The translations under genes and the position numbers were made by a program. From Patescibacteria group bacterium AH-259-L07 (GTDB lineage Bacteria > Patescibacteriota > Patescibacteriia > UBA2591 > UBA6264): a stretch of DNA of 38,038 nt. The notes below the pieces were generated by a model that was not told the DNA's origin, did no database searches, and worked only from the letters and a program-made list of their open reading frames with translations. This document shows, piece after piece, positions 1 to 38,038 of this stretch (its first letter is position 1; each line of letters opens with the position of its first letter). The stretch spans positions 1 to 38,038 of the forward strand of contig JALLOP010000002.1 in assembly GCA_027718005.1 (NCBI GenBank), in the 5' to 3' direction.

Positions 1-2
1 GC

Positions 3-737
3 GGTGCGTGCTGGAGCTGTCAGGATATTTGTAAAGAAGGGTATTTTGCTGATGTTTTAGAGTGTGAGCGTGTATGTGCTGAGCAGGGTAAGAAATGCGG
101 CGGTGATGAGTTTGGTGCGCTTGATCCAAGTGCTGCTACCGGTTTACAAGTATCGTGTTGGGCGTGCGTTGAAAAAGAGCCTGAGCCGTCTGTATGGGAT
201 ATTTTTTGGGAGATATTAGATATTGATGCAGGATGGACAAAAGTATCCACATTGCCAGCCGAGCATCGGGTGCACTTGATTGTGGCAAGTAATGGCGATC
301 CAGATATTCGTACCTTTTTGCCAATCAAGGTTGAGCTTGTTGTGGATGGAGATGTTGTGTGGCAGACCACCATTAGGGGGAGCCCTCAAGAGACATGCCG
401 TGATGCAACCGGCTGTAGTATTGATGGACCGCTTATTCAATCATCATGGCAGGGAAAGGAAGTTACGTTGAAAGCGTATAGCAAAGAGGGAAAAGTCCTT
501 GCGAGTTCACAATTTGATATAAAGGTTCCCAAAATTAAAGTTATTGAATATCAAGGAAAATATATTCCGCTCACGTCGTTACGGGTAGCAGCGCCTAATG
601 CCTGTGGAAAAGAGCATTGGCATCCAATATACGATGCAATCACCTCAACGGATAACACGATTTTATTTGATCCAAATCCTGAAGGATGCGGATTTGGTGC
701 GCTTGATACAACACCGGTGATAAGTGTCGCACCATGA
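3..737 (+). CDS. Cys-rich hypothetical protein, 5'-truncated by the window edge (host flank)
   Basis: The frame of the listed ORF 252..737 stays open back to nt 3 (GACWSCQDICKEGYF...). The listed start is only a TTG. The motif C..FGALD occurs near both ends. No family recognised. Confidence 0.55.
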   Translation, partial: GACWSCQDICKEGYFADVLECERVCAEQGKKCGGDEFGALDPSAATGLQVSCWACVEKEPEPSVWDIFWEILDIDAGWTKVSTLPAEHRVHLIVASNGDPDIRTFLPIKVELVVDGDVVWQTTIRGSPQETCRDATGCSIDGPLIQSSWQGKEVTLKAYSKEGKVLASSQFDIKVPKIKVIEYQGKYIPLTSLRVAAPNACGKEHWHPIYDAITSTDNTILFDPNPEGCGFGALDTTPVISVAP

Positions 738-755
738 TATGCGATAATTGAGTTT

Positions 756-1832
756 ATGACACTTCCCAAGGTTAAAGTTATTATTTTTGCGTTTGTGATG
801 TTTCTTATCACTGTTTTTCTGTGGTGGCAGTTATCATTGTTTTTAACCAAAGGGTTTGCTGACCTCAGCCATTTAGCATATATTGGCATTGGCTGGTTAT
901 TATTTTTAGCATTCAGTTTAGCTTTTTTACTTTTAGTTGAACAAAGAAATATAGTATTTGTAACTTTTATCTTTGGCATAGAGTCTTTTTTTCTATTTTT
1001 TGTTGGTGTTGAAAAATTAACGCTTAGTATGTATGGCATTGCAACGCTTGTTTTTTTATTACTGGTGATTATTGCGTATGAGAGAATTTTAGGAGAAAAA
1101 CAGGAGCGCTTAACTATGGTTTTAAGAAAAATTTGGAAAAGGGGTTTGCCATTTATTGTTTTAGGTTTGTCATTAATAATTGCCGTGACCTATTTTTTTA
1201 ATCCCTTGCTAAAAATTGGTCAGCAGGAAATTGAAATACCGTCTGAGATATTTCGTATATTGTTAAAGCCCGCGAGCGGATTGATTAGCGGCATTTTGCC
1301 ATTTTACGATGAAAATATGACTATTGACGAGATCTTAACCACCGGATCTATGTTAGAGGGCGGGGGAACTTCATCGCTTTCATTGGATCAAATTTCTCCA
1401 GAATTGTTGCAAAGTATTGATATAGGGAATTTAGAAGGTCTAGATATTAATGAGCTACTGAACAACCCTGAAATTGGCACGTTAGTGCGAGAGCAACTAA
1501 GCCAGAAAACACAGAAAACGTCTTCTTCAGCATTAGATCAACAGCGAAAAGCATTAGAACAATCATTAGGAATTACCATCAAAGGAAATGAAACATTTGA
1601 TATACTGATTGCTCAAGTAGTAAATGAAAAATTAAAAGAGTTTGTTGGCCCGCGCGCAAAAGAATTATCTATTGGTATTGCCGTGGCTTTATTTTTTGTA
1701 CTTCGTTTACTAGGAAAGATTTTTTCATTCCTCATTATTATATTCGCGCGCATGATTTTATCATTTCTTTTATTGCTCAATATAGCTGAGAAAAAAGAAG
1801 TGACAAAACAAGGTGAGACCATTACGATGTAG
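756..1832 (+). CDS. multi-pass membrane protein of unknown function (host flank)
   Basis: 358-aa ORF with several hydrophobic helices in the N-terminal third and at the C-terminus. Its ATG lies 19 nt after the upstream stop. Confidence 0.7.
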   Translation: MTLPKVKVIIFAFVMFLITVFLWWQLSLFLTKGFADLSHLAYIGIGWLLFLAFSLAFLLLVEQRNIVFVTFIFGIESFFLFFVGVEKLTLSMYGIATLVFLLLVIIAYERILGEKQERLTMVLRKIWKRGLPFIVLGLSLIIAVTYFFNPLLKIGQQEIEIPSEIFRILLKPASGLISGILPFYDENMTIDEILTTGSMLEGGGTSSLSLDQISPELLQSIDIGNLEGLDINELLNNPEIGTLVREQLSQKTQKTSSSALDQQRKALEQSLGITIKGNETFDILIAQVVNEKLKEFVGPRAKELSIGIAVALFFVLRLLGKIFSFLIIIFARMILSFLLLLNIAEKKEVTKQGETITM

Positions 1833-1852
1833 TATTGTATCAGCTAAGATCC

Positions 1853-1887
1853 AAAAAGGACTTATATTCACTCTATAAGTCCTTTTT
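1853..1887. terminator. bidirectional intrinsic terminator between convergent genes
   Basis: AAAAAGGACTTATA (1853..1866) and TATAAGTCCTTTTT (1874..1887) form a perfect 14-bp stem with a 7-nt loop. There is an A-run on one side and a T-run on the other. Confidence 0.6.
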
Positions 1888-1893
1888 CTTGTT

Positions 1894-3027
1894 TTACACT
1901 TCTTGGCAGAGGTAATTATCAAGCATGCTCATTCGCTCTTTATAATTTTCAGGATTAAGAAACCACATAATTGCCGCCATAGAAGAGAGCAAAGAGTTGC
2001 CATCTTGCGGGGTGAAACAAAATCCAATCAATTCTTTACCAGTGTCAGAGCCAGAGGGTTTGCGGATATGAAGTGAGGGAGCTACCACCACCGTATTATT
2101 CAGAATCCGGCCATAGTGACCATGGTCCCGACCAAACGAGAAAACCTGATGCATATTATCCTTATAGGTTAAGGCAATCTGAGGATTTGCTTGTAATTTT
2201 TTCATGATCCAATTATCATCAAAATTGTTTTGAAATTTCAGATTAAAGTGTATACTGTGCATATACTGCGTGTTGAGCTTTATCGCAGATGAAAAAATGC
2301 TGAGGTCATATCCCATAAGTGAAAAAAGGCGATGGGCATCAGTAGCATGGTGCGTGCCAAAACGTTCATCATCATGATAGGTGGTGGTGGGGGAGGCAAT
2401 AAATTTGCCGGTACGGTCGGCTTGACTAATATCACTGGCGCGACGCATACATACAAAATCTCCTTTTTCTAACGGATTGAGTGGCTGGGTGAGACTGAGC
2501 GTATGGATCAGAACAGCAAGGTTATGGGTATTACAGCTTAACACTTGAATGTATCGATCTTTATCCGGCACTAATGTTTTATCGCTCACCCCATACACAT
2601 AGGGTGTGCCAAAACCTGTTTCACTCCCTTGCGCAATAAATCCCAAGGTATTCAGCTCGAATTTTTTATAGTAGTCTTGTTTATTCTGATGGCCAAATCC
2701 TTTGGGCGTGCAGTCGATGACAATATCTGCTTCTTCAACCGCATTTTCAGTGCCGACAATGAAAGGCTGAAAGCCCAGTTTAATAAATTCTTCAGCTGCT
2801 TTTTTGTCTCTGACACAAAGCTTTCCTCCGCGTCTGATAAGCTCTCGTACTAATGGCTGGTCGCCACGCATATCTATTTTTTTACCATCTTTTTCAAACA
2901 GCGTCGGGGGAGTGAATTTGTGAAACAAGACGTTGTCTATATCCATTTTCTCTCTCAGATCACAGATAAGACTGATCAACGGTTCACCTATTGTTCCCGT
3001 GCCAATTACCAAGGTATTCTTTTTCAT
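1894..3027 (-). CDS. type II (archaeal-like) glyceraldehyde-3-phosphate dehydrogenase family protein
   Basis: N-terminal Rossmann motif VIGTGTIG. VLSCNTHNL resembles the catalytic SCNTT motif of archaeal GAPDH. RRASD and THHATD blocks follow in the order expected for that family. AGGAG lies upstream of the ATG. Confidence 0.55.
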   Translation of the reverse strand: MKKNTLVIGTGTIGEPLISLICDLREKMDIDNVLFHKFTPPTLFEKDGKKIDMRGDQPLVRELIRRGGKLCVRDKKAAEEFIKLGFQPFIVGTENAVEEADIVIDCTPKGFGHQNKQDYYKKFELNTLGFIAQGSETGFGTPYVYGVSDKTLVPDKDRYIQVLSCNTHNLAVLIHTLSLTQPLNPLEKGDFVCMRRASDISQADRTGKFIASPTTTYHDDERFGTHHATDAHRLFSLMGYDLSIFSSAIKLNTQYMHSIHFNLKFQNNFDDNWIMKKLQANPQIALTYKDNMHQVFSFGRDHGHYGRILNNTVVVAPSLHIRKPSGSDTGKELIGFCFTPQDGNSLLSSMAAIMWFLNPENYKERMSMLDNYLCQEV

Positions 3028-3118
3028 GATTTCTCCTTTTAAAGGAACATTGTATTATACAATACCCTTGCATTGTATCGCGCTCCCATTGTTTTGTCAA
3101 CAATAGTTTTTGCACAGG

Positions 3119-3147
3119 TTGACAGAAGGAGTAATTTTTGCTATTAT
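3119..3147 (+). promoter_or_regulatory. sigma70-like promoter for the 3204 gene
   Basis: TTGACA (3119..3124), a 17-nt spacer, then TATTAT (3142..3147). Confidence 0.45.
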
Positions 3148-3203
3148 AGTATTAGTTCGTTGAGAAACGAGTTGAAACCAATACATGAGATGGAGGAATA
3201 AAC

Positions 3204-3545
3204 GTGAGTAAGCAAGAAAAGATTGAGAAAATAGTGGAAATTATTAGAGAGTTTCGGTATCAGTCCTATGTTGAGCATTTGGCGGCGAATTATGCTACCA
3301 TTGACGAGAATCTACGCGAGCAGTTTATTGAGGAATACTATAAAAATGTTGAAAAAATTGAAAACGTATGGCTGGCGCGATTTTCACAGGATTTTAGTGA
3401 AATGAAGGAGCACGCACTCGATGCAATTATATCAGCTTCTTCGAGCTTCAGATTTAAGGCTCTATATCTACCGCCCATCGCAGCTTTGACATCATTGCTA
3501 ACACATACCCAGAGAGCCATTGTAAAACGTGGAAGACATAATTGA
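3204..3545 (+). CDS. hypothetical protein (host flank)
   Basis: 113-aa ORF with a GTG start 8 nt after GGAGGA. A terminator follows. Confidence 0.6.
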   Translation: MSKQEKIEKIVEIIREFRYQSYVEHLAANYATIDENLREQFIEEYYKNVEKIENVWLARFSQDFSEMKEHALDAIISASSSFRFKALYLPPIAALTSLLTHTQRAIVKRGRHN

Positions 3546-3572
3546 TGAAGTTGATAACTTCATCAATTTTTG
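3544..3572 (+). terminator. intrinsic terminator
   Basis: GATGAAGTT / AACTTCATC form a 9-bp stem with loop GAT, followed by AATTTTTG. The stem overlaps the stop codon. Confidence 0.6.
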
Positions 3573-3604
3573 TTGTCTGATATGCAGAACTCTTTACTTA
3601 CGAA

Positions 3605-3640
3605 GCAACTTTTTTCTATGTCAAGGCAACTTTTTTCTAT
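3605..3640. repeat. 15-bp perfect direct repeat x2 upstream of rpsI
   Basis: GCAACTTTTTTCTAT occurs at 3605..3619 and 3626..3640, 21 bp apart, just upstream of a TATAAT at 3665..3670. Confidence 0.7.
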
Positions 3641-3754
3641 TGCTAAAAAATATAGATCTGTTAGTATAATGAGTAATGTCTATTTGTCATTCCGACCCTT
3701 TATCTTTGACTAAAGGTGAAGGGGAGGAATCTCATAATAAATTATTGCATATTT

Positions 3755-4411
3755 ATGCCAACTAAGAAATCAACAACGAAAAAAACAACAAAAGAGCCGG
3801 CAAAAAAGCCGGTAGCCAAGCGAGCGACCAAGAAGCCGGTAAAAGAGACTACCAAACCGGCGGCAAAGAAAACAGTAAAGAAGGTTGCAACAAAGAAATC
3901 TGTTGAAAAAGCTCCTGTTGAAAAAGCTCCTGCTAAAAAATTAGCAACCAAGCCAAGCATTCACCCTGTTAAATCCGACAAAGTCGGTGTGAAACAATTT
4001 AACAGGGTAAAAAAAGTTGAGAAGGAGGAAATCTGGGCGACGGGAAAGCGAAAATCTTCTATTGCACGCGTGCAGTTTTTTAGTTCTGGGAAAGGAGAAA
4101 TTTCTATTAATAAGAGGAGTATAAAAGATTATTTTCCTGTATTTGAGCTGCAAAAGTCGGTGACATCACCGCTTGTTTTATTAAAACAAGATAAAAAATT
4201 TACCTTTAGAATAAGGGTTCATGGCGGCGGCATACGAGGTCAGGCAGAGGCAGCACGGTTGGGCATCGCGCGTGCTTTATCAGAGCTTAACCCAGAATGG
4301 CGAAAGCCGCTTAAAAAGGCAGGCTTTTTAAAGCGCGACCCGCGAAAAAAAGAACGAAAAAAACCAGGCCTCAAACGCGCCCGCCGCGCCCCGCAGTGGG
4401 CGAAGAGGTAA
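3755..4411 (+). CDS. rpsI: 30S ribosomal protein S9 with a Lys/Ala/Pro-rich N-terminal extension of about 100 aa
   Basis: The C-terminal 125 aa carry the S9 signature (GKRKSSIARV...GGGIRGQAEAARLGIARAL...PRKKERKK). ATG at 3755; the listed GTG at 3716 is an alternative start. Confidence 0.9.
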   Translation: MPTKKSTTKKTTKEPAKKPVAKRATKKPVKETTKPAAKKTVKKVATKKSVEKAPVEKAPAKKLATKPSIHPVKSDKVGVKQFNRVKKVEKEEIWATGKRKSSIARVQFFSSGKGEISINKRSIKDYFPVFELQKSVTSPLVLLKQDKKFTFRIRVHGGGIRGQAEAARLGIARALSELNPEWRKPLKKAGFLKRDPRKKERKKPGLKRARRAPQWAKR

Positions 4412-4412
4412 A
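4394..4412. repeat. attL core: 19-bp direct repeat covering the rpsI stop codon
   Basis: CAGTGGGCGAAGAGGTAAA is identical to 37841..37859. Confidence 0.75.
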
Positions 4413-4447
4413 CTGTGTAAAACTTAAAAGTCCCAAAAATTAAAAGG

Positions 4448-4461
4448 AACTGTGGATAACT
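4448..4461 (+). promoter_or_regulatory. single copy of the AACTGTGGATAACT motif, which contains an exact DnaA-box 9-mer
   Basis: This 14-mer also occurs twice in the tandem array at 35940..35963. TGTGGATAA is the reverse complement of TTATCCACA. It is also part of the palindrome TGTGGA-TAAC-TCCACA. Confidence 0.5.
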
Positions 4462-4466
4462 CCACA

Positions 4467-4499
4467 GCCCGACCATATGTTGGTCGGGCTTTTTGTTTT
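4467..4499 (+). terminator. intrinsic terminator supplied by the phage arm downstream of rpsI
   Basis: GCCCGACC / GGTCGGGC form an 8-bp stem with a 7-nt loop, followed by TTTTTGTTTT. Confidence 0.7.
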
Positions 4500-4516
4500 G
4501 GATAAATCGTTCTTAT

Positions 4517-4549
4517 GTAAGTTACAAAATTTCAATCGTAAGTTACAAA
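4517..4549. repeat. 12-bp direct repeat x2, each with an internal palindrome (operator or arm-site candidate)
   Basis: GTAAGTTACAAA occurs at 4517..4528 and 4538..4549, 21 bp apart. Each copy contains GTAA-G-TTAC. Confidence 0.5.
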
Positions 4550-4702
4550 CTATGGAGATTAAAACGAATACATTAAATGTGAAAGCATTTCGTGAGAGAC
4601 ACGACAAAGTAAAATTTGGCGTTGCCTTTTCTCTTTATGGAGCAAAGAGGCGGCGCCTTTTTGGTATCAAGTATTTTTATTACGGACTTAAAGGGAAAAA
4701 AT

Positions 4703-5023
4703 ATGCGAGGAATTATCACTAAAATTGATCAGTTGAAAAAGAGTTTTAACAACGATGATACTTGTTTTTATCGCCTCTACTTTAAGTTAGAGAGTGGGAG
4801 TTGGGCTAAGACTGATGCTGTGCCGGGCTTCAGAAACTTTGCGAGGTGGAAGCCGGTGATTGAAGGCGGTCCGGGCACAGCACTTAATGATTTGGTTTTG
4901 CTTGATGAGAATACGGTTGATGCTGATTGCTATCCGGAGATTATCACTGAGCCAAAACAAATCGAATTATTTGATTATGAACAAATATCAAAAACAAAAC
5001 ATACAGCTTTATCAGAGGCATAA
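4703..5023 (+). CDS. phage hypothetical protein
   Basis: In-frame ATG at 4703 inside listed ORF 4616..5023, preceded by AAAGGGA. Confidence 0.6.
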   Translation: MRGIITKIDQLKKSFNNDDTCFYRLYFKLESGSWAKTDAVPGFRNFARWKPVIEGGPGTALNDLVLLDENTVDADCYPEIITEPKQIELFDYEQISKTKHTALSEA

Positions 5024-5195
5024 GGAAGATATACAAAAAGGCTGGTGGGGATGGCATGGGTTGTTTGACCGGTTTCAATGCGTGAAGTGCGGAGAAACAC
5101 TGACGGGATCAGAATTTGTTACCGGCTATATCAAGAAAGGGGGCGAGGAGGCATGTAAAAAAATTCATTGTTATAACTGTTATAAAAGTTCTTAA
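4977..5195 (+). CDS. small zinc-ribbon protein
   Basis: In-frame ATG at 4977 inside listed ORF 4860..5195. Carries CVKC...CYNC cysteine pairs. Confidence 0.5.
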   Translation: MNKYQKQNIQLYQRHKEDIQKGWWGWHGLFDRFQCVKCGETLTGSEFVTGYIKKGGEEACKKIHCYNCYKSS

Positions 5196-5246
5196 AAAAG
5201 GTCGAACCAGCGCAACCTGGTTAAACTATTAAAATTGATTTTATTA

Positions 5247-6143
5247 ATGAGATTTATGGCACAAAAGAAAAAAGAAAAAAAACTAACACAGAAAGAACAG
5301 GAGGAAAAGACAGCTGTGGTGGTTCAGCCGATTCAGTCTCAGGTAGTTAAGTTTGGGCAATATGAGCCAGAAAAATTAGTAGAACGTGCAACAAAGATGG
5401 CCAATGCCCTTGCTCCCATTATTGATAAACAAAAGCTCTATATCCAGATTGGCAATAAAAAGTATGTTATGGCCGAAGGTTGGACTACAATGCTGGCGAT
5501 GTTGGGTGTATTTCCAGAGGTAGAATGGACTAAAAAAATAGAAAGAGGTGAAGAGATTGTATATGAGGCGCGCGTGATTCTTAAGACAATGAATGGCGAT
5601 ATTGTGAGTGCGGCTGAGTCTATGTGCTCATCTAAAGAGAAAAACTGGCAGGGCAGAGATGAATTTGCTATCCGTTCAATGGCTCAAACAAGAGCAACAG
5701 GCAAGGCCGCGCGTCTACCGTTCGCGTGGATAATGGCTTTGGGTGGTTATGCAGGAACCCCGGCAGAAGAGATGAATACTGATACGACAAAACCGCCATT
5801 CAAGGGAAACGAATTTAGCAGTAAGAAAAAATGGAGTAAAAAAAGCAAGCCAGTTACAGCCAAATCAGCTACAGCAATGATCAGCAAAGAACAGATAGAA
5901 ATTATCCATGAATTAGCCAAAGAAGGAGGAGCTAAAAGTTGGGCTGACGTGGTAATGTTGTCAGCTGGAATTTTAGAAAAACTTGTAACTGATATGAAAG
6001 AATTAACCTATGAGGATGCGGTTATAGTTATTAAAAGATTAACTGCAGAAGAAAAGCAAAATAAAAAACCAAGAACAAAAAAGGGAAAGATCGAAAAACT
6101 TATTGATGACGGAGAAATCGGCGATGACGAAATACCGAAATAA
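5247..6143 (+). CDS. phage early protein, possibly a DNA-binding or recombination protein (function not established)
   Basis: About 298 aa. ATGs at 5247 and 5256; the listed start is a TTG. Conserved-looking core (KKYVMAEGW..MLAMLG...MAQTRATGKAARL) with a Lys-rich linker. I cannot assign a family by eye. Confidence 0.6.
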   Translation: MRFMAQKKKEKKLTQKEQEEKTAVVVQPIQSQVVKFGQYEPEKLVERATKMANALAPIIDKQKLYIQIGNKKYVMAEGWTTMLAMLGVFPEVEWTKKIERGEEIVYEARVILKTMNGDIVSAAESMCSSKEKNWQGRDEFAIRSMAQTRATGKAARLPFAWIMALGGYAGTPAEEMNTDTTKPPFKGNEFSSKKKWSKKSKPVTAKSATAMISKEQIEIIHELAKEGGAKSWADVVMLSAGILEKLVTDMKELTYEDAVIVIKRLTAEEKQNKKPRTKKGKIEKLIDDGEIGDDEIPK

Positions 6144-6259
6144 TTGGCCATTGATCCTCGCTCTAACCAGATTTATGGTGCATATCTCAATGGCGTATGC
6201 TAATAGATTGTATCGGTTGGAGCGAGAACTGAACGGCTAATAAAAAGGAGGGACAAACA

Positions 6260-6355
6260 ATGAGCTATCCTGGCGCCATTACGACCAAGATAAACCCATT
6301 ATCGTCCCTTTGTAATTATAACAAAAAAAATGAAAGATACCAATATAAAAAATGA
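6260..6355 (+). CDS. 31-aa micro-ORF with the strongest Shine-Dalgarno sequence seen in the early region
   Basis: AGGAGG (6246..6251) lies 8 nt before ATG 6260. The ORF overlaps the start of the 6330 gene in another frame and is below the ORF-track cutoff. Confidence 0.3.
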   Translation: MSYPGAITTKINPLSSLCNYNKKNERYQYKK

Positions 6356-7082
6356 GGCCTGGAAATATGTAGTTATTACTGATAGCACAACCGATCAGCG
6401 ATTACTAAAAAAGGGAAGGATAGGTGTTTATGCTTATACTCTTTACCATTTTTACGCTACTCAATCAGCGATTCAACAGACCAATAAAGTCTGGATTACT
6501 GATAGTTTTTGTCGGAAAGGACTTCACTGGGGGCGGAACAAGTTTGAGCAAGCCAAAAAGATACTTATAAAAGAAAAAATTATTGAAGAAATACAAAGAA
6601 AAGACGAAAAGGGACATTTTACTAAAAAATATATTATCATTCATTTTCTCTATAATCCCGACCGTTTGACTCCAAACCCACAGGCGGTGAAACCCGCAAG
6701 CGGAAAAGAAACGACAAATGCTTTAGATAAAAAGACAAATGCTTTAGATAAAAAGATAAATGCTTCTAAAGAGAAAATAATAAATTACACCTTAAAAGAT
6801 AGAGAATTAACTGATTTATTATATTCTCTTGTCCAGAAAAATTATTCGTGGGTTAAACAAAAGACCGAAAAGGCATTAGAAAAAAATTGTGAAGAAATGA
6901 ACCGCCTTAACAGGATAGACGGCTGGGATTATAAGCAGATTGAATTTGTTATTAGATGGTCGCAAAAAGATGATTTTTGGCGTCAGAATATCAGGTCGGT
7001 CTCAAAACTTCGCAAACAGTTTGAAAATTTAATTATCAGAATCAAAGAAAAATCTAATAAAAATAAAATAGCGATTATATGA
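6330..7082 (+). CDS. putative replication organiser or DNA-binding protein
   Basis: The N-terminus looks like a winged helix. The C-terminus has FWRQNIRSVSKLRKQF. The gene contains 21-bp tandem repeats. Functional call is weak. Confidence 0.5.
   Translation: MKDTNIKNEAWKYVVITDSTTDQRLLKKGRIGVYAYTLYHFYATQSAIQQTNKVWITDSFCRKGLHWGRNKFEQAKKILIKEKIIEEIQRKDEKGHFTKKYIIIHFLYNPDRLTPNPQAVKPASGKETTNALDKKTNALDKKINASKEKIINYTLKDRELTDLLYSLVQKNYSWVKQKTEKALEKNCEEMNRLNRIDGWDYKQIEFVIRWSQKDDFWRQNIRSVSKLRKQFENLIIRIKEKSNKNKIAII
6714..6771. repeat. 21-bp tandem repeat, about 2.5 copies (iteron-like)
   Basis: ACAAATGCTTTAGATAAAAAG occurs at 6714..6734 and 6735..6755, followed by a partial degenerate copy. The repeats encode TNALDKK repeats. 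Confidence 0.8.
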
Positions 7083-7441
7083 TCAAAGTTAAATATAGCG
7101 AACAAGATATTTTTGAGTTAACAGAACAGGAGTTTAAAAAAGCATTATCAGAATGGAATAAAGGCAGGTCGGTTTTTGTCCGTCGTCTCGGAGCGTCTTT
7201 GTCGCCGTATTATCGTTGGGCCGGGGTTGAACCAGTTAATCCTAATGCAGGATACACGCGCGATGGCCGCAAAATGTTTCGTAAATTTGGGGAGTGGCGG
7301 TTTGTTGAATGTCCGGAACTAAAACCTGATCTGACTTATTATCCCGAAATCGCCAAAGATGAATTATTAACTGAGCAAGAATTTAAAAATAGATATTTAT
7401 TAAAAAAAGCTGATGAAAAATTGGAAAAGAAAAAAAATTAA
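7079..7441 (+). CDS. phage hypothetical protein
   Basis: 120-aa ORF whose ATG overlaps the upstream stop (ATGA). Confidence 0.7.
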   Translation: MIKVKYSEQDIFELTEQEFKKALSEWNKGRSVFVRRLGASLSPYYRWAGVEPVNPNAGYTRDGRKMFRKFGEWRFVECPELKPDLTYYPEIAKDELLTEQEFKNRYLLKKADEKLEKKKN

Positions 7442-7533
7442 AAAGCCAATTTGGGAACAACCTGCTTGCTATTTTTGTGGCTATCAAGGCAGACATAGAA
7501 AGGATTGTAAAATAAAAATTAGAAAAAAAATAT

Positions 7534-7752
7534 ATGCTAACCGACCAAGAAATAAAAATCGGCAAACTAAAACAAGACGTCATTGATCTGGCGCTTGATT
7601 TAGAAGTTACAAGAATTGAAAAACAGGCAATGGACATTACCTGTGAAAAACAAGGAGATTATGTGCGTTTATTATCACTTGAAACCGCATTACACAACAT
7701 ACAAAGGGGGTTAAATGAAATGGTCGCAGGAGGGATAAGAGAATATAATTAA
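7534..7752 (+). CDS. phage hypothetical protein
   Basis: 72-aa ORF. It competes with an unlisted 57-aa ORF at 7413..7586. Confidence 0.5.
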   Translation: MLTDQEIKIGKLKQDVIDLALDLEVTRIEKQAMDITCEKQGDYVRLLSLETALHNIQRGLNEMVAGGIREYN

Positions 7753-7774
7753 GATTTTAACTAATTTAGAACTT

Positions 7775-7972
7775 ATGGATAATTTAGACAAATTACAAGA
7801 CGAAATAGGAGGATTAAGCGCTGAAGTTGAAAGATTATTAAAACTTTTAGAAGAGAAAGATGAGGAAATTCAAAGATTGAATGAAAGGTTAGATAAGATA
7901 GATAACCTTGCTCATAGATTAGATAAAGTAGATGACATTACCTACGATATTAGAGAAGTAATTAAAAGATAG
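7775..7972 (+). CDS. small coiled-coil protein
   Basis: 65-aa ORF with a heptad-like charged sequence. Confidence 0.6.
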   Translation: MDNLDKLQDEIGGLSAEVERLLKLLEEKDEEIQRLNERLDKIDNLAHRLDKVDDITYDIREVIKR

Positions 7973-8086
7973 CCCCAACGCAACAAGTGCCTTTTGTAAA
8001 AACCTGAATAGTTCCCTGTGCAGTAACTGGACAAGTAAGGTCTTAAGGTTCAATGAGAATTCCAGCTTGTTCAACTGGGGGAATAA

Positions 8087-8157
8087 CGCGGGGTGGAGTA
8101 GTGGCAACTCGGTGGTTTCATACGCCACAGACACGGGTTCAATTCCCGTCCCTGCTA
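8087..8157 (+). tRNA. tRNA-Met, anticodon CAT, with initiator-like features
   Basis: Cloverleaf built by hand:
- Acceptor CGCGGGG / CCCTGCT.
- U8.
- D arm GAGT-AGTGGCA-ACTC.
- Anticodon arm GTGGT-TTCATAC-GCCAC.
- T arm ACGGG-TTCAATT-CCCGT.
- Discriminator A.
- No encoded CCA. Confidence 0.8.
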
Positions 8158-8160
8158 TAT

Positions 8161-8308
8161 GGGCGAGTGGCGGAATAGGTAATCGCTATGGTGAGGATAT
8201 TCTACAAAGGTATAAACATAAGAAACCTTTGGGTTGAAAAACATAAGCTAGTGGAGTAATTAACCACAAAAAAGAGTCCTTGTCAGGTGCAAATCCTGAC
8301 CTCGCCCT
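8161..8308 (+). ncRNA. tRNA-like element with an internal insertion of about 70-95 nt (aberrant, intron-containing or degenerate tRNA)
   Basis: - It starts 3 nt after the tRNA-Met.
- Perfect 7-bp acceptor pairing GGGCGAG (8161..8167) / CTCGCCC (8301..8307).
- Canonical U8 and D arm GCGG-AATAGGTAA-TCGC.
- T-like arm GTCAGG-TGCAAAT-CCTGAC.
- No canonical anticodon arm could be drawn. Confidence 0.4.
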
Positions 8309-8325
8309 AAACCAAGATATAAATT

Positions 8326-8757
8326 ATGAAAATATCTAACGAAGAAAAATCATATTTAGCTGGTTACATAGACGCCGATGGCAGTCTTGGAATTTATAAA
8401 AGTAATCATGGTTATTATAGTGTCATAGTTACAGCTTCAAGCACTGATTTAAGAGTTCTAAACCGTTTAAAATTTTTATATAAAGGTTCTGTAAGATGTG
8501 TAAGACACGGAAAAGAAAATTGGAAAGATGAATATAGATGGGTTATCGCCACAAAACAATCTGTAAAATTCTTAAATGATATTTATTCTTATTTGATATT
8601 AAAAAAAGATAGAGCAAAAGTTTTATTAGATTTTCAATCAACTATGAAAAGTGGTCAGTATCTTACTCCCGAAATTATAAAAATACGAGAAAAGTTATTG
8701 AGAAAAATAGCTACCCTTAACAAAAAAGGTGTTTCGCCCACTAAAAAACTAATTTAG
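8326..8757 (+). CDS. LAGLIDADG homing endonuclease (single-motif type)
   Basis: YLAGYIDADGSLGI motif near the N-terminus; 143 aa. Confidence 0.85.
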   Translation: MKISNEEKSYLAGYIDADGSLGIYKSNHGYYSVIVTASSTDLRVLNRLKFLYKGSVRCVRHGKENWKDEYRWVIATKQSVKFLNDIYSYLILKKDRAKVLLDFQSTMKSGQYLTPEIIKIREKLLRKIATLNKKGVSPTKKLI

Positions 8758-8762
8758 AATTT

Positions 8763-9116
8763 ATGCGAGAAATAAAATTTAGAGGAGTTGATGAAAATAA
8801 TAAAATATATAATTTGTCAGCCATAAACTTAAAAACTATGGCTGGGTTTTGTAAGGTGAAAGGAAGGGTTGAAGAAGAATGGTGTAAGTTTGAAAAGTTT
8901 ATTCAGTTTACTGGCCTAAAAGATAAAAATGGTAAAGAGATTTATGAGGGGGATATATTAATGTCAAGGAATTTTAGTGGTGAATTTTCAAAAATTGAGG
9001 TTATATATTCACAAAAAGAAGGAGCATTTACTACTAAAGAGGGTTATTTATTTGCAAGATATGAGAATAAAATAATCGGCAATATCTACGAAAATCCTGA
9101 ACTATTAAAAAACTAA
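8763..9116 (+). CDS. YopX-family phage protein
   Basis: MREIKFRG..., TGLKDKNGKEIYEGDIL and IGNIYENPELLK are the hallmark blocks of the YopX family. Confidence 0.85.
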   Translation: MREIKFRGVDENNKIYNLSAINLKTMAGFCKVKGRVEEEWCKFEKFIQFTGLKDKNGKEIYEGDILMSRNFSGEFSKIEVIYSQKEGAFTTKEGYLFARYENKIIGNIYENPELLKN

Positions 9117-9125
9117 TTTAATTAT

Positions 9126-9434
9126 ATGACTAAAAAAACATTTGACGAGAGGTTTGATTGTAGGATTAAAGATTGGAAAAGACCAAAAAATAATTGTCAT
9201 ATCAAAGATTGCGAAGTATGTGAAAAAGATATCAAAGATTTTGTTATTGAAGAAGTATTACAGGTTTTGGAGAGGGTGAAGTTGAAGGAAAAAGAAATAA
9301 CAAAAATGGATTGTTGGAGTAATGATGATGTAAGGGGTTTAGAAGAATTAAATAGAATGGAAGAAAATTACAATCAAGCAGTTCAAGACCTTGATAAAAT
9401 AATTAACGATTTAAAAAAAGAATATGAGATGTAA
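9126..9434 (+). CDS. phage hypothetical protein
   Basis: 102-aa ORF in a tightly packed operon. Confidence 0.65.
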   Translation: MTKKTFDERFDCRIKDWKRPKNNCHIKDCEVCEKDIKDFVIEEVLQVLERVKLKEKEITKMDCWSNDDVRGLEELNRMEENYNQAVQDLDKIINDLKKEYEM

Positions 9435-9573
9435 AAATTGTGAAAAAATGGCAACAAGAAGTGCTAAAAATGGAGTATATTGTGAAAAGCATTATTGGAA
9501 AAATCCTGATGGAACTTCTATTACTGAACAGATAGAAAGAAAACATTATAATATCAAAAGAAATTATGACTAA
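9424..9573 (+). CDS. 49-aa Cys-rich micro-protein (unlisted ORF)
   Basis: MRCKNCEKMATRSAKNGVYCEKHYW... Its start overlaps the upstream stop and its stop overlaps the next start, filling an otherwise empty 130-nt gap. Confidence 0.45.
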   Translation: MRCKNCEKMATRSAKNGVYCEKHYWKNPDGTSITEQIERKHYNIKRNYD

Positions 9574-9925
9574 TAAAAAAATAATTGAGGAGATATTACA
9601 AAATTTTGAGAACGAAAATCATATTTTATTTAGAGACCAAAATCAAGCAAGAAAATTGATTGAAAAATCCCTCTGGCAACAACGTCAAGAATTTAAGAAA
9701 TTGGTTGAGGGGATGAGACCATATCCATTTATACCTTGTCCAAAATGTGGTGGAAAATTAGAATTTGGTTCAAGTAAAGAAAATCGGTATGGTTGTTATA
9801 ATAAAGAATGTCCTGCAAATAAAAGAAATCACTATTTTTATGTTGATTTGTATAATAAACTTGAAGGAGCTGAAAGATTAAACCAAGCCCTAACTGAGAT
9901 ATTAAAAGTAATAGAGGAATTATGA
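9566..9925 (+). CDS. phage hypothetical protein with a zinc ribbon
   Basis: 119 aa with CPKCGG...CYNKEC. Confidence 0.65.
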   Translation: MTNKKIIEEILQNFENENHILFRDQNQARKLIEKSLWQQRQEFKKLVEGMRPYPFIPCPKCGGKLEFGSSKENRYGCYNKECPANKRNHYFYVDLYNKLEGAERLNQALTEILKVIEEL

Positions 9926-10053
9926 AGTGTAAAAAATGTGGCGAAAGGATATTCGCCTACCAAAGTTTTAGCGCGCAGGCGATAGAAAATACAAAGCCAG
10001 TAGAAGTTAGTTTTTATCATCTTAATTGTGCTTATGGATCAAAAGATCAATGA
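9922..10053 (+). CDS. 43-aa Cys-rich micro-protein (unlisted ORF)
   Basis: MKCKKCGERIF...HLNC. ATGA overlap with the upstream stop. Confidence 0.4.
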   Translation: MKCKKCGERIFAYQSFSAQAIENTKPVEVSFYHLNCAYGSKDQ

Positions 10054-10393
10054 ACGAATTTTAAAAATTTTAGGCACGGCAATTTTGCCTGAAATGTTAA
10101 AGATAGACCACGACTATACGATCGGTTTAACTATCAATATAACCGACATTAACAAAAAAAGTCGACAAGACGGTTCGTATAATTTTATACACAAAGGTAA
10201 AATGTTGGGCGAGCTTTTGGTTCAGAAAGATTTTGGCAAGAAGATATTTGCTCCAACAAAAGGCAGTAGCTCAAAGAAATGGCGCGATCAGTTATGGGCG
10301 TTGAGTGAGGACTACGAAGATTATATGAGAGTGCAACGAGCTAATGGAGAGGAGTTTATTGCGCTTTATAAGAAATTGAGAGATGAGAAATAG
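10034..10393 (+). CDS. phage hypothetical protein
   Basis: ATG at 10034, inside the listed GTG-start ORF 10028..10393. Confidence 0.65.
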   Translation: MDQKINERILKILGTAILPEMLKIDHDYTIGLTINITDINKKSRQDGSYNFIHKGKMLGELLVQKDFGKKIFAPTKGSSSKKWRDQLWALSEDYEDYMRVQRANGEEFIALYKKLRDEK

Positions 10394-10718
10394 AGGAATG
10401 AAAAATCCATTCAGCGAGGAAACACGTATTTTGTTTATCGGCAATTTCCGATGCTTTAATTGTAGCCATAGCAATCAGGGACTGGAGCTTCACCATATCT
10501 TCAAAAGAGTATCGGCAAGTCCGTATAACGCGACGCCCATCTGCCGTGAATGTCACGAATTGGGAGATCTTCATTCAGACAAAAGGCGCTTAAATTTAAT
10601 TCAAAAAACAACTGAGTGGCTTGTTACTGAACATAATTATCAGCCGTCTGCTGAGGATAGGGAGTTTATGAAAAAATATTATAGACCATTATATGAAAAT
10701 TCATCAAATCAAAATTAA
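10383..10718 (+). CDS. small HNH-motif protein
   Basis: CFNC...LELHHI...NATPICRECH matches the HNH beta-beta-alpha metal-finger pattern. It lies upstream of the methylase and terminase genes. Confidence 0.6.
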   Translation: MRNRGMKNPFSEETRILFIGNFRCFNCSHSNQGLELHHIFKRVSASPYNATPICRECHELGDLHSDKRRLNLIQKTTEWLVTEHNYQPSAEDREFMKKYYRPLYENSSNQN

Positions 10719-11940
10719 AGATCTAAAATTTGCTGACTATAATCCACGAAAGTGGAGCGAAAAGGCGATCAAGGAATTGACAAAGAGTTTAAAAAGATTT
10801 GGCATAGTTGATCCAATAATAGTTAACTCAGCGGATAAAAGAAAAAATATAATCATCGGCGGACATTTTAGAGTTAAGATAGCCGAGGAGATAGGATACA
10901 AAGAGGTGCCGGTGGTTTATGTGGATATATCTGATATTAAGAAGGAGCAAGAATTAAATTTACGTCTTAACAAAAATACAGGCCAATTTGATTATGACTT
11001 ACTTGTTGAATTTGGTGAGGATCTATTGATTGATGTAGGATTTGAGAAAGAAGAGCTTGATGAGATATTTGATTTTGATGTAGAGGAAGATGGTTTTGAT
11101 GCAGAGAAAGAATACGAAAAGATAAAAGAACCAAAAAGTAAGTATGGAGATGTGTATCAATTAGGGAGTCATAGATTGGTATGTGGGGATGCAACGAAGA
11201 GTGAGGATGTTGAGAAATTGATGGATGGAGAATTGGCAGATATGATATTTACTGATCCGCCATACAATGTTGGATATTATTATACTGTAACTTATGTAAA
11301 AGGAAGGGTTAGAAAAACAAAATTTCATACTTTTAATGACAAGAAAAGCTTTGAAGATTTTATTGATTTTATCTATTTAAGTTTCAATAACGGATTTAAG
11401 TTTGTAAAAGAAGGTGCTATTTTTTATTGTTGGCACGCTTCAAAGAATGAATATTTATTTAGACAAGGAATTGAAAAAGCAGGATGGCATATTTCTCAAA
11501 CTATTTATTGGTTGAAAAATAATGCTACTTTTAATCGAGGGTTGGATTATTTATGGATAGTAGAACCTTGTTATTTTGGCTGGAAAAAAGGCAAAGGACA
11601 TTATAAAAATAAAAAAATTACTAAAGGATTACAAAATATAATTTTGTTGGATAAAGAAAATTTTGAAGAATTATTAGATGTAATGTATGAACATAAAGAC
11701 AGAATTATAGATTATGAACATCCAACACAAAAACCTATTAGATTAGCAGAAAGAGCCTTAAAAAAGCATTCTAAGAGGGATGATATTGTAATTGATCTGT
11801 TTGGTGGCAGTGGATCAACGCTGATAGGGTGTGAACAGTTAAATCGTAAGTGTTATATGATGGAGATCGATCCTAAGTATTGTGATGTGATTGTTAAGCG
11901 CTGGGAGAGATTTATAAATAATAAAGCTAAAAAATTATGA
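10693..11940 (+). CDS. ParB-like nuclease domain fused to an N6-adenine/N4-cytosine DNA methyltransferase
   Basis: N-terminal ParB-like block (ADYNPRKW...IIGGHFR). Catalytic motif TDPPYN. C-terminal HPTQKP and FGGSGST (AdoMet motif I), which is the beta-class motif order. Confidence 0.9.
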   Translation: MKIHQIKIKDLKFADYNPRKWSEKAIKELTKSLKRFGIVDPIIVNSADKRKNIIIGGHFRVKIAEEIGYKEVPVVYVDISDIKKEQELNLRLNKNTGQFDYDLLVEFGEDLLIDVGFEKEELDEIFDFDVEEDGFDAEKEYEKIKEPKSKYGDVYQLGSHRLVCGDATKSEDVEKLMDGELADMIFTDPPYNVGYYYTVTYVKGRVRKTKFHTFNDKKSFEDFIDFIYLSFNNGFKFVKEGAIFYCWHASKNEYLFRQGIEKAGWHISQTIYWLKNNATFNRGLDYLWIVEPCYFGWKKGKGHYKNKKITKGLQNIILLDKENFEELLDVMYEHKDRIIDYEHPTQKPIRLAERALKKHSKRDDIVIDLFGGSGSTLIGCEQLNRKCYMMEIDPKYCDVIVKRWERFINNKAKKL

Positions 11941-12344
11941 GCCAAAAAACACAAAAGAAAACTAAGGATTTACAATCAAAAAGAGATTTATTTTATGAAG
12001 AGTTTATCAAATGGATTGCATTGCCAAAGCCGTTACGAGAACCGAGAACACATTTAGAGCTTGCCGAGAAATACGGGGTTGATAAAGCAACATTAAGTCA
12101 ATGGAAACATAAAGACGGCTTCTGGGATGAGGTAAGAAAAGAAATGAAACAATGGGCAAGAGATAAGACCCCGAATGTAATTCAGGCTATCTATCAAAAG
12201 ATTCTAAAATACGGCAATGCTCAAGAGGCAAAGCTGTGGCTTCAGTTTATTGAGGATTGGAAAGAGAAGTCAGAGGTTGATGTGGGAGGTAAAAGCATTG
12301 AGGCTTTAGAGGCGAGTATAAGAAAATTGTTAAAGAAAAAATGA
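11937..12344 (+). CDS. terminase small subunit (putative)
   Basis: 135 aa with an HTH (LELAEKYGVDKATLSQWK). Translationally coupled (ATGA) to the large subunit. Confidence 0.6.
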   Translation: MSQKTQKKTKDLQSKRDLFYEEFIKWIALPKPLREPRTHLELAEKYGVDKATLSQWKHKDGFWDEVRKEMKQWARDKTPNVIQAIYQKILKYGNAQEAKLWLQFIEDWKEKSEVDVGGKSIEALEASIRKLLKKK

Positions 12345-13759
12345 AAAGCTCTTACGAATTAGTTAAAGAATTTTACAAAGATGATAAAGGCAAGCCGTTT
12401 TTAATGACATCAGGTCAGGTGAAGATATTTGATGCGATTGCTAAAAGAGAAAAGCCGAGGATCCAGGTGGAAACTTATACGCAATATGGCAAGACTGATG
12501 TTATATCAATGGCCGTTTTGACCAGGGCAAGCACCTATCCGGAGAAGTGGGCGATTATAGCGCCTACCAAGAAAAAGGCAGGGATAATGATGGGGGACGT
12601 TATTAAGCACATTTTTGAAAATCAATATACAAGAAGTAAATTCAGAATAGATCCGGGAGAAAGCGAGGAAAGAATTAAGAGAGAGCGAAGTAAAGAAAGG
12701 ATAACGTTTAAGGTCGGCAAAAATTTGATGGGAGAGATATTTATTTTATCAGCAGAGTCGCGGCGTAAAGGGGAAGATGCCGGAGATGCTTTACTGGGGT
12801 TTGGATCACCTAACCTGATAGAGGATGAGTCAGCCCTTATCCCTGATAAGATTCATTCAAAGGCAATGAGAATGCTCGGAGGCCACAAGGATAATTTCTT
12901 GTGTAAGGTTGGGAATCCGTTCAGACGCAATCATTTCTTAAAATCCTTTCAATCACAAAGATATTACAAGATGATAATAGACTATGTGCAAGGGATCAAA
13001 GAGGGAAGAATTAAGGAAGAGTTTGTTGAGGAGATGAGGAAAGAGGCGTTTTTCGGTGTTTTATATGAGGTTAAGTTTCCTGAACAGGGAGAGATTGATG
13101 ATCAGGGTTGGTATAGCCTTTTGGTTGACACGCAGGTTGAGACGGCGTTTGCCGTTGATGATAAGAAGCGCCGAACAAAGAAACGATTAGGTATTGATCC
13201 GGCTCGGGGAGGGGATTTGAACGCGTATGTTATCAGAGACGATTTCACAATGAGAGTTAAGCACACGGACAGGGAGGCCGATACGATGGGAATAGTCGGC
13301 AAGACGATTCATTTCATAGAGGAGGAAAAGATACATCCGAGCAATGTATTTATCGGAACACAAGGTTTAGGCTGGGGAGCGTATGACCGGCTGATAGAGA
13401 GAGGATTTAAGGTTAATGCAGTAGTAGAGGGGGAGAAGTCAAAGGATATGATAAACGAAAAGAAAAGATATTTTAATATAAAAGCAGAGCTATACTGGAA
13501 AATGAGAAAGTGGATTTTAGCCGGGGGTAAACTGGATAGACACGATGATTGGTATCAGCTCTGCGACATAAAATACAAGGAAGATAGCAGTTCAGTTATT
13601 AAAATGATGTCAAAAGAGGAGATGAGAAGACGTGGTATTGAGAGTCCGGACGTTCCTGATGCCGGTATGTTCACGTTTGCCGCGCCTGTTGTTACTGAGA
13701 AAAAGGACGCTGTTCAATCAGGAGGAGTGGAAGAATACTATCCTGGTATGGGAGTTTAA
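12341..13759 (+). CDS. terminase large subunit
   Basis: 472 aa. Walker A-like QYGKTD and Walker B-like LIEDES, with a C-terminal nuclease-sized domain. Position upstream of the portal gene. Confidence 0.85.
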   Translation: MKSSYELVKEFYKDDKGKPFLMTSGQVKIFDAIAKREKPRIQVETYTQYGKTDVISMAVLTRASTYPEKWAIIAPTKKKAGIMMGDVIKHIFENQYTRSKFRIDPGESEERIKRERSKERITFKVGKNLMGEIFILSAESRRKGEDAGDALLGFGSPNLIEDESALIPDKIHSKAMRMLGGHKDNFLCKVGNPFRRNHFLKSFQSQRYYKMIIDYVQGIKEGRIKEEFVEEMRKEAFFGVLYEVKFPEQGEIDDQGWYSLLVDTQVETAFAVDDKKRRTKKRLGIDPARGGDLNAYVIRDDFTMRVKHTDREADTMGIVGKTIHFIEEEKIHPSNVFIGTQGLGWGAYDRLIERGFKVNAVVEGEKSKDMINEKKRYFNIKAELYWKMRKWILAGGKLDRHDDWYQLCDIKYKEDSSSVIKMMSKEEMRRRGIESPDVPDAGMFTFAAPVVTEKKDAVQSGGVEEYYPGMGV

Positions 13760-13784
13760 TTTATTGATTTATGAGAATAAATGT

Positions 13785-13982
13785 ATGGATAGACAAAAAG
13801 ATACATTTCATCAGGGAATTAAAATTGGAGAAACATTTCCTTGTAATGTTTGCAGACAAGCTAAAGATAGGAAAGCTCTTAAACCACTAAATAAGATGTT
13901 AATCTGTCCTACTTGTTACCCGTCATATTCTTATAAATTACTTGAAAGACATAGAAGAAAGAAAAAAAGTAAATTTAGATAA
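13785..13982 (+). CDS. small zinc-ribbon protein
   Basis: In-frame ATG at 13785 inside the listed ORF. CNVC...CPTC. Confidence 0.5.
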   Translation: MDRQKDTFHQGIKIGETFPCNVCRQAKDRKALKPLNKMLICPTCYPSYSYKLLERHRRKKKSKFR

Positions 13983-13983
13983 T

Positions 13984-14232
13984 ATGAAAAATATGAAAGA
14001 AAAAATAACTTCAAAAGATTTAAAAGAAGACAACGAAAAGCAAAGAATATTTATTACTATGGCTCTTTGTGATAAATGGGGATTTATTGGAATGCCTATT
14101 GGACTTTTTGTTGGAATGATGGAGGAAATAGGAGAGAAATATCCGAATTATAGAATTGAAAAAATGGAGACCTCTCAAAATACAACTCGTCTTCACGATA
14201 ATTTACATATATCGATAATAAAAGAAATTTAA
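13984..14232 (+). CDS. phage hypothetical protein
   Basis: In-frame ATG at 13984 inside listed ORF 13942..14232. Confidence 0.55.
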   Translation: MKNMKEKITSKDLKEDNEKQRIFITMALCDKWGFIGMPIGLFVGMMEEIGEKYPNYRIEKMETSQNTTRLHDNLHISIIKEI

Positions 14233-14235
14233 AAA

Positions 14236-14541
14236 ATGAAAATACCCAAAAAAATCAAGGTAGGAGGACATATTTATAAAGTTATATATCCTTATCGTTT
14301 TAAGGAAAGGGAGGATCTCTATGGCAGGACAAATGAGGGAAGAAAGGAAATTTTTGTTACTAATTTAGACGCAAATGGTAATAAATTGCCTCAAACTAAG
14401 ATTGAAGAAACTTTTTTACACGAGTTATTACACGCAGTTGATCAGACTTATAACAACAATGATTTAAAGGAGGAGATTGTAGCAAGAATGGGAGAGGGTT
14501 TATATCAAGTTCTTAAAGATAACAAATTATTAAAAGAATAA
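14236..14541 (+). CDS. small HExxH-motif protein (possible metallopeptidase-like)
   Basis: FLHELLHAVD contains an HExxH motif; 101 aa. Confidence 0.55.
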   Translation: MKIPKKIKVGGHIYKVIYPYRFKEREDLYGRTNEGRKEIFVTNLDANGNKLPQTKIEETFLHELLHAVDQTYNNNDLKEEIVARMGEGLYQVLKDNKLLKE

Positions 14542-14551
14542 TATAACGCTT

Positions 14552-14932
14552 ATGGGATATAAAAAGAAACTAAACATTTGGAGAAAAAAAGATCTGAAGA
14601 AAAAGAGGTCGGCATTTTGGGATGAATACTGGCAGTTAATGAAAAAACACAAGATGGGATTTGTCCCGACGTTCAGGATTATAGACGGGCAGACTGTTCA
14701 GGCACAGAATACTATCAAGCCGTTGACTGACGAGGTGCTGGAGAAAATGGAGGAAGGGGAGAGGATGGCAAAGGAAGCCGAAGGAAGGGGCATATCTGTT
14801 GAGGAGCTGATGAAGGAAAAAGAGGATGAAAAGATACAGATAAAAGAAATGTCAAATAAAGAAATTAAGGATAAAATAGATGGAGAAAAACGAGAAACTG
14901 ATCAGGGATCTGCTGAAATTAGCAGAGTCTGA
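14552..14932 (+). CDS. phage hypothetical protein, highly charged
   Basis: 126-aa ORF with a Lys/Glu-rich C-terminal half. Confidence 0.6.
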   Translation: MGYKKKLNIWRKKDLKKKRSAFWDEYWQLMKKHKMGFVPTFRIIDGQTVQAQNTIKPLTDEVLEKMEEGERMAKEAEGRGISVEELMKEKEDEKIQIKEMSNKEIKDKIDGEKRETDQGSAEISRV

Positions 14933-15176
14933 TATAGTGGCTAAATCAAAGAGTTATTATGTCGTGGGGATGACCTACGAAGATTTGGCACAGGAATTGC
15001 GAACGAAACTGATTGAGGTTGCTGATAGGTATGATGAGAGCCGGGGAAGTATGAGAACGTTCGCTCATATTGTTATGTGGAATCACATTAAGGATCTGAT
15101 TAAAAAGTCAAAGAGAGAAAAGCGTAAAATTGACAGTTATCACCTTTCATTGACCGATTTTGAGCGTAAAGTGTGA
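14880..15176 (+). CDS. sigma-70 region-2-like protein with no region 4
   Basis: YEDLAQEL...RYDESRGSMRTFAHIVMWNHIKDLIKKSKREKR follows the ECF/sigma-70 region 2 pattern (aEDl.Qe...fd...g.f.tw...i..N...D..Rk..R). The protein ends about 20 aa later. Confidence 0.5.
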   Translation: MEKNEKLIRDLLKLAESDIVAKSKSYYVVGMTYEDLAQELRTKLIEVADRYDESRGSMRTFAHIVMWNHIKDLIKKSKREKRKIDSYHLSLTDFERKV

Positions 15177-15205
15177 TAGATGTCGTATATAGTATATAGG
15201 GGGGT

Positions 15206-15322
15206 AAAAAGGGACAACAGAGATATTAAAAGCGCGCAAAGACTTTTGGTATTTCTTAGTCCCTTTTTGCTTTTGCCCGGGTCTTCTACCGACCGGCCCG
15301 GGCAGAAGCGTAAGCAAAAGCA
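15206..15322 (+). other. nested GC-rich hairpins in the intergenic region upstream of an HNH gene
   Basis: AAAAAGGGAC (15206..15215) pairs with GTCCCTTTTT (15259..15268). TGCCCGGG (15274..15281) pairs with CCCGGGCA (15297..15304). TGCTTTTGC (15268..15276) pairs with GCAAAAGCA (15314..15322). Confidence 0.4.
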
Positions 15323-15324
15323 TT

Positions 15325-15762
15325 ATGGTTGAAACAATTTGTAAAAAATGTGGAAATAATTTTAAGACTTGGGTTTCTCATTTGAAATTAGGGAAGGGTA
15401 AATACTGTTCTTATAAATGTGCAAGTATAGGTCGAATTTTATCAGAAGAAACGAAAAGAAAGATTGGTGAAAAGTCGAAAGGAAATATGTATGCTTTTAA
15501 AAACGGAAGACAAAAAGCGGGTGGATATATTCGTTTGTATATGCCCGATCACCCTAATTGTAATAAAAAGAATTCTATACTTGAACATCGTTATATGGTC
15601 GAATGTATATTAGGCAGATTTCTTGAAAAAGAGGAGATAGTTCATCACATTGACGAAAAAAAAGACAATAATATTCCAGAAAATTTATATTTATTTTCTT
15701 CTCATTCTGAACATACAAAGTATCATCATAGTCCTTTTTTGCTGATGTCTAATCTAATTTAA
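15325..15762 (+). CDS. HNH homing endonuclease (family A) with a zinc finger and a NUMOD3-like motif
   Basis: CKKCG...KGKYCSYKC; SEETKRKIGEKSKG; C-terminal EHRYMVECILGRFLEKEEIVHHID..NNIPENLYLF..HTKYHH. Confidence 0.85.
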   Translation: MVETICKKCGNNFKTWVSHLKLGKGKYCSYKCASIGRILSEETKRKIGEKSKGNMYAFKNGRQKAGGYIRLYMPDHPNCNKKNSILEHRYMVECILGRFLEKEEIVHHIDEKKDNNIPENLYLFSSHSEHTKYHHSPFLLMSNLI

Positions 15763-15771
15763 TCTATAAAA

Positions 15772-17502
15772 ATGGAAGATACTGTAAAAATAAAAACTGA
15801 TCCGTTGGTTCAGAGATTAATAAAAGAGCGGGATGTTGCTCTTGAATTTCAACAAAGAAAACACGATCACTGGAACGAAAACTATACGCTCTATCGTGAT
15901 TTTGTCCCGACCAACAGACTGACTCAGCGTCAGCCGGTCAACTTCCCGATTATGAAGGAGACGGGCAAGACCTGGCTGAGCAAGATTGACGAGCAACCGA
16001 CCATTTTGTTTGAGTCCCTCGATAAGTCTGATAAGGGCAAGCAGAAAGAATTAGTTGTTAACGAGGTGTGGGACGACGACTACAAGAGAATGAAGCTCGA
16101 CATTCTGGATATTCTGGAGAAAAAGATTGTTTATTTACAAGCCCGGACAATTAAAAAGCTTAATTTTATTGACGGTCAAATGGAGACGGATATTTTGGAT
16201 CCGTATGACTTTTTGGTGGATCCGAAAGCACCGCCTCTTTATCTCGAGCTGGCTAGGTATGCGGTTCATACGCACATATTTAGGACATTGCGGGATATTA
16301 TTGCTGATAATAAGTATGATGACAAGGCTAAAAATAAGCTCAAAGAGTATTTAGATAGCGATGACGCGGTAGTCAAAATAGAGAAGGCGGTTGACGCCAA
16401 GAGAGAAAAAGATGACAGGTTAGGGGTTTTGGGCGTTAAAAACTTTGACGATTTCGGGGCCGGAGATGTAATAGTGGAGCTCAACGAGTTTTACACTAAT
16501 CTGTGGGACGAGACGACAAAAAAGTTTATACGTTATCTTATTACTGTCGCAGTTGATAATATAATTCTTTTAAAAAAACCTCTCAAAGAGGTAATCGGCG
16601 TTGAGTTTTATCCTTTCGTTAGCTGGGCTGACGATCTCGATCTTAATGATTTCTGGAGTGATGGCCCGGGAGATCAGGTCAGGACTCCCAACAAAATTTT
16701 AAATATCTGGCTGTCTCAATGGTTAGAGAACAGGACACTGAGAAACTACGGTATGGTTTTCTATGACAGCAATAAAATCAATGCATTAAGCTTTGATCCT
16801 AAGCCGTTCGGACAATACGGGATACCAGTGCCGGATGGTAAGACACTGGATCAGGTTTTAAAAAACGTTGAGATCCCAAACCTGGGCAATACCGTCAACG
16901 ATTTGGAGTATATTGTGAGGATGATAGAGAAGGCCACAGGCGTAACCTCAACTGAAAAGGGGGTGAGCGAGAAAAAGCAGATAACCTTGGGAGAGGTGCA
17001 GATAAACCTCGGCGAGTCAGCCGAGAGGAGGCAGGGGATAAGCAAGATGTATAACCCGGCCTGGATAGAATATGCACAGAAGTGGTATGAGATGAAAAAG
17101 GCAAACACTCCTTCAACGTTAAAAACCAAGCTTCATAAGAAGGGCAGATCGAGCGAGGCAGGGATGTTCGAGCTGGAGGTGAGGCCGAGTGACTGGATTT
17201 CTGAGAAAGGATACAGGATTTTAGCAATGTCATCTTCAGAACAGGAGGCCGACAAGGTTACGGCTTTTCAAAAGATGATGGCCATTGCTCGGGAGTTCCC
17301 TACCAACAAGGTTTTACAAAAAATAGCCAAGAGGAGAATGCTTGAAATCGGCAACCTTACCTCTGACGAGATGAAGGAAGTAATGGATGAGGAGGAAAAG
17401 GGTATTGAGGTGCCGGATATTCCGGCAGGGCCGCCGACTGGTGCGCCAACAGGTGCTCCGATTGCATTGCCTCCGGGACCGCGAGTTCCTTTACCCGCTT
17501 AA
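15772..17502 (+). CDS. portal protein (putative)
   Basis: 576 aa, the first large ORF after the terminase, followed by scaffold and capsid genes. Pro/Gly-rich C-terminal tail. Confidence 0.65.
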   Translation: MEDTVKIKTDPLVQRLIKERDVALEFQQRKHDHWNENYTLYRDFVPTNRLTQRQPVNFPIMKETGKTWLSKIDEQPTILFESLDKSDKGKQKELVVNEVWDDDYKRMKLDILDILEKKIVYLQARTIKKLNFIDGQMETDILDPYDFLVDPKAPPLYLELARYAVHTHIFRTLRDIIADNKYDDKAKNKLKEYLDSDDAVVKIEKAVDAKREKDDRLGVLGVKNFDDFGAGDVIVELNEFYTNLWDETTKKFIRYLITVAVDNIILLKKPLKEVIGVEFYPFVSWADDLDLNDFWSDGPGDQVRTPNKILNIWLSQWLENRTLRNYGMVFYDSNKINALSFDPKPFGQYGIPVPDGKTLDQVLKNVEIPNLGNTVNDLEYIVRMIEKATGVTSTEKGVSEKKQITLGEVQINLGESAERRQGISKMYNPAWIEYAQKWYEMKKANTPSTLKTKLHKKGRSSEAGMFELEVRPSDWISEKGYRILAMSSSEQEADKVTAFQKMMAIAREFPTNKVLQKIAKRRMLEIGNLTSDEMKEVMDEEEKGIEVPDIPAGPPTGAPTGAPIALPPGPRVPLPA

Positions 17503-17512
17503 ATAGAATTTT

Positions 17513-17833
17513 ATGAGCATTATAAATAAGTATTTAGACAAATTAGGGCTTAAAATAGAGGATCTGACAGCAGAGGAAAAGGAAATATACCGTGTTTGGG
17601 GAGACGAGCTGAAAGGCAGATTTGACAAGGATGTTTTTAAAATGTTTTTAGAGCAAAGGAAAGAGGGGCTGTATGATGTTTTAATCTTGCAGGAGCTCTC
17701 TAAAAAAGTGCTTCCGGTAGTTAAGGCTGAGCTACGGCTCATCCGGGCATTGCTCGGCTTTCTGCGAGGCACTGAGGGGGTTAAACTGGCGCGTGAGATG
17801 GAAATACAGGAGAAGATAGATAAAGCCAAGTAA
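17513..17833 (+). CDS. phage hypothetical protein
   Basis: 106-aa ORF in the head module. Confidence 0.65.
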   Translation: MSIINKYLDKLGLKIEDLTAEEKEIYRVWGDELKGRFDKDVFKMFLEQRKEGLYDVLILQELSKKVLPVVKAELRLIRALLGFLRGTEGVKLAREMEIQEKIDKAK

Positions 17834-17835
17834 TT

Positions 17836-18096
17836 ATGCCTTATCTAACTCCAGTTAAAAAAAAGAAGGGCTGGGTATTACCTAAAGTGGGAGGAAATTT
17901 TCACCGATCTAAAAAAGGAAAGATAATACATTTTAAATCAAAAGCCGGTGCCAAGAGAGCCGCGGGATATATAGGAGGAATAGAGCACGGTTTTAAACCA
18001 ATCCGTAAAATGGCTAAAAAAAGAAAGGCAAAAAAGAGAACAACAAAAAGGTCTTCAAAAAGAAGGAGACGAGTTAAAAAAATTGGAGTTTATTAA
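17836..18096 (+). CDS. very basic small protein (possible DNA-binding or internal protein)
   Basis: 86 aa with a C-terminal KKRKAKKRTTKRSSKRRRRVKK. Confidence 0.6.
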   Translation: MPYLTPVKKKKGWVLPKVGGNFHRSKKGKIIHFKSKAGAKRAAGYIGGIEHGFKPIRKMAKKRKAKKRTTKRSSKRRRRVKKIGVY

Positions 18097-18116
18097 TAAG
18101 TTTAATTTTTAATCAT

Positions 18117-18278
18117 ATGGCAAAAGCACAATCAGAGGCATCGAAGCCAAAAATGAGTCCTGCCAGAGAGGAGCTGAATCGTTTAGAAAAGTCTTTGGCG
18201 GAAGCTGAGTCTGAGGAGGAACGAGGGCGACTTTTGGATCGGATCCGTGAGCAGGGTATGCTCGTGGATGGAGAGTAG
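18117..18278 (+). CDS. 53-aa acidic coiled-coil micro-protein (unlisted ORF)
   Basis: MAKAQSEASKPKMSPAREELNRLEKSLAEAESEEERGRLLDRIREQGMLVDGE fills the gap between 18096 and 18288. Confidence 0.45.
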   Translation: MAKAQSEASKPKMSPAREELNRLEKSLAEAESEEERGRLLDRIREQGMLVDGE

Positions 18279-18287
18279 AGATTTTTT

Positions 18288-18761
18288 ATGCCGACAGGTA
18301 TTTACCAACGAAAACCATTTACTCAGGAGCATAGAGAAAATTTAAGAAAAGCTCTTAAGGGTAAATCATTTCCGCATATGTATAAAGGGCATAAATTTTC
18401 TGAGATAACGAAAAAAAAGTTAAGACAATTAAAGTTAGGAAAGAAAAATCCGAACTGGAAAAAGGGAATTACCCCATTGAAGGTTTTATTTAGAAGTAGT
18501 TTTAAGTATCGTCAATGGCGGTTAAATGTTCTTATTAGGGATAATTTTACTTTTCAAGAATGTGAGCAGAAAGAAACAAATCTTATAGCTCATCATATTA
18601 AATCTTTTGATCAGATTATTGAAGAATATGATATTAAAACATTAGATGAATCATTAGAATGTGAAGAGCTTTGGGATATAAATAACGGTATAACATTTTG
18701 TAAAAATTGTCATAAAAAGGTTCATAAAAAGTTAATAATTTGTAATGCTCAATCCCTTTAA
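18288..18761 (+). CDS. HNH homing endonuclease (family C) with NUMOD3-like motifs
   Basis: FTQEHRENLRKALKG and SEITKKKLRQLKLG motifs. C-terminal YRQWRLNVLIRDNF...LIAHHI...NGITFCKNCHKKVH is a classic HNH core. Confidence 0.85.
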   Translation: MPTGIYQRKPFTQEHRENLRKALKGKSFPHMYKGHKFSEITKKKLRQLKLGKKNPNWKKGITPLKVLFRSSFKYRQWRLNVLIRDNFTFQECEQKETNLIAHHIKSFDQIIEEYDIKTLDESLECEELWDINNGITFCKNCHKKVHKKLIICNAQSL

Positions 18762-18786
18762 AAAGGAAAGAGCAAAGAGGTGTTAT

Positions 18787-19536
18787 ATGAACACGCCAAC
18801 TAAAGACAGAAAGGACTCGGGAGAAGGGAAACCAACTTCCCCCAATCCGCCTGCGGAAGGCAACCAGGAAGGACAACCTGGGCCTCAAAAACCATCTGCA
18901 CCTGAAGGAGGGTCTTCATCAGATGTAGATTATTGGAAGGGAGTTGCAACCCAAACCCAGGAAAAATTGGGTAAGGCTAACGTAACTGTTAAAACGTTGA
19001 AGGCTCAGATCGAGGAGCAATCCAAAATCGAAATCCGACCTGATAACATTGAGCAGGAGTTACGCCGTGAGAGATCTGATTGGGAAGATCTTGACGAGGC
19101 AGAAAGAAAAAGGTTGATAAGCGAAAAATTAGAGAAAGCACGGACGAACGTCAGGATCGCTCAGCAGGACAAGGAAATTCAGGATCTGAAATGGGAAAAT
19201 AGCTTTGATAGAGTTATTTCTAATCCCGATTACTCTCAGTTAAAAGAGAGAGAGGCTGAATTTCGGGAGTTTGCTGAGCAACCCGATAACAAGGGTCTTA
19301 ATCTGGACACTCTGGCTAAATCGTTTCTCTTTGAGGACGCCAAGAGAATTGGTGCCGAAGAGGAAGTTGAGAAAGCCAAAAGGAGTGCACTGGAAAGACC
19401 GTCTGGCGGTGAAAAGACTGCCATAAAGCCCAGCGAGATGAGCTTAAAGGAACTTAAACGAATGCGTAAGGATGATCCCCGAAGGTATGAGAGACTTATT
19501 GAGCAGGGGAAAATTACCAAGGTTCCGGAAAAGTAA
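18787..19536 (+). CDS. scaffolding protein (putative)
   Basis: ATG at 18787. About 250 aa, charged and coiled-coil-rich, lying between the portal and major capsid genes. Confidence 0.55.
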   Translation: MNTPTKDRKDSGEGKPTSPNPPAEGNQEGQPGPQKPSAPEGGSSSDVDYWKGVATQTQEKLGKANVTVKTLKAQIEEQSKIEIRPDNIEQELRRERSDWEDLDEAERKRLISEKLEKARTNVRIAQQDKEIQDLKWENSFDRVISNPDYSQLKEREAEFREFAEQPDNKGLNLDTLAKSFLFEDAKRIGAEEEVEKAKRSALERPSGGEKTAIKPSEMSLKELKRMRKDDPRRYERLIEQGKITKVPEK

Positions 19537-19575
19537 ATCATCTTAGGGGCAATGGTCGCGGGGAGGATAAAAAAA

Positions 19576-19605
19576 AGAAATCTTTTATAAGAAATCTTTT
19601 ATAAG
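19576..19605. repeat. 14-bp tandem repeat x2
   Basis: AGAAATCTTTTATA occurs at 19576..19589 and 19590..19603. Nearby, the 11-mer TAATCTATTGA occurs at 19616..19626 and 19641..19651. Confidence 0.7.
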
Positions 19606-19639
19606 GGTTCTTTGATAATCTATTGACAGCTAACTTCTG

Positions 19640-20110
19640 CTAATCTATTGAATCATATCTTATATGACACGCTTTACATAATCTAATCCAATCCTTTAGG
19701 TCCCTTAAATACTCATGGCTTTTGTTTGCCCAGTGAATTTTCCTGCCTGTTAATCCATCTGTTTTACAATGTTCACATTTGGTAGGTCTTCCTAATTTAT
19801 TATTTATCCAATGATGTAAAGCAGAATAACCAACATTATCACCTTTCCATAAAGGATGATTTTCATCTGTTTTAGATATACTTAACTTTATTTTATGATT
19901 TTCTGAAAATTCCATTCCTATATGAGATTCACTCATTTTATTTCTGGATTTTTCAGAATGTTTATATCCTAAATGACCTTTATCTCCTTTCTTAAATAAT
20001 GTTGATTTATCGCTACATTCTTTTGAGCAGAATTTACCTTTTCCAATTCTAATTCTACACGGATAAGTTTGAAAATCTTTATTACATTGTAAACATTTTA
20101 GAGTAATCAT
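19640..20110 (-). CDS. HNH homing endonuclease (family B) with a zinc finger and a NUMOD3-like motif
   Basis: CLQCN...KGKFCSKEC; SEKSRNKMSESHIG; C-terminal LWKGDNVGYSALHHW...CEHC...IHWANKSHEYLRDLKDWIRLCKACHIRYD. Opposite strand to its neighbours. Confidence 0.85.
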   Translation of the reverse strand: MITLKCLQCNKDFQTYPCRIRIGKGKFCSKECSDKSTLFKKGDKGHLGYKHSEKSRNKMSESHIGMEFSENHKIKLSISKTDENHPLWKGDNVGYSALHHWINNKLGRPTKCEHCKTDGLTGRKIHWANKSHEYLRDLKDWIRLCKACHIRYDSID

Positions 20111-20178
20111 AGCTTTATTATAGGTTATTAGAAATTAGTTGTCAATTAAAGATTATTTAAGAATTTGAGGATAAAAGT

Positions 20179-21252
20179 ATGGCCCTTAGTAATTTTGGCG
20201 AACAGTTTGCGGTAAATGTTCTTAGGAAATTTTACCGTGTAGCTGTTGCCCCTATGATTACAAATGCTGATTACGAAGGAGATATCAAAAAAGGTGGAGA
20301 CAGATTAAATATCTTGTCTTTCCTTGGTGATGTTACGTGGAACGATTATACTGTTGGAACTGATATGACTGTCCAGGCATTGGCTGACACTGAGGATCAG
20401 CTCGTCATTGATCAGAAGAAGTATTACAACTTCGACATTGATGATGTTGATAAGCAGTTCACCTATGTTGATGATCAGGACAGCACCCTTATCGAAAACG
20501 CCGCTGATCAGTTGGGTAAAAAGATTGATACGTTAGTTTTAGCGCTTCACACCCAGGTTAAGGCCGGTCATCGTATCGGGACGGATTATACCACAGGAAC
20601 GATTGCCGTTGATTCTGCTGGAGTTGTTACCGGAACAAGCACGGTCTTTACATCTGCTATGGTAGGATTAGGTTTTTCTCCTGATGCAGGTGTTACGTGG
20701 TATAGGATATCCGTTTTCACCAGCACGACCAGTATTACTGTCACTGATTGGGATGACACTGCGTATAGCGGCGGAGTTGTGAGTGGTGGAACTTCCTATA
20801 TCATTGAGGCGAATACTGTGTTTACCGTCACCAAAACCACTATCTATCAGTATATTGTTCAGTTGGGAGAATTATTGACTGAGGATGATATACCTGAGCA
20901 TAGCCGGTGGCTTGTTCTTCCCCCAAAGATTGCGACACTTGTCCGTCAATCTCCTGATCTAACCCCTGCGGTTGATCGCGCCTATGACGAAGTGGTTCTG
21001 AATGGACATTTAGGAATGATTGCCGGATTTAGCGTTTATGAGAGCAATCAGGTTGCGGGAGATAATAGCGCTGGTTTTCGCTGTTTAGCAGGACATATCG
21101 GGTTTATCACCTTTGCGAAGGCGTTTACTGAGAGCCGCGTGAAAGAAGCAGAAAAGCAATTTGCCTTATTGTATCAGGGTTTGTGTCTCTATGGCGCGAA
21201 AGTTGCCATTGAGAGAAGGAAGGCTGGAGCATATTTGTTCGCTAATCGATAG
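20179..21252 (+). CDS. major capsid protein
   Basis: 357 aa. The N-terminal block NADYEGDIKKGGDRLNILSF..V.WNDY matches a pattern I associate with P22-coat-like capsid proteins. GAGGA Shine-Dalgarno sequence. Position after the scaffold gene. Confidence 0.75.
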   Translation: MALSNFGEQFAVNVLRKFYRVAVAPMITNADYEGDIKKGGDRLNILSFLGDVTWNDYTVGTDMTVQALADTEDQLVIDQKKYYNFDIDDVDKQFTYVDDQDSTLIENAADQLGKKIDTLVLALHTQVKAGHRIGTDYTTGTIAVDSAGVVTGTSTVFTSAMVGLGFSPDAGVTWYRISVFTSTTSITVTDWDDTAYSGGVVSGGTSYIIEANTVFTVTKTTIYQYIVQLGELLTEDDIPEHSRWLVLPPKIATLVRQSPDLTPAVDRAYDEVVLNGHLGMIAGFSVYESNQVAGDNSAGFRCLAGHIGFITFAKAFTESRVKEAEKQFALLYQGLCLYGAKVAIERRKAGAYLFANR

Positions 21253-21330
21253 AATTACTTGATTTTAATTGCCCTAAGTCGATAAAGGGCTTGGGGCAGT
21301 GATTAACTAAGTAATTTAACCACTAATTAT

Positions 21331-21639
21331 ATGGCGTATAATAATTTACCCAACTTTGATACGAACCAAAAAACGGTCACGACTTCTGGCACACCGGTGC
21401 AGTTACCGGCAATGAGTGTTCCTCAGGGGCTTATGTTGACGATACGGGCTAAGCTGGCTAATACCGGTGATATCTTTGTCGGCCCGTCATCGGCTAAAGC
21501 CCTTAAAACCAGCAATCAAAACCTCGTATTATCGGCAGGGGAATCAATTCAGCTCAAAATAAGTGACGCTAATCTTGCCTGGATAGACGCGGCTGTTAAC
21601 GGAGAAGGTATTGAGCTTGTTGTAGAACAAGACAAATAA
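21331..21639 (+). CDS. small beta-rich virion protein (putative)
   Basis: 102-aa ORF directly downstream of the capsid gene. Confidence 0.6.
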   Translation: MAYNNLPNFDTNQKTVTTSGTPVQLPAMSVPQGLMLTIRAKLANTGDIFVGPSSAKALKTSNQNLVLSAGESIQLKISDANLAWIDAAVNGEGIELVVEQDK

Positions 21640-21675
21640 GCTAATTTAGTTTAGCTTTTTTAATTTGATTAATTT

Positions 21676-22767
21676 ATGTATATGAACAAAAAAATCATTA
21701 CAACAGCTATTATTTTAGCTGTTCTCATTTCTTCGACGGCAGTGGTCTCTGCCGCCAAATTAGGAGGTCGGATAACTCCCGCAAGTCTGTGGAGGAAAAG
21801 CGGGTCGGCAATTCTTCCGACGGTCTCTACCTGGGAGCTTGGAAAGAGCACCAGCCGTCTTGCCAAAGGGTGGTTTACTGATGTGGACTCTACCTCAATG
21901 ACTATCGGGGGCGCGTCAGAGGGGCCCCTGACGATTGATGTAACGAATGCAGAGGCGTTATTGGTGCGCAAAGACGGCGATACGGGTGATGTGTTTACGG
22001 TTGATACCTCGGGATCAAAGGTAGGAATTGGAGGAAAACCAACAGACGGGGCTCTTCATATACTTACCGCTTCAGCAGGAGCGGTAACTGCCAATGTAAA
22101 TGACGATGATTTAGTTATTGAAAATAGCACTCACGCAGGATTATCTATTCTGACTCCCAATAATGTTTTTGGAACAATCGCTTTTGGCGATCCAGAAGAC
22201 AATGATATTGGTCGCATAGATTATGACCATACAAACGATAAAATGCGATTGATTGTTAATGCTTTAGCTCCTTTAATTATTGATAATTCTGGTAATGTCG
22301 GTATCGGGGTAAGTCCACTAAAAGAATTACATATTTATGATGCTACTGCGGCCAAGGCTCTCATTGAATCCGACCTTGATACTACCGGTAGCACAGCTGA
22401 GTTACTTTTTAAGGTTAATTCACTTGATACTGATTTTAGAATAAAAGCGGGCATTATTTTTGACAGACAGGCTTCCTTCGGGCGTGGAGATCTGCACTTT
22501 GCCGTTGATACTGTTGCTGATGAGGGGAATATTGCGGTATCCGATGCCAAGTTAACAATAAATAGTTCTGGCAACGCAACTTTTACTGGAAATGTAACTT
22601 CATCAGATACGGCCGATCTTGGATGGACAGTGCAGTCTGCGGCTAATCAAGCCTGCACGACAACTTGCACCTCTGCCGCTGTATTCGGATTTGATACCGG
22701 CGCTTCAAATATTGTAGGGCCGAGCGATGCAACAGCTGACGCTTGTGTTTGCGCGGGTTCATCATAA
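21676..22767 (+). CDS. fibre-like or receptor-binding-like protein with a hydrophobic N-terminus and a Cys-rich C-terminus
   Basis: Repeated SG.KVGIGG / SGNVGIGVSP motifs typical of fibre proteins. C-terminal ACTTTCTS...ACVCAGSS. Confidence 0.6.
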   Translation: MYMNKKIITTAIILAVLISSTAVVSAAKLGGRITPASLWRKSGSAILPTVSTWELGKSTSRLAKGWFTDVDSTSMTIGGASEGPLTIDVTNAEALLVRKDGDTGDVFTVDTSGSKVGIGGKPTDGALHILTASAGAVTANVNDDDLVIENSTHAGLSILTPNNVFGTIAFGDPEDNDIGRIDYDHTNDKMRLIVNALAPLIIDNSGNVGIGVSPLKELHIYDATAAKALIESDLDTTGSTAELLFKVNSLDTDFRIKAGIIFDRQASFGRGDLHFAVDTVADEGNIAVSDAKLTINSSGNATFTGNVTSSDTADLGWTVQSAANQACTTTCTSAAVFGFDTGASNIVGPSDATADACVCAGSS

Positions 22768-22787
22768 TAATTAAATAAATATTATTT

Positions 22788-22994
22788 ATGGAAAATTCAA
22801 AAAAGTATTCATTAAATTCTATTGATTGGAAAAAGATTGGAACTGGATTACTGATTGCCCTGGGCGGTGCTTTCGCCACTTATTTAGAGGAGCTTATTCC
22901 GAGCATTGATTTTCAGTCCTTTACTCCTTTGGTAGTCGCAATAAATAGTATTATTATAAATACTATTAGAAAATTTTTAACTGGACTAAAATAA
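22788..22994 (+). CDS. small two-helix membrane protein
   Basis: 68 aa with two hydrophobic segments (IGTGLLIALGGAFATYL and FTPLVVAINSIIINTI). Confidence 0.55.
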   Translation: MENSKKYSLNSIDWKKIGTGLLIALGGAFATYLEELIPSIDFQSFTPLVVAINSIIINTIRKFLTGLK

Positions 22995-23000
22995 ATCAAG

Positions 23001-23336
23001 ATGGATAAAAAAAGCATAGCCGCCGCCTTGTTGTTAGGCGCAGTTACTATTGGCGCTATAAATCTTAATATAAATATTGATTCTAAAAAGTTTTGGGAGA
23101 AAGCGATAAGAGGAGAGCTTTATACTACCTCTTTTAATCAGGAACAGTATAAGATTCTGAAGACAGACCTCATTGATCAAGTAAATCAAAAAAAGACTAT
23201 GACTTATCAGAGTTATAGTCTTTATTTACAAATGTTAAATAGAGAGATTAAGAAAAGCAGGGGATGGACAATCGGAAATGTGGATAATAAAAATTTGATT
23301 CCTAAGCTTAACTCTGAACTTGAGAAATCTCTGTAA
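23001..23336 (+). CDS. small protein with an N-terminal signal sequence or membrane anchor
   Basis: 111 aa with N-terminal SIAAALLLGAVTIGAI. Confidence 0.6.
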   Translation: MDKKSIAAALLLGAVTIGAINLNINIDSKKFWEKAIRGELYTTSFNQEQYKILKTDLIDQVNQKKTMTYQSYSLYLQMLNREIKKSRGWTIGNVDNKNLIPKLNSELEKSL

Positions 23337-23769
23337 GATTACTGACTAATTGGGGACTATTCTTTAAATTTTCATAATTCATATGTTCTGCTTGTGTATC
23401 AAATAAATATAAATTTTCAGGTAAGTTATTTTTCCTATCGCTATCAATATGATGTATTACTTCTTTAGATTCAAGAAATCTACCCAGCATACATTCAGTA
23501 GAATAACGATGTTCGTAAATATAATTATTTATAGCAGAGGGATGTTCAGGCATATTGAGTAAAATATATCCATTGCCAGTTTTTTTTCTTCCGCCTTTCC
23601 AGCTTGGATTATCTTCTCCAAATTTACGAACTCCATACATAGAATTTTTTTCTCCTTTTAATGATTCGCTTATCTTTCTTTTAGTTTCTTCAGAATGTTT
23701 AAAACCAGTTTTCGATTCACTCATCTTCTTTTTGGACTCTTCTGAATGTTTAAAACCTTTTTTGGGCAT
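23308..23769 (-). CDS. HNH homing endonuclease (family A) with NUMOD3-like motifs
   Basis: GFKHSEESKKKMSESKTGFKHSEETKRKISESLKG; C-terminal EHRYSTECMLGRFLESKEVIHHID..NNLPENLYLF. Opposite strand to its neighbours. Confidence 0.85.
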   Translation of the reverse strand: MPKKGFKHSEESKKKMSESKTGFKHSEETKRKISESLKGEKNSMYGVRKFGEDNPSWKGGRKKTGNGYILLNMPEHPSAINNYIYEHRYSTECMLGRFLESKEVIHHIDSDRKNNLPENLYLFDTQAEHMNYENLKNSPQLVSNLTEISQVQS

Positions 23770-23818
23770 ACAATTTAGTTTAAAAATTATATTCTAATTA
23801 TATCATATTTTAATACGA

Positions 23819-25525
23819 ATGGCAAGATTAGAACCAATTATAATTTCACAATTCAAAAATATTTCTCCCCGGGGATTCTTCTGGGTAGAAAGTTTTGCGG
23901 CGATAAACCAAGGCAATAAAAGCTTGATGGCCTTCAAAGGCGGATTTAGCAAACTTTCCCAGAAGGGGGATACTGGATTAACAAATCTTGATTTGGTCGA
24001 GGGGTTTACTTTACGCAGATTAAGCTCCACTGATTATCTCTACGCGATCGACGCAAACGGATTTATTTACCGGACAAACGCGATACAGACGTCATCGTGG
24101 GCTGAGCTGAGAAATCCTGTGCCGGTTTCCAGCCAGCATCCGGGCATAATGCCCTTTACCATTTCAGGTGTAGAGAATCTTATGTATACCACGGCACAAT
24201 TCTTGTGCAAGACGGCTGACGATGTGACATTTGTAGAGAACATTGATTTAGGAGCAAGTCAAGCGACGTGGTATAGAGGAATGTTTGAGCTGGGCGGGAC
24301 TCTTTATATCGGCAATGGCAACGATCTGGCTTCTTTTAGCAGGACAGGCGTGCTTGATACGGCAGTAAAGACATTTCCTGAAGATTATTACTTTCGGACC
24401 GGAGAGAGTAACGGAGATTATGCTCTTATCTCAGTTTTTAAAAACGGCAGAAGTTTGCTCTTGATGTGGGACGGAGTTCATAACTACACTAAAATTCATA
24501 AACGTGAGAATATCGTTCAGGCCATTGTGCCATATAAGAACGGGTGGATATTCTGGGAGGACGTAAAGGCCTATTTCACTGACGGTTATCGCATTTCAGA
24601 AGTATCCGGGGCGACATTACCGGGACTGGAAGATAAAATGCAGGATTTGAGCATTCACCCGGAGGCATTAAAGATAGTCGGGGACAATCTACTGGTTGGA
24701 GGCGGTTTTGCAGGTTATTTACAGGCAAAAAAGGGAGTATGGGCCTTTAATCTGAAAAGTCTCGATTGGAGGTTCTTTGCAGTCAGATCGTCAACAAATG
24801 ACTTTCAGTATCGCAATGTTACGATCGGCGCCTTATATTTCAATACGCTTTATTTTAATAATGTATTGGTCGGTTATATAACGGACTCTTTGATTTCTAA
24901 TCCCAATTTTATCGGACTAGTGTCATTAAATTCTCGGGCCGCCCCTCAGGGCATTTTGATCTTCCCTTTTGTGATACCTTCTAAAAGAATGAAGCTAAAA
25001 GAGCTGATTATTAATTGGATGCCTGACGTGGATGAGTTTGAGGCGAGTGGCAGTCCACAGCTTAATTTCACTTTACGGATCTCCGAGAATAAAGAAATAA
25101 TGCATCAGTATGGGGAGACAACTGTCGCGTCATCGGACAATCTAACGCTTGTTGTTGACGGGACCGTTGCGACCTTTAATCACGGGAAAGTAGGGGACGA
25201 GATAGTTATTTTATCAGGAATCAATGGAGGGCTAAGAAGGCATATTAAGTCAATCGCCAATCCGGGAGCGACAAATGAAACCTATACACTGGATTCAGCA
25301 ATGAATGGCAATACAGAAATCGGGATTCGCTTCAACATAATGCCATTTAAACTGATTCAAACAAAAAAGACATTGACTGATTACAAAGAAAACAAGGTAA
25401 AATTTAACTTAAATAATCTACGAGTCAGTAATAATCTGCTTGTTGAACTTGAAATTAGCCACACGCGATATCCTATAAGTATAACTTCAATCGTGATTGT
25501 TCCTTCTGAAGTTTTAACGGATTAG
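23819..25525 (+). CDS. large virion structural protein (putative tail component)
   Basis: 568-aa beta-rich ORF in the structural module. No family recognised. Confidence 0.65.
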   Translation: MARLEPIIISQFKNISPRGFFWVESFAAINQGNKSLMAFKGGFSKLSQKGDTGLTNLDLVEGFTLRRLSSTDYLYAIDANGFIYRTNAIQTSSWAELRNPVPVSSQHPGIMPFTISGVENLMYTTAQFLCKTADDVTFVENIDLGASQATWYRGMFELGGTLYIGNGNDLASFSRTGVLDTAVKTFPEDYYFRTGESNGDYALISVFKNGRSLLLMWDGVHNYTKIHKRENIVQAIVPYKNGWIFWEDVKAYFTDGYRISEVSGATLPGLEDKMQDLSIHPEALKIVGDNLLVGGGFAGYLQAKKGVWAFNLKSLDWRFFAVRSSTNDFQYRNVTIGALYFNTLYFNNVLVGYITDSLISNPNFIGLVSLNSRAAPQGILIFPFVIPSKRMKLKELIINWMPDVDEFEASGSPQLNFTLRISENKEIMHQYGETTVASSDNLTLVVDGTVATFNHGKVGDEIVILSGINGGLRRHIKSIANPGATNETYTLDSAMNGNTEIGIRFNIMPFKLIQTKKTLTDYKENKVKFNLNNLRVSNNLLVELEISHTRYPISITSIVIVPSEVLTD

Positions 25526-25529
25526 AATT

Positions 25530-25640
25530 ATGAGTTTTTTAGGTAAAAGTCATATTGAAAATATACAACCACTTTGCAAGAGCTGTAATTCTATAAAACA
25601 CGATAAAATAATTAATTATGACGAGATTTACAAAAGTTAA
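25530..25640 (+). pseudogene. remnant of an HNH endonuclease C-terminus
   Basis: The 36-aa ORF MSFLGKSHIENIQPLCKSCNSIKHDK... carries only the distal half of an HNH motif (H..N.QPLC..CN..K). Confidence 0.45.
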
Positions 25641-25797
25641 ACAATTAGAGGGGAATAATGTCGAGCTTACGGAATCAAAGCAACAGGTTTCGATTATTGA
25701 TTTAGCCGGACTGGAAGAAGAGGTTGCGAGGTTAAAAAAAGAATACGATGAGAAGCTGGCGATTTTAAAAGAAATTAAACAAAAATTGCCAAAATAA
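25618..25797 (+). CDS. 59-aa coiled-coil micro-protein (unlisted ORF)
   Basis: MTRFTKVKQLEGNNVELTESKQQVSIIDLAGLEEEVARLKKEYDEKLAILKEIKQKLPK. Its stop lies 1 nt before the next ATG. This replaces the antisense listed ORF 25539..25862. Confidence 0.45.
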   Translation: MTRFTKVKQLEGNNVELTESKQQVSIIDLAGLEEEVARLKKEYDEKLAILKEIKQKLPK

Positions 25798-25798
25798 T

Positions 25799-26206
25799 AT
25801 GCCACACGAAGAAGAGCAAACAAAATCGGAAGAGGAACCATTTGGTGATTTAGATTTACCAAAGCATATCCACGAACATAAACTTATTGAAAAAATTCTG
25901 CCTCATTTTACCGAGGTGATGGGAGGATCGTGGAATGTAGGAACTATAAATACGTGGGAAGTGAAGGACATCAGTGCTTTTGTGCCGAAGGGGACTTTGT
26001 ATGCCGATATTCTGATAGATAACACGGTCTCCGCGCTTGTGGTCGCAGGGGTGAGGGAGGTCGGATCATCACTGGACAGATTTAGAAATTTAGCCGCAAG
26101 TCACGGCATTATGATAATGACGGTTAAGGTCAATGTTGATCTTAAAATAGAGCACTATGCAGGGGCGACGGCAGTCGATTTCTGGGTGGTTGGCTATTAC
26201 TTGTAA
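25799..26206 (+). CDS. phage hypothetical protein (structural module)
   Basis: 135-aa ORF. Confidence 0.65.
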   Translation: MPHEEEQTKSEEEPFGDLDLPKHIHEHKLIEKILPHFTEVMGGSWNVGTINTWEVKDISAFVPKGTLYADILIDNTVSALVVAGVREVGSSLDRFRNLAASHGIMIMTVKVNVDLKIEHYAGATAVDFWVVGYYL

Positions 26207-26290
26207 TCTACTACATCTTTTGCCTATACGCTCTCCCTAGGGCAACCTCGCAAGGGAAAATGGGCGTTAAAGGGCATATAACATAATAAT

Positions 26291-27007
26291 ATGAAAAAAC
26301 AGGCTACAATCGACGCGGTAAAGCTTAATAAACGTATTGATGATAATGACACTGAACTCACCTCAACTATTTTAGAGGGTTTTTATGACAATGGTCTTCT
26401 CGCCGTCTCTTCAGCGTTAAAAAAGATTGATGAGGGCTGGTTTATAAATTATGACACTACCAATGATATTGATATCCAAAGCGGTATTTCAAAATATCCC
26501 TTGCCGACAGGAACAGTGGAGATCAAGGCGATGGAGGCGGCTCTTGACGGATCCAACTTTAAGAAAGTGACTATCAAGTATGTCAGGGAGTTAAAGCAGT
26601 CTTTCAAAGAGGAATTAGATAATAGAGGAAGCGAATCAAGTCCTGTTATTGTCGTGGTCGGGACTGATTTTTATATAATACCTAAACCGACAAAGAACGT
26701 TACTGACGGAATTAAAGGGGTCTATATTATCGTTCCGTCGGTTATAACAACTAGTAGCACCCCAGCCATTCCTGATATTTTGCAGGAAGATATTATTCTT
26801 TTTATGGAATGGAGGGTTGACAAGGTGCAGTCAACAAAGTCAGAAGCCGTTGCTTCGTATAACATTTATACAGCTCAGCTTAAACAGCATTTGAGCGAGG
26901 TAAAGCCAAAGGTTGATGATTCCTCGTCTCATCAAATGTTTCACGATCTTCCTGATCTTGTCAACCTGAGTCGAGGAAAAGGTTCACGCGGCCGCCTCCA
27001 GTTTTAA
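26291..27007 (+). CDS. phage structural protein (putative)
   Basis: 238-aa ORF in the structural module. Confidence 0.65.
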   Translation: MKKQATIDAVKLNKRIDDNDTELTSTILEGFYDNGLLAVSSALKKIDEGWFINYDTTNDIDIQSGISKYPLPTGTVEIKAMEAALDGSNFKKVTIKYVRELKQSFKEELDNRGSESSPVIVVVGTDFYIIPKPTKNVTDGIKGVYIIVPSVITTSSTPAIPDILQEDIILFMEWRVDKVQSTKSEAVASYNIYTAQLKQHLSEVKPKVDDSSSHQMFHDLPDLVNLSRGKGSRGRLQF

Positions 27008-27011
27008 CTTT

Positions 27012-27605
27012 TTGATTATGGTAAAAGGATTCAAACATTCAGATGAAACGAAAGAAAAACTAAGAAAAGCAAATTTAGGGAAAAAACATACCGAAGCAAC
27101 AAAGAGAAAAATGAGTGAAGCCCGTAGAGGAGAAAGACATCCTATGTTTGGTAAAAAATTCTCTGAAGAACATATAAGAAATTTAAGTAATGCTCTAAAA
27201 GGAAGAAAATTATCAAAAGAACATATAAAAAATGTGAGTATAGCTCTTAAAGGACATAAGGTTTCAGATGAAACTAAAAGAAAAATAAGTATAGCCAATA
27301 AAGGGAAATATATAGGAGTAGAAAATCCACGATGGAGGGACGGAAAATATAAAAATAATGGTTATCGGTATTTTCGTATGCCCGAACATCCATTTATTAA
27401 TATAAAAGGTTATATTGCAGAACATAGATATATGGCTGAATGTCTGCTCGGTCGGTTTCTTGAAAAAATTGAAGTAATACACCACATAGATGAAAACAAA
27501 GAAAATAATTTACCCGAAAACCTTTATCTTTTTTCTTCTGAATCTGGACATAGGAGACATCATAATCTTAAAAATAAACTTCAACTTACATCAAATCTAA
27601 TTTAA
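27012..27605 (+). CDS. HNH homing endonuclease (family A) with five NUMOD3-like repeats
   Basis: Repeats of the form S[DE]ETKxKxxxAxxG occur five times. C-terminal EHRYMAECLLGRFLEKIEVIHHID..NNLPENLYLF..H. Confidence 0.85.
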   Translation: MIMVKGFKHSDETKEKLRKANLGKKHTEATKRKMSEARRGERHPMFGKKFSEEHIRNLSNALKGRKLSKEHIKNVSIALKGHKVSDETKRKISIANKGKYIGVENPRWRDGKYKNNGYRYFRMPEHPFINIKGYIAEHRYMAECLLGRFLEKIEVIHHIDENKENNLPENLYLFSSESGHRRHHNLKNKLQLTSNLI

Positions 27606-27609
27606 TAAT

Positions 27610-29076
27610 ATGCCACAACACGAAATACAACCGATAACAGAAATAGAACCGCTTGAAGAATTGCCATTTGAACAGCGGAAACCAATAGATCCCGAACAGA
27701 TTAAAACACTCTACCGGGCCTATTTAGGCGAGGAATATAACCCAGTTACCGCCGAAACTCCCGGCGGATGGGCTGATATTATAAGACATCACATAGAAAA
27801 GAGGACTCCGGAGGCGGAGTTGATCAGCTTTTTAGGCGCGCATCCTCAAACTATGGAGAGAAGAAAGAAGATCGGGACAATTCAGGCAGGGGCGGCCGCC
27901 GGTGCTTCCTCCGCTGACATCGCCGCATATCTGCAATCACTGAAAACACCTTTTAGTGAGGAGGAAGTTGTCAAAAGGTTGCGCGAGGAGCTTGGTGTTC
28001 TCCCACTGGAGAAAGCTGTGTTTGAGCCAGAAAAGACGGCCGAGCAGATTTATCTTGATATCTTTCAGGAAAGAATGAAGGACGAGTCAGTGGTTGCGGC
28101 CAAACAGGAGATCTCCAAAGTTGACAAGCAGATAGCTGATCGGCGCGAGGCACTATCAATAGAATTGAGAGAAATTGAAGATAATCCCTGGTTGACAGAG
28201 ACGGGCCGGTCAAAGCGTTTTAGAAAGAAACAAACCGAGGCAATGGAGGATATAAATAATTTTATCAACCAGAGAAAACAATTTGAAAGTGTTGTTGATT
28301 TTGCCCTGACAGAGGCGGAGCGTTCTGCCCAGCAACAGTCAGCAATTTATATGGGAGAGATAGGCAGATCAAAGGAGTATCTGGAGTATCTTCAAAAAAG
28401 GATTGGAGAGGAAGTGGGACGTGAAAGAGAGGGGTTTGAAGCTGAACGGTTACGAAGAGGAGTTGAATTTACTCCTGAAATTTGGAAGGAACAGGCGAGG
28501 CTGGCTGGAGAAGAAGAAAAGAGAAAACTTGAAAAAGAAGAGGGTAAAGAAAAGAGAGACCATATAAGAAAGTTACAACAAAAGTATCCTGATGTTGGTA
28601 TTTTAGAGACCGACACTCCGGAGATGATTGCAGGTAAGATCAAGAAATCAGGAGTATTCAGAAAGGAGATTTATATTAAGCCACCGAAGGAGGAAAGAAT
28701 AACTGATGGTTTAAGCGATAGAGACAGAGCAAAACAGTTTTTAACTGATAATCCTGACGCTTCTGACGATGAACTATTTAATGCTATTAGAGAGAATACT
28801 AAATTAAGCATTACTGATTCAAGGAGTTTAATTAAAACAAGAGAAAAGCCACAATTTTTAGATAGTGCTTATATTTATGGTCTTTATACAAGAGAAGAGT
28901 TAGAAAATAAGGTTAAAGATGCGGGATATAATAAATTATTATTAACAAGAGACCAAGAAATACAAAATTATATAAACGATTTAATGAATTATGTTAAACG
29001 ATATAGAGATGCAGGCTATTCAGATAAAGAGATTGAAGGCTGGTTAGATTCTATACACGAAGAAAAATTAAAATAA
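27610..29076 (+). CDS. charged coiled-coil virion or internal protein (putative)
   Basis: 488-aa ORF whose stop lies 1 nt before the giant downstream ORF. Confidence 0.65.
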   Translation: MPQHEIQPITEIEPLEELPFEQRKPIDPEQIKTLYRAYLGEEYNPVTAETPGGWADIIRHHIEKRTPEAELISFLGAHPQTMERRKKIGTIQAGAAAGASSADIAAYLQSLKTPFSEEEVVKRLREELGVLPLEKAVFEPEKTAEQIYLDIFQERMKDESVVAAKQEISKVDKQIADRREALSIELREIEDNPWLTETGRSKRFRKKQTEAMEDINNFINQRKQFESVVDFALTEAERSAQQQSAIYMGEIGRSKEYLEYLQKRIGEEVGREREGFEAERLRRGVEFTPEIWKEQARLAGEEEKRKLEKEEGKEKRDHIRKLQQKYPDVGILETDTPEMIAGKIKKSGVFRKEIYIKPPKEERITDGLSDRDRAKQFLTDNPDASDDELFNAIRENTKLSITDSRSLIKTREKPQFLDSAYIYGLYTREELENKVKDAGYNKLLLTRDQEIQNYINDLMNYVKRYRDAGYSDKEIEGWLDSIHEEKLK

Positions 29077-29077
29077 T

Positions 29078-32000
29078 ATGGCTCTTGATTTATCTGCCTT
29101 TGGCATTAAAACTAAAGACCCTATTGAAGAAAAAGAACCAGAGATAGGTAAATTAAACCTATCCGCTTTTCAAATACCGCAATTTTTGGGTGGTGGAGAA
29201 TTTAGAGGACGATCAACCTTACAGCCCAGCGAATTAGAACCTTTTAAAACAGAAAGAGGTGGATTAGGAACTATTGAAAAACGAGAAATAAGAGGTGGCA
29301 CATTTTTAGAAACAGAAAAAGAAGTTGATCACATTATACCCCTTGCATTAGGAGGGACAGAAGATCCTCATAATTTACAGGCATTAAAAAACAAAAAAAC
29401 AATCACTCAAACCATTTTTGACGCTTTTACTGGCAAGAAAAGACTGCCAAGTGATTATAAACCAAAAAATCGGCAAGAAGGCAAAATGGTCGTAGAATGG
29501 AAAGCTATAAATAAATATGAAAGTGGTGAAATTAGCTTGGCAGAAGCTCGTGGTGCGGTGATAAATTGGGAAGACCCTGCTATATTTTTACACGAAGAAA
29601 GAGAAAAACTTAAACCCCCTATTGATATATTTGATTTATTTAAAAAAAAAGAAGAGCCAAGATTTGAAATTCCTATAACAGAAGAAGAAAAAAGGAGAGT
29701 AGTCAAACCATCGTTGCTTCCTGAACCATCAATTTGGAAAGGTAATTTACCAGAATTTGTTAAACATAGTTTTAAAAAACAATTACAAAAAGAGAGAATA
29801 TATAGTTGGTTCATTAAAACACAACCAGAAAGAAATAGAGAAATACAAACATTTGCACCTTTGATATTTACCTATGAAGGAAGGAATAAATTAGTTGAAC
29901 AAGGTAAAATTACTCCAGAAGAGGCAGAGATATATTCTGTAATTCCAGAGTATCTTCCAGTTTTTACTGGTATGAGACAAATGGGAGTTAAAGAATTAAC
30001 AAAAATGATTGGAAAAGCCTCTGAATATAAAAGTGGACAGCAATTTGCTGAAGCAATCGCTAAAAAATTTGGCACGAATGTTACTGAAGTCAATAAGGGG
30101 TTTGCTAAATTCGGTATGCCAAATGCTCAAAAATTATGGGAATTTGCTACTGGCAGAACAACGGCTTTGACAATACCTAAAAGGCCAATTCCGGGCATTA
30201 AAGGAAAACCGCCAATTATAACTCCGCCTCCTGCTCCTGTGAAACCAGTCTTACCTGTTTTACCAAAAATTCCTGTTAAACCAGTTTCTAAAATTACCGA
30301 AAAAGTTAAGATACCAACAATTCCGTCAGTTGGGGTTAAACCAGAAGTAAAACCAGTTGTTCCAGAAGAAGTTAGACCATTGCCTAAAGATATCAAAAGA
30401 GTGGAGCCGGAAGTAAGGGTTACAGAGAGAGAATTAAGAGAGGTTATTTCTAAAGAGCTTAGACCATTGGCAGAGGAAGTAAAAAAGTTTAAGAGTCCTG
30501 AAGAATTTATTAAAAAATTAAAGTCTATTGATGATGAATTGGTAAGATTGCGTTCAACAATACCGACGATTGAAAAAAGAATCCAGAAACTTCCAAAAGA
30601 AGATAGATTTTTAGCTGAAGTTGTAGCAGGAGAAAAATTACAGCCAGACATTATAAGGGCTTTTACTGAGAAATTTGACGTTGGAGAGGATGCCTTGAGG
30701 AGGTTTTTTAATCTTGCCAAAGTAATAGAATTTAAACCAAAAGTTAAGCCAATTCTTAAAGGATTAGAACCTCTTGCTAAAGAGGCGAGGAAGTTTAAGA
30801 GTTCAGAGGAGTTTGTAGATTTTATTGAAAAAAGTATTGTAAAAAGAAAAATTGAAGTTCCTGTTGGAATGAAAGGAATCCCTGAAGTAGAGAGAGAAAT
30901 AAATAGATTACAAAATATAATTCGTAAAAATTTTGTTGTAGATGCTAAACTTTCTAAATCTCAACTCACCGACTTCTATAATCAAGCAGTAAAAGAAGTT
31001 AAGCCTATTGTTAAAGCTAAAACCAAAGTAAAACCCAAATTAAAGCCAGAAAAAGTCCCAATAAAAGCAGTAAGCGATTTTAAAAATTTTATAAACCTCA
31101 AGAAAATCAAAACAAAAGACATTCCATATAAAGAGATGGACATTGCTGAAAGAACGACGCCAAAAGGTAATAAACTCCCAGCAATAAGAAAAACAGGATT
31201 TTTTGCCACTAAAGATATAGAAGATGCTTTTGTAAGAGATGTTTATAATCAAACACTTCCACCGCATTTAATGGCGTTAAAACAAGATGGATATAAATTG
31301 GGTGGTAAATTTGGAGTTATTTTTAGAAGAATATGGAAACCAACTGAAAAAGCTATTAGAAATGAAAAAGAATTTATATCTTCGCACAGCAAATTGATAA
31401 GACAGTTAGGGAAAAAACATCATATCAAGCCCTCTGAAAAAAACTTAAAACATTTATCAGATGTCATAGAGGGCAAAGTTAAAGCTACCCCAAAAGAAGA
31501 AGCATATCTCAAGGAATTAAGAACAGTATTAGATGATTTAAGAAATCAAGCCAATGCGGTAAGAAGGATAATGGGTAAAAAAGAAATTGGCTATATAGAA
31601 AATTATATCCCTCATATACAAAAAACAGCCTTGTGGAGTGAATTATTGTCTAATAGGGCTACAATATCAGATAATTTAGATTTTATTATTCCCAATCAAG
31701 CTAAAAATCCTTTTGCCTATAAAAGAATGTTTGAATTATTGCCTGATGCAGAAAGAAATTTATATATTCTTTTAGATAGATATATCAGGGCAATATCTAA
31801 AGACATTTATCTTGCGCCTGCCATTGAAAATATAAAAGTATATAATAGTGTTTTAAAAAATAGAGAATTGACAAATGCCTCCAGATATTGGGATGAATAT
31901 ATAAGAACAGGATTGATTGGGAAACAACATAAACTTGATTTATCATTAAGCATAGGATTAAAAGGAAGAAAAGTATTGCAAAAATGGAATAACATGGTTA

Positions 32001-33103
32001 ATTTAGCTTTTTTAACAGGCAAGGTGGCTTGGAATTTAGCAACCCAGCCATTGTCTTATATAATGAATGTTCCAATGGAAACTGGTATCAGAAATTCAAT
32101 TATAGCTATTGGCAAATCTTTCAATAAGTCATTAAGAGAATATGTTAAAATAAATTCAAATGTATTGGCTATCAAAAGCGGAGATATTAGGGCAATAGCC
32201 ATTGGAGAGGGAAGAAATATACAAAATAGAATTTATAAAACCAAGATAAATCACTACAACGATTTTATTTCTATGTTGGGATCGATAGAAGAAAGGGAAT
32301 TAACAAGAGCTTCCTTTATAGCTGGATTAGAACGAGCAAAACAATTAGGACTTAAGGGCGAAGATACTATATGGTTTGCTGATTTAACTGCCGCAAGAAC
32401 ACAATCAATGTATAATAAAGAAAATAGAGCATTGATATTAAATAGCGACATTGCAAGAACCATGTTTCCTTTTCAAAGTTTTTCTGTTGAAATGTTTAAT
32501 CATTTTAAAGAAATATCCACCAAGGCAAGTGGGGCAATGCGATTAACATATAGACAGAGATTTGGTAAATTATTTGGATTGTTAGTTGGGTTGTATTTAG
32601 CAAATTTATATTCGGAAGCATTAACGGGACGCAAAAAAACAACAATCGGCACTTTTGTTCCTTTCTTTGGGGCTTATGTTGATATGTTAATTGCCAAAGG
32701 GGCAGGCAAAGAATATTATGGTGGTAGAAGCCCTATAACTGTTATTCAAATATTACGAGATGGCTTAGATGGAGCGAGGGATTATATAGAGCATGGAAGT
32801 ATAAAGAGATTAAGAAAACTTGCTCTTAATTTCGGATTAGCACTTGGAGGAATTGGCGGAGGGGGACAAATAAACAATATCATAGATGGCATAATGGCTA
32901 ATATAAACGAAGATGTTAGAAATATCAAAGGAGATGTTATGTTTGAAGTAAAAGATGCCGAAAGTAAAATAAAAGCACCTATTTTTGGAATATGGGCTAC
33001 AAAAGAAGGCAAAGAATATTGGTTGCCAAAAGAAAAGAAAAAGAAGCCTGGTTTACCCAAATTACCAAGTCTTCCTAAATTACCTAAGTTACCTAATATT
33101 TAA
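29078..33103 (+). CDS. giant virion protein (tape-measure or ejection-protein-like) with an N-terminal HNH-type motif
   Basis: - 1341 aa.
- EVDHIIPLALGGTEDPHNLQAL near residue 85.
- A Pro-rich PxxP/KP tract.
- Duplicated PLA.E..KFKS.EEF motif.
- C-terminal hydrophobic helices and GGIGGGGQ. Confidence 0.75.
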   Translation: MALDLSAFGIKTKDPIEEKEPEIGKLNLSAFQIPQFLGGGEFRGRSTLQPSELEPFKTERGGLGTIEKREIRGGTFLETEKEVDHIIPLALGGTEDPHNLQALKNKKTITQTIFDAFTGKKRLPSDYKPKNRQEGKMVVEWKAINKYESGEISLAEARGAVINWEDPAIFLHEEREKLKPPIDIFDLFKKKEEPRFEIPITEEEKRRVVKPSLLPEPSIWKGNLPEFVKHSFKKQLQKERIYSWFIKTQPERNREIQTFAPLIFTYEGRNKLVEQGKITPEEAEIYSVIPEYLPVFTGMRQMGVKELTKMIGKASEYKSGQQFAEAIAKKFGTNVTEVNKGFAKFGMPNAQKLWEFATGRTTALTIPKRPIPGIKGKPPIITPPPAPVKPVLPVLPKIPVKPVSKITEKVKIPTIPSVGVKPEVKPVVPEEVRPLPKDIKRVEPEVRVTERELREVISKELRPLAEEVKKFKSPEEFIKKLKSIDDELVRLRSTIPTIEKRIQKLPKEDRFLAEVVAGEKLQPDIIRAFTEKFDVGEDALRRFFNLAKVIEFKPKVKPILKGLEPLAKEARKFKSSEEFVDFIEKSIVKRKIEVPVGMKGIPEVEREINRLQNIIRKNFVVDAKLSKSQLTDFYNQAVKEVKPIVKAKTKVKPKLKPEKVPIKAVSDFKNFINLKKIKTKDIPYKEMDIAERTTPKGNKLPAIRKTGFFATKDIEDAFVRDVYNQTLPPHLMALKQDGYKLGGKFGVIFRRIWKPTEKAIRNEKEFISSHSKLIRQLGKKHHIKPSEKNLKHLSDVIEGKVKATPKEEAYLKELRTVLDDLRNQANAVRRIMGKKEIGYIENYIPHIQKTALWSELLSNRATISDNLDFIIPNQAKNPFAYKRMFELLPDAERNLYILLDRYIRAISKDIYLAPAIENIKVYNSVLKNRELTNASRYWDEYIRTGLIGKQHKLDLSLSIGLKGRKVLQKWNNMVNLAFLTGKVAWNLATQPLSYIMNVPMETGIRNSIIAIGKSFNKSLREYVKINSNVLAIKSGDIRAIAIGEGRNIQNRIYKTKINHYNDFISMLGSIEERELTRASFIAGLERAKQLGLKGEDTIWFADLTAARTQSMYNKENRALILNSDIARTMFPFQSFSVEMFNHFKEISTKASGAMRLTYRQRFGKLFGLLVGLYLANLYSEALTGRKKTTIGTFVPFFGAYVDMLIAKGAGKEYYGGRSPITVIQILRDGLDGARDYIEHGSIKRLRKLALNFGLALGGIGGGGQINNIIDGIMANINEDVRNIKGDVMFEVKDAESKIKAPIFGIWATKEGKEYWLPKEKKKKPGLPKLPSLPKLPKLPNI

Positions 33104-33204
33104 AATGTTTCTTCCAAATAAATCCCAAATACCACACCCATTAAAATTAAACCTATTATAAGCATCCAATATACTTCTGCATCTTCTTTTAATATATTTT
33201 TCAT
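33100..33204 (-). CDS. 34-aa single-pass membrane peptide (unlisted ORF)
   Basis: MKNILKEDAEVYWMLIIGLILMGVVFGIYLEETF. Same strand as the 33333..34112 gene. Its stop overlaps the stop of the giant ORF. Confidence 0.3.
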   Translation of the reverse strand: MKNILKEDAEVYWMLIIGLILMGVVFGIYLEETF

Positions 33205-33332
33205 AAACTATTTCTTATGACTAAAAAAATTAAAACTCAAGGCAAAATTTACTTCGCTAACGGAAAATATTTTGGAGTTATCGGAAAAGTTAAACAAAAG
33301 AATAAAGATAAATATTCAAATTCTTAAAAAGG

Positions 33333-34112
33333 TTAAAATAGAGGATTATCAATCCATTGTAGCGTTTTGTTGATTTCCTCTAATTTACTATTTAATGTAT
33401 CCATTTGACTTCTACTAATTGATCTATCAAGTTGATCAAGGTAATCATAAATAGATGGATCAATAGGGGCAACAGAATACTCTAATTTAAGTTTTAGCTT
33501 AGTAAGTTCTAATCGGGCTGATTCGGCCATTTCTTTATAAGCGAGCGCGGCCTCAAGGGCTTTCACATAATCTTCTAATACTTCGCTTATCGCTTTCTCA
33601 AATTTTATATCCACATCACTTTTATTATAACTATTTTGAGCTAATGTTTCATACGCTTCCTGCCATTCTGTAACATTGTCTATACAAGTATTCCGGTCCT
33701 GCAGAATTACTAAATGTTCATTTTTAAAGAAATTTAAATCTTTCTGACATTGCTGATACCCTGGATTATCCTTATAAACAATCTTTTCAACCGGTATTTC
33801 TTTGATAATTTCTTTTGGGACTTCCTTAATAATTTCCTTGACGACAATTTTTTCAACAGGGACTTCCTTAATTATTATTTCGGGTTCGCAAATTTTTGTA
33901 GAGGAAGATTCAGAGGAAGATTCATAGGAAGATTTTTTTGGTGATGTTTCAATTTGAGACAATTCTTTTTTAAACACTTGACCAACTGAAGATTTTATAT
34001 TTGACCACGAAAACCAATCAAAAAAACCAGCATTAGCCGGTTGAATATTAATAAAAGATAATAATAAAAGAAGAGATATAACGATTATTAAATTCTTTTT
34101 ACCCCACATCAT
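33333..34112 (-). CDS. secreted or membrane-anchored repeat protein (moron candidate)
   Basis: N-terminal signal/anchor LIIVISLLLLLSFINIQPANA. KEVPVEKIVVKEIIKEVPKEIIKEIPVEKIV repeats. Coiled-coil C-terminus. Opposite strand with its own promoter. Confidence 0.7.
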   Translation of the reverse strand: MMWGKKNLIIVISLLLLLSFINIQPANAGFFDWFSWSNIKSSVGQVFKKELSQIETSPKKSSYESSSESSSTKICEPEIIIKEVPVEKIVVKEIIKEVPKEIIKEIPVEKIVYKDNPGYQQCQKDLNFFKNEHLVILQDRNTCIDNVTEWQEAYETLAQNSYNKSDVDIKFEKAISEVLEDYVKALEAALAYKEMAESARLELTKLKLKLEYSVAPIDPSIYDYLDQLDRSISRSQMDTLNSKLEEINKTLQWIDNPLF

Positions 34113-34118
34113 ATTTTA

Positions 34119-34146
34119 ATTATAACAGATATTAGAAAAAAGTCAA
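34119..34146 (-). promoter_or_regulatory. sigma70-like promoter giving a leaderless or near-leaderless mRNA for the 34112 gene
   Basis: On the minus strand: TTGACT (34146..34141), a 16-nt spacer, then TATAAT (34124..34119). Only 6 nt separate the -10 from the ATG. Confidence 0.5.
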
Positions 34147-34147
34147 T

Positions 34148-34375
34148 ATGCCAGATAAAATTTCACCAAAAAATAATGAACAAGATAGACAATTAGCCAA
34201 AGTTGAACAAAGAGTTGAAGATTGGTTTGTTTTGTTTGATAAATTTATAATTAACGATTTTCATTCTCTTAAAAAAAGAGTAGAAAAGATTGATATTCGC
34301 GTTTGGGGGATTCTGATTACTCTTATAACAATTCTTTTAGGAGTGATTGGTATTTTAGTAAAGTTGTTTAAATAG
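34148..34375 (+). CDS. tail-anchored small membrane protein, XhlA-like or holin-associated (putative)
   Basis: 75 aa with an N-terminal coiled coil and a single C-terminal TM (VWGILITLITILLGVIGILV). It lies directly upstream of the putative endolysin. Confidence 0.5.
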   Translation: MPDKISPKNNEQDRQLAKVEQRVEDWFVLFDKFIINDFHSLKKRVEKIDIRVWGILITLITILLGVIGILVKLFK

Positions 34376-34448
34376 AGATGTATGTCATATCAACTCTTTT
34401 ATAAAAATGCACCACAAGTGATTCTGGTGCGTCACAAACACAAAAAAT

Positions 34449-35393
34449 ATGCCTAAACATCGTAAATATCCTAAAAACTTCGGTTTGATCATAGAAGAGC
34501 CGCGTCCGTCTGATTGGCAATTTGGCGTTAGCGCAATAGATGAGACGCCGATTAATCCTTCAGGCGATTGGTCTAACTTTAGACCAGCCATAGAATATCA
34601 GCATTATCCTAACTTTGATACAATGGGGTGCGTTTCATTCTCGGCTCTTAACTGCTTGGAAACATTACACAATTTTAAATATGGAAAAATAATAAACCGC
34701 TCTGATAGATTTACTGTTGTAGCTTCGGAAACCACTATTAAAGGGAACACCTTTGTTAAAGTAGGGGATAGTATTAGGAAATTACACGGAACGATTGATC
34801 AAGGCAGGTGGACTTTTACCGGCACTACGCGAGAGCAGTATTTTGGAATTATCCCACAAGTATTATTTGATGAAGGATTAGATTGGCTCAACTTTTACAA
34901 CGTAAATTATGAATGGGCTCATCCGCCCTTTGCCGCACAGTTAATGCAAGCCCTGAAAACCGCTCCGATACAAGTTACCGTTTATGGATGGGAGAATCCT
35001 GTTAATGGGATTTACCAGCGGACAGAGAGAATAAATAATCACGCGGTAATGTTGTTTAATTATAAGGAGGGAGAATGGTGGGAGATACTGGATCATTATG
35101 ATATCGATGTTAAGAGACTGGCGTGGAATTTTCATTTTGGTTATGCCTTTAGATATAATATAAATAAAATAAAACTTATGAAATTAGTAAGAGTTCCAAA
35201 ATTTTCAACAGTTTATTTAGTTGTAAATAATATAGCTACGCCTATCGGAAATGAAAAAATTTATCAAAAACATTTTAACGATCCTGAATGGAAATTGATC
35301 GAAATTATATCAAAAGAAGATTTGACTAAACATAAAATAGTTGATAAAATGATAGATAAGGAATTAGTTAAAAATGTAATTGATAAAATATAA
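34449..35393 (+). CDS. papain-fold cysteine peptidase, putative endolysin
   Basis: TMGCVSFSALN (Cys nucleophile context), then NHAVMLFNY (His), then WWEILDHYD, in the Cys..His..Asp/Asn order of papain-like enzymes. Confidence 0.55.
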   Translation: MPKHRKYPKNFGLIIEEPRPSDWQFGVSAIDETPINPSGDWSNFRPAIEYQHYPNFDTMGCVSFSALNCLETLHNFKYGKIINRSDRFTVVASETTIKGNTFVKVGDSIRKLHGTIDQGRWTFTGTTREQYFGIIPQVLFDEGLDWLNFYNVNYEWAHPPFAAQLMQALKTAPIQVTVYGWENPVNGIYQRTERINNHAVMLFNYKEGEWWEILDHYDIDVKRLAWNFHFGYAFRYNINKIKLMKLVRVPKFSTVYLVVNNIATPIGNEKIYQKHFNDPEWKLIEIISKEDLTKHKIVDKMIDKELVKNVIDKI

Positions 35394-35396
35394 TTT

Positions 35397-35861
35397 ATGA
35401 TAAAAGGAAGTAAACATTCAGAAGAAATCAAAAGAAAAATAAGCAATTCTCTTAAAGGAAATAAAAACCCTTTTTGGGGCAAACATCATACAGAGGAATC
35501 TAAGATAAAGATGAGCAAAGCGCATACAGGAAAAAAATTATCTGAAGAGCATAGAATAAATATGAGCAAAGCCCTTAAGGGCAGAAAAAAATCAGAAGAA
35601 CATAAGAGAAATATAAGCAAAGCACAATTAGGAGAAAAAAATCATTTATGGAAAGGAGATAAGGTAGGTTATCGCGCTCTCCATAGATGGGTTGAAAAAT
35701 GGAAGGGTAAACCAACTCAATGTGAACATTGTAAAGAAGATGGATTAATTGATAAACAAATAAATTGGGCAAACAAATCAGGAAACTATTTAAGGGACTT
35801 AAGAGATTGGATTAGATTATGTGTTAAATGTCATAGAGAATATGACAAAGGATCAATATAA
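35397..35861 (+). CDS. HNH homing endonuclease (family B) with NUMOD3-like repeats
   Basis: SEEIKRKISNSLKG, TEESKIKMSKAHTG, SEEHRINMSKALKG and SEEHKRNISKAQLG motifs. C-terminal LWKGDKVGYRALHRW...CEHC...INWANKSGNYLRDLRDWIRLCVKCHREYD. Confidence 0.85.
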   Translation: MIKGSKHSEEIKRKISNSLKGNKNPFWGKHHTEESKIKMSKAHTGKKLSEEHRINMSKALKGRKKSEEHKRNISKAQLGEKNHLWKGDKVGYRALHRWVEKWKGKPTQCEHCKEDGLIDKQINWANKSGNYLRDLRDWIRLCVKCHREYDKGSI

Positions 35862-35933
35862 GGAAAGAGTCAAGAATGGTTGGGGTTTATAATTAGGAAT
35901 TGATTTGCTATTGAAAGGTCATTGAATTGATCC

Positions 35934-35963
35934 GTGGATAACTGTGGATAACTGTGGATAACT
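35934..35963 (+). repeat. three tandem 10-bp repeats, GTGGATAACT, containing DnaA-box 9-mers
   Basis: CGTGGATAA at 35933..35941, and TGTGGATAA at 35943..35951 and 35953..35961. Spacing is exactly 10 bp. A T-run and AT-rich DNA follow. Confidence 0.85.
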
Positions 35964-35976
35964 TTTTTTGATATTG

Positions 35977-36024
35977 TGATATAATAAAATACGCTATTGA
36001 CAAATTTTCAAGATTTTGTATAAT
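35977..36024 (+). promoter_or_regulatory. tandem promoters: an extended -10 and a near-consensus -35/-10
   Basis: TGATATAAT at 35977..35985. TTGACA (35997..36002), a 16-nt spacer, then TATAAT (36019..36024). Confidence 0.55.
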
Positions 36025-36030
36025 AGTATT

Positions 36031-36135
36031 ATATATGACTCACCATCAGCAAACAACAACAAGTAATATACTTTTATTAAAAAATAAAAGAACCCGCTAC
36101 AATTATATTACATTGTAGGGATTCTTTTGTTTTTT
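36031..36135 (+). ncRNA. short promoter-to-terminator transcript (sRNA or 27-codon micro-ORF)
   Basis: The predicted +1 (about 36031) is 4 nt before ATG 36035. The only ORF, MTHHQQTTTSNILLLKNKRTRYNYITL, runs into the terminator hairpin. Confidence 0.35.
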
Positions 36136-36276
36136 AATTTAATGGACCCTTGGGGGGTCAAACCCCTCGCGCGCTAACACAGATGGTTATAAATCATCTT
36201 TCACCTGATCGGGTGAGCCAGGGCCCTTATGTAGGGTCCCTTAAAACAATCAAACAATCATTTTTAAGGGTCCATT
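36080..36276 (-). ncRNA. candidate structured non-coding RNA of about 200 nt (family unknown)
   Basis: - A consensus promoter lies immediately upstream on the minus strand.
- An 18-bp perfect inverted repeat (36134..36151 / 36266..36283) encloses four GC-rich hairpins and a tandem 8-mer.
- The RNA ends at the bidirectional terminator. Confidence 0.5.
36090..36135. terminator. bidirectional intrinsic terminator shared by convergent short transcripts
   Basis: The stem pairs CTACAAT with ATTGTAG and extends through GAACCC / GGGATTC. TTTTGTTTTTT follows on the + strand and TTTTATTTTTT on the - strand. Confidence 0.6.
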
Positions 36277-36282
36277 AAATTA

Positions 36283-36311
36283 ATTATAATATTCCAGAAA
36301 ATTTATGTCAA
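36283..36311 (-). promoter_or_regulatory. perfect consensus sigma70 promoter on the minus strand
   Basis: On the minus strand: TTGACA (36311..36306), a 17-nt spacer, then TATAAT (36288..36283). The predicted +1 is near 36276. Confidence 0.6.
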
Positions 36312-36419
36312 GGTCTGAAAGGCAATAAATTTTACACATTTTATCAACATTCTAATATGTCATTTTATTCTTGTCATTCCTGACAAGTTTTTTATTTTAT
36401 AGGAGTGGACAAATAGGGG

Positions 36420-36447
36420 TTGACAAAATTATTATATCTGTTACTAT
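36420..36447 (+). promoter_or_regulatory. promoter for the small HTH gene, overlapped by a GTTAC-N7-GTAAC inverted repeat
   Basis: TTGACA (36420..36425), a 16-nt spacer, then TACTAT (36442..36447). GTTAC at 36440..36444 and GTAAC at 36452..36456. Confidence 0.45.
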
Positions 36448-36489
36448 TTATGTAACACCATTATTCTAATATTCTATTTTGTTACATTT

Positions 36490-36672
36490 ATGAAACGGGT
36501 ATTAAAAATTGTTAAACAATACCGCAAAATAGGGGATTCTCTTTTAGAAGCATATATAAAAGACCGGGCAGAGGAGGGGCACTCTCTTGCTGATATTAAA
36601 GAGGAGTTGAAAAAAGCAAAGATCGATTTTTCACGAACCCATATTTGGAGGTTTGTTAATAAAAAGAAATAA
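36490..36672 (+). CDS. small HTH protein (excisionase or regulator candidate)
   Basis: 60 aa, basic, with an HTH-like HSLADIKEELKKAKIDFSRTHIWRFV. It lies directly upstream of the integrase. Confidence 0.55.
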   Translation: MKRVLKIVKQYRKIGDSLLEAYIKDRAEEGHSLADIKEELKKAKIDFSRTHIWRFVNKKK

Positions 36673-36678
36673 AAAAGC

Positions 36679-36715
36679 ACCCGCATTTTCAGCGGGTCTG
36701 GGAGGAAAGTCCCAG
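36679..36715 (+). terminator. two adjacent hairpins after the HTH gene (weak terminator candidate)
   Basis: ACCCGC / GCGGGT at 36679..36697 and CTGGGA / TCCCAG at 36698..36715. There is no clear T-run on the + strand. Confidence 0.3.
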
Positions 36716-36805
36716 CATTTCAGTTTGCAAAAGCTCTTGCTACTGAATTGGCTCAATATAATTATAGCACGCCTTAAATAAGTGTAAAGGCGTTGGAAAG
36801 GTGCT

Positions 36806-37684
36806 ATGCGAATTGAGGATAAATTTTTAGATTATCTGAGTTATCTCAGGAGGACTGGGTTAACTGAGAAAACAGTAACCGAACATCGGCGATTTTTATT
36901 TGGCTCAATTTCTCATTCAGTCTCAAGGACTAAAATTAAAAAATTAAAACTAACCGATATCGCTAAAACTATCGAGGCAGGAAAGGTGCACGGGGAATAC
37001 GGCAGTCAACGATCGGTTGTTACTTTACGGCGTTATTTAAAGTATTTACAAGACACCGGCGTTAGGATCCCCTTTGACTGGCGCGATATCAAGGTGCCGC
37101 AAGTCCCGGAGAAAGAAAAAATTTCTTTAACAAAAGAGGAGCTGGAAAAGATTTTTAAAAATATAATGACATCATCGGCCAAACCCCAATGTCGTCTCCG
37201 TATGCGCACCTTGTTTGAGGTGTTGTTTTCTACGGGGATGAGAATATCAGAGGCACTTTCCTTGACAAGGGAACAGTTTAAGGAAATAAAAAAAACTAAG
37301 GAAACAATTATCAGGGGCAAGGGTGGCGATGAGCGTATAGTTTATTTTACTGATCGGGCAATCGAGTGGATTGAAAGAAATTTAAAAGCGAGAAATGATG
37401 ACTGTCCGGCGCTTTTTATTAATACACTCGGCAGGCCCCTAATAATGGTAACGGCAAAAAGCGACTTGCTTCGTCACCGGGACGAGTGGGGCATACCAAA
37501 GCGCGTGCATTTTCATATTGTTAGACGGACGCTGGCAACACTCTTGATAGAAGGCGGGGCGGATATGAAGTCAACACAAACTATTCTTGGACATCGATCT
37601 CCTCGCACAACATTAAGATATTATGTAACGGTAAATCGCAAAAGAGCGAAGCAAGTTCATCAGAGAATATTGGCAACAATTTGA
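36806..37684 (+). CDS. int: tyrosine recombinase / phage integrase (Xer-like, 292 aa)
   Basis: TGMRISEAL (catalytic Arg box), HFHIVRRTLATLL and LGHRSPRTTLRYY give the R..H..R..H..Y catalytic pattern. The gene lies 157 bp from attR. Confidence 0.9.
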   Translation: MRIEDKFLDYLSYLRRTGLTEKTVTEHRRFLFGSISHSVSRTKIKKLKLTDIAKTIEAGKVHGEYGSQRSVVTLRRYLKYLQDTGVRIPFDWRDIKVPQVPEKEKISLTKEELEKIFKNIMTSSAKPQCRLRMRTLFEVLFSTGMRISEALSLTREQFKEIKKTKETIIRGKGGDERIVYFTDRAIEWIERNLKARNDDCPALFINTLGRPLIMVTAKSDLLRHRDEWGIPKRVHFHIVRRTLATLLIEGGADMKSTQTILGHRSPRTTLRYYVTVNRKRAKQVHQRILATI

Positions 37685-37705
37685 GTTGCTTGATCGATTA
37701 AAGTA

Positions 37706-37714
37706 TGGTATAAT
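37706..37714 (+). promoter_or_regulatory. outward-facing extended -10 promoter at the prophage right end
   Basis: TGGTATAAT (TGnTATAAT) lies just after the integrase stop and points across attR into host DNA. Confidence 0.4.
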
Positions 37715-37840
37715 ATAGATAGTTAATAATTATTGCGGAGGATTCTGGAATTTTAAAAATAGTAAAACCTTAAAATTTGGCTTATTTAGGTTCAAATTAA
37801 GCATATGGTCGGTTTTGGGACTCTCACAAGTTTAGCTCCT

Positions 37841-37859
37841 CAGTGGGCGAAGAGGTAAA
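37841..37859. repeat. attR core: 19-bp direct repeat
   Basis: CAGTGGGCGAAGAGGTAAA is identical to 4394..4412. Confidence 0.75.
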
Positions 37860-37865
37860 ATAAAG

Positions 37866-37890
37866 TGCCCACTACGATGTGTAGTGGGCA
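37866..37890 (+). terminator. hairpin downstream of attR (probable native rpsI 3' stem-loop)
   Basis: TGCCCACTAC / GTAGTGGGCA form a 10-bp stem with loop GATGT. No T-run follows. Confidence 0.4.
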
Positions 37891-38038
37891 AATAGGGTTG
37901 GGGCAGCAGACCACTTGAGCAAGGTGGGTCCTCCATTTACATATTTAAACATAAACTTGAAATAAAGGCTTGTCTTAAAGTTTGGATATAAATATTATTC
38001 ACTTCCAACTATAAACATTTCTTAAAAAACCGCTAAGT

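What the first reader, a model, noticed from the sequence alone, without database searches (positions are those of the whole stretch)
4394..37859. Prophage integrated into the 3' end of ribosomal protein S9, with codon-preserving att mimicry
- An exact 19-bp direct repeat, CAGTGGGCGAAGAGGTAAA, occurs at 4394..4412 (the last five codons of rpsI plus TAA) and at 37841..37859. The integrase gene lies 157 bp inside the right copy.
- Just upstream of the right copy the phage arm reads GCT CCT. The host reads GCC CCG.
- Both copies therefore encode ...APQWAKR-stop, with synonymous differences outside the core. The phage attP thus mimics the S9 C-terminus, and integration leaves rpsI intact.
- The phage arm also provides a replacement intrinsic terminator (4467..4499). 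The probable native stem-loop is displaced to 37866..37890.
- Integration into a ribosomal-protein gene is less common than into tRNA or tmRNA genes.
Basis: seen in the sequence. Interest (0 to 1): 0.6.

Follow-up and report, generated by a model that had tools for sequence, protein, structure and literature searches.

The report
Prophage inserted at ribosomal S9 gene end
A 33-kb tailed-phage genome sits just after the stop codon of the ribosomal protein S9 gene of a small-genome uncultivated bacterium, placed there by an integrase whose relatives use the same site; this kind of insertion is already known in other bacteria.

Summary
The exact 19-bp repeat lies at 4394-4412 and 37841-37859 (0 of 100 shuffles). 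It brackets a co-oriented phage gene set with an intact tyrosine integrase whose stop is 156 nt before the right copy. rpsI is full length.

New evidence makes rpsI targeting a trait of the integrase clade:
- 6 of 7 genome loci with an integrase at least 40% identical carry an S9 C-terminus-like remnant (..QW.KR-stop) downstream. None of 73 distant loci does.
- Three named Patescibacteria MAGs show the full layout: rpsI, a 10-37 kb element, int, then the remnant.
- Two contigs show the unintegrated order (int, S9 mimic, early genes). One of them also has a terminator after the mimic and a TerL 49% identical to the window's.

- DNA right of 37859 is not the ancestral rpsI flank. In the same-genus genome that flank starts at the stop codon, and here it lies on another contig (C94:14766).
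- The prophage therefore heads an array of at least 48 kb at an rpsI hotspot. The array also holds R-M genes, a chemotaxis operon found in no other of 41 genomes searched, and a decayed rpsI 3' fragment.
- The 37866-37890 hairpin is not the native terminator.
- No empty site or reads were obtainable.

Integration at the rpsI 3' end is already known in Firmicutes. This is a new member of a known kind.

The parts
3755..4411 (+). rpsI (ribosomal protein S9, 218 aa, with a Lys-rich N-terminal extension of about 95 aa); intact
   Evidence: Pfam PF00380, 3.1e-42, residues 97-218 cover profile 1-121 of 121; translation
4394..4412 (+). attL core: left copy of the exact 19-bp direct repeat (last 5 codons of rpsI, TAA, then A)
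4388..4412 (+). Extended imperfect repeat, left copy (23 of 25 identical to 37835-37859); GCC CCG is the host version
   Evidence: family D11
4413..37840 (+). Prophage body (33,428 bp), genes almost all on the + strand
4447..4470 (+). Hairpin in the phage left arm containing a DnaA-box 9-mer (TGTGGATAA at 4451)
4466..4500 (+). Intrinsic terminator supplied by the phage arm, 55 nt after the rpsI stop
   Evidence: 10-pair stem, 7 GC pairs, tail TTTTGTTTTG; fold z = -4.05 for 4385-4505
6330..7082 (+). Replisome organizer / DnaD-like helicase loader
   Evidence: phrog_2514, 5.8e-15, and related families
8087..8157 (+). Phage-borne tRNA-Met (CAT)
   Evidence: ARAGORN; Rfam RF00005, 56.2 bits
10693..11940 (+). 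ParB-N / N6_N4 DNA methyltransferase fusion
   Evidence: Pfam PF01555 2.1e-30, PF02195 1.8e-13
11937..12344 (+). Terminase small subunit (weak match)
   Evidence: phrog_2538, 9.3e-07
12341..13759 (+). Terminase large subunit
   Evidence: phrog_2, 1.7e-15; 49% identical to the TerL fragment of phage contig L170
15772..17502 (+). Portal protein (SU10-type)
   Evidence: Pfam PF23899, 1.3e-11; 37% identical to IMG/VR locus L068
20179..21252 (+). Major head protein
   Evidence: phrog_267, 7.2e-32; matches to deposited phage capsid genes at 38% or less
26291..27007 (+). Head-tail adaptor (SU10 adaptor)
   Evidence: Pfam PF24175, 6.7e-08
29078..33103 (+). 1341-aa protein with an N-terminal HNH motif and weak tape-measure / virion-protein matches
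35933..35961 (+). Three tandem 10-bp units (GTGGATAACT); two of them give the full DnaA-box 9-mer, at 35943 and 35953
36490..36672 (+). 60-aa ORF upstream of int. No family match. The 36419-36593 stretch is 86.5% identical to G000:C116:12351-12528
36806..37684 (+). Tyrosine integrase, 292 aa, at the right end and co-oriented with rpsI
   Evidence: Pfam PF00589, 1.7e-30. R146, K172, H237, R240, H263 and Y273 are invariant across 6 clade members
37835..37859 (+). attR: phage-arm codons GCT CCT plus the right copy of the 19-bp core (37841-37859)
37866..37890 (.). 10-pair hairpin right of attR. It is terminator-like only on the - strand and is not the ancestral rpsI terminator
37970..37998 (+). 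Host-type promoter-like motif. It has about 8 partial copies in this genome and about 20 in the same-genus genome. 37943-38038 is 79% identical to the region upstream of an R-M-like gene in G001:C56

Best explanation
Window 4413-37840 is a temperate tailed phage. Its 292-aa tyrosine integrase inserted it by site-specific recombination into a core sequence formed by the last codons and stop codon of rpsI.

The crossover lay inside the 19-bp identity. As a result:
- S9 is unchanged.
- The phage left arm now follows the stop codon and supplies a strong intrinsic terminator.
- The phage right arm (int, 156 nt, then GCT CCT plus the core) forms attR.

Targeting the S9 C-terminal codons is a heritable specificity of this integrase clade in Patescibacteria-type genomes. 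Related phages carry the S9-like codons followed by a terminator in their own attP.

In this genome the phage did not land in a pristine site. It is the rpsI-proximal member of an array of inserted DNA at least 48 kb long between the rpsI stop codon and the ancestral downstream gene prs.

Shown: the repeat, the gene content, the intact rpsI, the clade-wide association, the attP-order contigs and the position of the ancestral flank.
Inferred: the position of the crossover, the order of insertions, physical linkage of contigs C61 and C94, and present-day ability to excise.
For: **The site itself**
- Exact 19-bp repeat, unique in window and genome.
- Integrase with all six catalytic positions conserved.
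- Full set of phage modules between the repeats.
- Full-length S9.
- Terminator at 4466-4500.

**Clade test in genome contigs**
- 80 integrase loci were kept.
- 6 of the 7 loci with at least 40% identity carry Q[WF].[KR]R-stop on the int strand, 108 to 1083 nt downstream of int.
- 0 of the 73 loci below 33% identity carry it, on either strand, anywhere in the locus.

**Metagenome contigs**
- 7 loci at 40% or more represent 5 distinct sequences.
- 4 of the 5 carry the remnant. The fifth, L069, ends 293 nt after int.

**Whole layout in named MAGs**
| MAG | Layout | Repeat |
|---|---|---|
| Ca. Taylorbacteria, G057 | rpsI, about 10.5 kb, int | 30-bp exact repeat |
| Parcubacteria, G058 | rpsI, about 10.4 kb, int | 15-bp exact repeat, then AGA TAA against CGT TAG (both read Arg-stop) |
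| Ca. Paceibacterota, G061 | rpsI, about 36.8 kb with a portal homolog, int | remnants present |
| Patescibacteria, G056 | two int homologs 4 kb downstream of rpsI | none found |

**Unintegrated gene order**
- L170 (19.9 kb) reads: structural genes, int (50% identical)..SRAPQWQKR-stop, terminator, early genes (homologs of window 5235-6143 and 4616-5023), TerL (49%). No host gene is present.
- L073 reads: int..RLKRARVPPQWAKR-stop, then a homolog of window 8763-9116.

**Array**
- G001 is syntenic with window 1399-4410 and has prs about 200 nt after rpsI.
- That spacer and prs match G000:C94:14766-15037 at 94%, starting at the stop codon.
Against: - No genome, contig or read joins 4412 directly to 37860.
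- No sequencing run could be listed, so neither the empty attB nor a circular attP junction of this particular phage was seen.
- Only 179 bp lie to the right of attR, and the contig ends there.
- C61, C31 and C94 are separate contigs of a 75.6%-complete MAG. Their order is inferred from synteny with G001 only.
- No core-like remnant is visible at the right edge of the array, C94:14740-14765.
- No close relative of the integrase was found among 55 genomes of the host's order (best 39%, Xer-like), in IMG/VR, or among deposited phages (best 29%).
- L079/G056 lacks the remnant. In L078 the remnant is 1083 nt from int.
- The attP-order contigs could in principle be junctions between tandem prophages.
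Confidence: 0.88

Rival explanations
1. It is a simple single insertion. The DNA right of 37859 is the native downstream region of rpsI. The C94 arrangement then reflects an unrelated rearrangement, or a second strain in the bin.
For: - The right flank carries a promoter-like motif that recurs about 8 times in this genome and about 20 times in the same-genus genome, so it is host-type DNA.
- Linkage of C61 to C94 is not shown.
Against: - In G001 the DNA that follows the rpsI stop codon matches C94:14766 onward at 94%. The homology starts at the stop codon itself.
- The window's right flank instead matches the region upstream of an R-M-like gene at another G001 locus (C56), at 79%.
- The genome holds only one intact rpsI and one prs, and estimated contamination is 1.16%.
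- C94 also carries a 357-bp rpsI 3' fragment 8 kb upstream of prs.
Confidence: 0.25
2. The contig is an assembly chimera. A free phage genome and a host contig were joined through the shared 19-25 bp, so no integrated prophage exists.
For: - It is a MAG contig, and no reads could be examined.
- The contig ends 179 bp after attR.
Against: - Both junctions lie in one contig, and each has a different partner sequence.
- A 19-bp identity is shorter than the usual assembly word sizes (general knowledge, not tested here).
- The same layout recurs in independently assembled MAGs G057, G058 and G061 on contigs of 36-233 kb.
Confidence: 0.04
3. The S9-like remnants next to the integrases are only displaced host rpsI ends. 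Their protein-level conservation is then a historical leftover, and the phages carry no S9 mimic of their own.
For: - In integrated elements the sequence to the right of the crossover at attR is host-derived by construction.
- The Macrococcus islands show a displaced rpsI 3' end in their second repeat (passage read).
- Ser is AGT or TCA and Arg is CGN or AGR among the remnants. Hosts with different codon usage could produce that pattern.
Against: - Two contigs in phage-only gene order carry the S9-like codons between int and the early genes, with no host gene present (L170; L073).
- In the window the arm codons GCT CCT differ from the host's GCC CCG, yet they are identical to the L170 att site over 13 nt.
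Confidence: 0.15

Closest known systems
McRImecD resistance islands of Macrococcus caseolyticus and related rpsI-associated tyrosine integrases of Bacillus and Staphylococcus (PMC5341023; abstract and passages containing 'rpsI' read)
   Same: - A tyrosine integrase inserts the element site-specifically at the 3' end of rpsI.
- Direct repeats include the rpsI 3' end and stop codon.
- Elements accrete in tandem at the site.
- A displaced rpsI 3' end sits in the distal repeat, comparable to the 357-bp fragment on C94.
   Different: - Those repeats are 160-163 bp with a 61-bp core. Here the identity is 19 bp exact (25 bp imperfect).
- There the int gene lies at the rpsI-proximal end of the island. 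Here, and in all clade members placed relative to rpsI, int is at the distal end and co-oriented with rpsI.
- Those elements are non-phage islands of Firmicutes.
- Sequence relatedness of the integrases was not tested.
Streptococcal ICEs, IMEs (IMESag-rpsI), PICI-like elements and the GBS prophage integrase type GBSInt5 at rpsI (PMC4701971, PMC7487436: passages read; PMC5090054: search listing only)
   Same: - The 3' end of rpsI is the target of tyrosine integrases.
- The site is described as a hotspot where ICEs, prophages and PICI-like elements pile up. That matches the array inferred here.
   Different: - The host phylum differs, and the elements are mostly conjugative or mobilizable.
- No att sequence is listed for GBS5 in the table passage seen.
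- The window integrase has no match above 29% among 50,697 deposited phage records.
Phages that integrate into the 3' end of a protein-coding gene and carry a replacement 3' end, for example phage 21 and e14 in icd of E. coli (recalled; no paper read here)
   Same: The phage att site duplicates the end of the target gene, so the gene product is preserved after integration.
   Different: In the window the stop codon lies inside the identity, so only the downstream terminator is replaced. In clade relatives (G058, G061) one to three terminal codons are replaced synonymously.

Membership tests
Tyrosine recombinase / phage integrase family (Pfam PF00589) | Catalytic domain match above the curated cut-off | tested here: met
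   106.5 bits against a cut-off of 27.1, residues 108-278 cover profile 3-170 of 172
Tyrosine recombinase / phage integrase family (Pfam PF00589) | Catalytic R-K-H-R-H/W-Y residues present | tested here: met
   R146, K172, H237, R240, H263 and Y273 are invariant in the 6-member alignment A1. Assigning these positions to the catalytic roles rests on recalled knowledge of the family
Integrated temperate tailed phage (prophage) | Packaging and head genes (terminase, portal, major head protein) together with an integrase, bounded by direct repeats | tested here: met
   TerL phrog_2 1.7e-15, portal PF23899 1.3e-11, head phrog_267 7.2e-32, adaptor PF24175, integrase PF00589; 19-bp repeats
Integrated temperate tailed phage (prophage) | Empty site (attB) in a related genome, or excised circular form (attP), for this same element | tested here: inconclusive
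   - The same-genus genome G001 has no element after rpsI, but its flank corresponds to C94:14766, not to 37860.
- No sequencing run was listed.
- The 19-mer in IMG/VR gave 5 hits, all one unrelated family.
- attP order was seen only in relatives with a 42-50% identical integrase
rpsI-3'-end-specific integrative elements | The repeat includes the last codons and stop codon of rpsI, and rpsI stays intact | tested here: met
rpsI-3'-end-specific integrative elements | Site specificity recurs among relatives of the integrase | tested here: met
   - 6 of 7 close genome loci against 0 of 73 distant loci.
- 4 of 5 distinct metagenome loci.
- 4 of 4 MAGs in which rpsI and int share a contig have int 4-37 kb downstream of rpsI and co-oriented with it
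rpsI-associated integrases of Firmicutes (McRImecD, IMESag-rpsI, GBSInt5) | Sequence relatedness to those integrases | not tested
The only indirect result is that the best match among deposited phage records is 29%

The most novel reading that the evidence does not exclude
A clade of small, Xer-sized tyrosine integrases found across Patescibacteria is specialised on the last codons of rpsI.

- Its att copies evolve under protein-level constraint. They always read ..QW(S/A/Q)KR-stop, while Ser switches between AGT and TCA and Arg between CGN and AGR.
- In some lineages the copies occur as tandem units exactly 55 bp apart.
- The rpsI stop codon would then be a main gateway for gene gain in these reduced genomes. 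Here it has accreted at least 48 kb: a phage, R-M systems, and the only chemotaxis operon found among 41 related genomes.
Probability: 0.4. Interest if true: 0.55.

Novelty: new member of a known kind. Interest (0 to 1): 0.42.

Why it matters
- Prophages with defined attachment sites are scarce for small-genome uncultivated bacteria. This clade gives a simple rule for delimiting integrated elements and linking phage contigs to hosts: look just after the rpsI stop codon, and look for a short S9-tail remnant a few hundred bases past a small integrase.
- The rule already flags phage contigs binned into MAGs labelled archaeal and Verrucomicrobiota.
- In this genome the same site appears to have collected defence genes and a chemotaxis operon that no relative searched has. 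This suggests how such reduced genomes acquire new functions.
- The mechanism itself, integration into the 3' end of rpsI with the gene preserved, is not new.

Tried and rejected
**Searches that gave nothing**
- Public reads: the look-up of sequencing runs on window:1-8824 listed none.
- IMG/VR: the 19-mer gave 5 hits, all in one unrelated coding context, so they are chance matches. The integrase and TerL gave no relative. The portal gave one relative at 37%, a 4.6-kb contig with no att information.
- Integrase in the host's order (55 genomes): the best non-self hit is 39%, one per genome and Xer-like, with no related prophage.
- Contig ends: no contig overlaps the end of C61. C31 as its neighbour rests only on synteny with G001:C56.

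**Ideas tested and dropped**
- Mosaic origin of the rpsI 3' half. A three-way comparison of the window, the C94 fragment and G001 over 361 columns gave unique changes of 15, 35 and 26. The C94 fragment is the outlier, mostly in its last 120 nt. No clean breakpoint appeared, so I could not decide which copy is ancestral.
- A terminator in the ancestral spacer on C94. A short hairpin plus T-run is visible by eye, but the scanner did not call it.
- Rfam at gathering threshold found only the tRNA.
- G056: no repeat of 10 nt or more between the rpsI end and the DNA after the second int.

**Tools and material not available**
Figures S4 and S7 of PMC7487436 and Table S3 of PMC5341023, which may give att sequences and integrase accessions, were not seen.
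- The metagenome and genome collection scans were each used once, on the integrase. No pattern scan for the empty site could therefore be made there.

Full report
**1. The observation**

- The 19-mer CAGTGGGCGAAGAGGTAAA occurs exactly twice in the window, at 4394-4412 and 37841-37859. There is no further match with up to two mismatches, and none in 100 dinucleotide-preserving shuffles. It has no other copy in the 1.41-Mb, 148-contig genome G000, of which the window is the whole contig C61.
- The left copy closes a 218-aa S9 gene (3755-4411) that matches Pfam Ribosomal_S9 end to end (3.1e-42, profile 1-121 of 121).
- The repeat extends to 25 nt at 23 of 25 identity, with GCC CCG on the left and GCT CCT on the right. 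The right copy read in frame gives ..SLAPQWAKR-stop.
- The integrase ORF (36806-37684; Pfam Phage_integrase 1.7e-30) ends 156 nt before the right copy.
- The + strand terminator at 4466-4490 plus T-run is called by the scanner. The segment 4385-4505 folds far better than shuffles (z = -4.05).
- The 37866-37890 hairpin exists, but its T-run is on the - strand only.

**2. What lies between the repeats**

Nearly all ORFs are on the + strand. The recognisable genes are:

| Coordinates | Gene | Evidence |
|---|---|---|
| 6330-7082 | replisome organizer | |
| 8087-8157 | tRNA-Met | |
| 10693-11940 | ParB-methylase fusion | |
| 11937-12344 | TerS | |
| 12341-13759 | TerL | phrog_2, 1.7e-15; |
| 15772-17502 | SU10-type portal | |
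| 20179-21252 | major head protein | phrog_267, 7.2e-32; |
| 26291-27007 | adaptor | |
| 29078-33103 | 1341-aa protein with weak tape-measure-like matches | |
| 36806-37684 | integrase | |

- At least six free-standing HNH or homing-endonuclease genes are present.
- In a six-member alignment of the clade, R146, K172, H237, R240, H263 and Y273 are invariant.
- The phage is remote from deposited phages. The integrase matches at 29% or less and the head protein at 38% or less over part of its length.

This is a prophage.

**3. Is rpsI the target by design?**

A metagenome scan with the integrase gave nine loci. Seven have 40-56% identity and represent five distinct sequences, because L071/L072 and L074/L075 overlap identically.
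- In four of the five, a short frame reading ..PQW(S/A)KR-stop lies 160-330 nt downstream of int on the same strand.
- The fifth contig ends 293 nt after int.

A scan of one genome per species with the integrase alignment kept 80 loci.
- Of the seven with at least 40% identity, six carry Q[WF].[KR]R-stop downstream of int.
- Of the 73 with less than 33% identity, none carries it in any of six frames anywhere in the locus.

In the four MAGs where rpsI and int share a contig, the whole layout is visible. In all four, int is at the end distal to rpsI and co-oriented with it.

| MAG | Element | Repeats |
|---|---|---|
| Ca. Taylorbacteria (G057) | about 10.5 kb | 30-bp exact repeat at the rpsI end and 122 nt after int |
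| Parcubacteria (G058) | about 10.4 kb | 15-bp exact repeat, followed by AGA TAA at the rpsI side and CGT TAG at the far side (both Arg-stop) |
| Ca. Paceibacterota (G061) | about 36.8 kb, with a portal homolog | rpsI end CAGTGG TCA AAG CGC TAA; remnants CAGTGG AGT AAG CGC TAA and CAGTGG TCA AAA CGA TAA |
| Patescibacteria MAG (G056) | two tandem int homologs 4 kb downstream of rpsI | none detected |

**4. Is the S9-like sequence carried by the phage?**

Two contigs have the gene order expected of an unintegrated genome.
- L170 is a whole 19.9-kb contig placed in a MAG labelled Aenigmatarchaeota. It reads: structural genes, int (50% identical), 327 nt..SRAPQWQKR-stop, an intrinsic terminator about 25 nt later, early genes homologous to window 5235-6143 and 4616-5023, then TerL (49% identical, cut by the contig end). 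No host gene is present.
- Its att region shares the 13-mer AGCTCCTCAGTGG with the window's right junction. The window's arm codons GCT CCT are therefore an inherited phage feature. They also equal the rpsI sequence of the same-genus genome G001.
- L073 reads: int..RLKRARVPPQWAKR-stop, then a homolog of window 8763-9116.

They could also be junctions of tandem prophages, which I cannot exclude.

In the window itself the stop codon is inside the identity, so no codon is replaced. The GCT CCT codons end up at attR, untranslated. In relatives such as G058 and G061, one to three terminal codons do differ synonymously between the two copies. That is the pattern expected if the phage copy becomes the real end of S9.

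**5. The surroundings change the picture**

- G001 (same genus, S9 86% identical) is syntenic with window 1399-4410 at about 92%. It has prs about 200 nt after rpsI with nothing in between.
- That spacer and prs match G000:C94:14766-15037 at 94%, and the homology begins at the stop codon. The ancestral right flank of rpsI is therefore on another contig.
- Upstream of it, C94 carries the following (coordinates on C94):

| Coordinates | Content |
|---|---|
| 221-6440 | eight-gene chemotaxis operon |
| 6475-6831 | 5'-truncated, frameshifted rpsI 3' fragment, 84% identical to window 4050-4405 |
| 6968-7612 | LexA |
| 7690-11378 | two Dam-type methylases and an AlwI-type nuclease |
| ending at 12418 | DpnI-like gene |
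| about 12637-14442 | three ORFs with no convincing family match |

- CheA was found in 1 of 41 genomes searched, G000 only. It was found in 0 of 31 high-quality relatives.
- The 179 bp right of attR hold a promoter-like motif common in both genomes of the genus. 37943-38038 is 79% identical to the region upstream of an R-M-like gene in G001:C56, whose G000 ortholog is the 2.6-kb contig C31.

The simplest reading is that the prophage is the rpsI-proximal member of an array of insertions. The array is at least 48 kb long: 33.4 kb plus 0.18 kb plus 14.8 kb, not counting C31 and any gap. This resembles the hotspot behaviour reported at rpsI in streptococci. The hairpin at 37866-37890 would then belong to an older insert and not to the native locus. 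Contig order is inferred, not shown.

**6. Comparison with what is known**

- Passages read in PMC4701971, PMC7487436 and PMC5341023 document the rpsI 3' end as a target of tyrosine integrases. The elements are streptococcal ICEs, a GBS prophage integrase type (GBSInt5), PICI-like elements and the Macrococcus McRImecD islands.
- The Macrococcus islands have 160-bp imperfect repeats, a 61-bp core that includes the stop codon, and a displaced rpsI end in the second repeat.
- The kind is therefore known.
- What is new here is the host group, an apparently separate integrase lineage with int at the distal end, evidence for clade-wide specificity with attP-form contigs, and the composite array.
- I did not test whether this clade is related to the Firmicutes integrases.
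- The host is called Patescibacteria-type by inference. Relatives at 90% completeness or more are 0.5-1.3 Mb, and the integrase's nearest named relatives are Patescibacteria MAGs.

**7. Unexplained**

- In L070, L072, L074, L081 and L083 the S9-like unit occurs twice, exactly 55 bp apart start to start.
- In G057 a second unit follows 28 nt after the first, at both ends of the element.
- In the window a degenerate copy (GTAGTGGGCAAATAGG) forms the 3' arm of the hairpin right of attR.
- Possible readings are scars of earlier integrations or accessory integrase-binding sites. Neither was tested.

**8. Verdict**

The mechanism is ordinary site-specific integration into the end of a conserved gene. 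It is a new member of a known kind, of moderate interest.

Noticed in passing
G000:C94:6475-6831 (locus L023): A 357-bp 3' fragment of rpsI lies between cheD and lexA, 8 kb upstream of prs. It is 5'-truncated at the start of the S9 domain and has a 1-nt insertion and stops. It is 84% identical to window 4050-4405. Its first 180 nt are about 93% identical to the window copy and its last 180 nt about 75%.
   Followed up: partly
G000:C94:221-6440 (locus L023): A chemotaxis operon (CheW, CheC-like, two CheY, CheB, CheA, CheC/CheX, CheD) sits inside the extra DNA at the rpsI hotspot. CheA was found in G000 only, out of 41 genomes of the family and order searched.
   Followed up: partly
window 3960-4011: A palindromic element of about 52 nt lies in frame inside the Lys-rich N-terminal extension of S9. 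It is absent from the same-genus rpsI, and full or partial copies occur on at least 8 other contigs of G000. This is reminiscent of in-frame palindromic elements reported in Rickettsia (recalled).
   Followed up: partly
window 4451, 23279, 35943, 35953; whole G000: The DnaA-box 9-mer TTATCCACA/TGTGGATAA occurs 131 times in G000, about 12 times expectation. The prophage has three tandem 10-bp units at 35933-35961 and one copy in a hairpin right after attL.
   Followed up: no
window 8326-8757, 15325-15762, 18288-18761, 19640-20110(-), 27012-27605, 35397-35861, 29078-29400: The prophage has an unusually high load of HNH/NUMOD3 homing-endonuclease genes (at least six free-standing, plus an HNH motif at the start of the 1341-aa protein). 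They share 51-60-nt repeat families (D1, D2).
   Followed up: no
window 36419-36593 and G000:C116:12351-12528: A 175-bp stretch covering the start of a 60-aa ORF upstream of int is 86.5% identical to a second place in the genome. It has no family match.
   Followed up: no
window 15668-15688 and 36286-36306; 36140-36260: An exact 21-nt repeat lies inside the phage. The second copy follows a GC-rich non-coding stretch that looks structured. Rfam found nothing there at the gathering threshold.
   Followed up: no
L070, L072, L074, L081, L083 (downstream of int); L163 1591-1640 and 12102-12150: S9-tail-like units (..PQWSKR-stop) occur in tandem, exactly 55 bp apart in five loci and 28 nt apart in the Taylorbacteria MAG. 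The two units use different synonymous codons.
   Followed up: partly
L084/L170 (G060:C19) and L083: A 19.9-kb phage contig related to this prophage is binned in a MAG labelled Aenigmatarchaeota. A clade integrase locus is binned in a 2.9-Mb MAG labelled Verrucomicrobiota, whose own rpsI is on another contig. Both are probably mis-binned.
   Followed up: no
L165 (G056:C20) 5938-7721: Two tandem homologs of the integrase (46% and 40% identical) lie 4 kb downstream of rpsI, followed by a cytosine-methylase-like ORF and a 672-aa ORF. No flanking repeat was found, so this is probably a decayed island.
   Followed up: partly
G000:C31 (2586 bp): A short contig carries an R-M-like 223-aa ORF and a convergent 533-aa ORF with a LexA-like N-terminus. 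Synteny with G001:C56 suggests it follows the end of the window.
   Followed up: partly

Follow-up and report, generated by a model that had tools for sequence, protein, structure and literature searches.

Three head-to-tail copies of a DnaA-box-like 9-mer lie at the junction of the late (lysis) genes with the lysogeny module in a prophage carried by Patescibacteria group bacterium AH-259-L07, within the 38,038-nucleotide stretch of DNA analysed here (the window). Judged from sequence, the ligand of these boxes is probably DnaA. We tentatively favour promoter-proximal control by this protein, at a probability of roughly 0.45: the array would be a DnaA-responsive operator at the late/lysogeny boundary, and a second box would stand before the early genes.

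The three-box array and its setting

The prophage (33.4 kb) sits in the 3′ end of rpsI and is bounded by a 19-bp exact repeat, CAGTGGGCGAAGAGGTAAA. Its gene order, all on the + strand, is early genes, packaging, head and tail, then lysis; in the circular phage the lysis genes are followed by the array, promoters and small RNAs, a 60-aa gene, int, attP, the box at 4451 and the early genes. The principal features are:

4394..4412, + strand: attL core, 19 bp, in the last codons of rpsI (ribosomal protein S9, Pfam)
4448..4461, + strand: extended box copy AACTGTGGATAACT, 35 bp inside the phage from attL
6330–7082: DnaD-like/O-like replisome organiser (PHROGs DnaD-like, O-like and replisome-organiser families, E = 6e-15 to 2e-4)
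6705..6780, + strand: 21-bp iterons AAAAGACAAATGCTTTAGATA, 2.7–3.7 copies, within the DnaD/O-like gene
23279..23287, + strand: isolated exact TGTGGATAA within coding sequence (..GNVDNK..), without the C...CT flanks of the other copies
35933..35963, + strand: array of three head-to-tail candidate DnaA boxes, CGTGGATAA, TGTGGATAA and TGTGGATAA, with a 10-bp period
35964..35970, + strand: T7 run directly 3′ of the array, read from the sequence
35977..35985, + strand: putative promoter P1, extended −10 TGATATAAT, likewise read from the sequence
35997..36024, + strand: promoter P2, 12/12 sigma-70-type consensus, TTGACA-16-TATAAT
36031..36135, + strand: predicted transcript of ~105 nt from P1/P2, fold z −6.1
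36806..37684, + strand: tyrosine integrase, 292 aa, PF00589 at residues 108–278
37841..37859, + strand: attR core, the same 19-mer CAGTGGGCGAAGAGGTAAA as attL

The sequence at 35933–35963 is cCGTGGATAACTGTGGATAACTGTGGATAACTttttttt, that is, cCGTGGATAACTGTGGATAACTGTGGATAACT, and then the T7 run. Tandem Repeats Finder reported 35934–35963 as 3.0 copies of period 10 with 100% matches, bearing out the head-to-tail triplication of GTGGATAACT described in the initial annotation. On the − strand the array consists of AG-TTATCCACA-G units overlapping by 2 nt, and its period is 10 bp because this 12-mer overlaps itself by two bases. Set against the DnaA-box 9-mer (TTATCCACA/TTWTNCACA), the array holds one 8/9 copy, CGTGGATAA at 35933, and two exact copies at 35943 and 35953, and the box at 4451 is also exact. 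The recurrence of a 14-mer of the array near attL was confirmed too: AACTGTGGATAACT is common to the array and 4448–4461. Gaps between the 9-mers of the array are 1 bp. None of 147 tandem pairs sampled from IMG/VR had such a gap, all 147 being spaced by 2–3 bp; at 1-bp spacing the three sites may not all be filled together.

Exact TGTGGATAA occurs four times in the whole window, always on the + strand (4451, 23279, 35943 and 35953), compared with 0.43 expected and a maximum of 3 in 100 dinucleotide shuffles of the window. Sites with at most one mismatch number 19 against 11.4 expected, CGTGGATAA at 35933 included. Two points of the initial annotation need correcting: the three array copies are a single repeat event, not three independent matches, and the copy at 23279, which is coding and lacks the flanks and was therefore treated as chance, probably is so.

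The array adjoins a T-run, A+T-rich DNA and two promoters, as had been annotated: the T7 run is followed by the extended −10 of P1 and the 12/12 promoter P2, and the DNA flanking the array on the T-run side is 82% A+T. Box 3 of the array occupies the −35 position of P1. The distance from the array end to the −35 of P2 is 35 bp, longer than the 0–25 bp typical of relatives. The P1/P2 transcript ends at a strong bidirectional terminator hairpin (~36076–36135) and its sole ORF, of 27 codons, lacks an obvious ribosome-binding site. That the apparent product of these promoters is a ~105-nt RNA ending at a strong terminator weakens the promoter-control reading.

The 4451 box is embedded in a hairpin, CTGTGG-ATAACT-CCACAG (4447–4470), just ahead of a terminator at 4466–4490, and precedes the early genes, the replication organiser among these. 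By inserting in the last S9 codons, the prophage brings this terminator as a replacement for that of rpsI. Host S9 itself (3716–4411) carries a Lys/Ala/Pro-rich N-terminal extension of ~105 aa before the Pfam S9 domain (residues 110–231).

Several other elements lie around the array and the att sites. A candidate structured ncRNA gene of ~190 nt (36085–36311, − strand) is convergent to the P1/P2 RNA, and the terminator hairpin is common to both. It has a 12/12 promoter (TTGACA-17-TATAAT, 36311–36283) and a closing stem of 13–18 bp (36137–36152/36267–36284) round a G+C-rich five-hairpin multiloop, ends at the bidirectional terminator, and folds with an MFE of −75.6 kcal/mol (z = −7.1); alternatively, a small mobile element with inverted repeats could account for the region. 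Rfam searches of the entire window, with permissive thresholds on 35850–36500, returned tRNA-Met only; the ncRNA region and the 60-aa protein had no homologues in 114 collected loci, and a scan of IMG/VR for the stem pattern found no copy. Just past the int stop lies a possible extended −10 promoter (37686–37714; TTGCTT-17-TATAAT, preceded by TGG), which in the circular phage would read across attP to the 4451 box and early genes and in the prophage into the host flank. Two candidate phage operators were also noted: a 14-bp tandem repeat, ATAGGrGTkGACAA, at 36399–36427, overlapping the promoter of the 60-aa gene, and two copies of GTAAGTTACAAA with a 21-bp period at 4517–4549, ahead of the early genes.

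The 33-kb prophage contains at least six paralogous NUMOD3/HNH homing-endonuclease genes at dispersed positions (15325–15762, 18288–18761, 19640–20110 (−), 23308–23769 (−), 27012–27605 and 35397–35861; also 8326–8757), and homing-endonuclease repeats make up most of the repeat-finder output. A LAGLIDADG endonuclease adjoins the phage tRNA-Met (8087–8157). The NUMOD3-HNH gene at 35397–35861 immediately precedes the array. Boxes also follow the HNH genes at 23308 and in L004, but a specific tie between box and HNH genes was dropped: orientations differ, the 23279 copy is coding, and both box and genes favour intergenic gaps. A terminator hairpin was ruled out, as direct repeats form none, and so was a pac/cos site, the terminase genes being 24 kb away.

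Boxes in related and unrelated phages

We aligned 40 integrase homologues and collected loci from genomes, IMG/VR, metagenomes and the contigs of the three closest homologues, yielding a sample of 79 non-redundant loci encoding integrase relatives (36–64% identity). Relatives of the integrase were found in Patescibacteria/CPR genomes, in Paceibacterota, Taylorbacteria and Moraniibacteriota. Exact boxes were about ten times denser in int-proximal DNA (1.2 kb upstream of the int start plus 500 bp downstream of its stop) than elsewhere in these loci, at 2.27 versus 0.24 per 10 kb, and TTWTNCACA sites occurred at 4.06 versus 0.57 per 10 kb, with chance at about 0.6. Markov-1 simulations of the same regions gave 0.77 exact boxes and 11.6 TTWTNCACA sites, compared with 24 and 53 observed; at least one TTWTNCACA site was int-proximal in 33 of the 79 loci. 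Boxes in these relatives are mostly single and form two clusters, 0–500 bp after the int stop and 1,000–2,000 bp before it. The window counterparts on the circular map are the 4451 copy, at about +214, and the array, at about −1730. The annotated arrangement, in which box copies flank int/attP in the circular phage, thus recurs in relatives, whose boxes cluster upstream of int and just downstream.

Variation among these boxes matches selective constraint on the DnaA consensus, the core being conserved. Near int, single mismatches gather at positions 3 (A>T) and 5, where TTWTNCACA is degenerate, and variants fitting TTWTNCACA made up 19 of 57 near int versus 14 of 105 elsewhere (Fisher P = 0.004). 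The flank consensus, A-G-box-G in 30–31 of 43, equals the unit of the window array.

Boxes in relatives also sit in a particular relation to promoters. A promoter of at least 10/12 had its −35 starting 0–25 bp downstream of 16 of the 53 int-proximal boxes (30%), versus 97 of 2,880 random positions of int-proximal regions (3.4%), and almost no int-proximal box lay inside or downstream of a promoter. This placement (examples are L021, L032, L078, L079, L106 and L026) is the geometry of transcription-factor sites, and it is on account of the excess over random positions that promoter-proximal control is preferred here. In L078, L086 and L087, several boxes lie between the late-operon terminator and the next promoter. 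In the window, too, a box lies within ~100 bp upstream of, or overlaps, a promoter, an adjacency kept in relatives. Of the three roles offered in the initial annotation, DnaA-sensing control of the adjacent promoters is accordingly the best supported, given boxes at the same two module boundaries and this promoter spacing. Adjacency is suggestive rather than decisive, since intergenic regions hold promoters and any other type of site.

Phages that have only the lysin in common with the window show exact boxes at the same boundary too, directly past the lysis genes. In one of these, L109, whose lysin is 61% identical, two exact boxes are followed by a T-run, a TTTACA-N16-TATAAT promoter (TGtGATATAAT) and a small HTH gene, and a near-identical GTGATATAATAA matching the extended −10 of the window comes after the boxes; in L112–114 an exact box lies 8 bp past the lysin stop. 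Searches for a closer relative (above 64% integrase or 61% lysin identity) found none. The integrase had no exact record and no close viral match, the lysin had no close viral match, blastn of 33100–38038 against GenBank phages gave no match, and a sequencing-run look-up found the window sequence in no run.

Arrays of the form C-TGTGGATAA-CT also occur in unrelated phage contigs of 30–65% G+C, and the exact 20-mer is present in three unrelated phage contigs. One specificity across hosts of such different composition points to a universal host ligand, most simply DnaA. At least 119 IMG/VR viral contigs (L115–L233) hold exact TGTGGATAA pairs 2–3 bp apart, where a rough estimate predicts about 5. 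The arrays listed have up to 7 boxes each, with C-box-CT flanks, and 100 of the 117 distinct arrays among the matches listed lie outside long ORFs. A census around these 117 arrays (145 flanking ORFs; PHROGs and Pfam) revealed no dominant family, and their neighbours lean to DNA metabolism (primase/helicase, Pol A, ParB and ligase). Sigma-70 promoters showed 3–5-fold enrichment at the listed arrays, in a test made insensitive by the diversity of hosts. A tblastn search with an approximate B. subtilis DnaA sequence as query found no dnaA beside the collected box arrays, which argues that, within the collected stretches, the arrays are not mis-binned oriC fragments. Neither the window nor any collected locus contains a host oriC or dnaA. 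A literature search on Patescibacteria DnaA boxes found no paper.

Some of these phages share further context. One IMG/VR sub-family has ATAATCAGTAAsAT..CTGTGGATAAACCTGTGGATAACTAT in common. The unrelated high-G+C phages L001 (1932–1964), L002 (8428–8460) and L003 (682–725) carry the same box pair with a 10-bp period. In L001 and L002 the pair has a repressor-like gene on one side and leftward early genes, SSB among them, on the other; in L003 two degenerate repeats TGTGGAGCGAC come after the pair, along with a promoter-like site that precedes the portal gene.

Origin, sink and other readings

The initial annotation also proposed a DnaA-dependent phage origin. On this reading, the array would be an origin or an auxiliary origin element at which a phage without its own helicase, primase or polymerase starts replication by a route through DnaA and the phage DnaD. 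The annotation had recognised none of those three enzymes, and none was found in the phage; it had missed the DnaD-like/O-like organiser at 6330–7082. That the sole replication protein is DnaD-like can be counted for an origin, as Firmicutes DnaD acts downstream of DnaA. Three same-face consensus boxes adjoining a T-run and 82% A+T DNA would also suit one, active promoters alongside could supply transcriptional activation, and the lean of neighbours of the listed IMG/VR arrays to DNA metabolism points the same way. The organiser gene, however, contains its own iterons at 6705–6780, followed by 77% A+T DNA. Iterons inside the initiator gene are the classical lambda/SPP1 origin layout, and these are likely to be the phage replication origin and a better candidate than the array, which lies ~4.2 kb away on the circular map.

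The array also departs from known DnaA-dependent origins. P1/F-type plasmid origins resemble the window in that a mobile element has its own initiator and tandem host DnaA boxes, but their boxes abut the Rep iterons; the window iterons are kilobases from both box sites, 2.25 kb from the nearest box (4451) and ~4.2 kb from the array. The basal unwinding system (BUS) of oriC comprises a DnaA-box pair, a GC spacer, DnaA-trios and an AT-rich DUE (PMC8287927, PMC6669920), with tandem boxes at most 3 bp apart (PMC8287927). The array shares its tandem same-orientation consensus boxes, here with 1-bp gaps, and its proximity to A+T-rich DNA. With the side and orientation of DnaA-trios relative to the box taken from published work (PMC8235120, PMC8287927), we looked for at least three trios (5′-YTR/NTN-3′) within 16 bp downstream of a box. 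On the canonical 3′ side of the TTATCCACA strand no run exceeded one at any spacer of 0–16. The flank richer in A+T lies opposite (82% A+T, versus 68% on the canonical side), and neither array flank ranks with the 12 most A+T-rich 60-mers in the window. Boxes in relatives, moreover, are mostly single and abut a −35. With an initiator and iterons of the phage's own, and neither trios nor the A+T-richer flank on the canonical side, the proposed DnaA-dependent origin is weakened and we consider it unlikely.

Quite improbable is capture of DnaA with no local output, either by a datA-like sink or by tethering of phage DNA to membrane-associated DnaA. As a sink, an amplifying phage genome would draw DnaA from the host origin and from DnaA-repressed genes. 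Such readings fit the wide occurrence of tandem consensus boxes in unrelated phage contigs, and arrays that are mostly intergenic with no consistent neighbour gene and no dnaA nearby. A tether has been proposed for the T5 injection-stop region (bioRxiv 10.1101/866236). T5-like phages resemble the window in having precisely arranged, conserved consensus boxes in a non-coding, non-origin region; in T5 these are box pairs 3 bp apart in inverted repeats of the terminal repeat, whereas the three boxes of the window array are direct repeats with 1-bp gaps and adjoin promoters (T5: bioRxiv 10.1101/866236). The DnaA-box cluster datA of E. coli and those of B. subtilis likewise gather high-affinity boxes outside the origin, but they are chromosomal, with at least five dispersed boxes, and datA has an IHF site. 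Three or four boxes per genome would make a small sink unless copy number were high, and neither sink nor tether explains the strong positional conservation at both boundaries of the lysogeny module or the adjacency to −35 elements in this family.

The third annotated role, in which a phage protein would recognise the copies as operators or arm sites and the likeness to DnaA boxes would be coincidental, is disfavoured and carries little probability; candidates for that protein would be the 60-aa HTH protein, an excisionase and the integrase. The copies do flank int/attP, one of them 35 bp from the att core, and tandem direct repeats are a usual form of arm sites and operators. Yet the motif does not vary across relatives with integrases of only 36–64% identity, its extended form C-TGTGGATAA-CT recurs in unrelated phages, and its variation follows the DnaA consensus. 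Pfam detected only the catalytic domain (PF00589) in the integrase and no arm-binding domain, and 1.9 kb separate the array from the att core. The 60-aa protein lacks a homologue in the collected loci, and the repeats at 36399–36427 and 4517–4549 look more operator-like. Least probable of all is a recent slippage expansion of one box, with functionless extra copies and the remaining boxes due to chance: array units are 100% identical, no close relative was found to show the triple form conserved, and the 23279 copy looks like chance, but at least one box at this boundary is kept in relatives and multi-box arrays recur independently in other phages.

Host DnaA and the phage switch region

Under promoter-proximal control, the array would present three high-affinity sites to DnaA, the host initiator and transcription factor, and their occupancy would track the amount and nucleotide state of DnaA, and so the replication and growth state of the host. 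Occupancy would raise or lower transcription from the boundary promoters, or block read-through from the late operon, which would link switch-region expression in the phage to host physiology. Spaced at 10 bp, the three boxes fall on the same face of the helix; slippage of a single extended box is the probable source of the triplication, which would boost occupancy and cooperativity.

Precedents for such control are known. Lambda, like the prophage in the window, is temperate, has an O-type initiator with iterons in its gene, and uses host DnaA at a promoter, not at the origin: DnaA stimulates pR, which provides transcriptional activation of ori-lambda. The lambda boxes are weak and downstream of pR, whereas those of the window are perfect, tandem and upstream of promoters. 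Among bacterial genes, E. coli dnaA, nrdAB and mioC have DnaA-regulated promoters. Further DnaA-regulated promoters with boxes are those of E. coli uvrB (PMC6015884) and P. aeruginosa gidA (PMC13438810). As in the window, the consensus 9-mers of bacterial DnaA-regulated promoters lie just upstream of, or overlap, a sigma-70 promoter; the window differs in being a prophage of a Patescibacteria host, in its three close-packed copies with a 10-bp period and in its short, predicted non-coding transcript, and its regulation is putative.

Promoters, plasmid origins and a few phages are already known to carry DnaA boxes, and if only the ordinary reading is true the array adds one more DnaA-regulated promoter. 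What is new is the Patescibacteria host group, the placement kept on both sides of the lysogeny module, and the unusually tight 10-bp packing. A wider reading is doubtful but follows the same pattern of boxes bracketing the lysogeny module and lying at boundary-promoter −35 elements family-wide: in Patescibacteria phages, host DnaA might be an input to the switch region, so that early and lysogenic transcription is gated by host replication state, replacing or adding to a phage repressor, and close-packed arrays might be a general phage device to capture the initiator. To our knowledge, such arrays have not been catalogued as a general capture device. The tandem boxes in many unrelated phage contigs suggest that phage use of DnaA is broader than a few textbook cases, and their wide occurrence merits a survey of its own. 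Patescibacteria are almost uncultured, and we know of nothing on the choice between lysogeny and growth in their phages. A universal, easily spotted host-factor site at conserved positions would give a concrete handle on that choice, and box positions offer a means of annotating the switch regions of metagenomic phage genomes.

Follow-up and report, generated by a model that had tools for sequence, protein, structure and literature searches.

A candidate orphan small-RNA gene framed by a consensus promoter and a bidirectional terminator near a phage integrase gene

The window, that is the whole stretch of DNA analysed here, is one entire contig of 38,038 bp. Positions 1-8,000 consist of host-like DNA, including the gene for ribosomal protein S9, and a tRNA-Met follows at 8087-8157 (Rfam gathering scan). 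Phage genes span the region from about 8.3 kb to 37.7 kb and encode homing endonucleases, a ParB-methylase, the large terminase, the portal and a 1341-aa tail protein. A lysin-like gene of 314 aa, with at most 61% identity to any relative, is also present in the phage region and is followed by an HNH/NUMOD3 gene ending at 35861 (ORF list and domain scan). A tyrosine integrase is encoded on the plus strand at 36806-37684 (Pfam PF00589, E = 1.7e-30). Its homologues are of metagenomic origin, one of them being named Candidatus Taylorbacteria, and show 64% identity or less. They hold the same position in phage contigs, which identifies the recombinase as a phage integrase by synteny. Judging from these homologues, the AT-rich host probably belongs to the Candidate Phyla Radiation. 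A search from the tRNA region to the end of int revealed no att repeats. To call the locus prophage and integrase-proximal is a fair description.

Between the HNH/NUMOD3 gene and an open reading frame (ORF) of 60 aa (36490-36672, plus strand, ORF list), for which neither a family match nor a homologue was found, lies a gap of 628 bp (35862-36489) without a credible protein gene. Several established kinds of element were considered for this gap and rejected. It is not readily an attP site, as the integrase family has its long non-coding gap downstream of int (L001-L003, L073, L074). A group I intron does not fit, the upstream 314-aa gene being full length compared with its homologues and Rfam giving no intron match. 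Concerning retron non-coding RNAs, the adjoining ORFs (HNH/NUMOD3, the 60-aa orphan and the integrase) carry no reverse transcriptase domain.

The gap contains three tandem DnaA boxes, CGTGGATAA, TGTGGATAA and TGTGGATAA, which lie in 10-bp phasing at 35933-35961, just upstream of two plus-strand promoters. P+a is an extended -10 element, TGATATAAT, at 35977-35985, apparent from direct reading of the sequence. P+b, detected by promoter scan at 35997-36024, is a TTGACA-N16-TATAAT promoter matching the consensus at 12/12 positions. For comparison we assembled 73 related loci with homologous integrase or lysin genes, comprising 16 contigs retrieved via protein look-up and 57 IMG/VR loci retrieved via a profile. 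The nearest relative, L009, shows 61% identity in the lysin-like protein, and in its equivalent gap a pair of perfect DnaA boxes accompanies a promoter that can be aligned with ours. P+b aligns with the L009 early promoter TTTACA-N16-TATAAT, and P+a has a near-identical counterpart, GTGTGATATAATAA. Since this arrangement of promoter and DnaA boxes recurs in L009, we regard the plus-strand promoter as a conserved early promoter. Across 60 related loci, 19 perfect DnaA boxes were seen versus 4.2 expected, a 4.5-fold enrichment, and the boxes mostly lie just downstream of the lysis gene. In L009 the early promoter directly drives early genes, among them a 59-aa HTH-type gene. The block formed by terminator, inverted-repeat element and minus-strand promoter, which in our sequence sits between the early promoter and the 60-aa and int genes, thus appears as a phage-specific addition.

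Starting from the position expected for P+b, a plus-strand transcript of about 105 nt (36031-36135) is predicted. It would consist of an unstructured, CA-rich 5' half and a terminator hairpin, with a fold energy of -21.3 kcal/mol (z -4.7 versus shuffles). The only reading frame within it has 27 codons (36035-36118, ORF list). This frame encodes the polar, basic peptide MTHHQQTTTSNILLLKNKRTRYNYITL, which lacks a transmembrane stretch and has no hydrophobic run longer than ILLL. The start codon lies 11 nt from the -10 element and is not preceded by a ribosome-binding site.

The hairpin at the end of this transcript (36076-36138) resembles an intrinsic terminator on both strands. As revealed by inverted-repeat scan and folds, it has 20-nt arms that are 90% complementary, an inner 7-bp stem and T-runs on both strands. 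With its interrupted, AU-rich stem it escapes a simple terminator scan. RNAs predicted to end here from the two sides would overlap by about 55 nt.

On the minus strand, P- (TTGACA-N17-TATAAT, 36311-36283) reads into the inverted-repeat element and likewise matches the sigma-70 consensus at 12/12 positions. Three such promoters are present in the 38-kb window, compared with 0.07 expected from base composition. Two of them, P+b and P-, face each other at the locus, and the third directly precedes the minus-strand HNH gene at 19640-20110; further sites with 11/12 matches also precede minus-strand genes. As the third perfect site stands directly upstream of a real minus-strand gene, this genome probably makes use of consensus promoters, which renders an accidental origin of the two at the locus unlikely. 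A start is expected about 7 nt past the -10 element. The predicted minus-strand RNA is non-coding, would extend from 36276 to 36080 (about 195 nt; 197 nt between these inferred ends) and folds into an 11-bp closing stem, a five-way junction, a linker and the terminator, with a minimum free energy of -74.5 kcal/mol (z -7.5). The ORF list contains no ORF of at least 25 aa on the minus strand of the element. A small-protein reading was rejected also for the plus strand, where a 42-aa core ORF matches only cadherin-like repeat proteins by the summing of weak, spurious matches.

The element itself is delimited by an 18-bp perfect inverted repeat detected by repeat scan, with the left arm, TTAATTTAATGGACCCTT, at 36134-36151 and the right arm at 36266-36283. 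Such repeats are rare: DNA of related phages, about 390 kb in total, contains only four that are perfect over 13 bp or more and have 40-300 bp between the arms. The 114 bp between the arms (36152-36265) form a GC-rich core, unlike the AT-rich surroundings, with four GC-rich hairpins, a GCGCGC junction and a tandem AACAATCA x2. Folding of 36130-36290 gave z-scores versus shuffles of -6.5 for the minus and -7.1 for the plus strand; the core without the closing stem folds less well (z -3.4 on the plus and -2.0 on the minus strand). G-U pairs are uninformative regarding the transcribed strand, as four favour the plus and three the minus strand. The hairpin loops of the predicted RNA are tiny (3-5 nt) and contain no recognisable tertiary motifs. 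The motif AGGGTCC(C/A)TTAAA occurs three times, in both orientations, with its third copy inside the core (36233-36245). This copy could form alternative RNA helices or could be a third protein site.

The anatomy of the locus is real and non-random. The initial annotation had described the gap devoid of credible protein genes, an extended -10 element and a TTGACA-N16-TATAAT promoter on the plus strand, a perfect TTGACA-N17-TATAAT on the minus strand, a predicted plus-strand transcript of about 105 nt with only a polar 27-codon ORF, an 18-bp perfect inverted repeat, four core hairpins with a tandem UGAUUGUU x2 and a shared terminator at 36090-36124. All were recovered at the positions given above; the terminator hairpin is flanked by T-runs on either side, and hairpins and tandem are both seen in the predicted folds. 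Its reading of the locus as a convergent pair of small non-coding transcription units, with promoter, structured body and terminator and without credible ORF, also agrees with our analysis.

Relatives of the element were searched at the level of RNA family, DNA sequence and structure. An Rfam 15 gathering scan of the whole window returned the tRNA-Met only. A permissive scan of 35800-36850 gave a best E of 0.17, far below threshold, and one of 37600-38038 gave nothing relevant. With the gathering threshold as criterion, and with C4 antisense RNA, ribozymes, int-alpA, HEARO and Y RNA-like families among those covered, the element matches no known family, an Rfam search being one of the checks that the initial annotation had proposed. 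DNA similarity searches of GenBank phages gave no match. Scans with the repeat arms, which used exact patterns and so would miss diverged arms, gave no match in IMG/VR, one chance match in a high-GC Limnocylindrales intergenic region among 185,579 GTDB genomes and two unrelated, eukaryotic-looking repeats in the JGI metagenomes. When three core segments were searched exactly in IMG/VR, two had no match and one had a chance match in a coding region. BLAST and a single-sequence covariance model of the element revealed no copy in the 73 related loci, and L009 does not have it at the equivalent position. Within the 38-kb window there is one copy. In the collections searched the RNA is thus an orphan, and the locus is single and unconserved.

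One property of the inverted repeat bears on what the element is. The predicted P- start leaves only the inner 10-11 nt of the right arm within the RNA, and the repeat stays perfect for 7 bp beyond this start, up to the -10 element, which by chance has a probability of roughly 0.3^7. Because these 7 bp lie outside the predicted RNA, pairing within the P- transcript fails to explain them. The extension points to an origin or function of the repeat at the level of DNA. Readings of this kind, namely a mobile insertion, a replication origin or protein-binding site, and an invertible segment, are jointly a serious possibility, though a doubtful one.

Correia elements, RUP and ERIC are bacterial miniature inverted-repeat transposable elements (MITEs). 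The element resembles them in its size of about 150 bp, its perfect terminal inverted repeats, the lack of an ORF and a stable folded RNA when transcribed, and its palindromic TTAA / TA ends would be compatible with target duplication or could be plain repeat sequence. Accordingly, it may be a MITE-like or palindromic mobile insertion between P- and the terminator that is transcribed only through its position; the terminal inverted repeats would have 14-15 bp and be flanked by a palindromic TA or TTAA target duplication. The GC-rich core in AT-rich DNA, the passing of the repeat beyond the RNA start, as DNA-level ends would do, and the equivalent position of L009 without the element speak for such an insertion. 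Unlike these MITEs, however, the element is single copy in the collections searched and sits exactly between a promoter and a terminator of its own. The initial annotation had suggested a search for repeated copies, and with exact patterns no further copy turned up in the window, in IMG/VR, in GTDB or in JGI, where the arms gave unrelated chance matches only. Moreover, P- would be left with nothing to transcribe if the element were missing. A mobile insertion is unlikely, if worth keeping in mind.

The three phased DnaA boxes, which are enriched at this junction in related phages, invite the reading that the site belongs to the origin of phage replication or binds proteins in some other way at the level of DNA. 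The DnaA-box cluster and an approximately 85% AT stretch would then form the origin, activated by the flanking promoters, and the hairpins together with the three AGGGTCC(C/A)TTAAA sites would be initiator or repressor sites or a single-strand initiation signal. The scanned prophage ORFs included no recognisable replication protein, the motif is present in both orientations and the repeat is perfect past the RNA start, all of which would suit this reading. L009 nevertheless keeps its DnaA boxes without having the element, no candidate binding protein was identified and a DNA site needs no promoter and terminator framing exactly this element. An origin or protein-binding site is improbable in our view.

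Perfect repeats flanking a short segment, with a promoter abutting one of them and a tyrosine recombinase gene 520 bp away, are also reminiscent of an inverton. The 114-bp core would be flipped at the 18-bp repeats by the nearby recombinase, so that P- makes either of two RNAs, and recombination within the repeats would hold them perfect past the RNA start. The recombinase is a phage integrase by synteny, though, with homologues in the same position on contigs that lack such a repeat; furthermore, the segment contains no promoter and no evident orientation-dependent terminator. We consider inversion highly improbable. At the same late/early junction, L049 carries a perfect repeat of 24 bp that is not homologous to ours and has a terminator behind it, which hints that long stem structures at this junction may be a recurrent, non-homologous feature.

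Further signals lie between the element and int. A hairpin that is terminator-like on the plus strand only is located at 36370-36387, between the element and the 60-aa gene. The 60-aa gene is preceded by a TTGACA-N16-TACTAT promoter with TG (36420-36457, plus strand, promoter scan), overlapped by an operator-like palindrome, GTTAC-N7-GTAAC (36441-36457). A second minus-strand mini-unit follows at 36788-36670. It comprises a promoter at 36788-36761 (11/12 with TG), a predicted structured RNA of about 85 nt (fold z -3.75) and a predicted terminator at 36697-36679 on the minus strand only, and is antisense to the gap separating the 60-aa gene from int. The initial annotation had taken the RNA locus for the only divergent unit near int, a claim that does not stand in view of this second promoter-to-terminator unit. 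L074, which has a related integrase, carries face-to-face promoters just upstream of int, so that small units of convergent layout may recur in the vicinity of int.

The par (fst) locus of Enterococcus faecalis plasmid pAD1 is built from convergent small RNAs with one bidirectional intrinsic terminator and complementary 3' ends, and such systems are frequent in prophages (PMC8167048). Our locus resembles par, and also txpA/RatA and bsrG/SR4, which are 3'-overlapping type I toxin-antitoxin systems of Gram-positive prophages, in its convergent, 3'-overlapping predicted RNAs and the shared terminator. With this layout and a prophage location, it could be a par/Fst-like type I toxin-antitoxin system, in which the plus-strand RNA encodes a 27-aa toxin and the minus-strand RNA is the antitoxin acting via the shared terminator. 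The initial annotation had named a type I pair as an alternative; the convergent layout is indeed par-like, but the proposed toxin does not fit. In place of a hydrophobic toxin the 27-aa frame encodes a polar, basic peptide lacking a transmembrane stretch, with the start codon placed as described above. Significant 5' direct repeats of the DRa/DRb type are missing as well: when the P- RNA body was compared with the 5' half of the P+ RNA, the best duplex (-14.9 kcal/mol) was equalled in 253 of 500 shuffles. Finally, the antitoxin of par-type systems is a hairpin RNA of about 65 nt, whereas its counterpart here would be a large predicted five-way-junction RNA. A toxin-antitoxin function is hence hardly likely.

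P4 CI and P1/P7 c4 are RNA immunity factors, of which c4 is represented in Rfam. They are processed from the operon under their control and act at short complementary sites within it. The initial annotation had considered RNA-based lysogeny or immunity of this type, and the locus has in common with CI and c4 that a small structured, phage-encoded RNA is proposed for lysogeny control. In place of a protein repressor, immunity or lysogeny would depend on the minus-strand RNA. A strong RNA gene adjoining int is in line with this, as are alternative pairings of the 5' arm by which the UGAUUGUU repeats could become exposed or masked. Among about 30 ORFs scanned, no CI/Cro/XRE-type domain was found above threshold, so the earlier remark that a CI/Cro repressor is not recognised stands for these ORFs. 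It cannot be asserted for the phage as a whole, and the missing domain is weak evidence, because most ORFs are unannotated; a protein repressor is possible, and the promoter of the 60-aa ORF has the operator-like palindrome. The immunity proposal itself found no support in the search for targets. The longest match of the RNA to the rest of the window, direct or inverted, is 11 nt, compared with a shuffle median of 11-12 nt. A seed-region duplex scan gave no outlier, its best duplexes falling in coding regions or being not significant, and duplexes with neighbouring leaders were no better than those of shuffles. In contrast to CI and c4, the RNA would be transcribed from a promoter of its own on the opposite strand; the searches of the window revealed no complementary sites, and the RNA matches neither Rfam C4 nor another family. 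We consider an immunity factor of the CI or c4 type very unlikely, and any role of the RNA in lysogeny is a guess.

Taking this together, we tentatively favour a self-contained, orphan minus-strand small-RNA gene, a reading based on sequence signals and the predicted fold to which we give somewhat less than an even chance. The generic features of small-RNA genes, an own promoter, an intrinsic terminator, a stable fold and no coding frame, are all found in the sequence. P-, the structured body and the hairpin with its T-run follow each other and frame the element exactly. If the element were removed, transcription from P- would meet the terminator at once, so P- has nothing else to express. The second promoter-to-terminator mini-unit on the same strand (36788-36670) adds to the case. 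Against a small-RNA gene stand the lack of homologues in the collections searched, the 7 bp by which the repeat exceeds the RNA start and the fold of the core, whose advantage over shuffles is only marginal on the minus strand (z -2.0) and larger on the plus strand (z -3.4).

If the small-RNA gene is real, we infer the following course of events, which includes the production of the RNA, its end positions and its role. P- would start transcription near 36276, and the RNA would fold to a compact five-way junction with its 11-bp closing stem and terminate at the hairpin at 36124-36090, at a length of about 195 nt. The same hairpin would end the opposing transcript of about 105 nt from the early promoter or promoters at 35977-36024, which the three DnaA boxes precede. 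The unit might then act in cis as a head-on brake and insulator with three components, namely strong opposing transcription from P-, the terminator common to both RNAs and their complementary 3' ends over about 55 nt. Their combined effect would be that fewer transcripts from the early promoter run on into the 60-aa gene and int. Stability of the RNA would be the chief contribution of its folded body.

Phages P2 and 186 possess lytic/lysogenic switches with face-to-face promoters and transcriptional interference, and lambda OOP and P22 sar are examples of phage antisense RNAs. The locus resembles the P2 and 186 switches in its strong convergent promoters in an int-proximal control region and in the proposed collision and antisense pairing. 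It differs in having a terminator between the promoters and no flanking repressor genes, and in that one arm encodes no protein, only a highly folded predicted RNA. A new class of lysis-lysogeny switch made of RNA only, in which a strongly expressed five-way-junction RNA opposes a DnaA-controlled early promoter and a second antisense RNA lies before int, would go considerably further and is a long shot.

To our knowledge, nothing is known about regulation in the temperate phages that infect Candidate Phyla Radiation bacteria. A genuine RNA that affects read-through into int would offer a first handle on this regulation and would also establish a new family of structured RNAs. The more general lead may be the association of DnaA boxes with the early promoter, seen repeatedly in related phages, since it would tie early transcription or replication of these phages to the replication-initiation state of the host.

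Five free-standing homing-endonuclease genes, one of the LAGLIDADG type (8326-8757) and four of the HNH/NUMOD3 type (10383-10718, 19640-20110, 23308-23769 and 35397-35861), make this prophage of about 30 kb unusually dense in such genes, and the two that lie on the minus strand each have a near-consensus promoter of their own. The LAGLIDADG ORF is the next one after a tRNA-like sequence (8160-8312) located directly 3' of tRNA-Met. This sequence exhibits a matching acceptor stem of 7 bp (GGGCGAG/CTCGCCC), a 5' part resembling a D-arm and a T-arm (CAGGTGCAAATCCTG), but its middle is interrupted by some 75 inserted nt. No tRNA was called here by ARAGORN; the sequence may be a tRNA that is disrupted or contains an intron.

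Concerning the region around the tyrosine integrase gene (int), the promoter of the preceding 60-aa ORF is overlapped by an operator-like palindrome, GTTAC-N7-GTAAC (36441-36457), and a degenerate second copy (36470-36496) lies at the start codon of this ORF. This arrangement suggests control of the promoter by the 60-aa protein itself or by another protein. Between the 60-aa gene and int, a second promoter-to-terminator mini-unit is found on the minus strand (36670-36788), with an 11/12 promoter including TG, a terminator on the minus strand only and a predicted, folded RNA of about 85 nt (z -3.75). Being antisense to the stretch that separates the two genes, this mini-unit is a candidate antisense regulator of int. 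In the related phage locus L074, face-to-face near-consensus promoters (plus strand at 3845, minus strand at 3927), whose start sites are only about 13 nt apart, lie directly 5' of an integrase homologue (55% identity), and a terminator-like leader hairpin comes next. Downstream of int (37686-37935), a promoter-like site, TTGCTT-N17-TATAAT, is followed by a GC-rich patch, which contains a 10-bp hairpin and in which GTGGGC/GCCCAC can pair in three mutually exclusive ways. Rfam gave no match for this region and, taken as a whole, it does not fold significantly (z -0.9); attR, host flank or the leader of a gene past the contig end are possible readings.

Candidate structured sequences also lie at the corresponding late/early junction in related phages. 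L010 (5714-6059) and L012 (5214-5548) carry GC-rich, partly conserved non-coding regions of roughly 340 bp, flanked by the lysin homologue and the gene for a small basic protein. Neither region matched Rfam, and both may represent a further structured RNA that shares this junction with the inverted-repeat element of the window. L049 has a 24-bp perfect inverted repeat closing a 56-nt core at this junction (1368-1520; fold z -10.6), non-homologous to the window element. A strong terminator comes directly after it; a DnaA box close to the consensus is next, and then the early promoter.

DnaA boxes directly precede the early promoter, at the junction 3' of the lysis gene, in the window phage (35933-35961) and in relatives, among them its nearest relative L009 (4473-4533), L041 (4063 and 4155), L050 (4282) and further related loci. 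Across 359 kb of related loci, 19 perfect boxes were counted versus 4.2 expected. The prophage ORFs scanned included no recognisable replication protein. The placement and number of the boxes suggest that either early transcription or the phage origin is DnaA-dependent.
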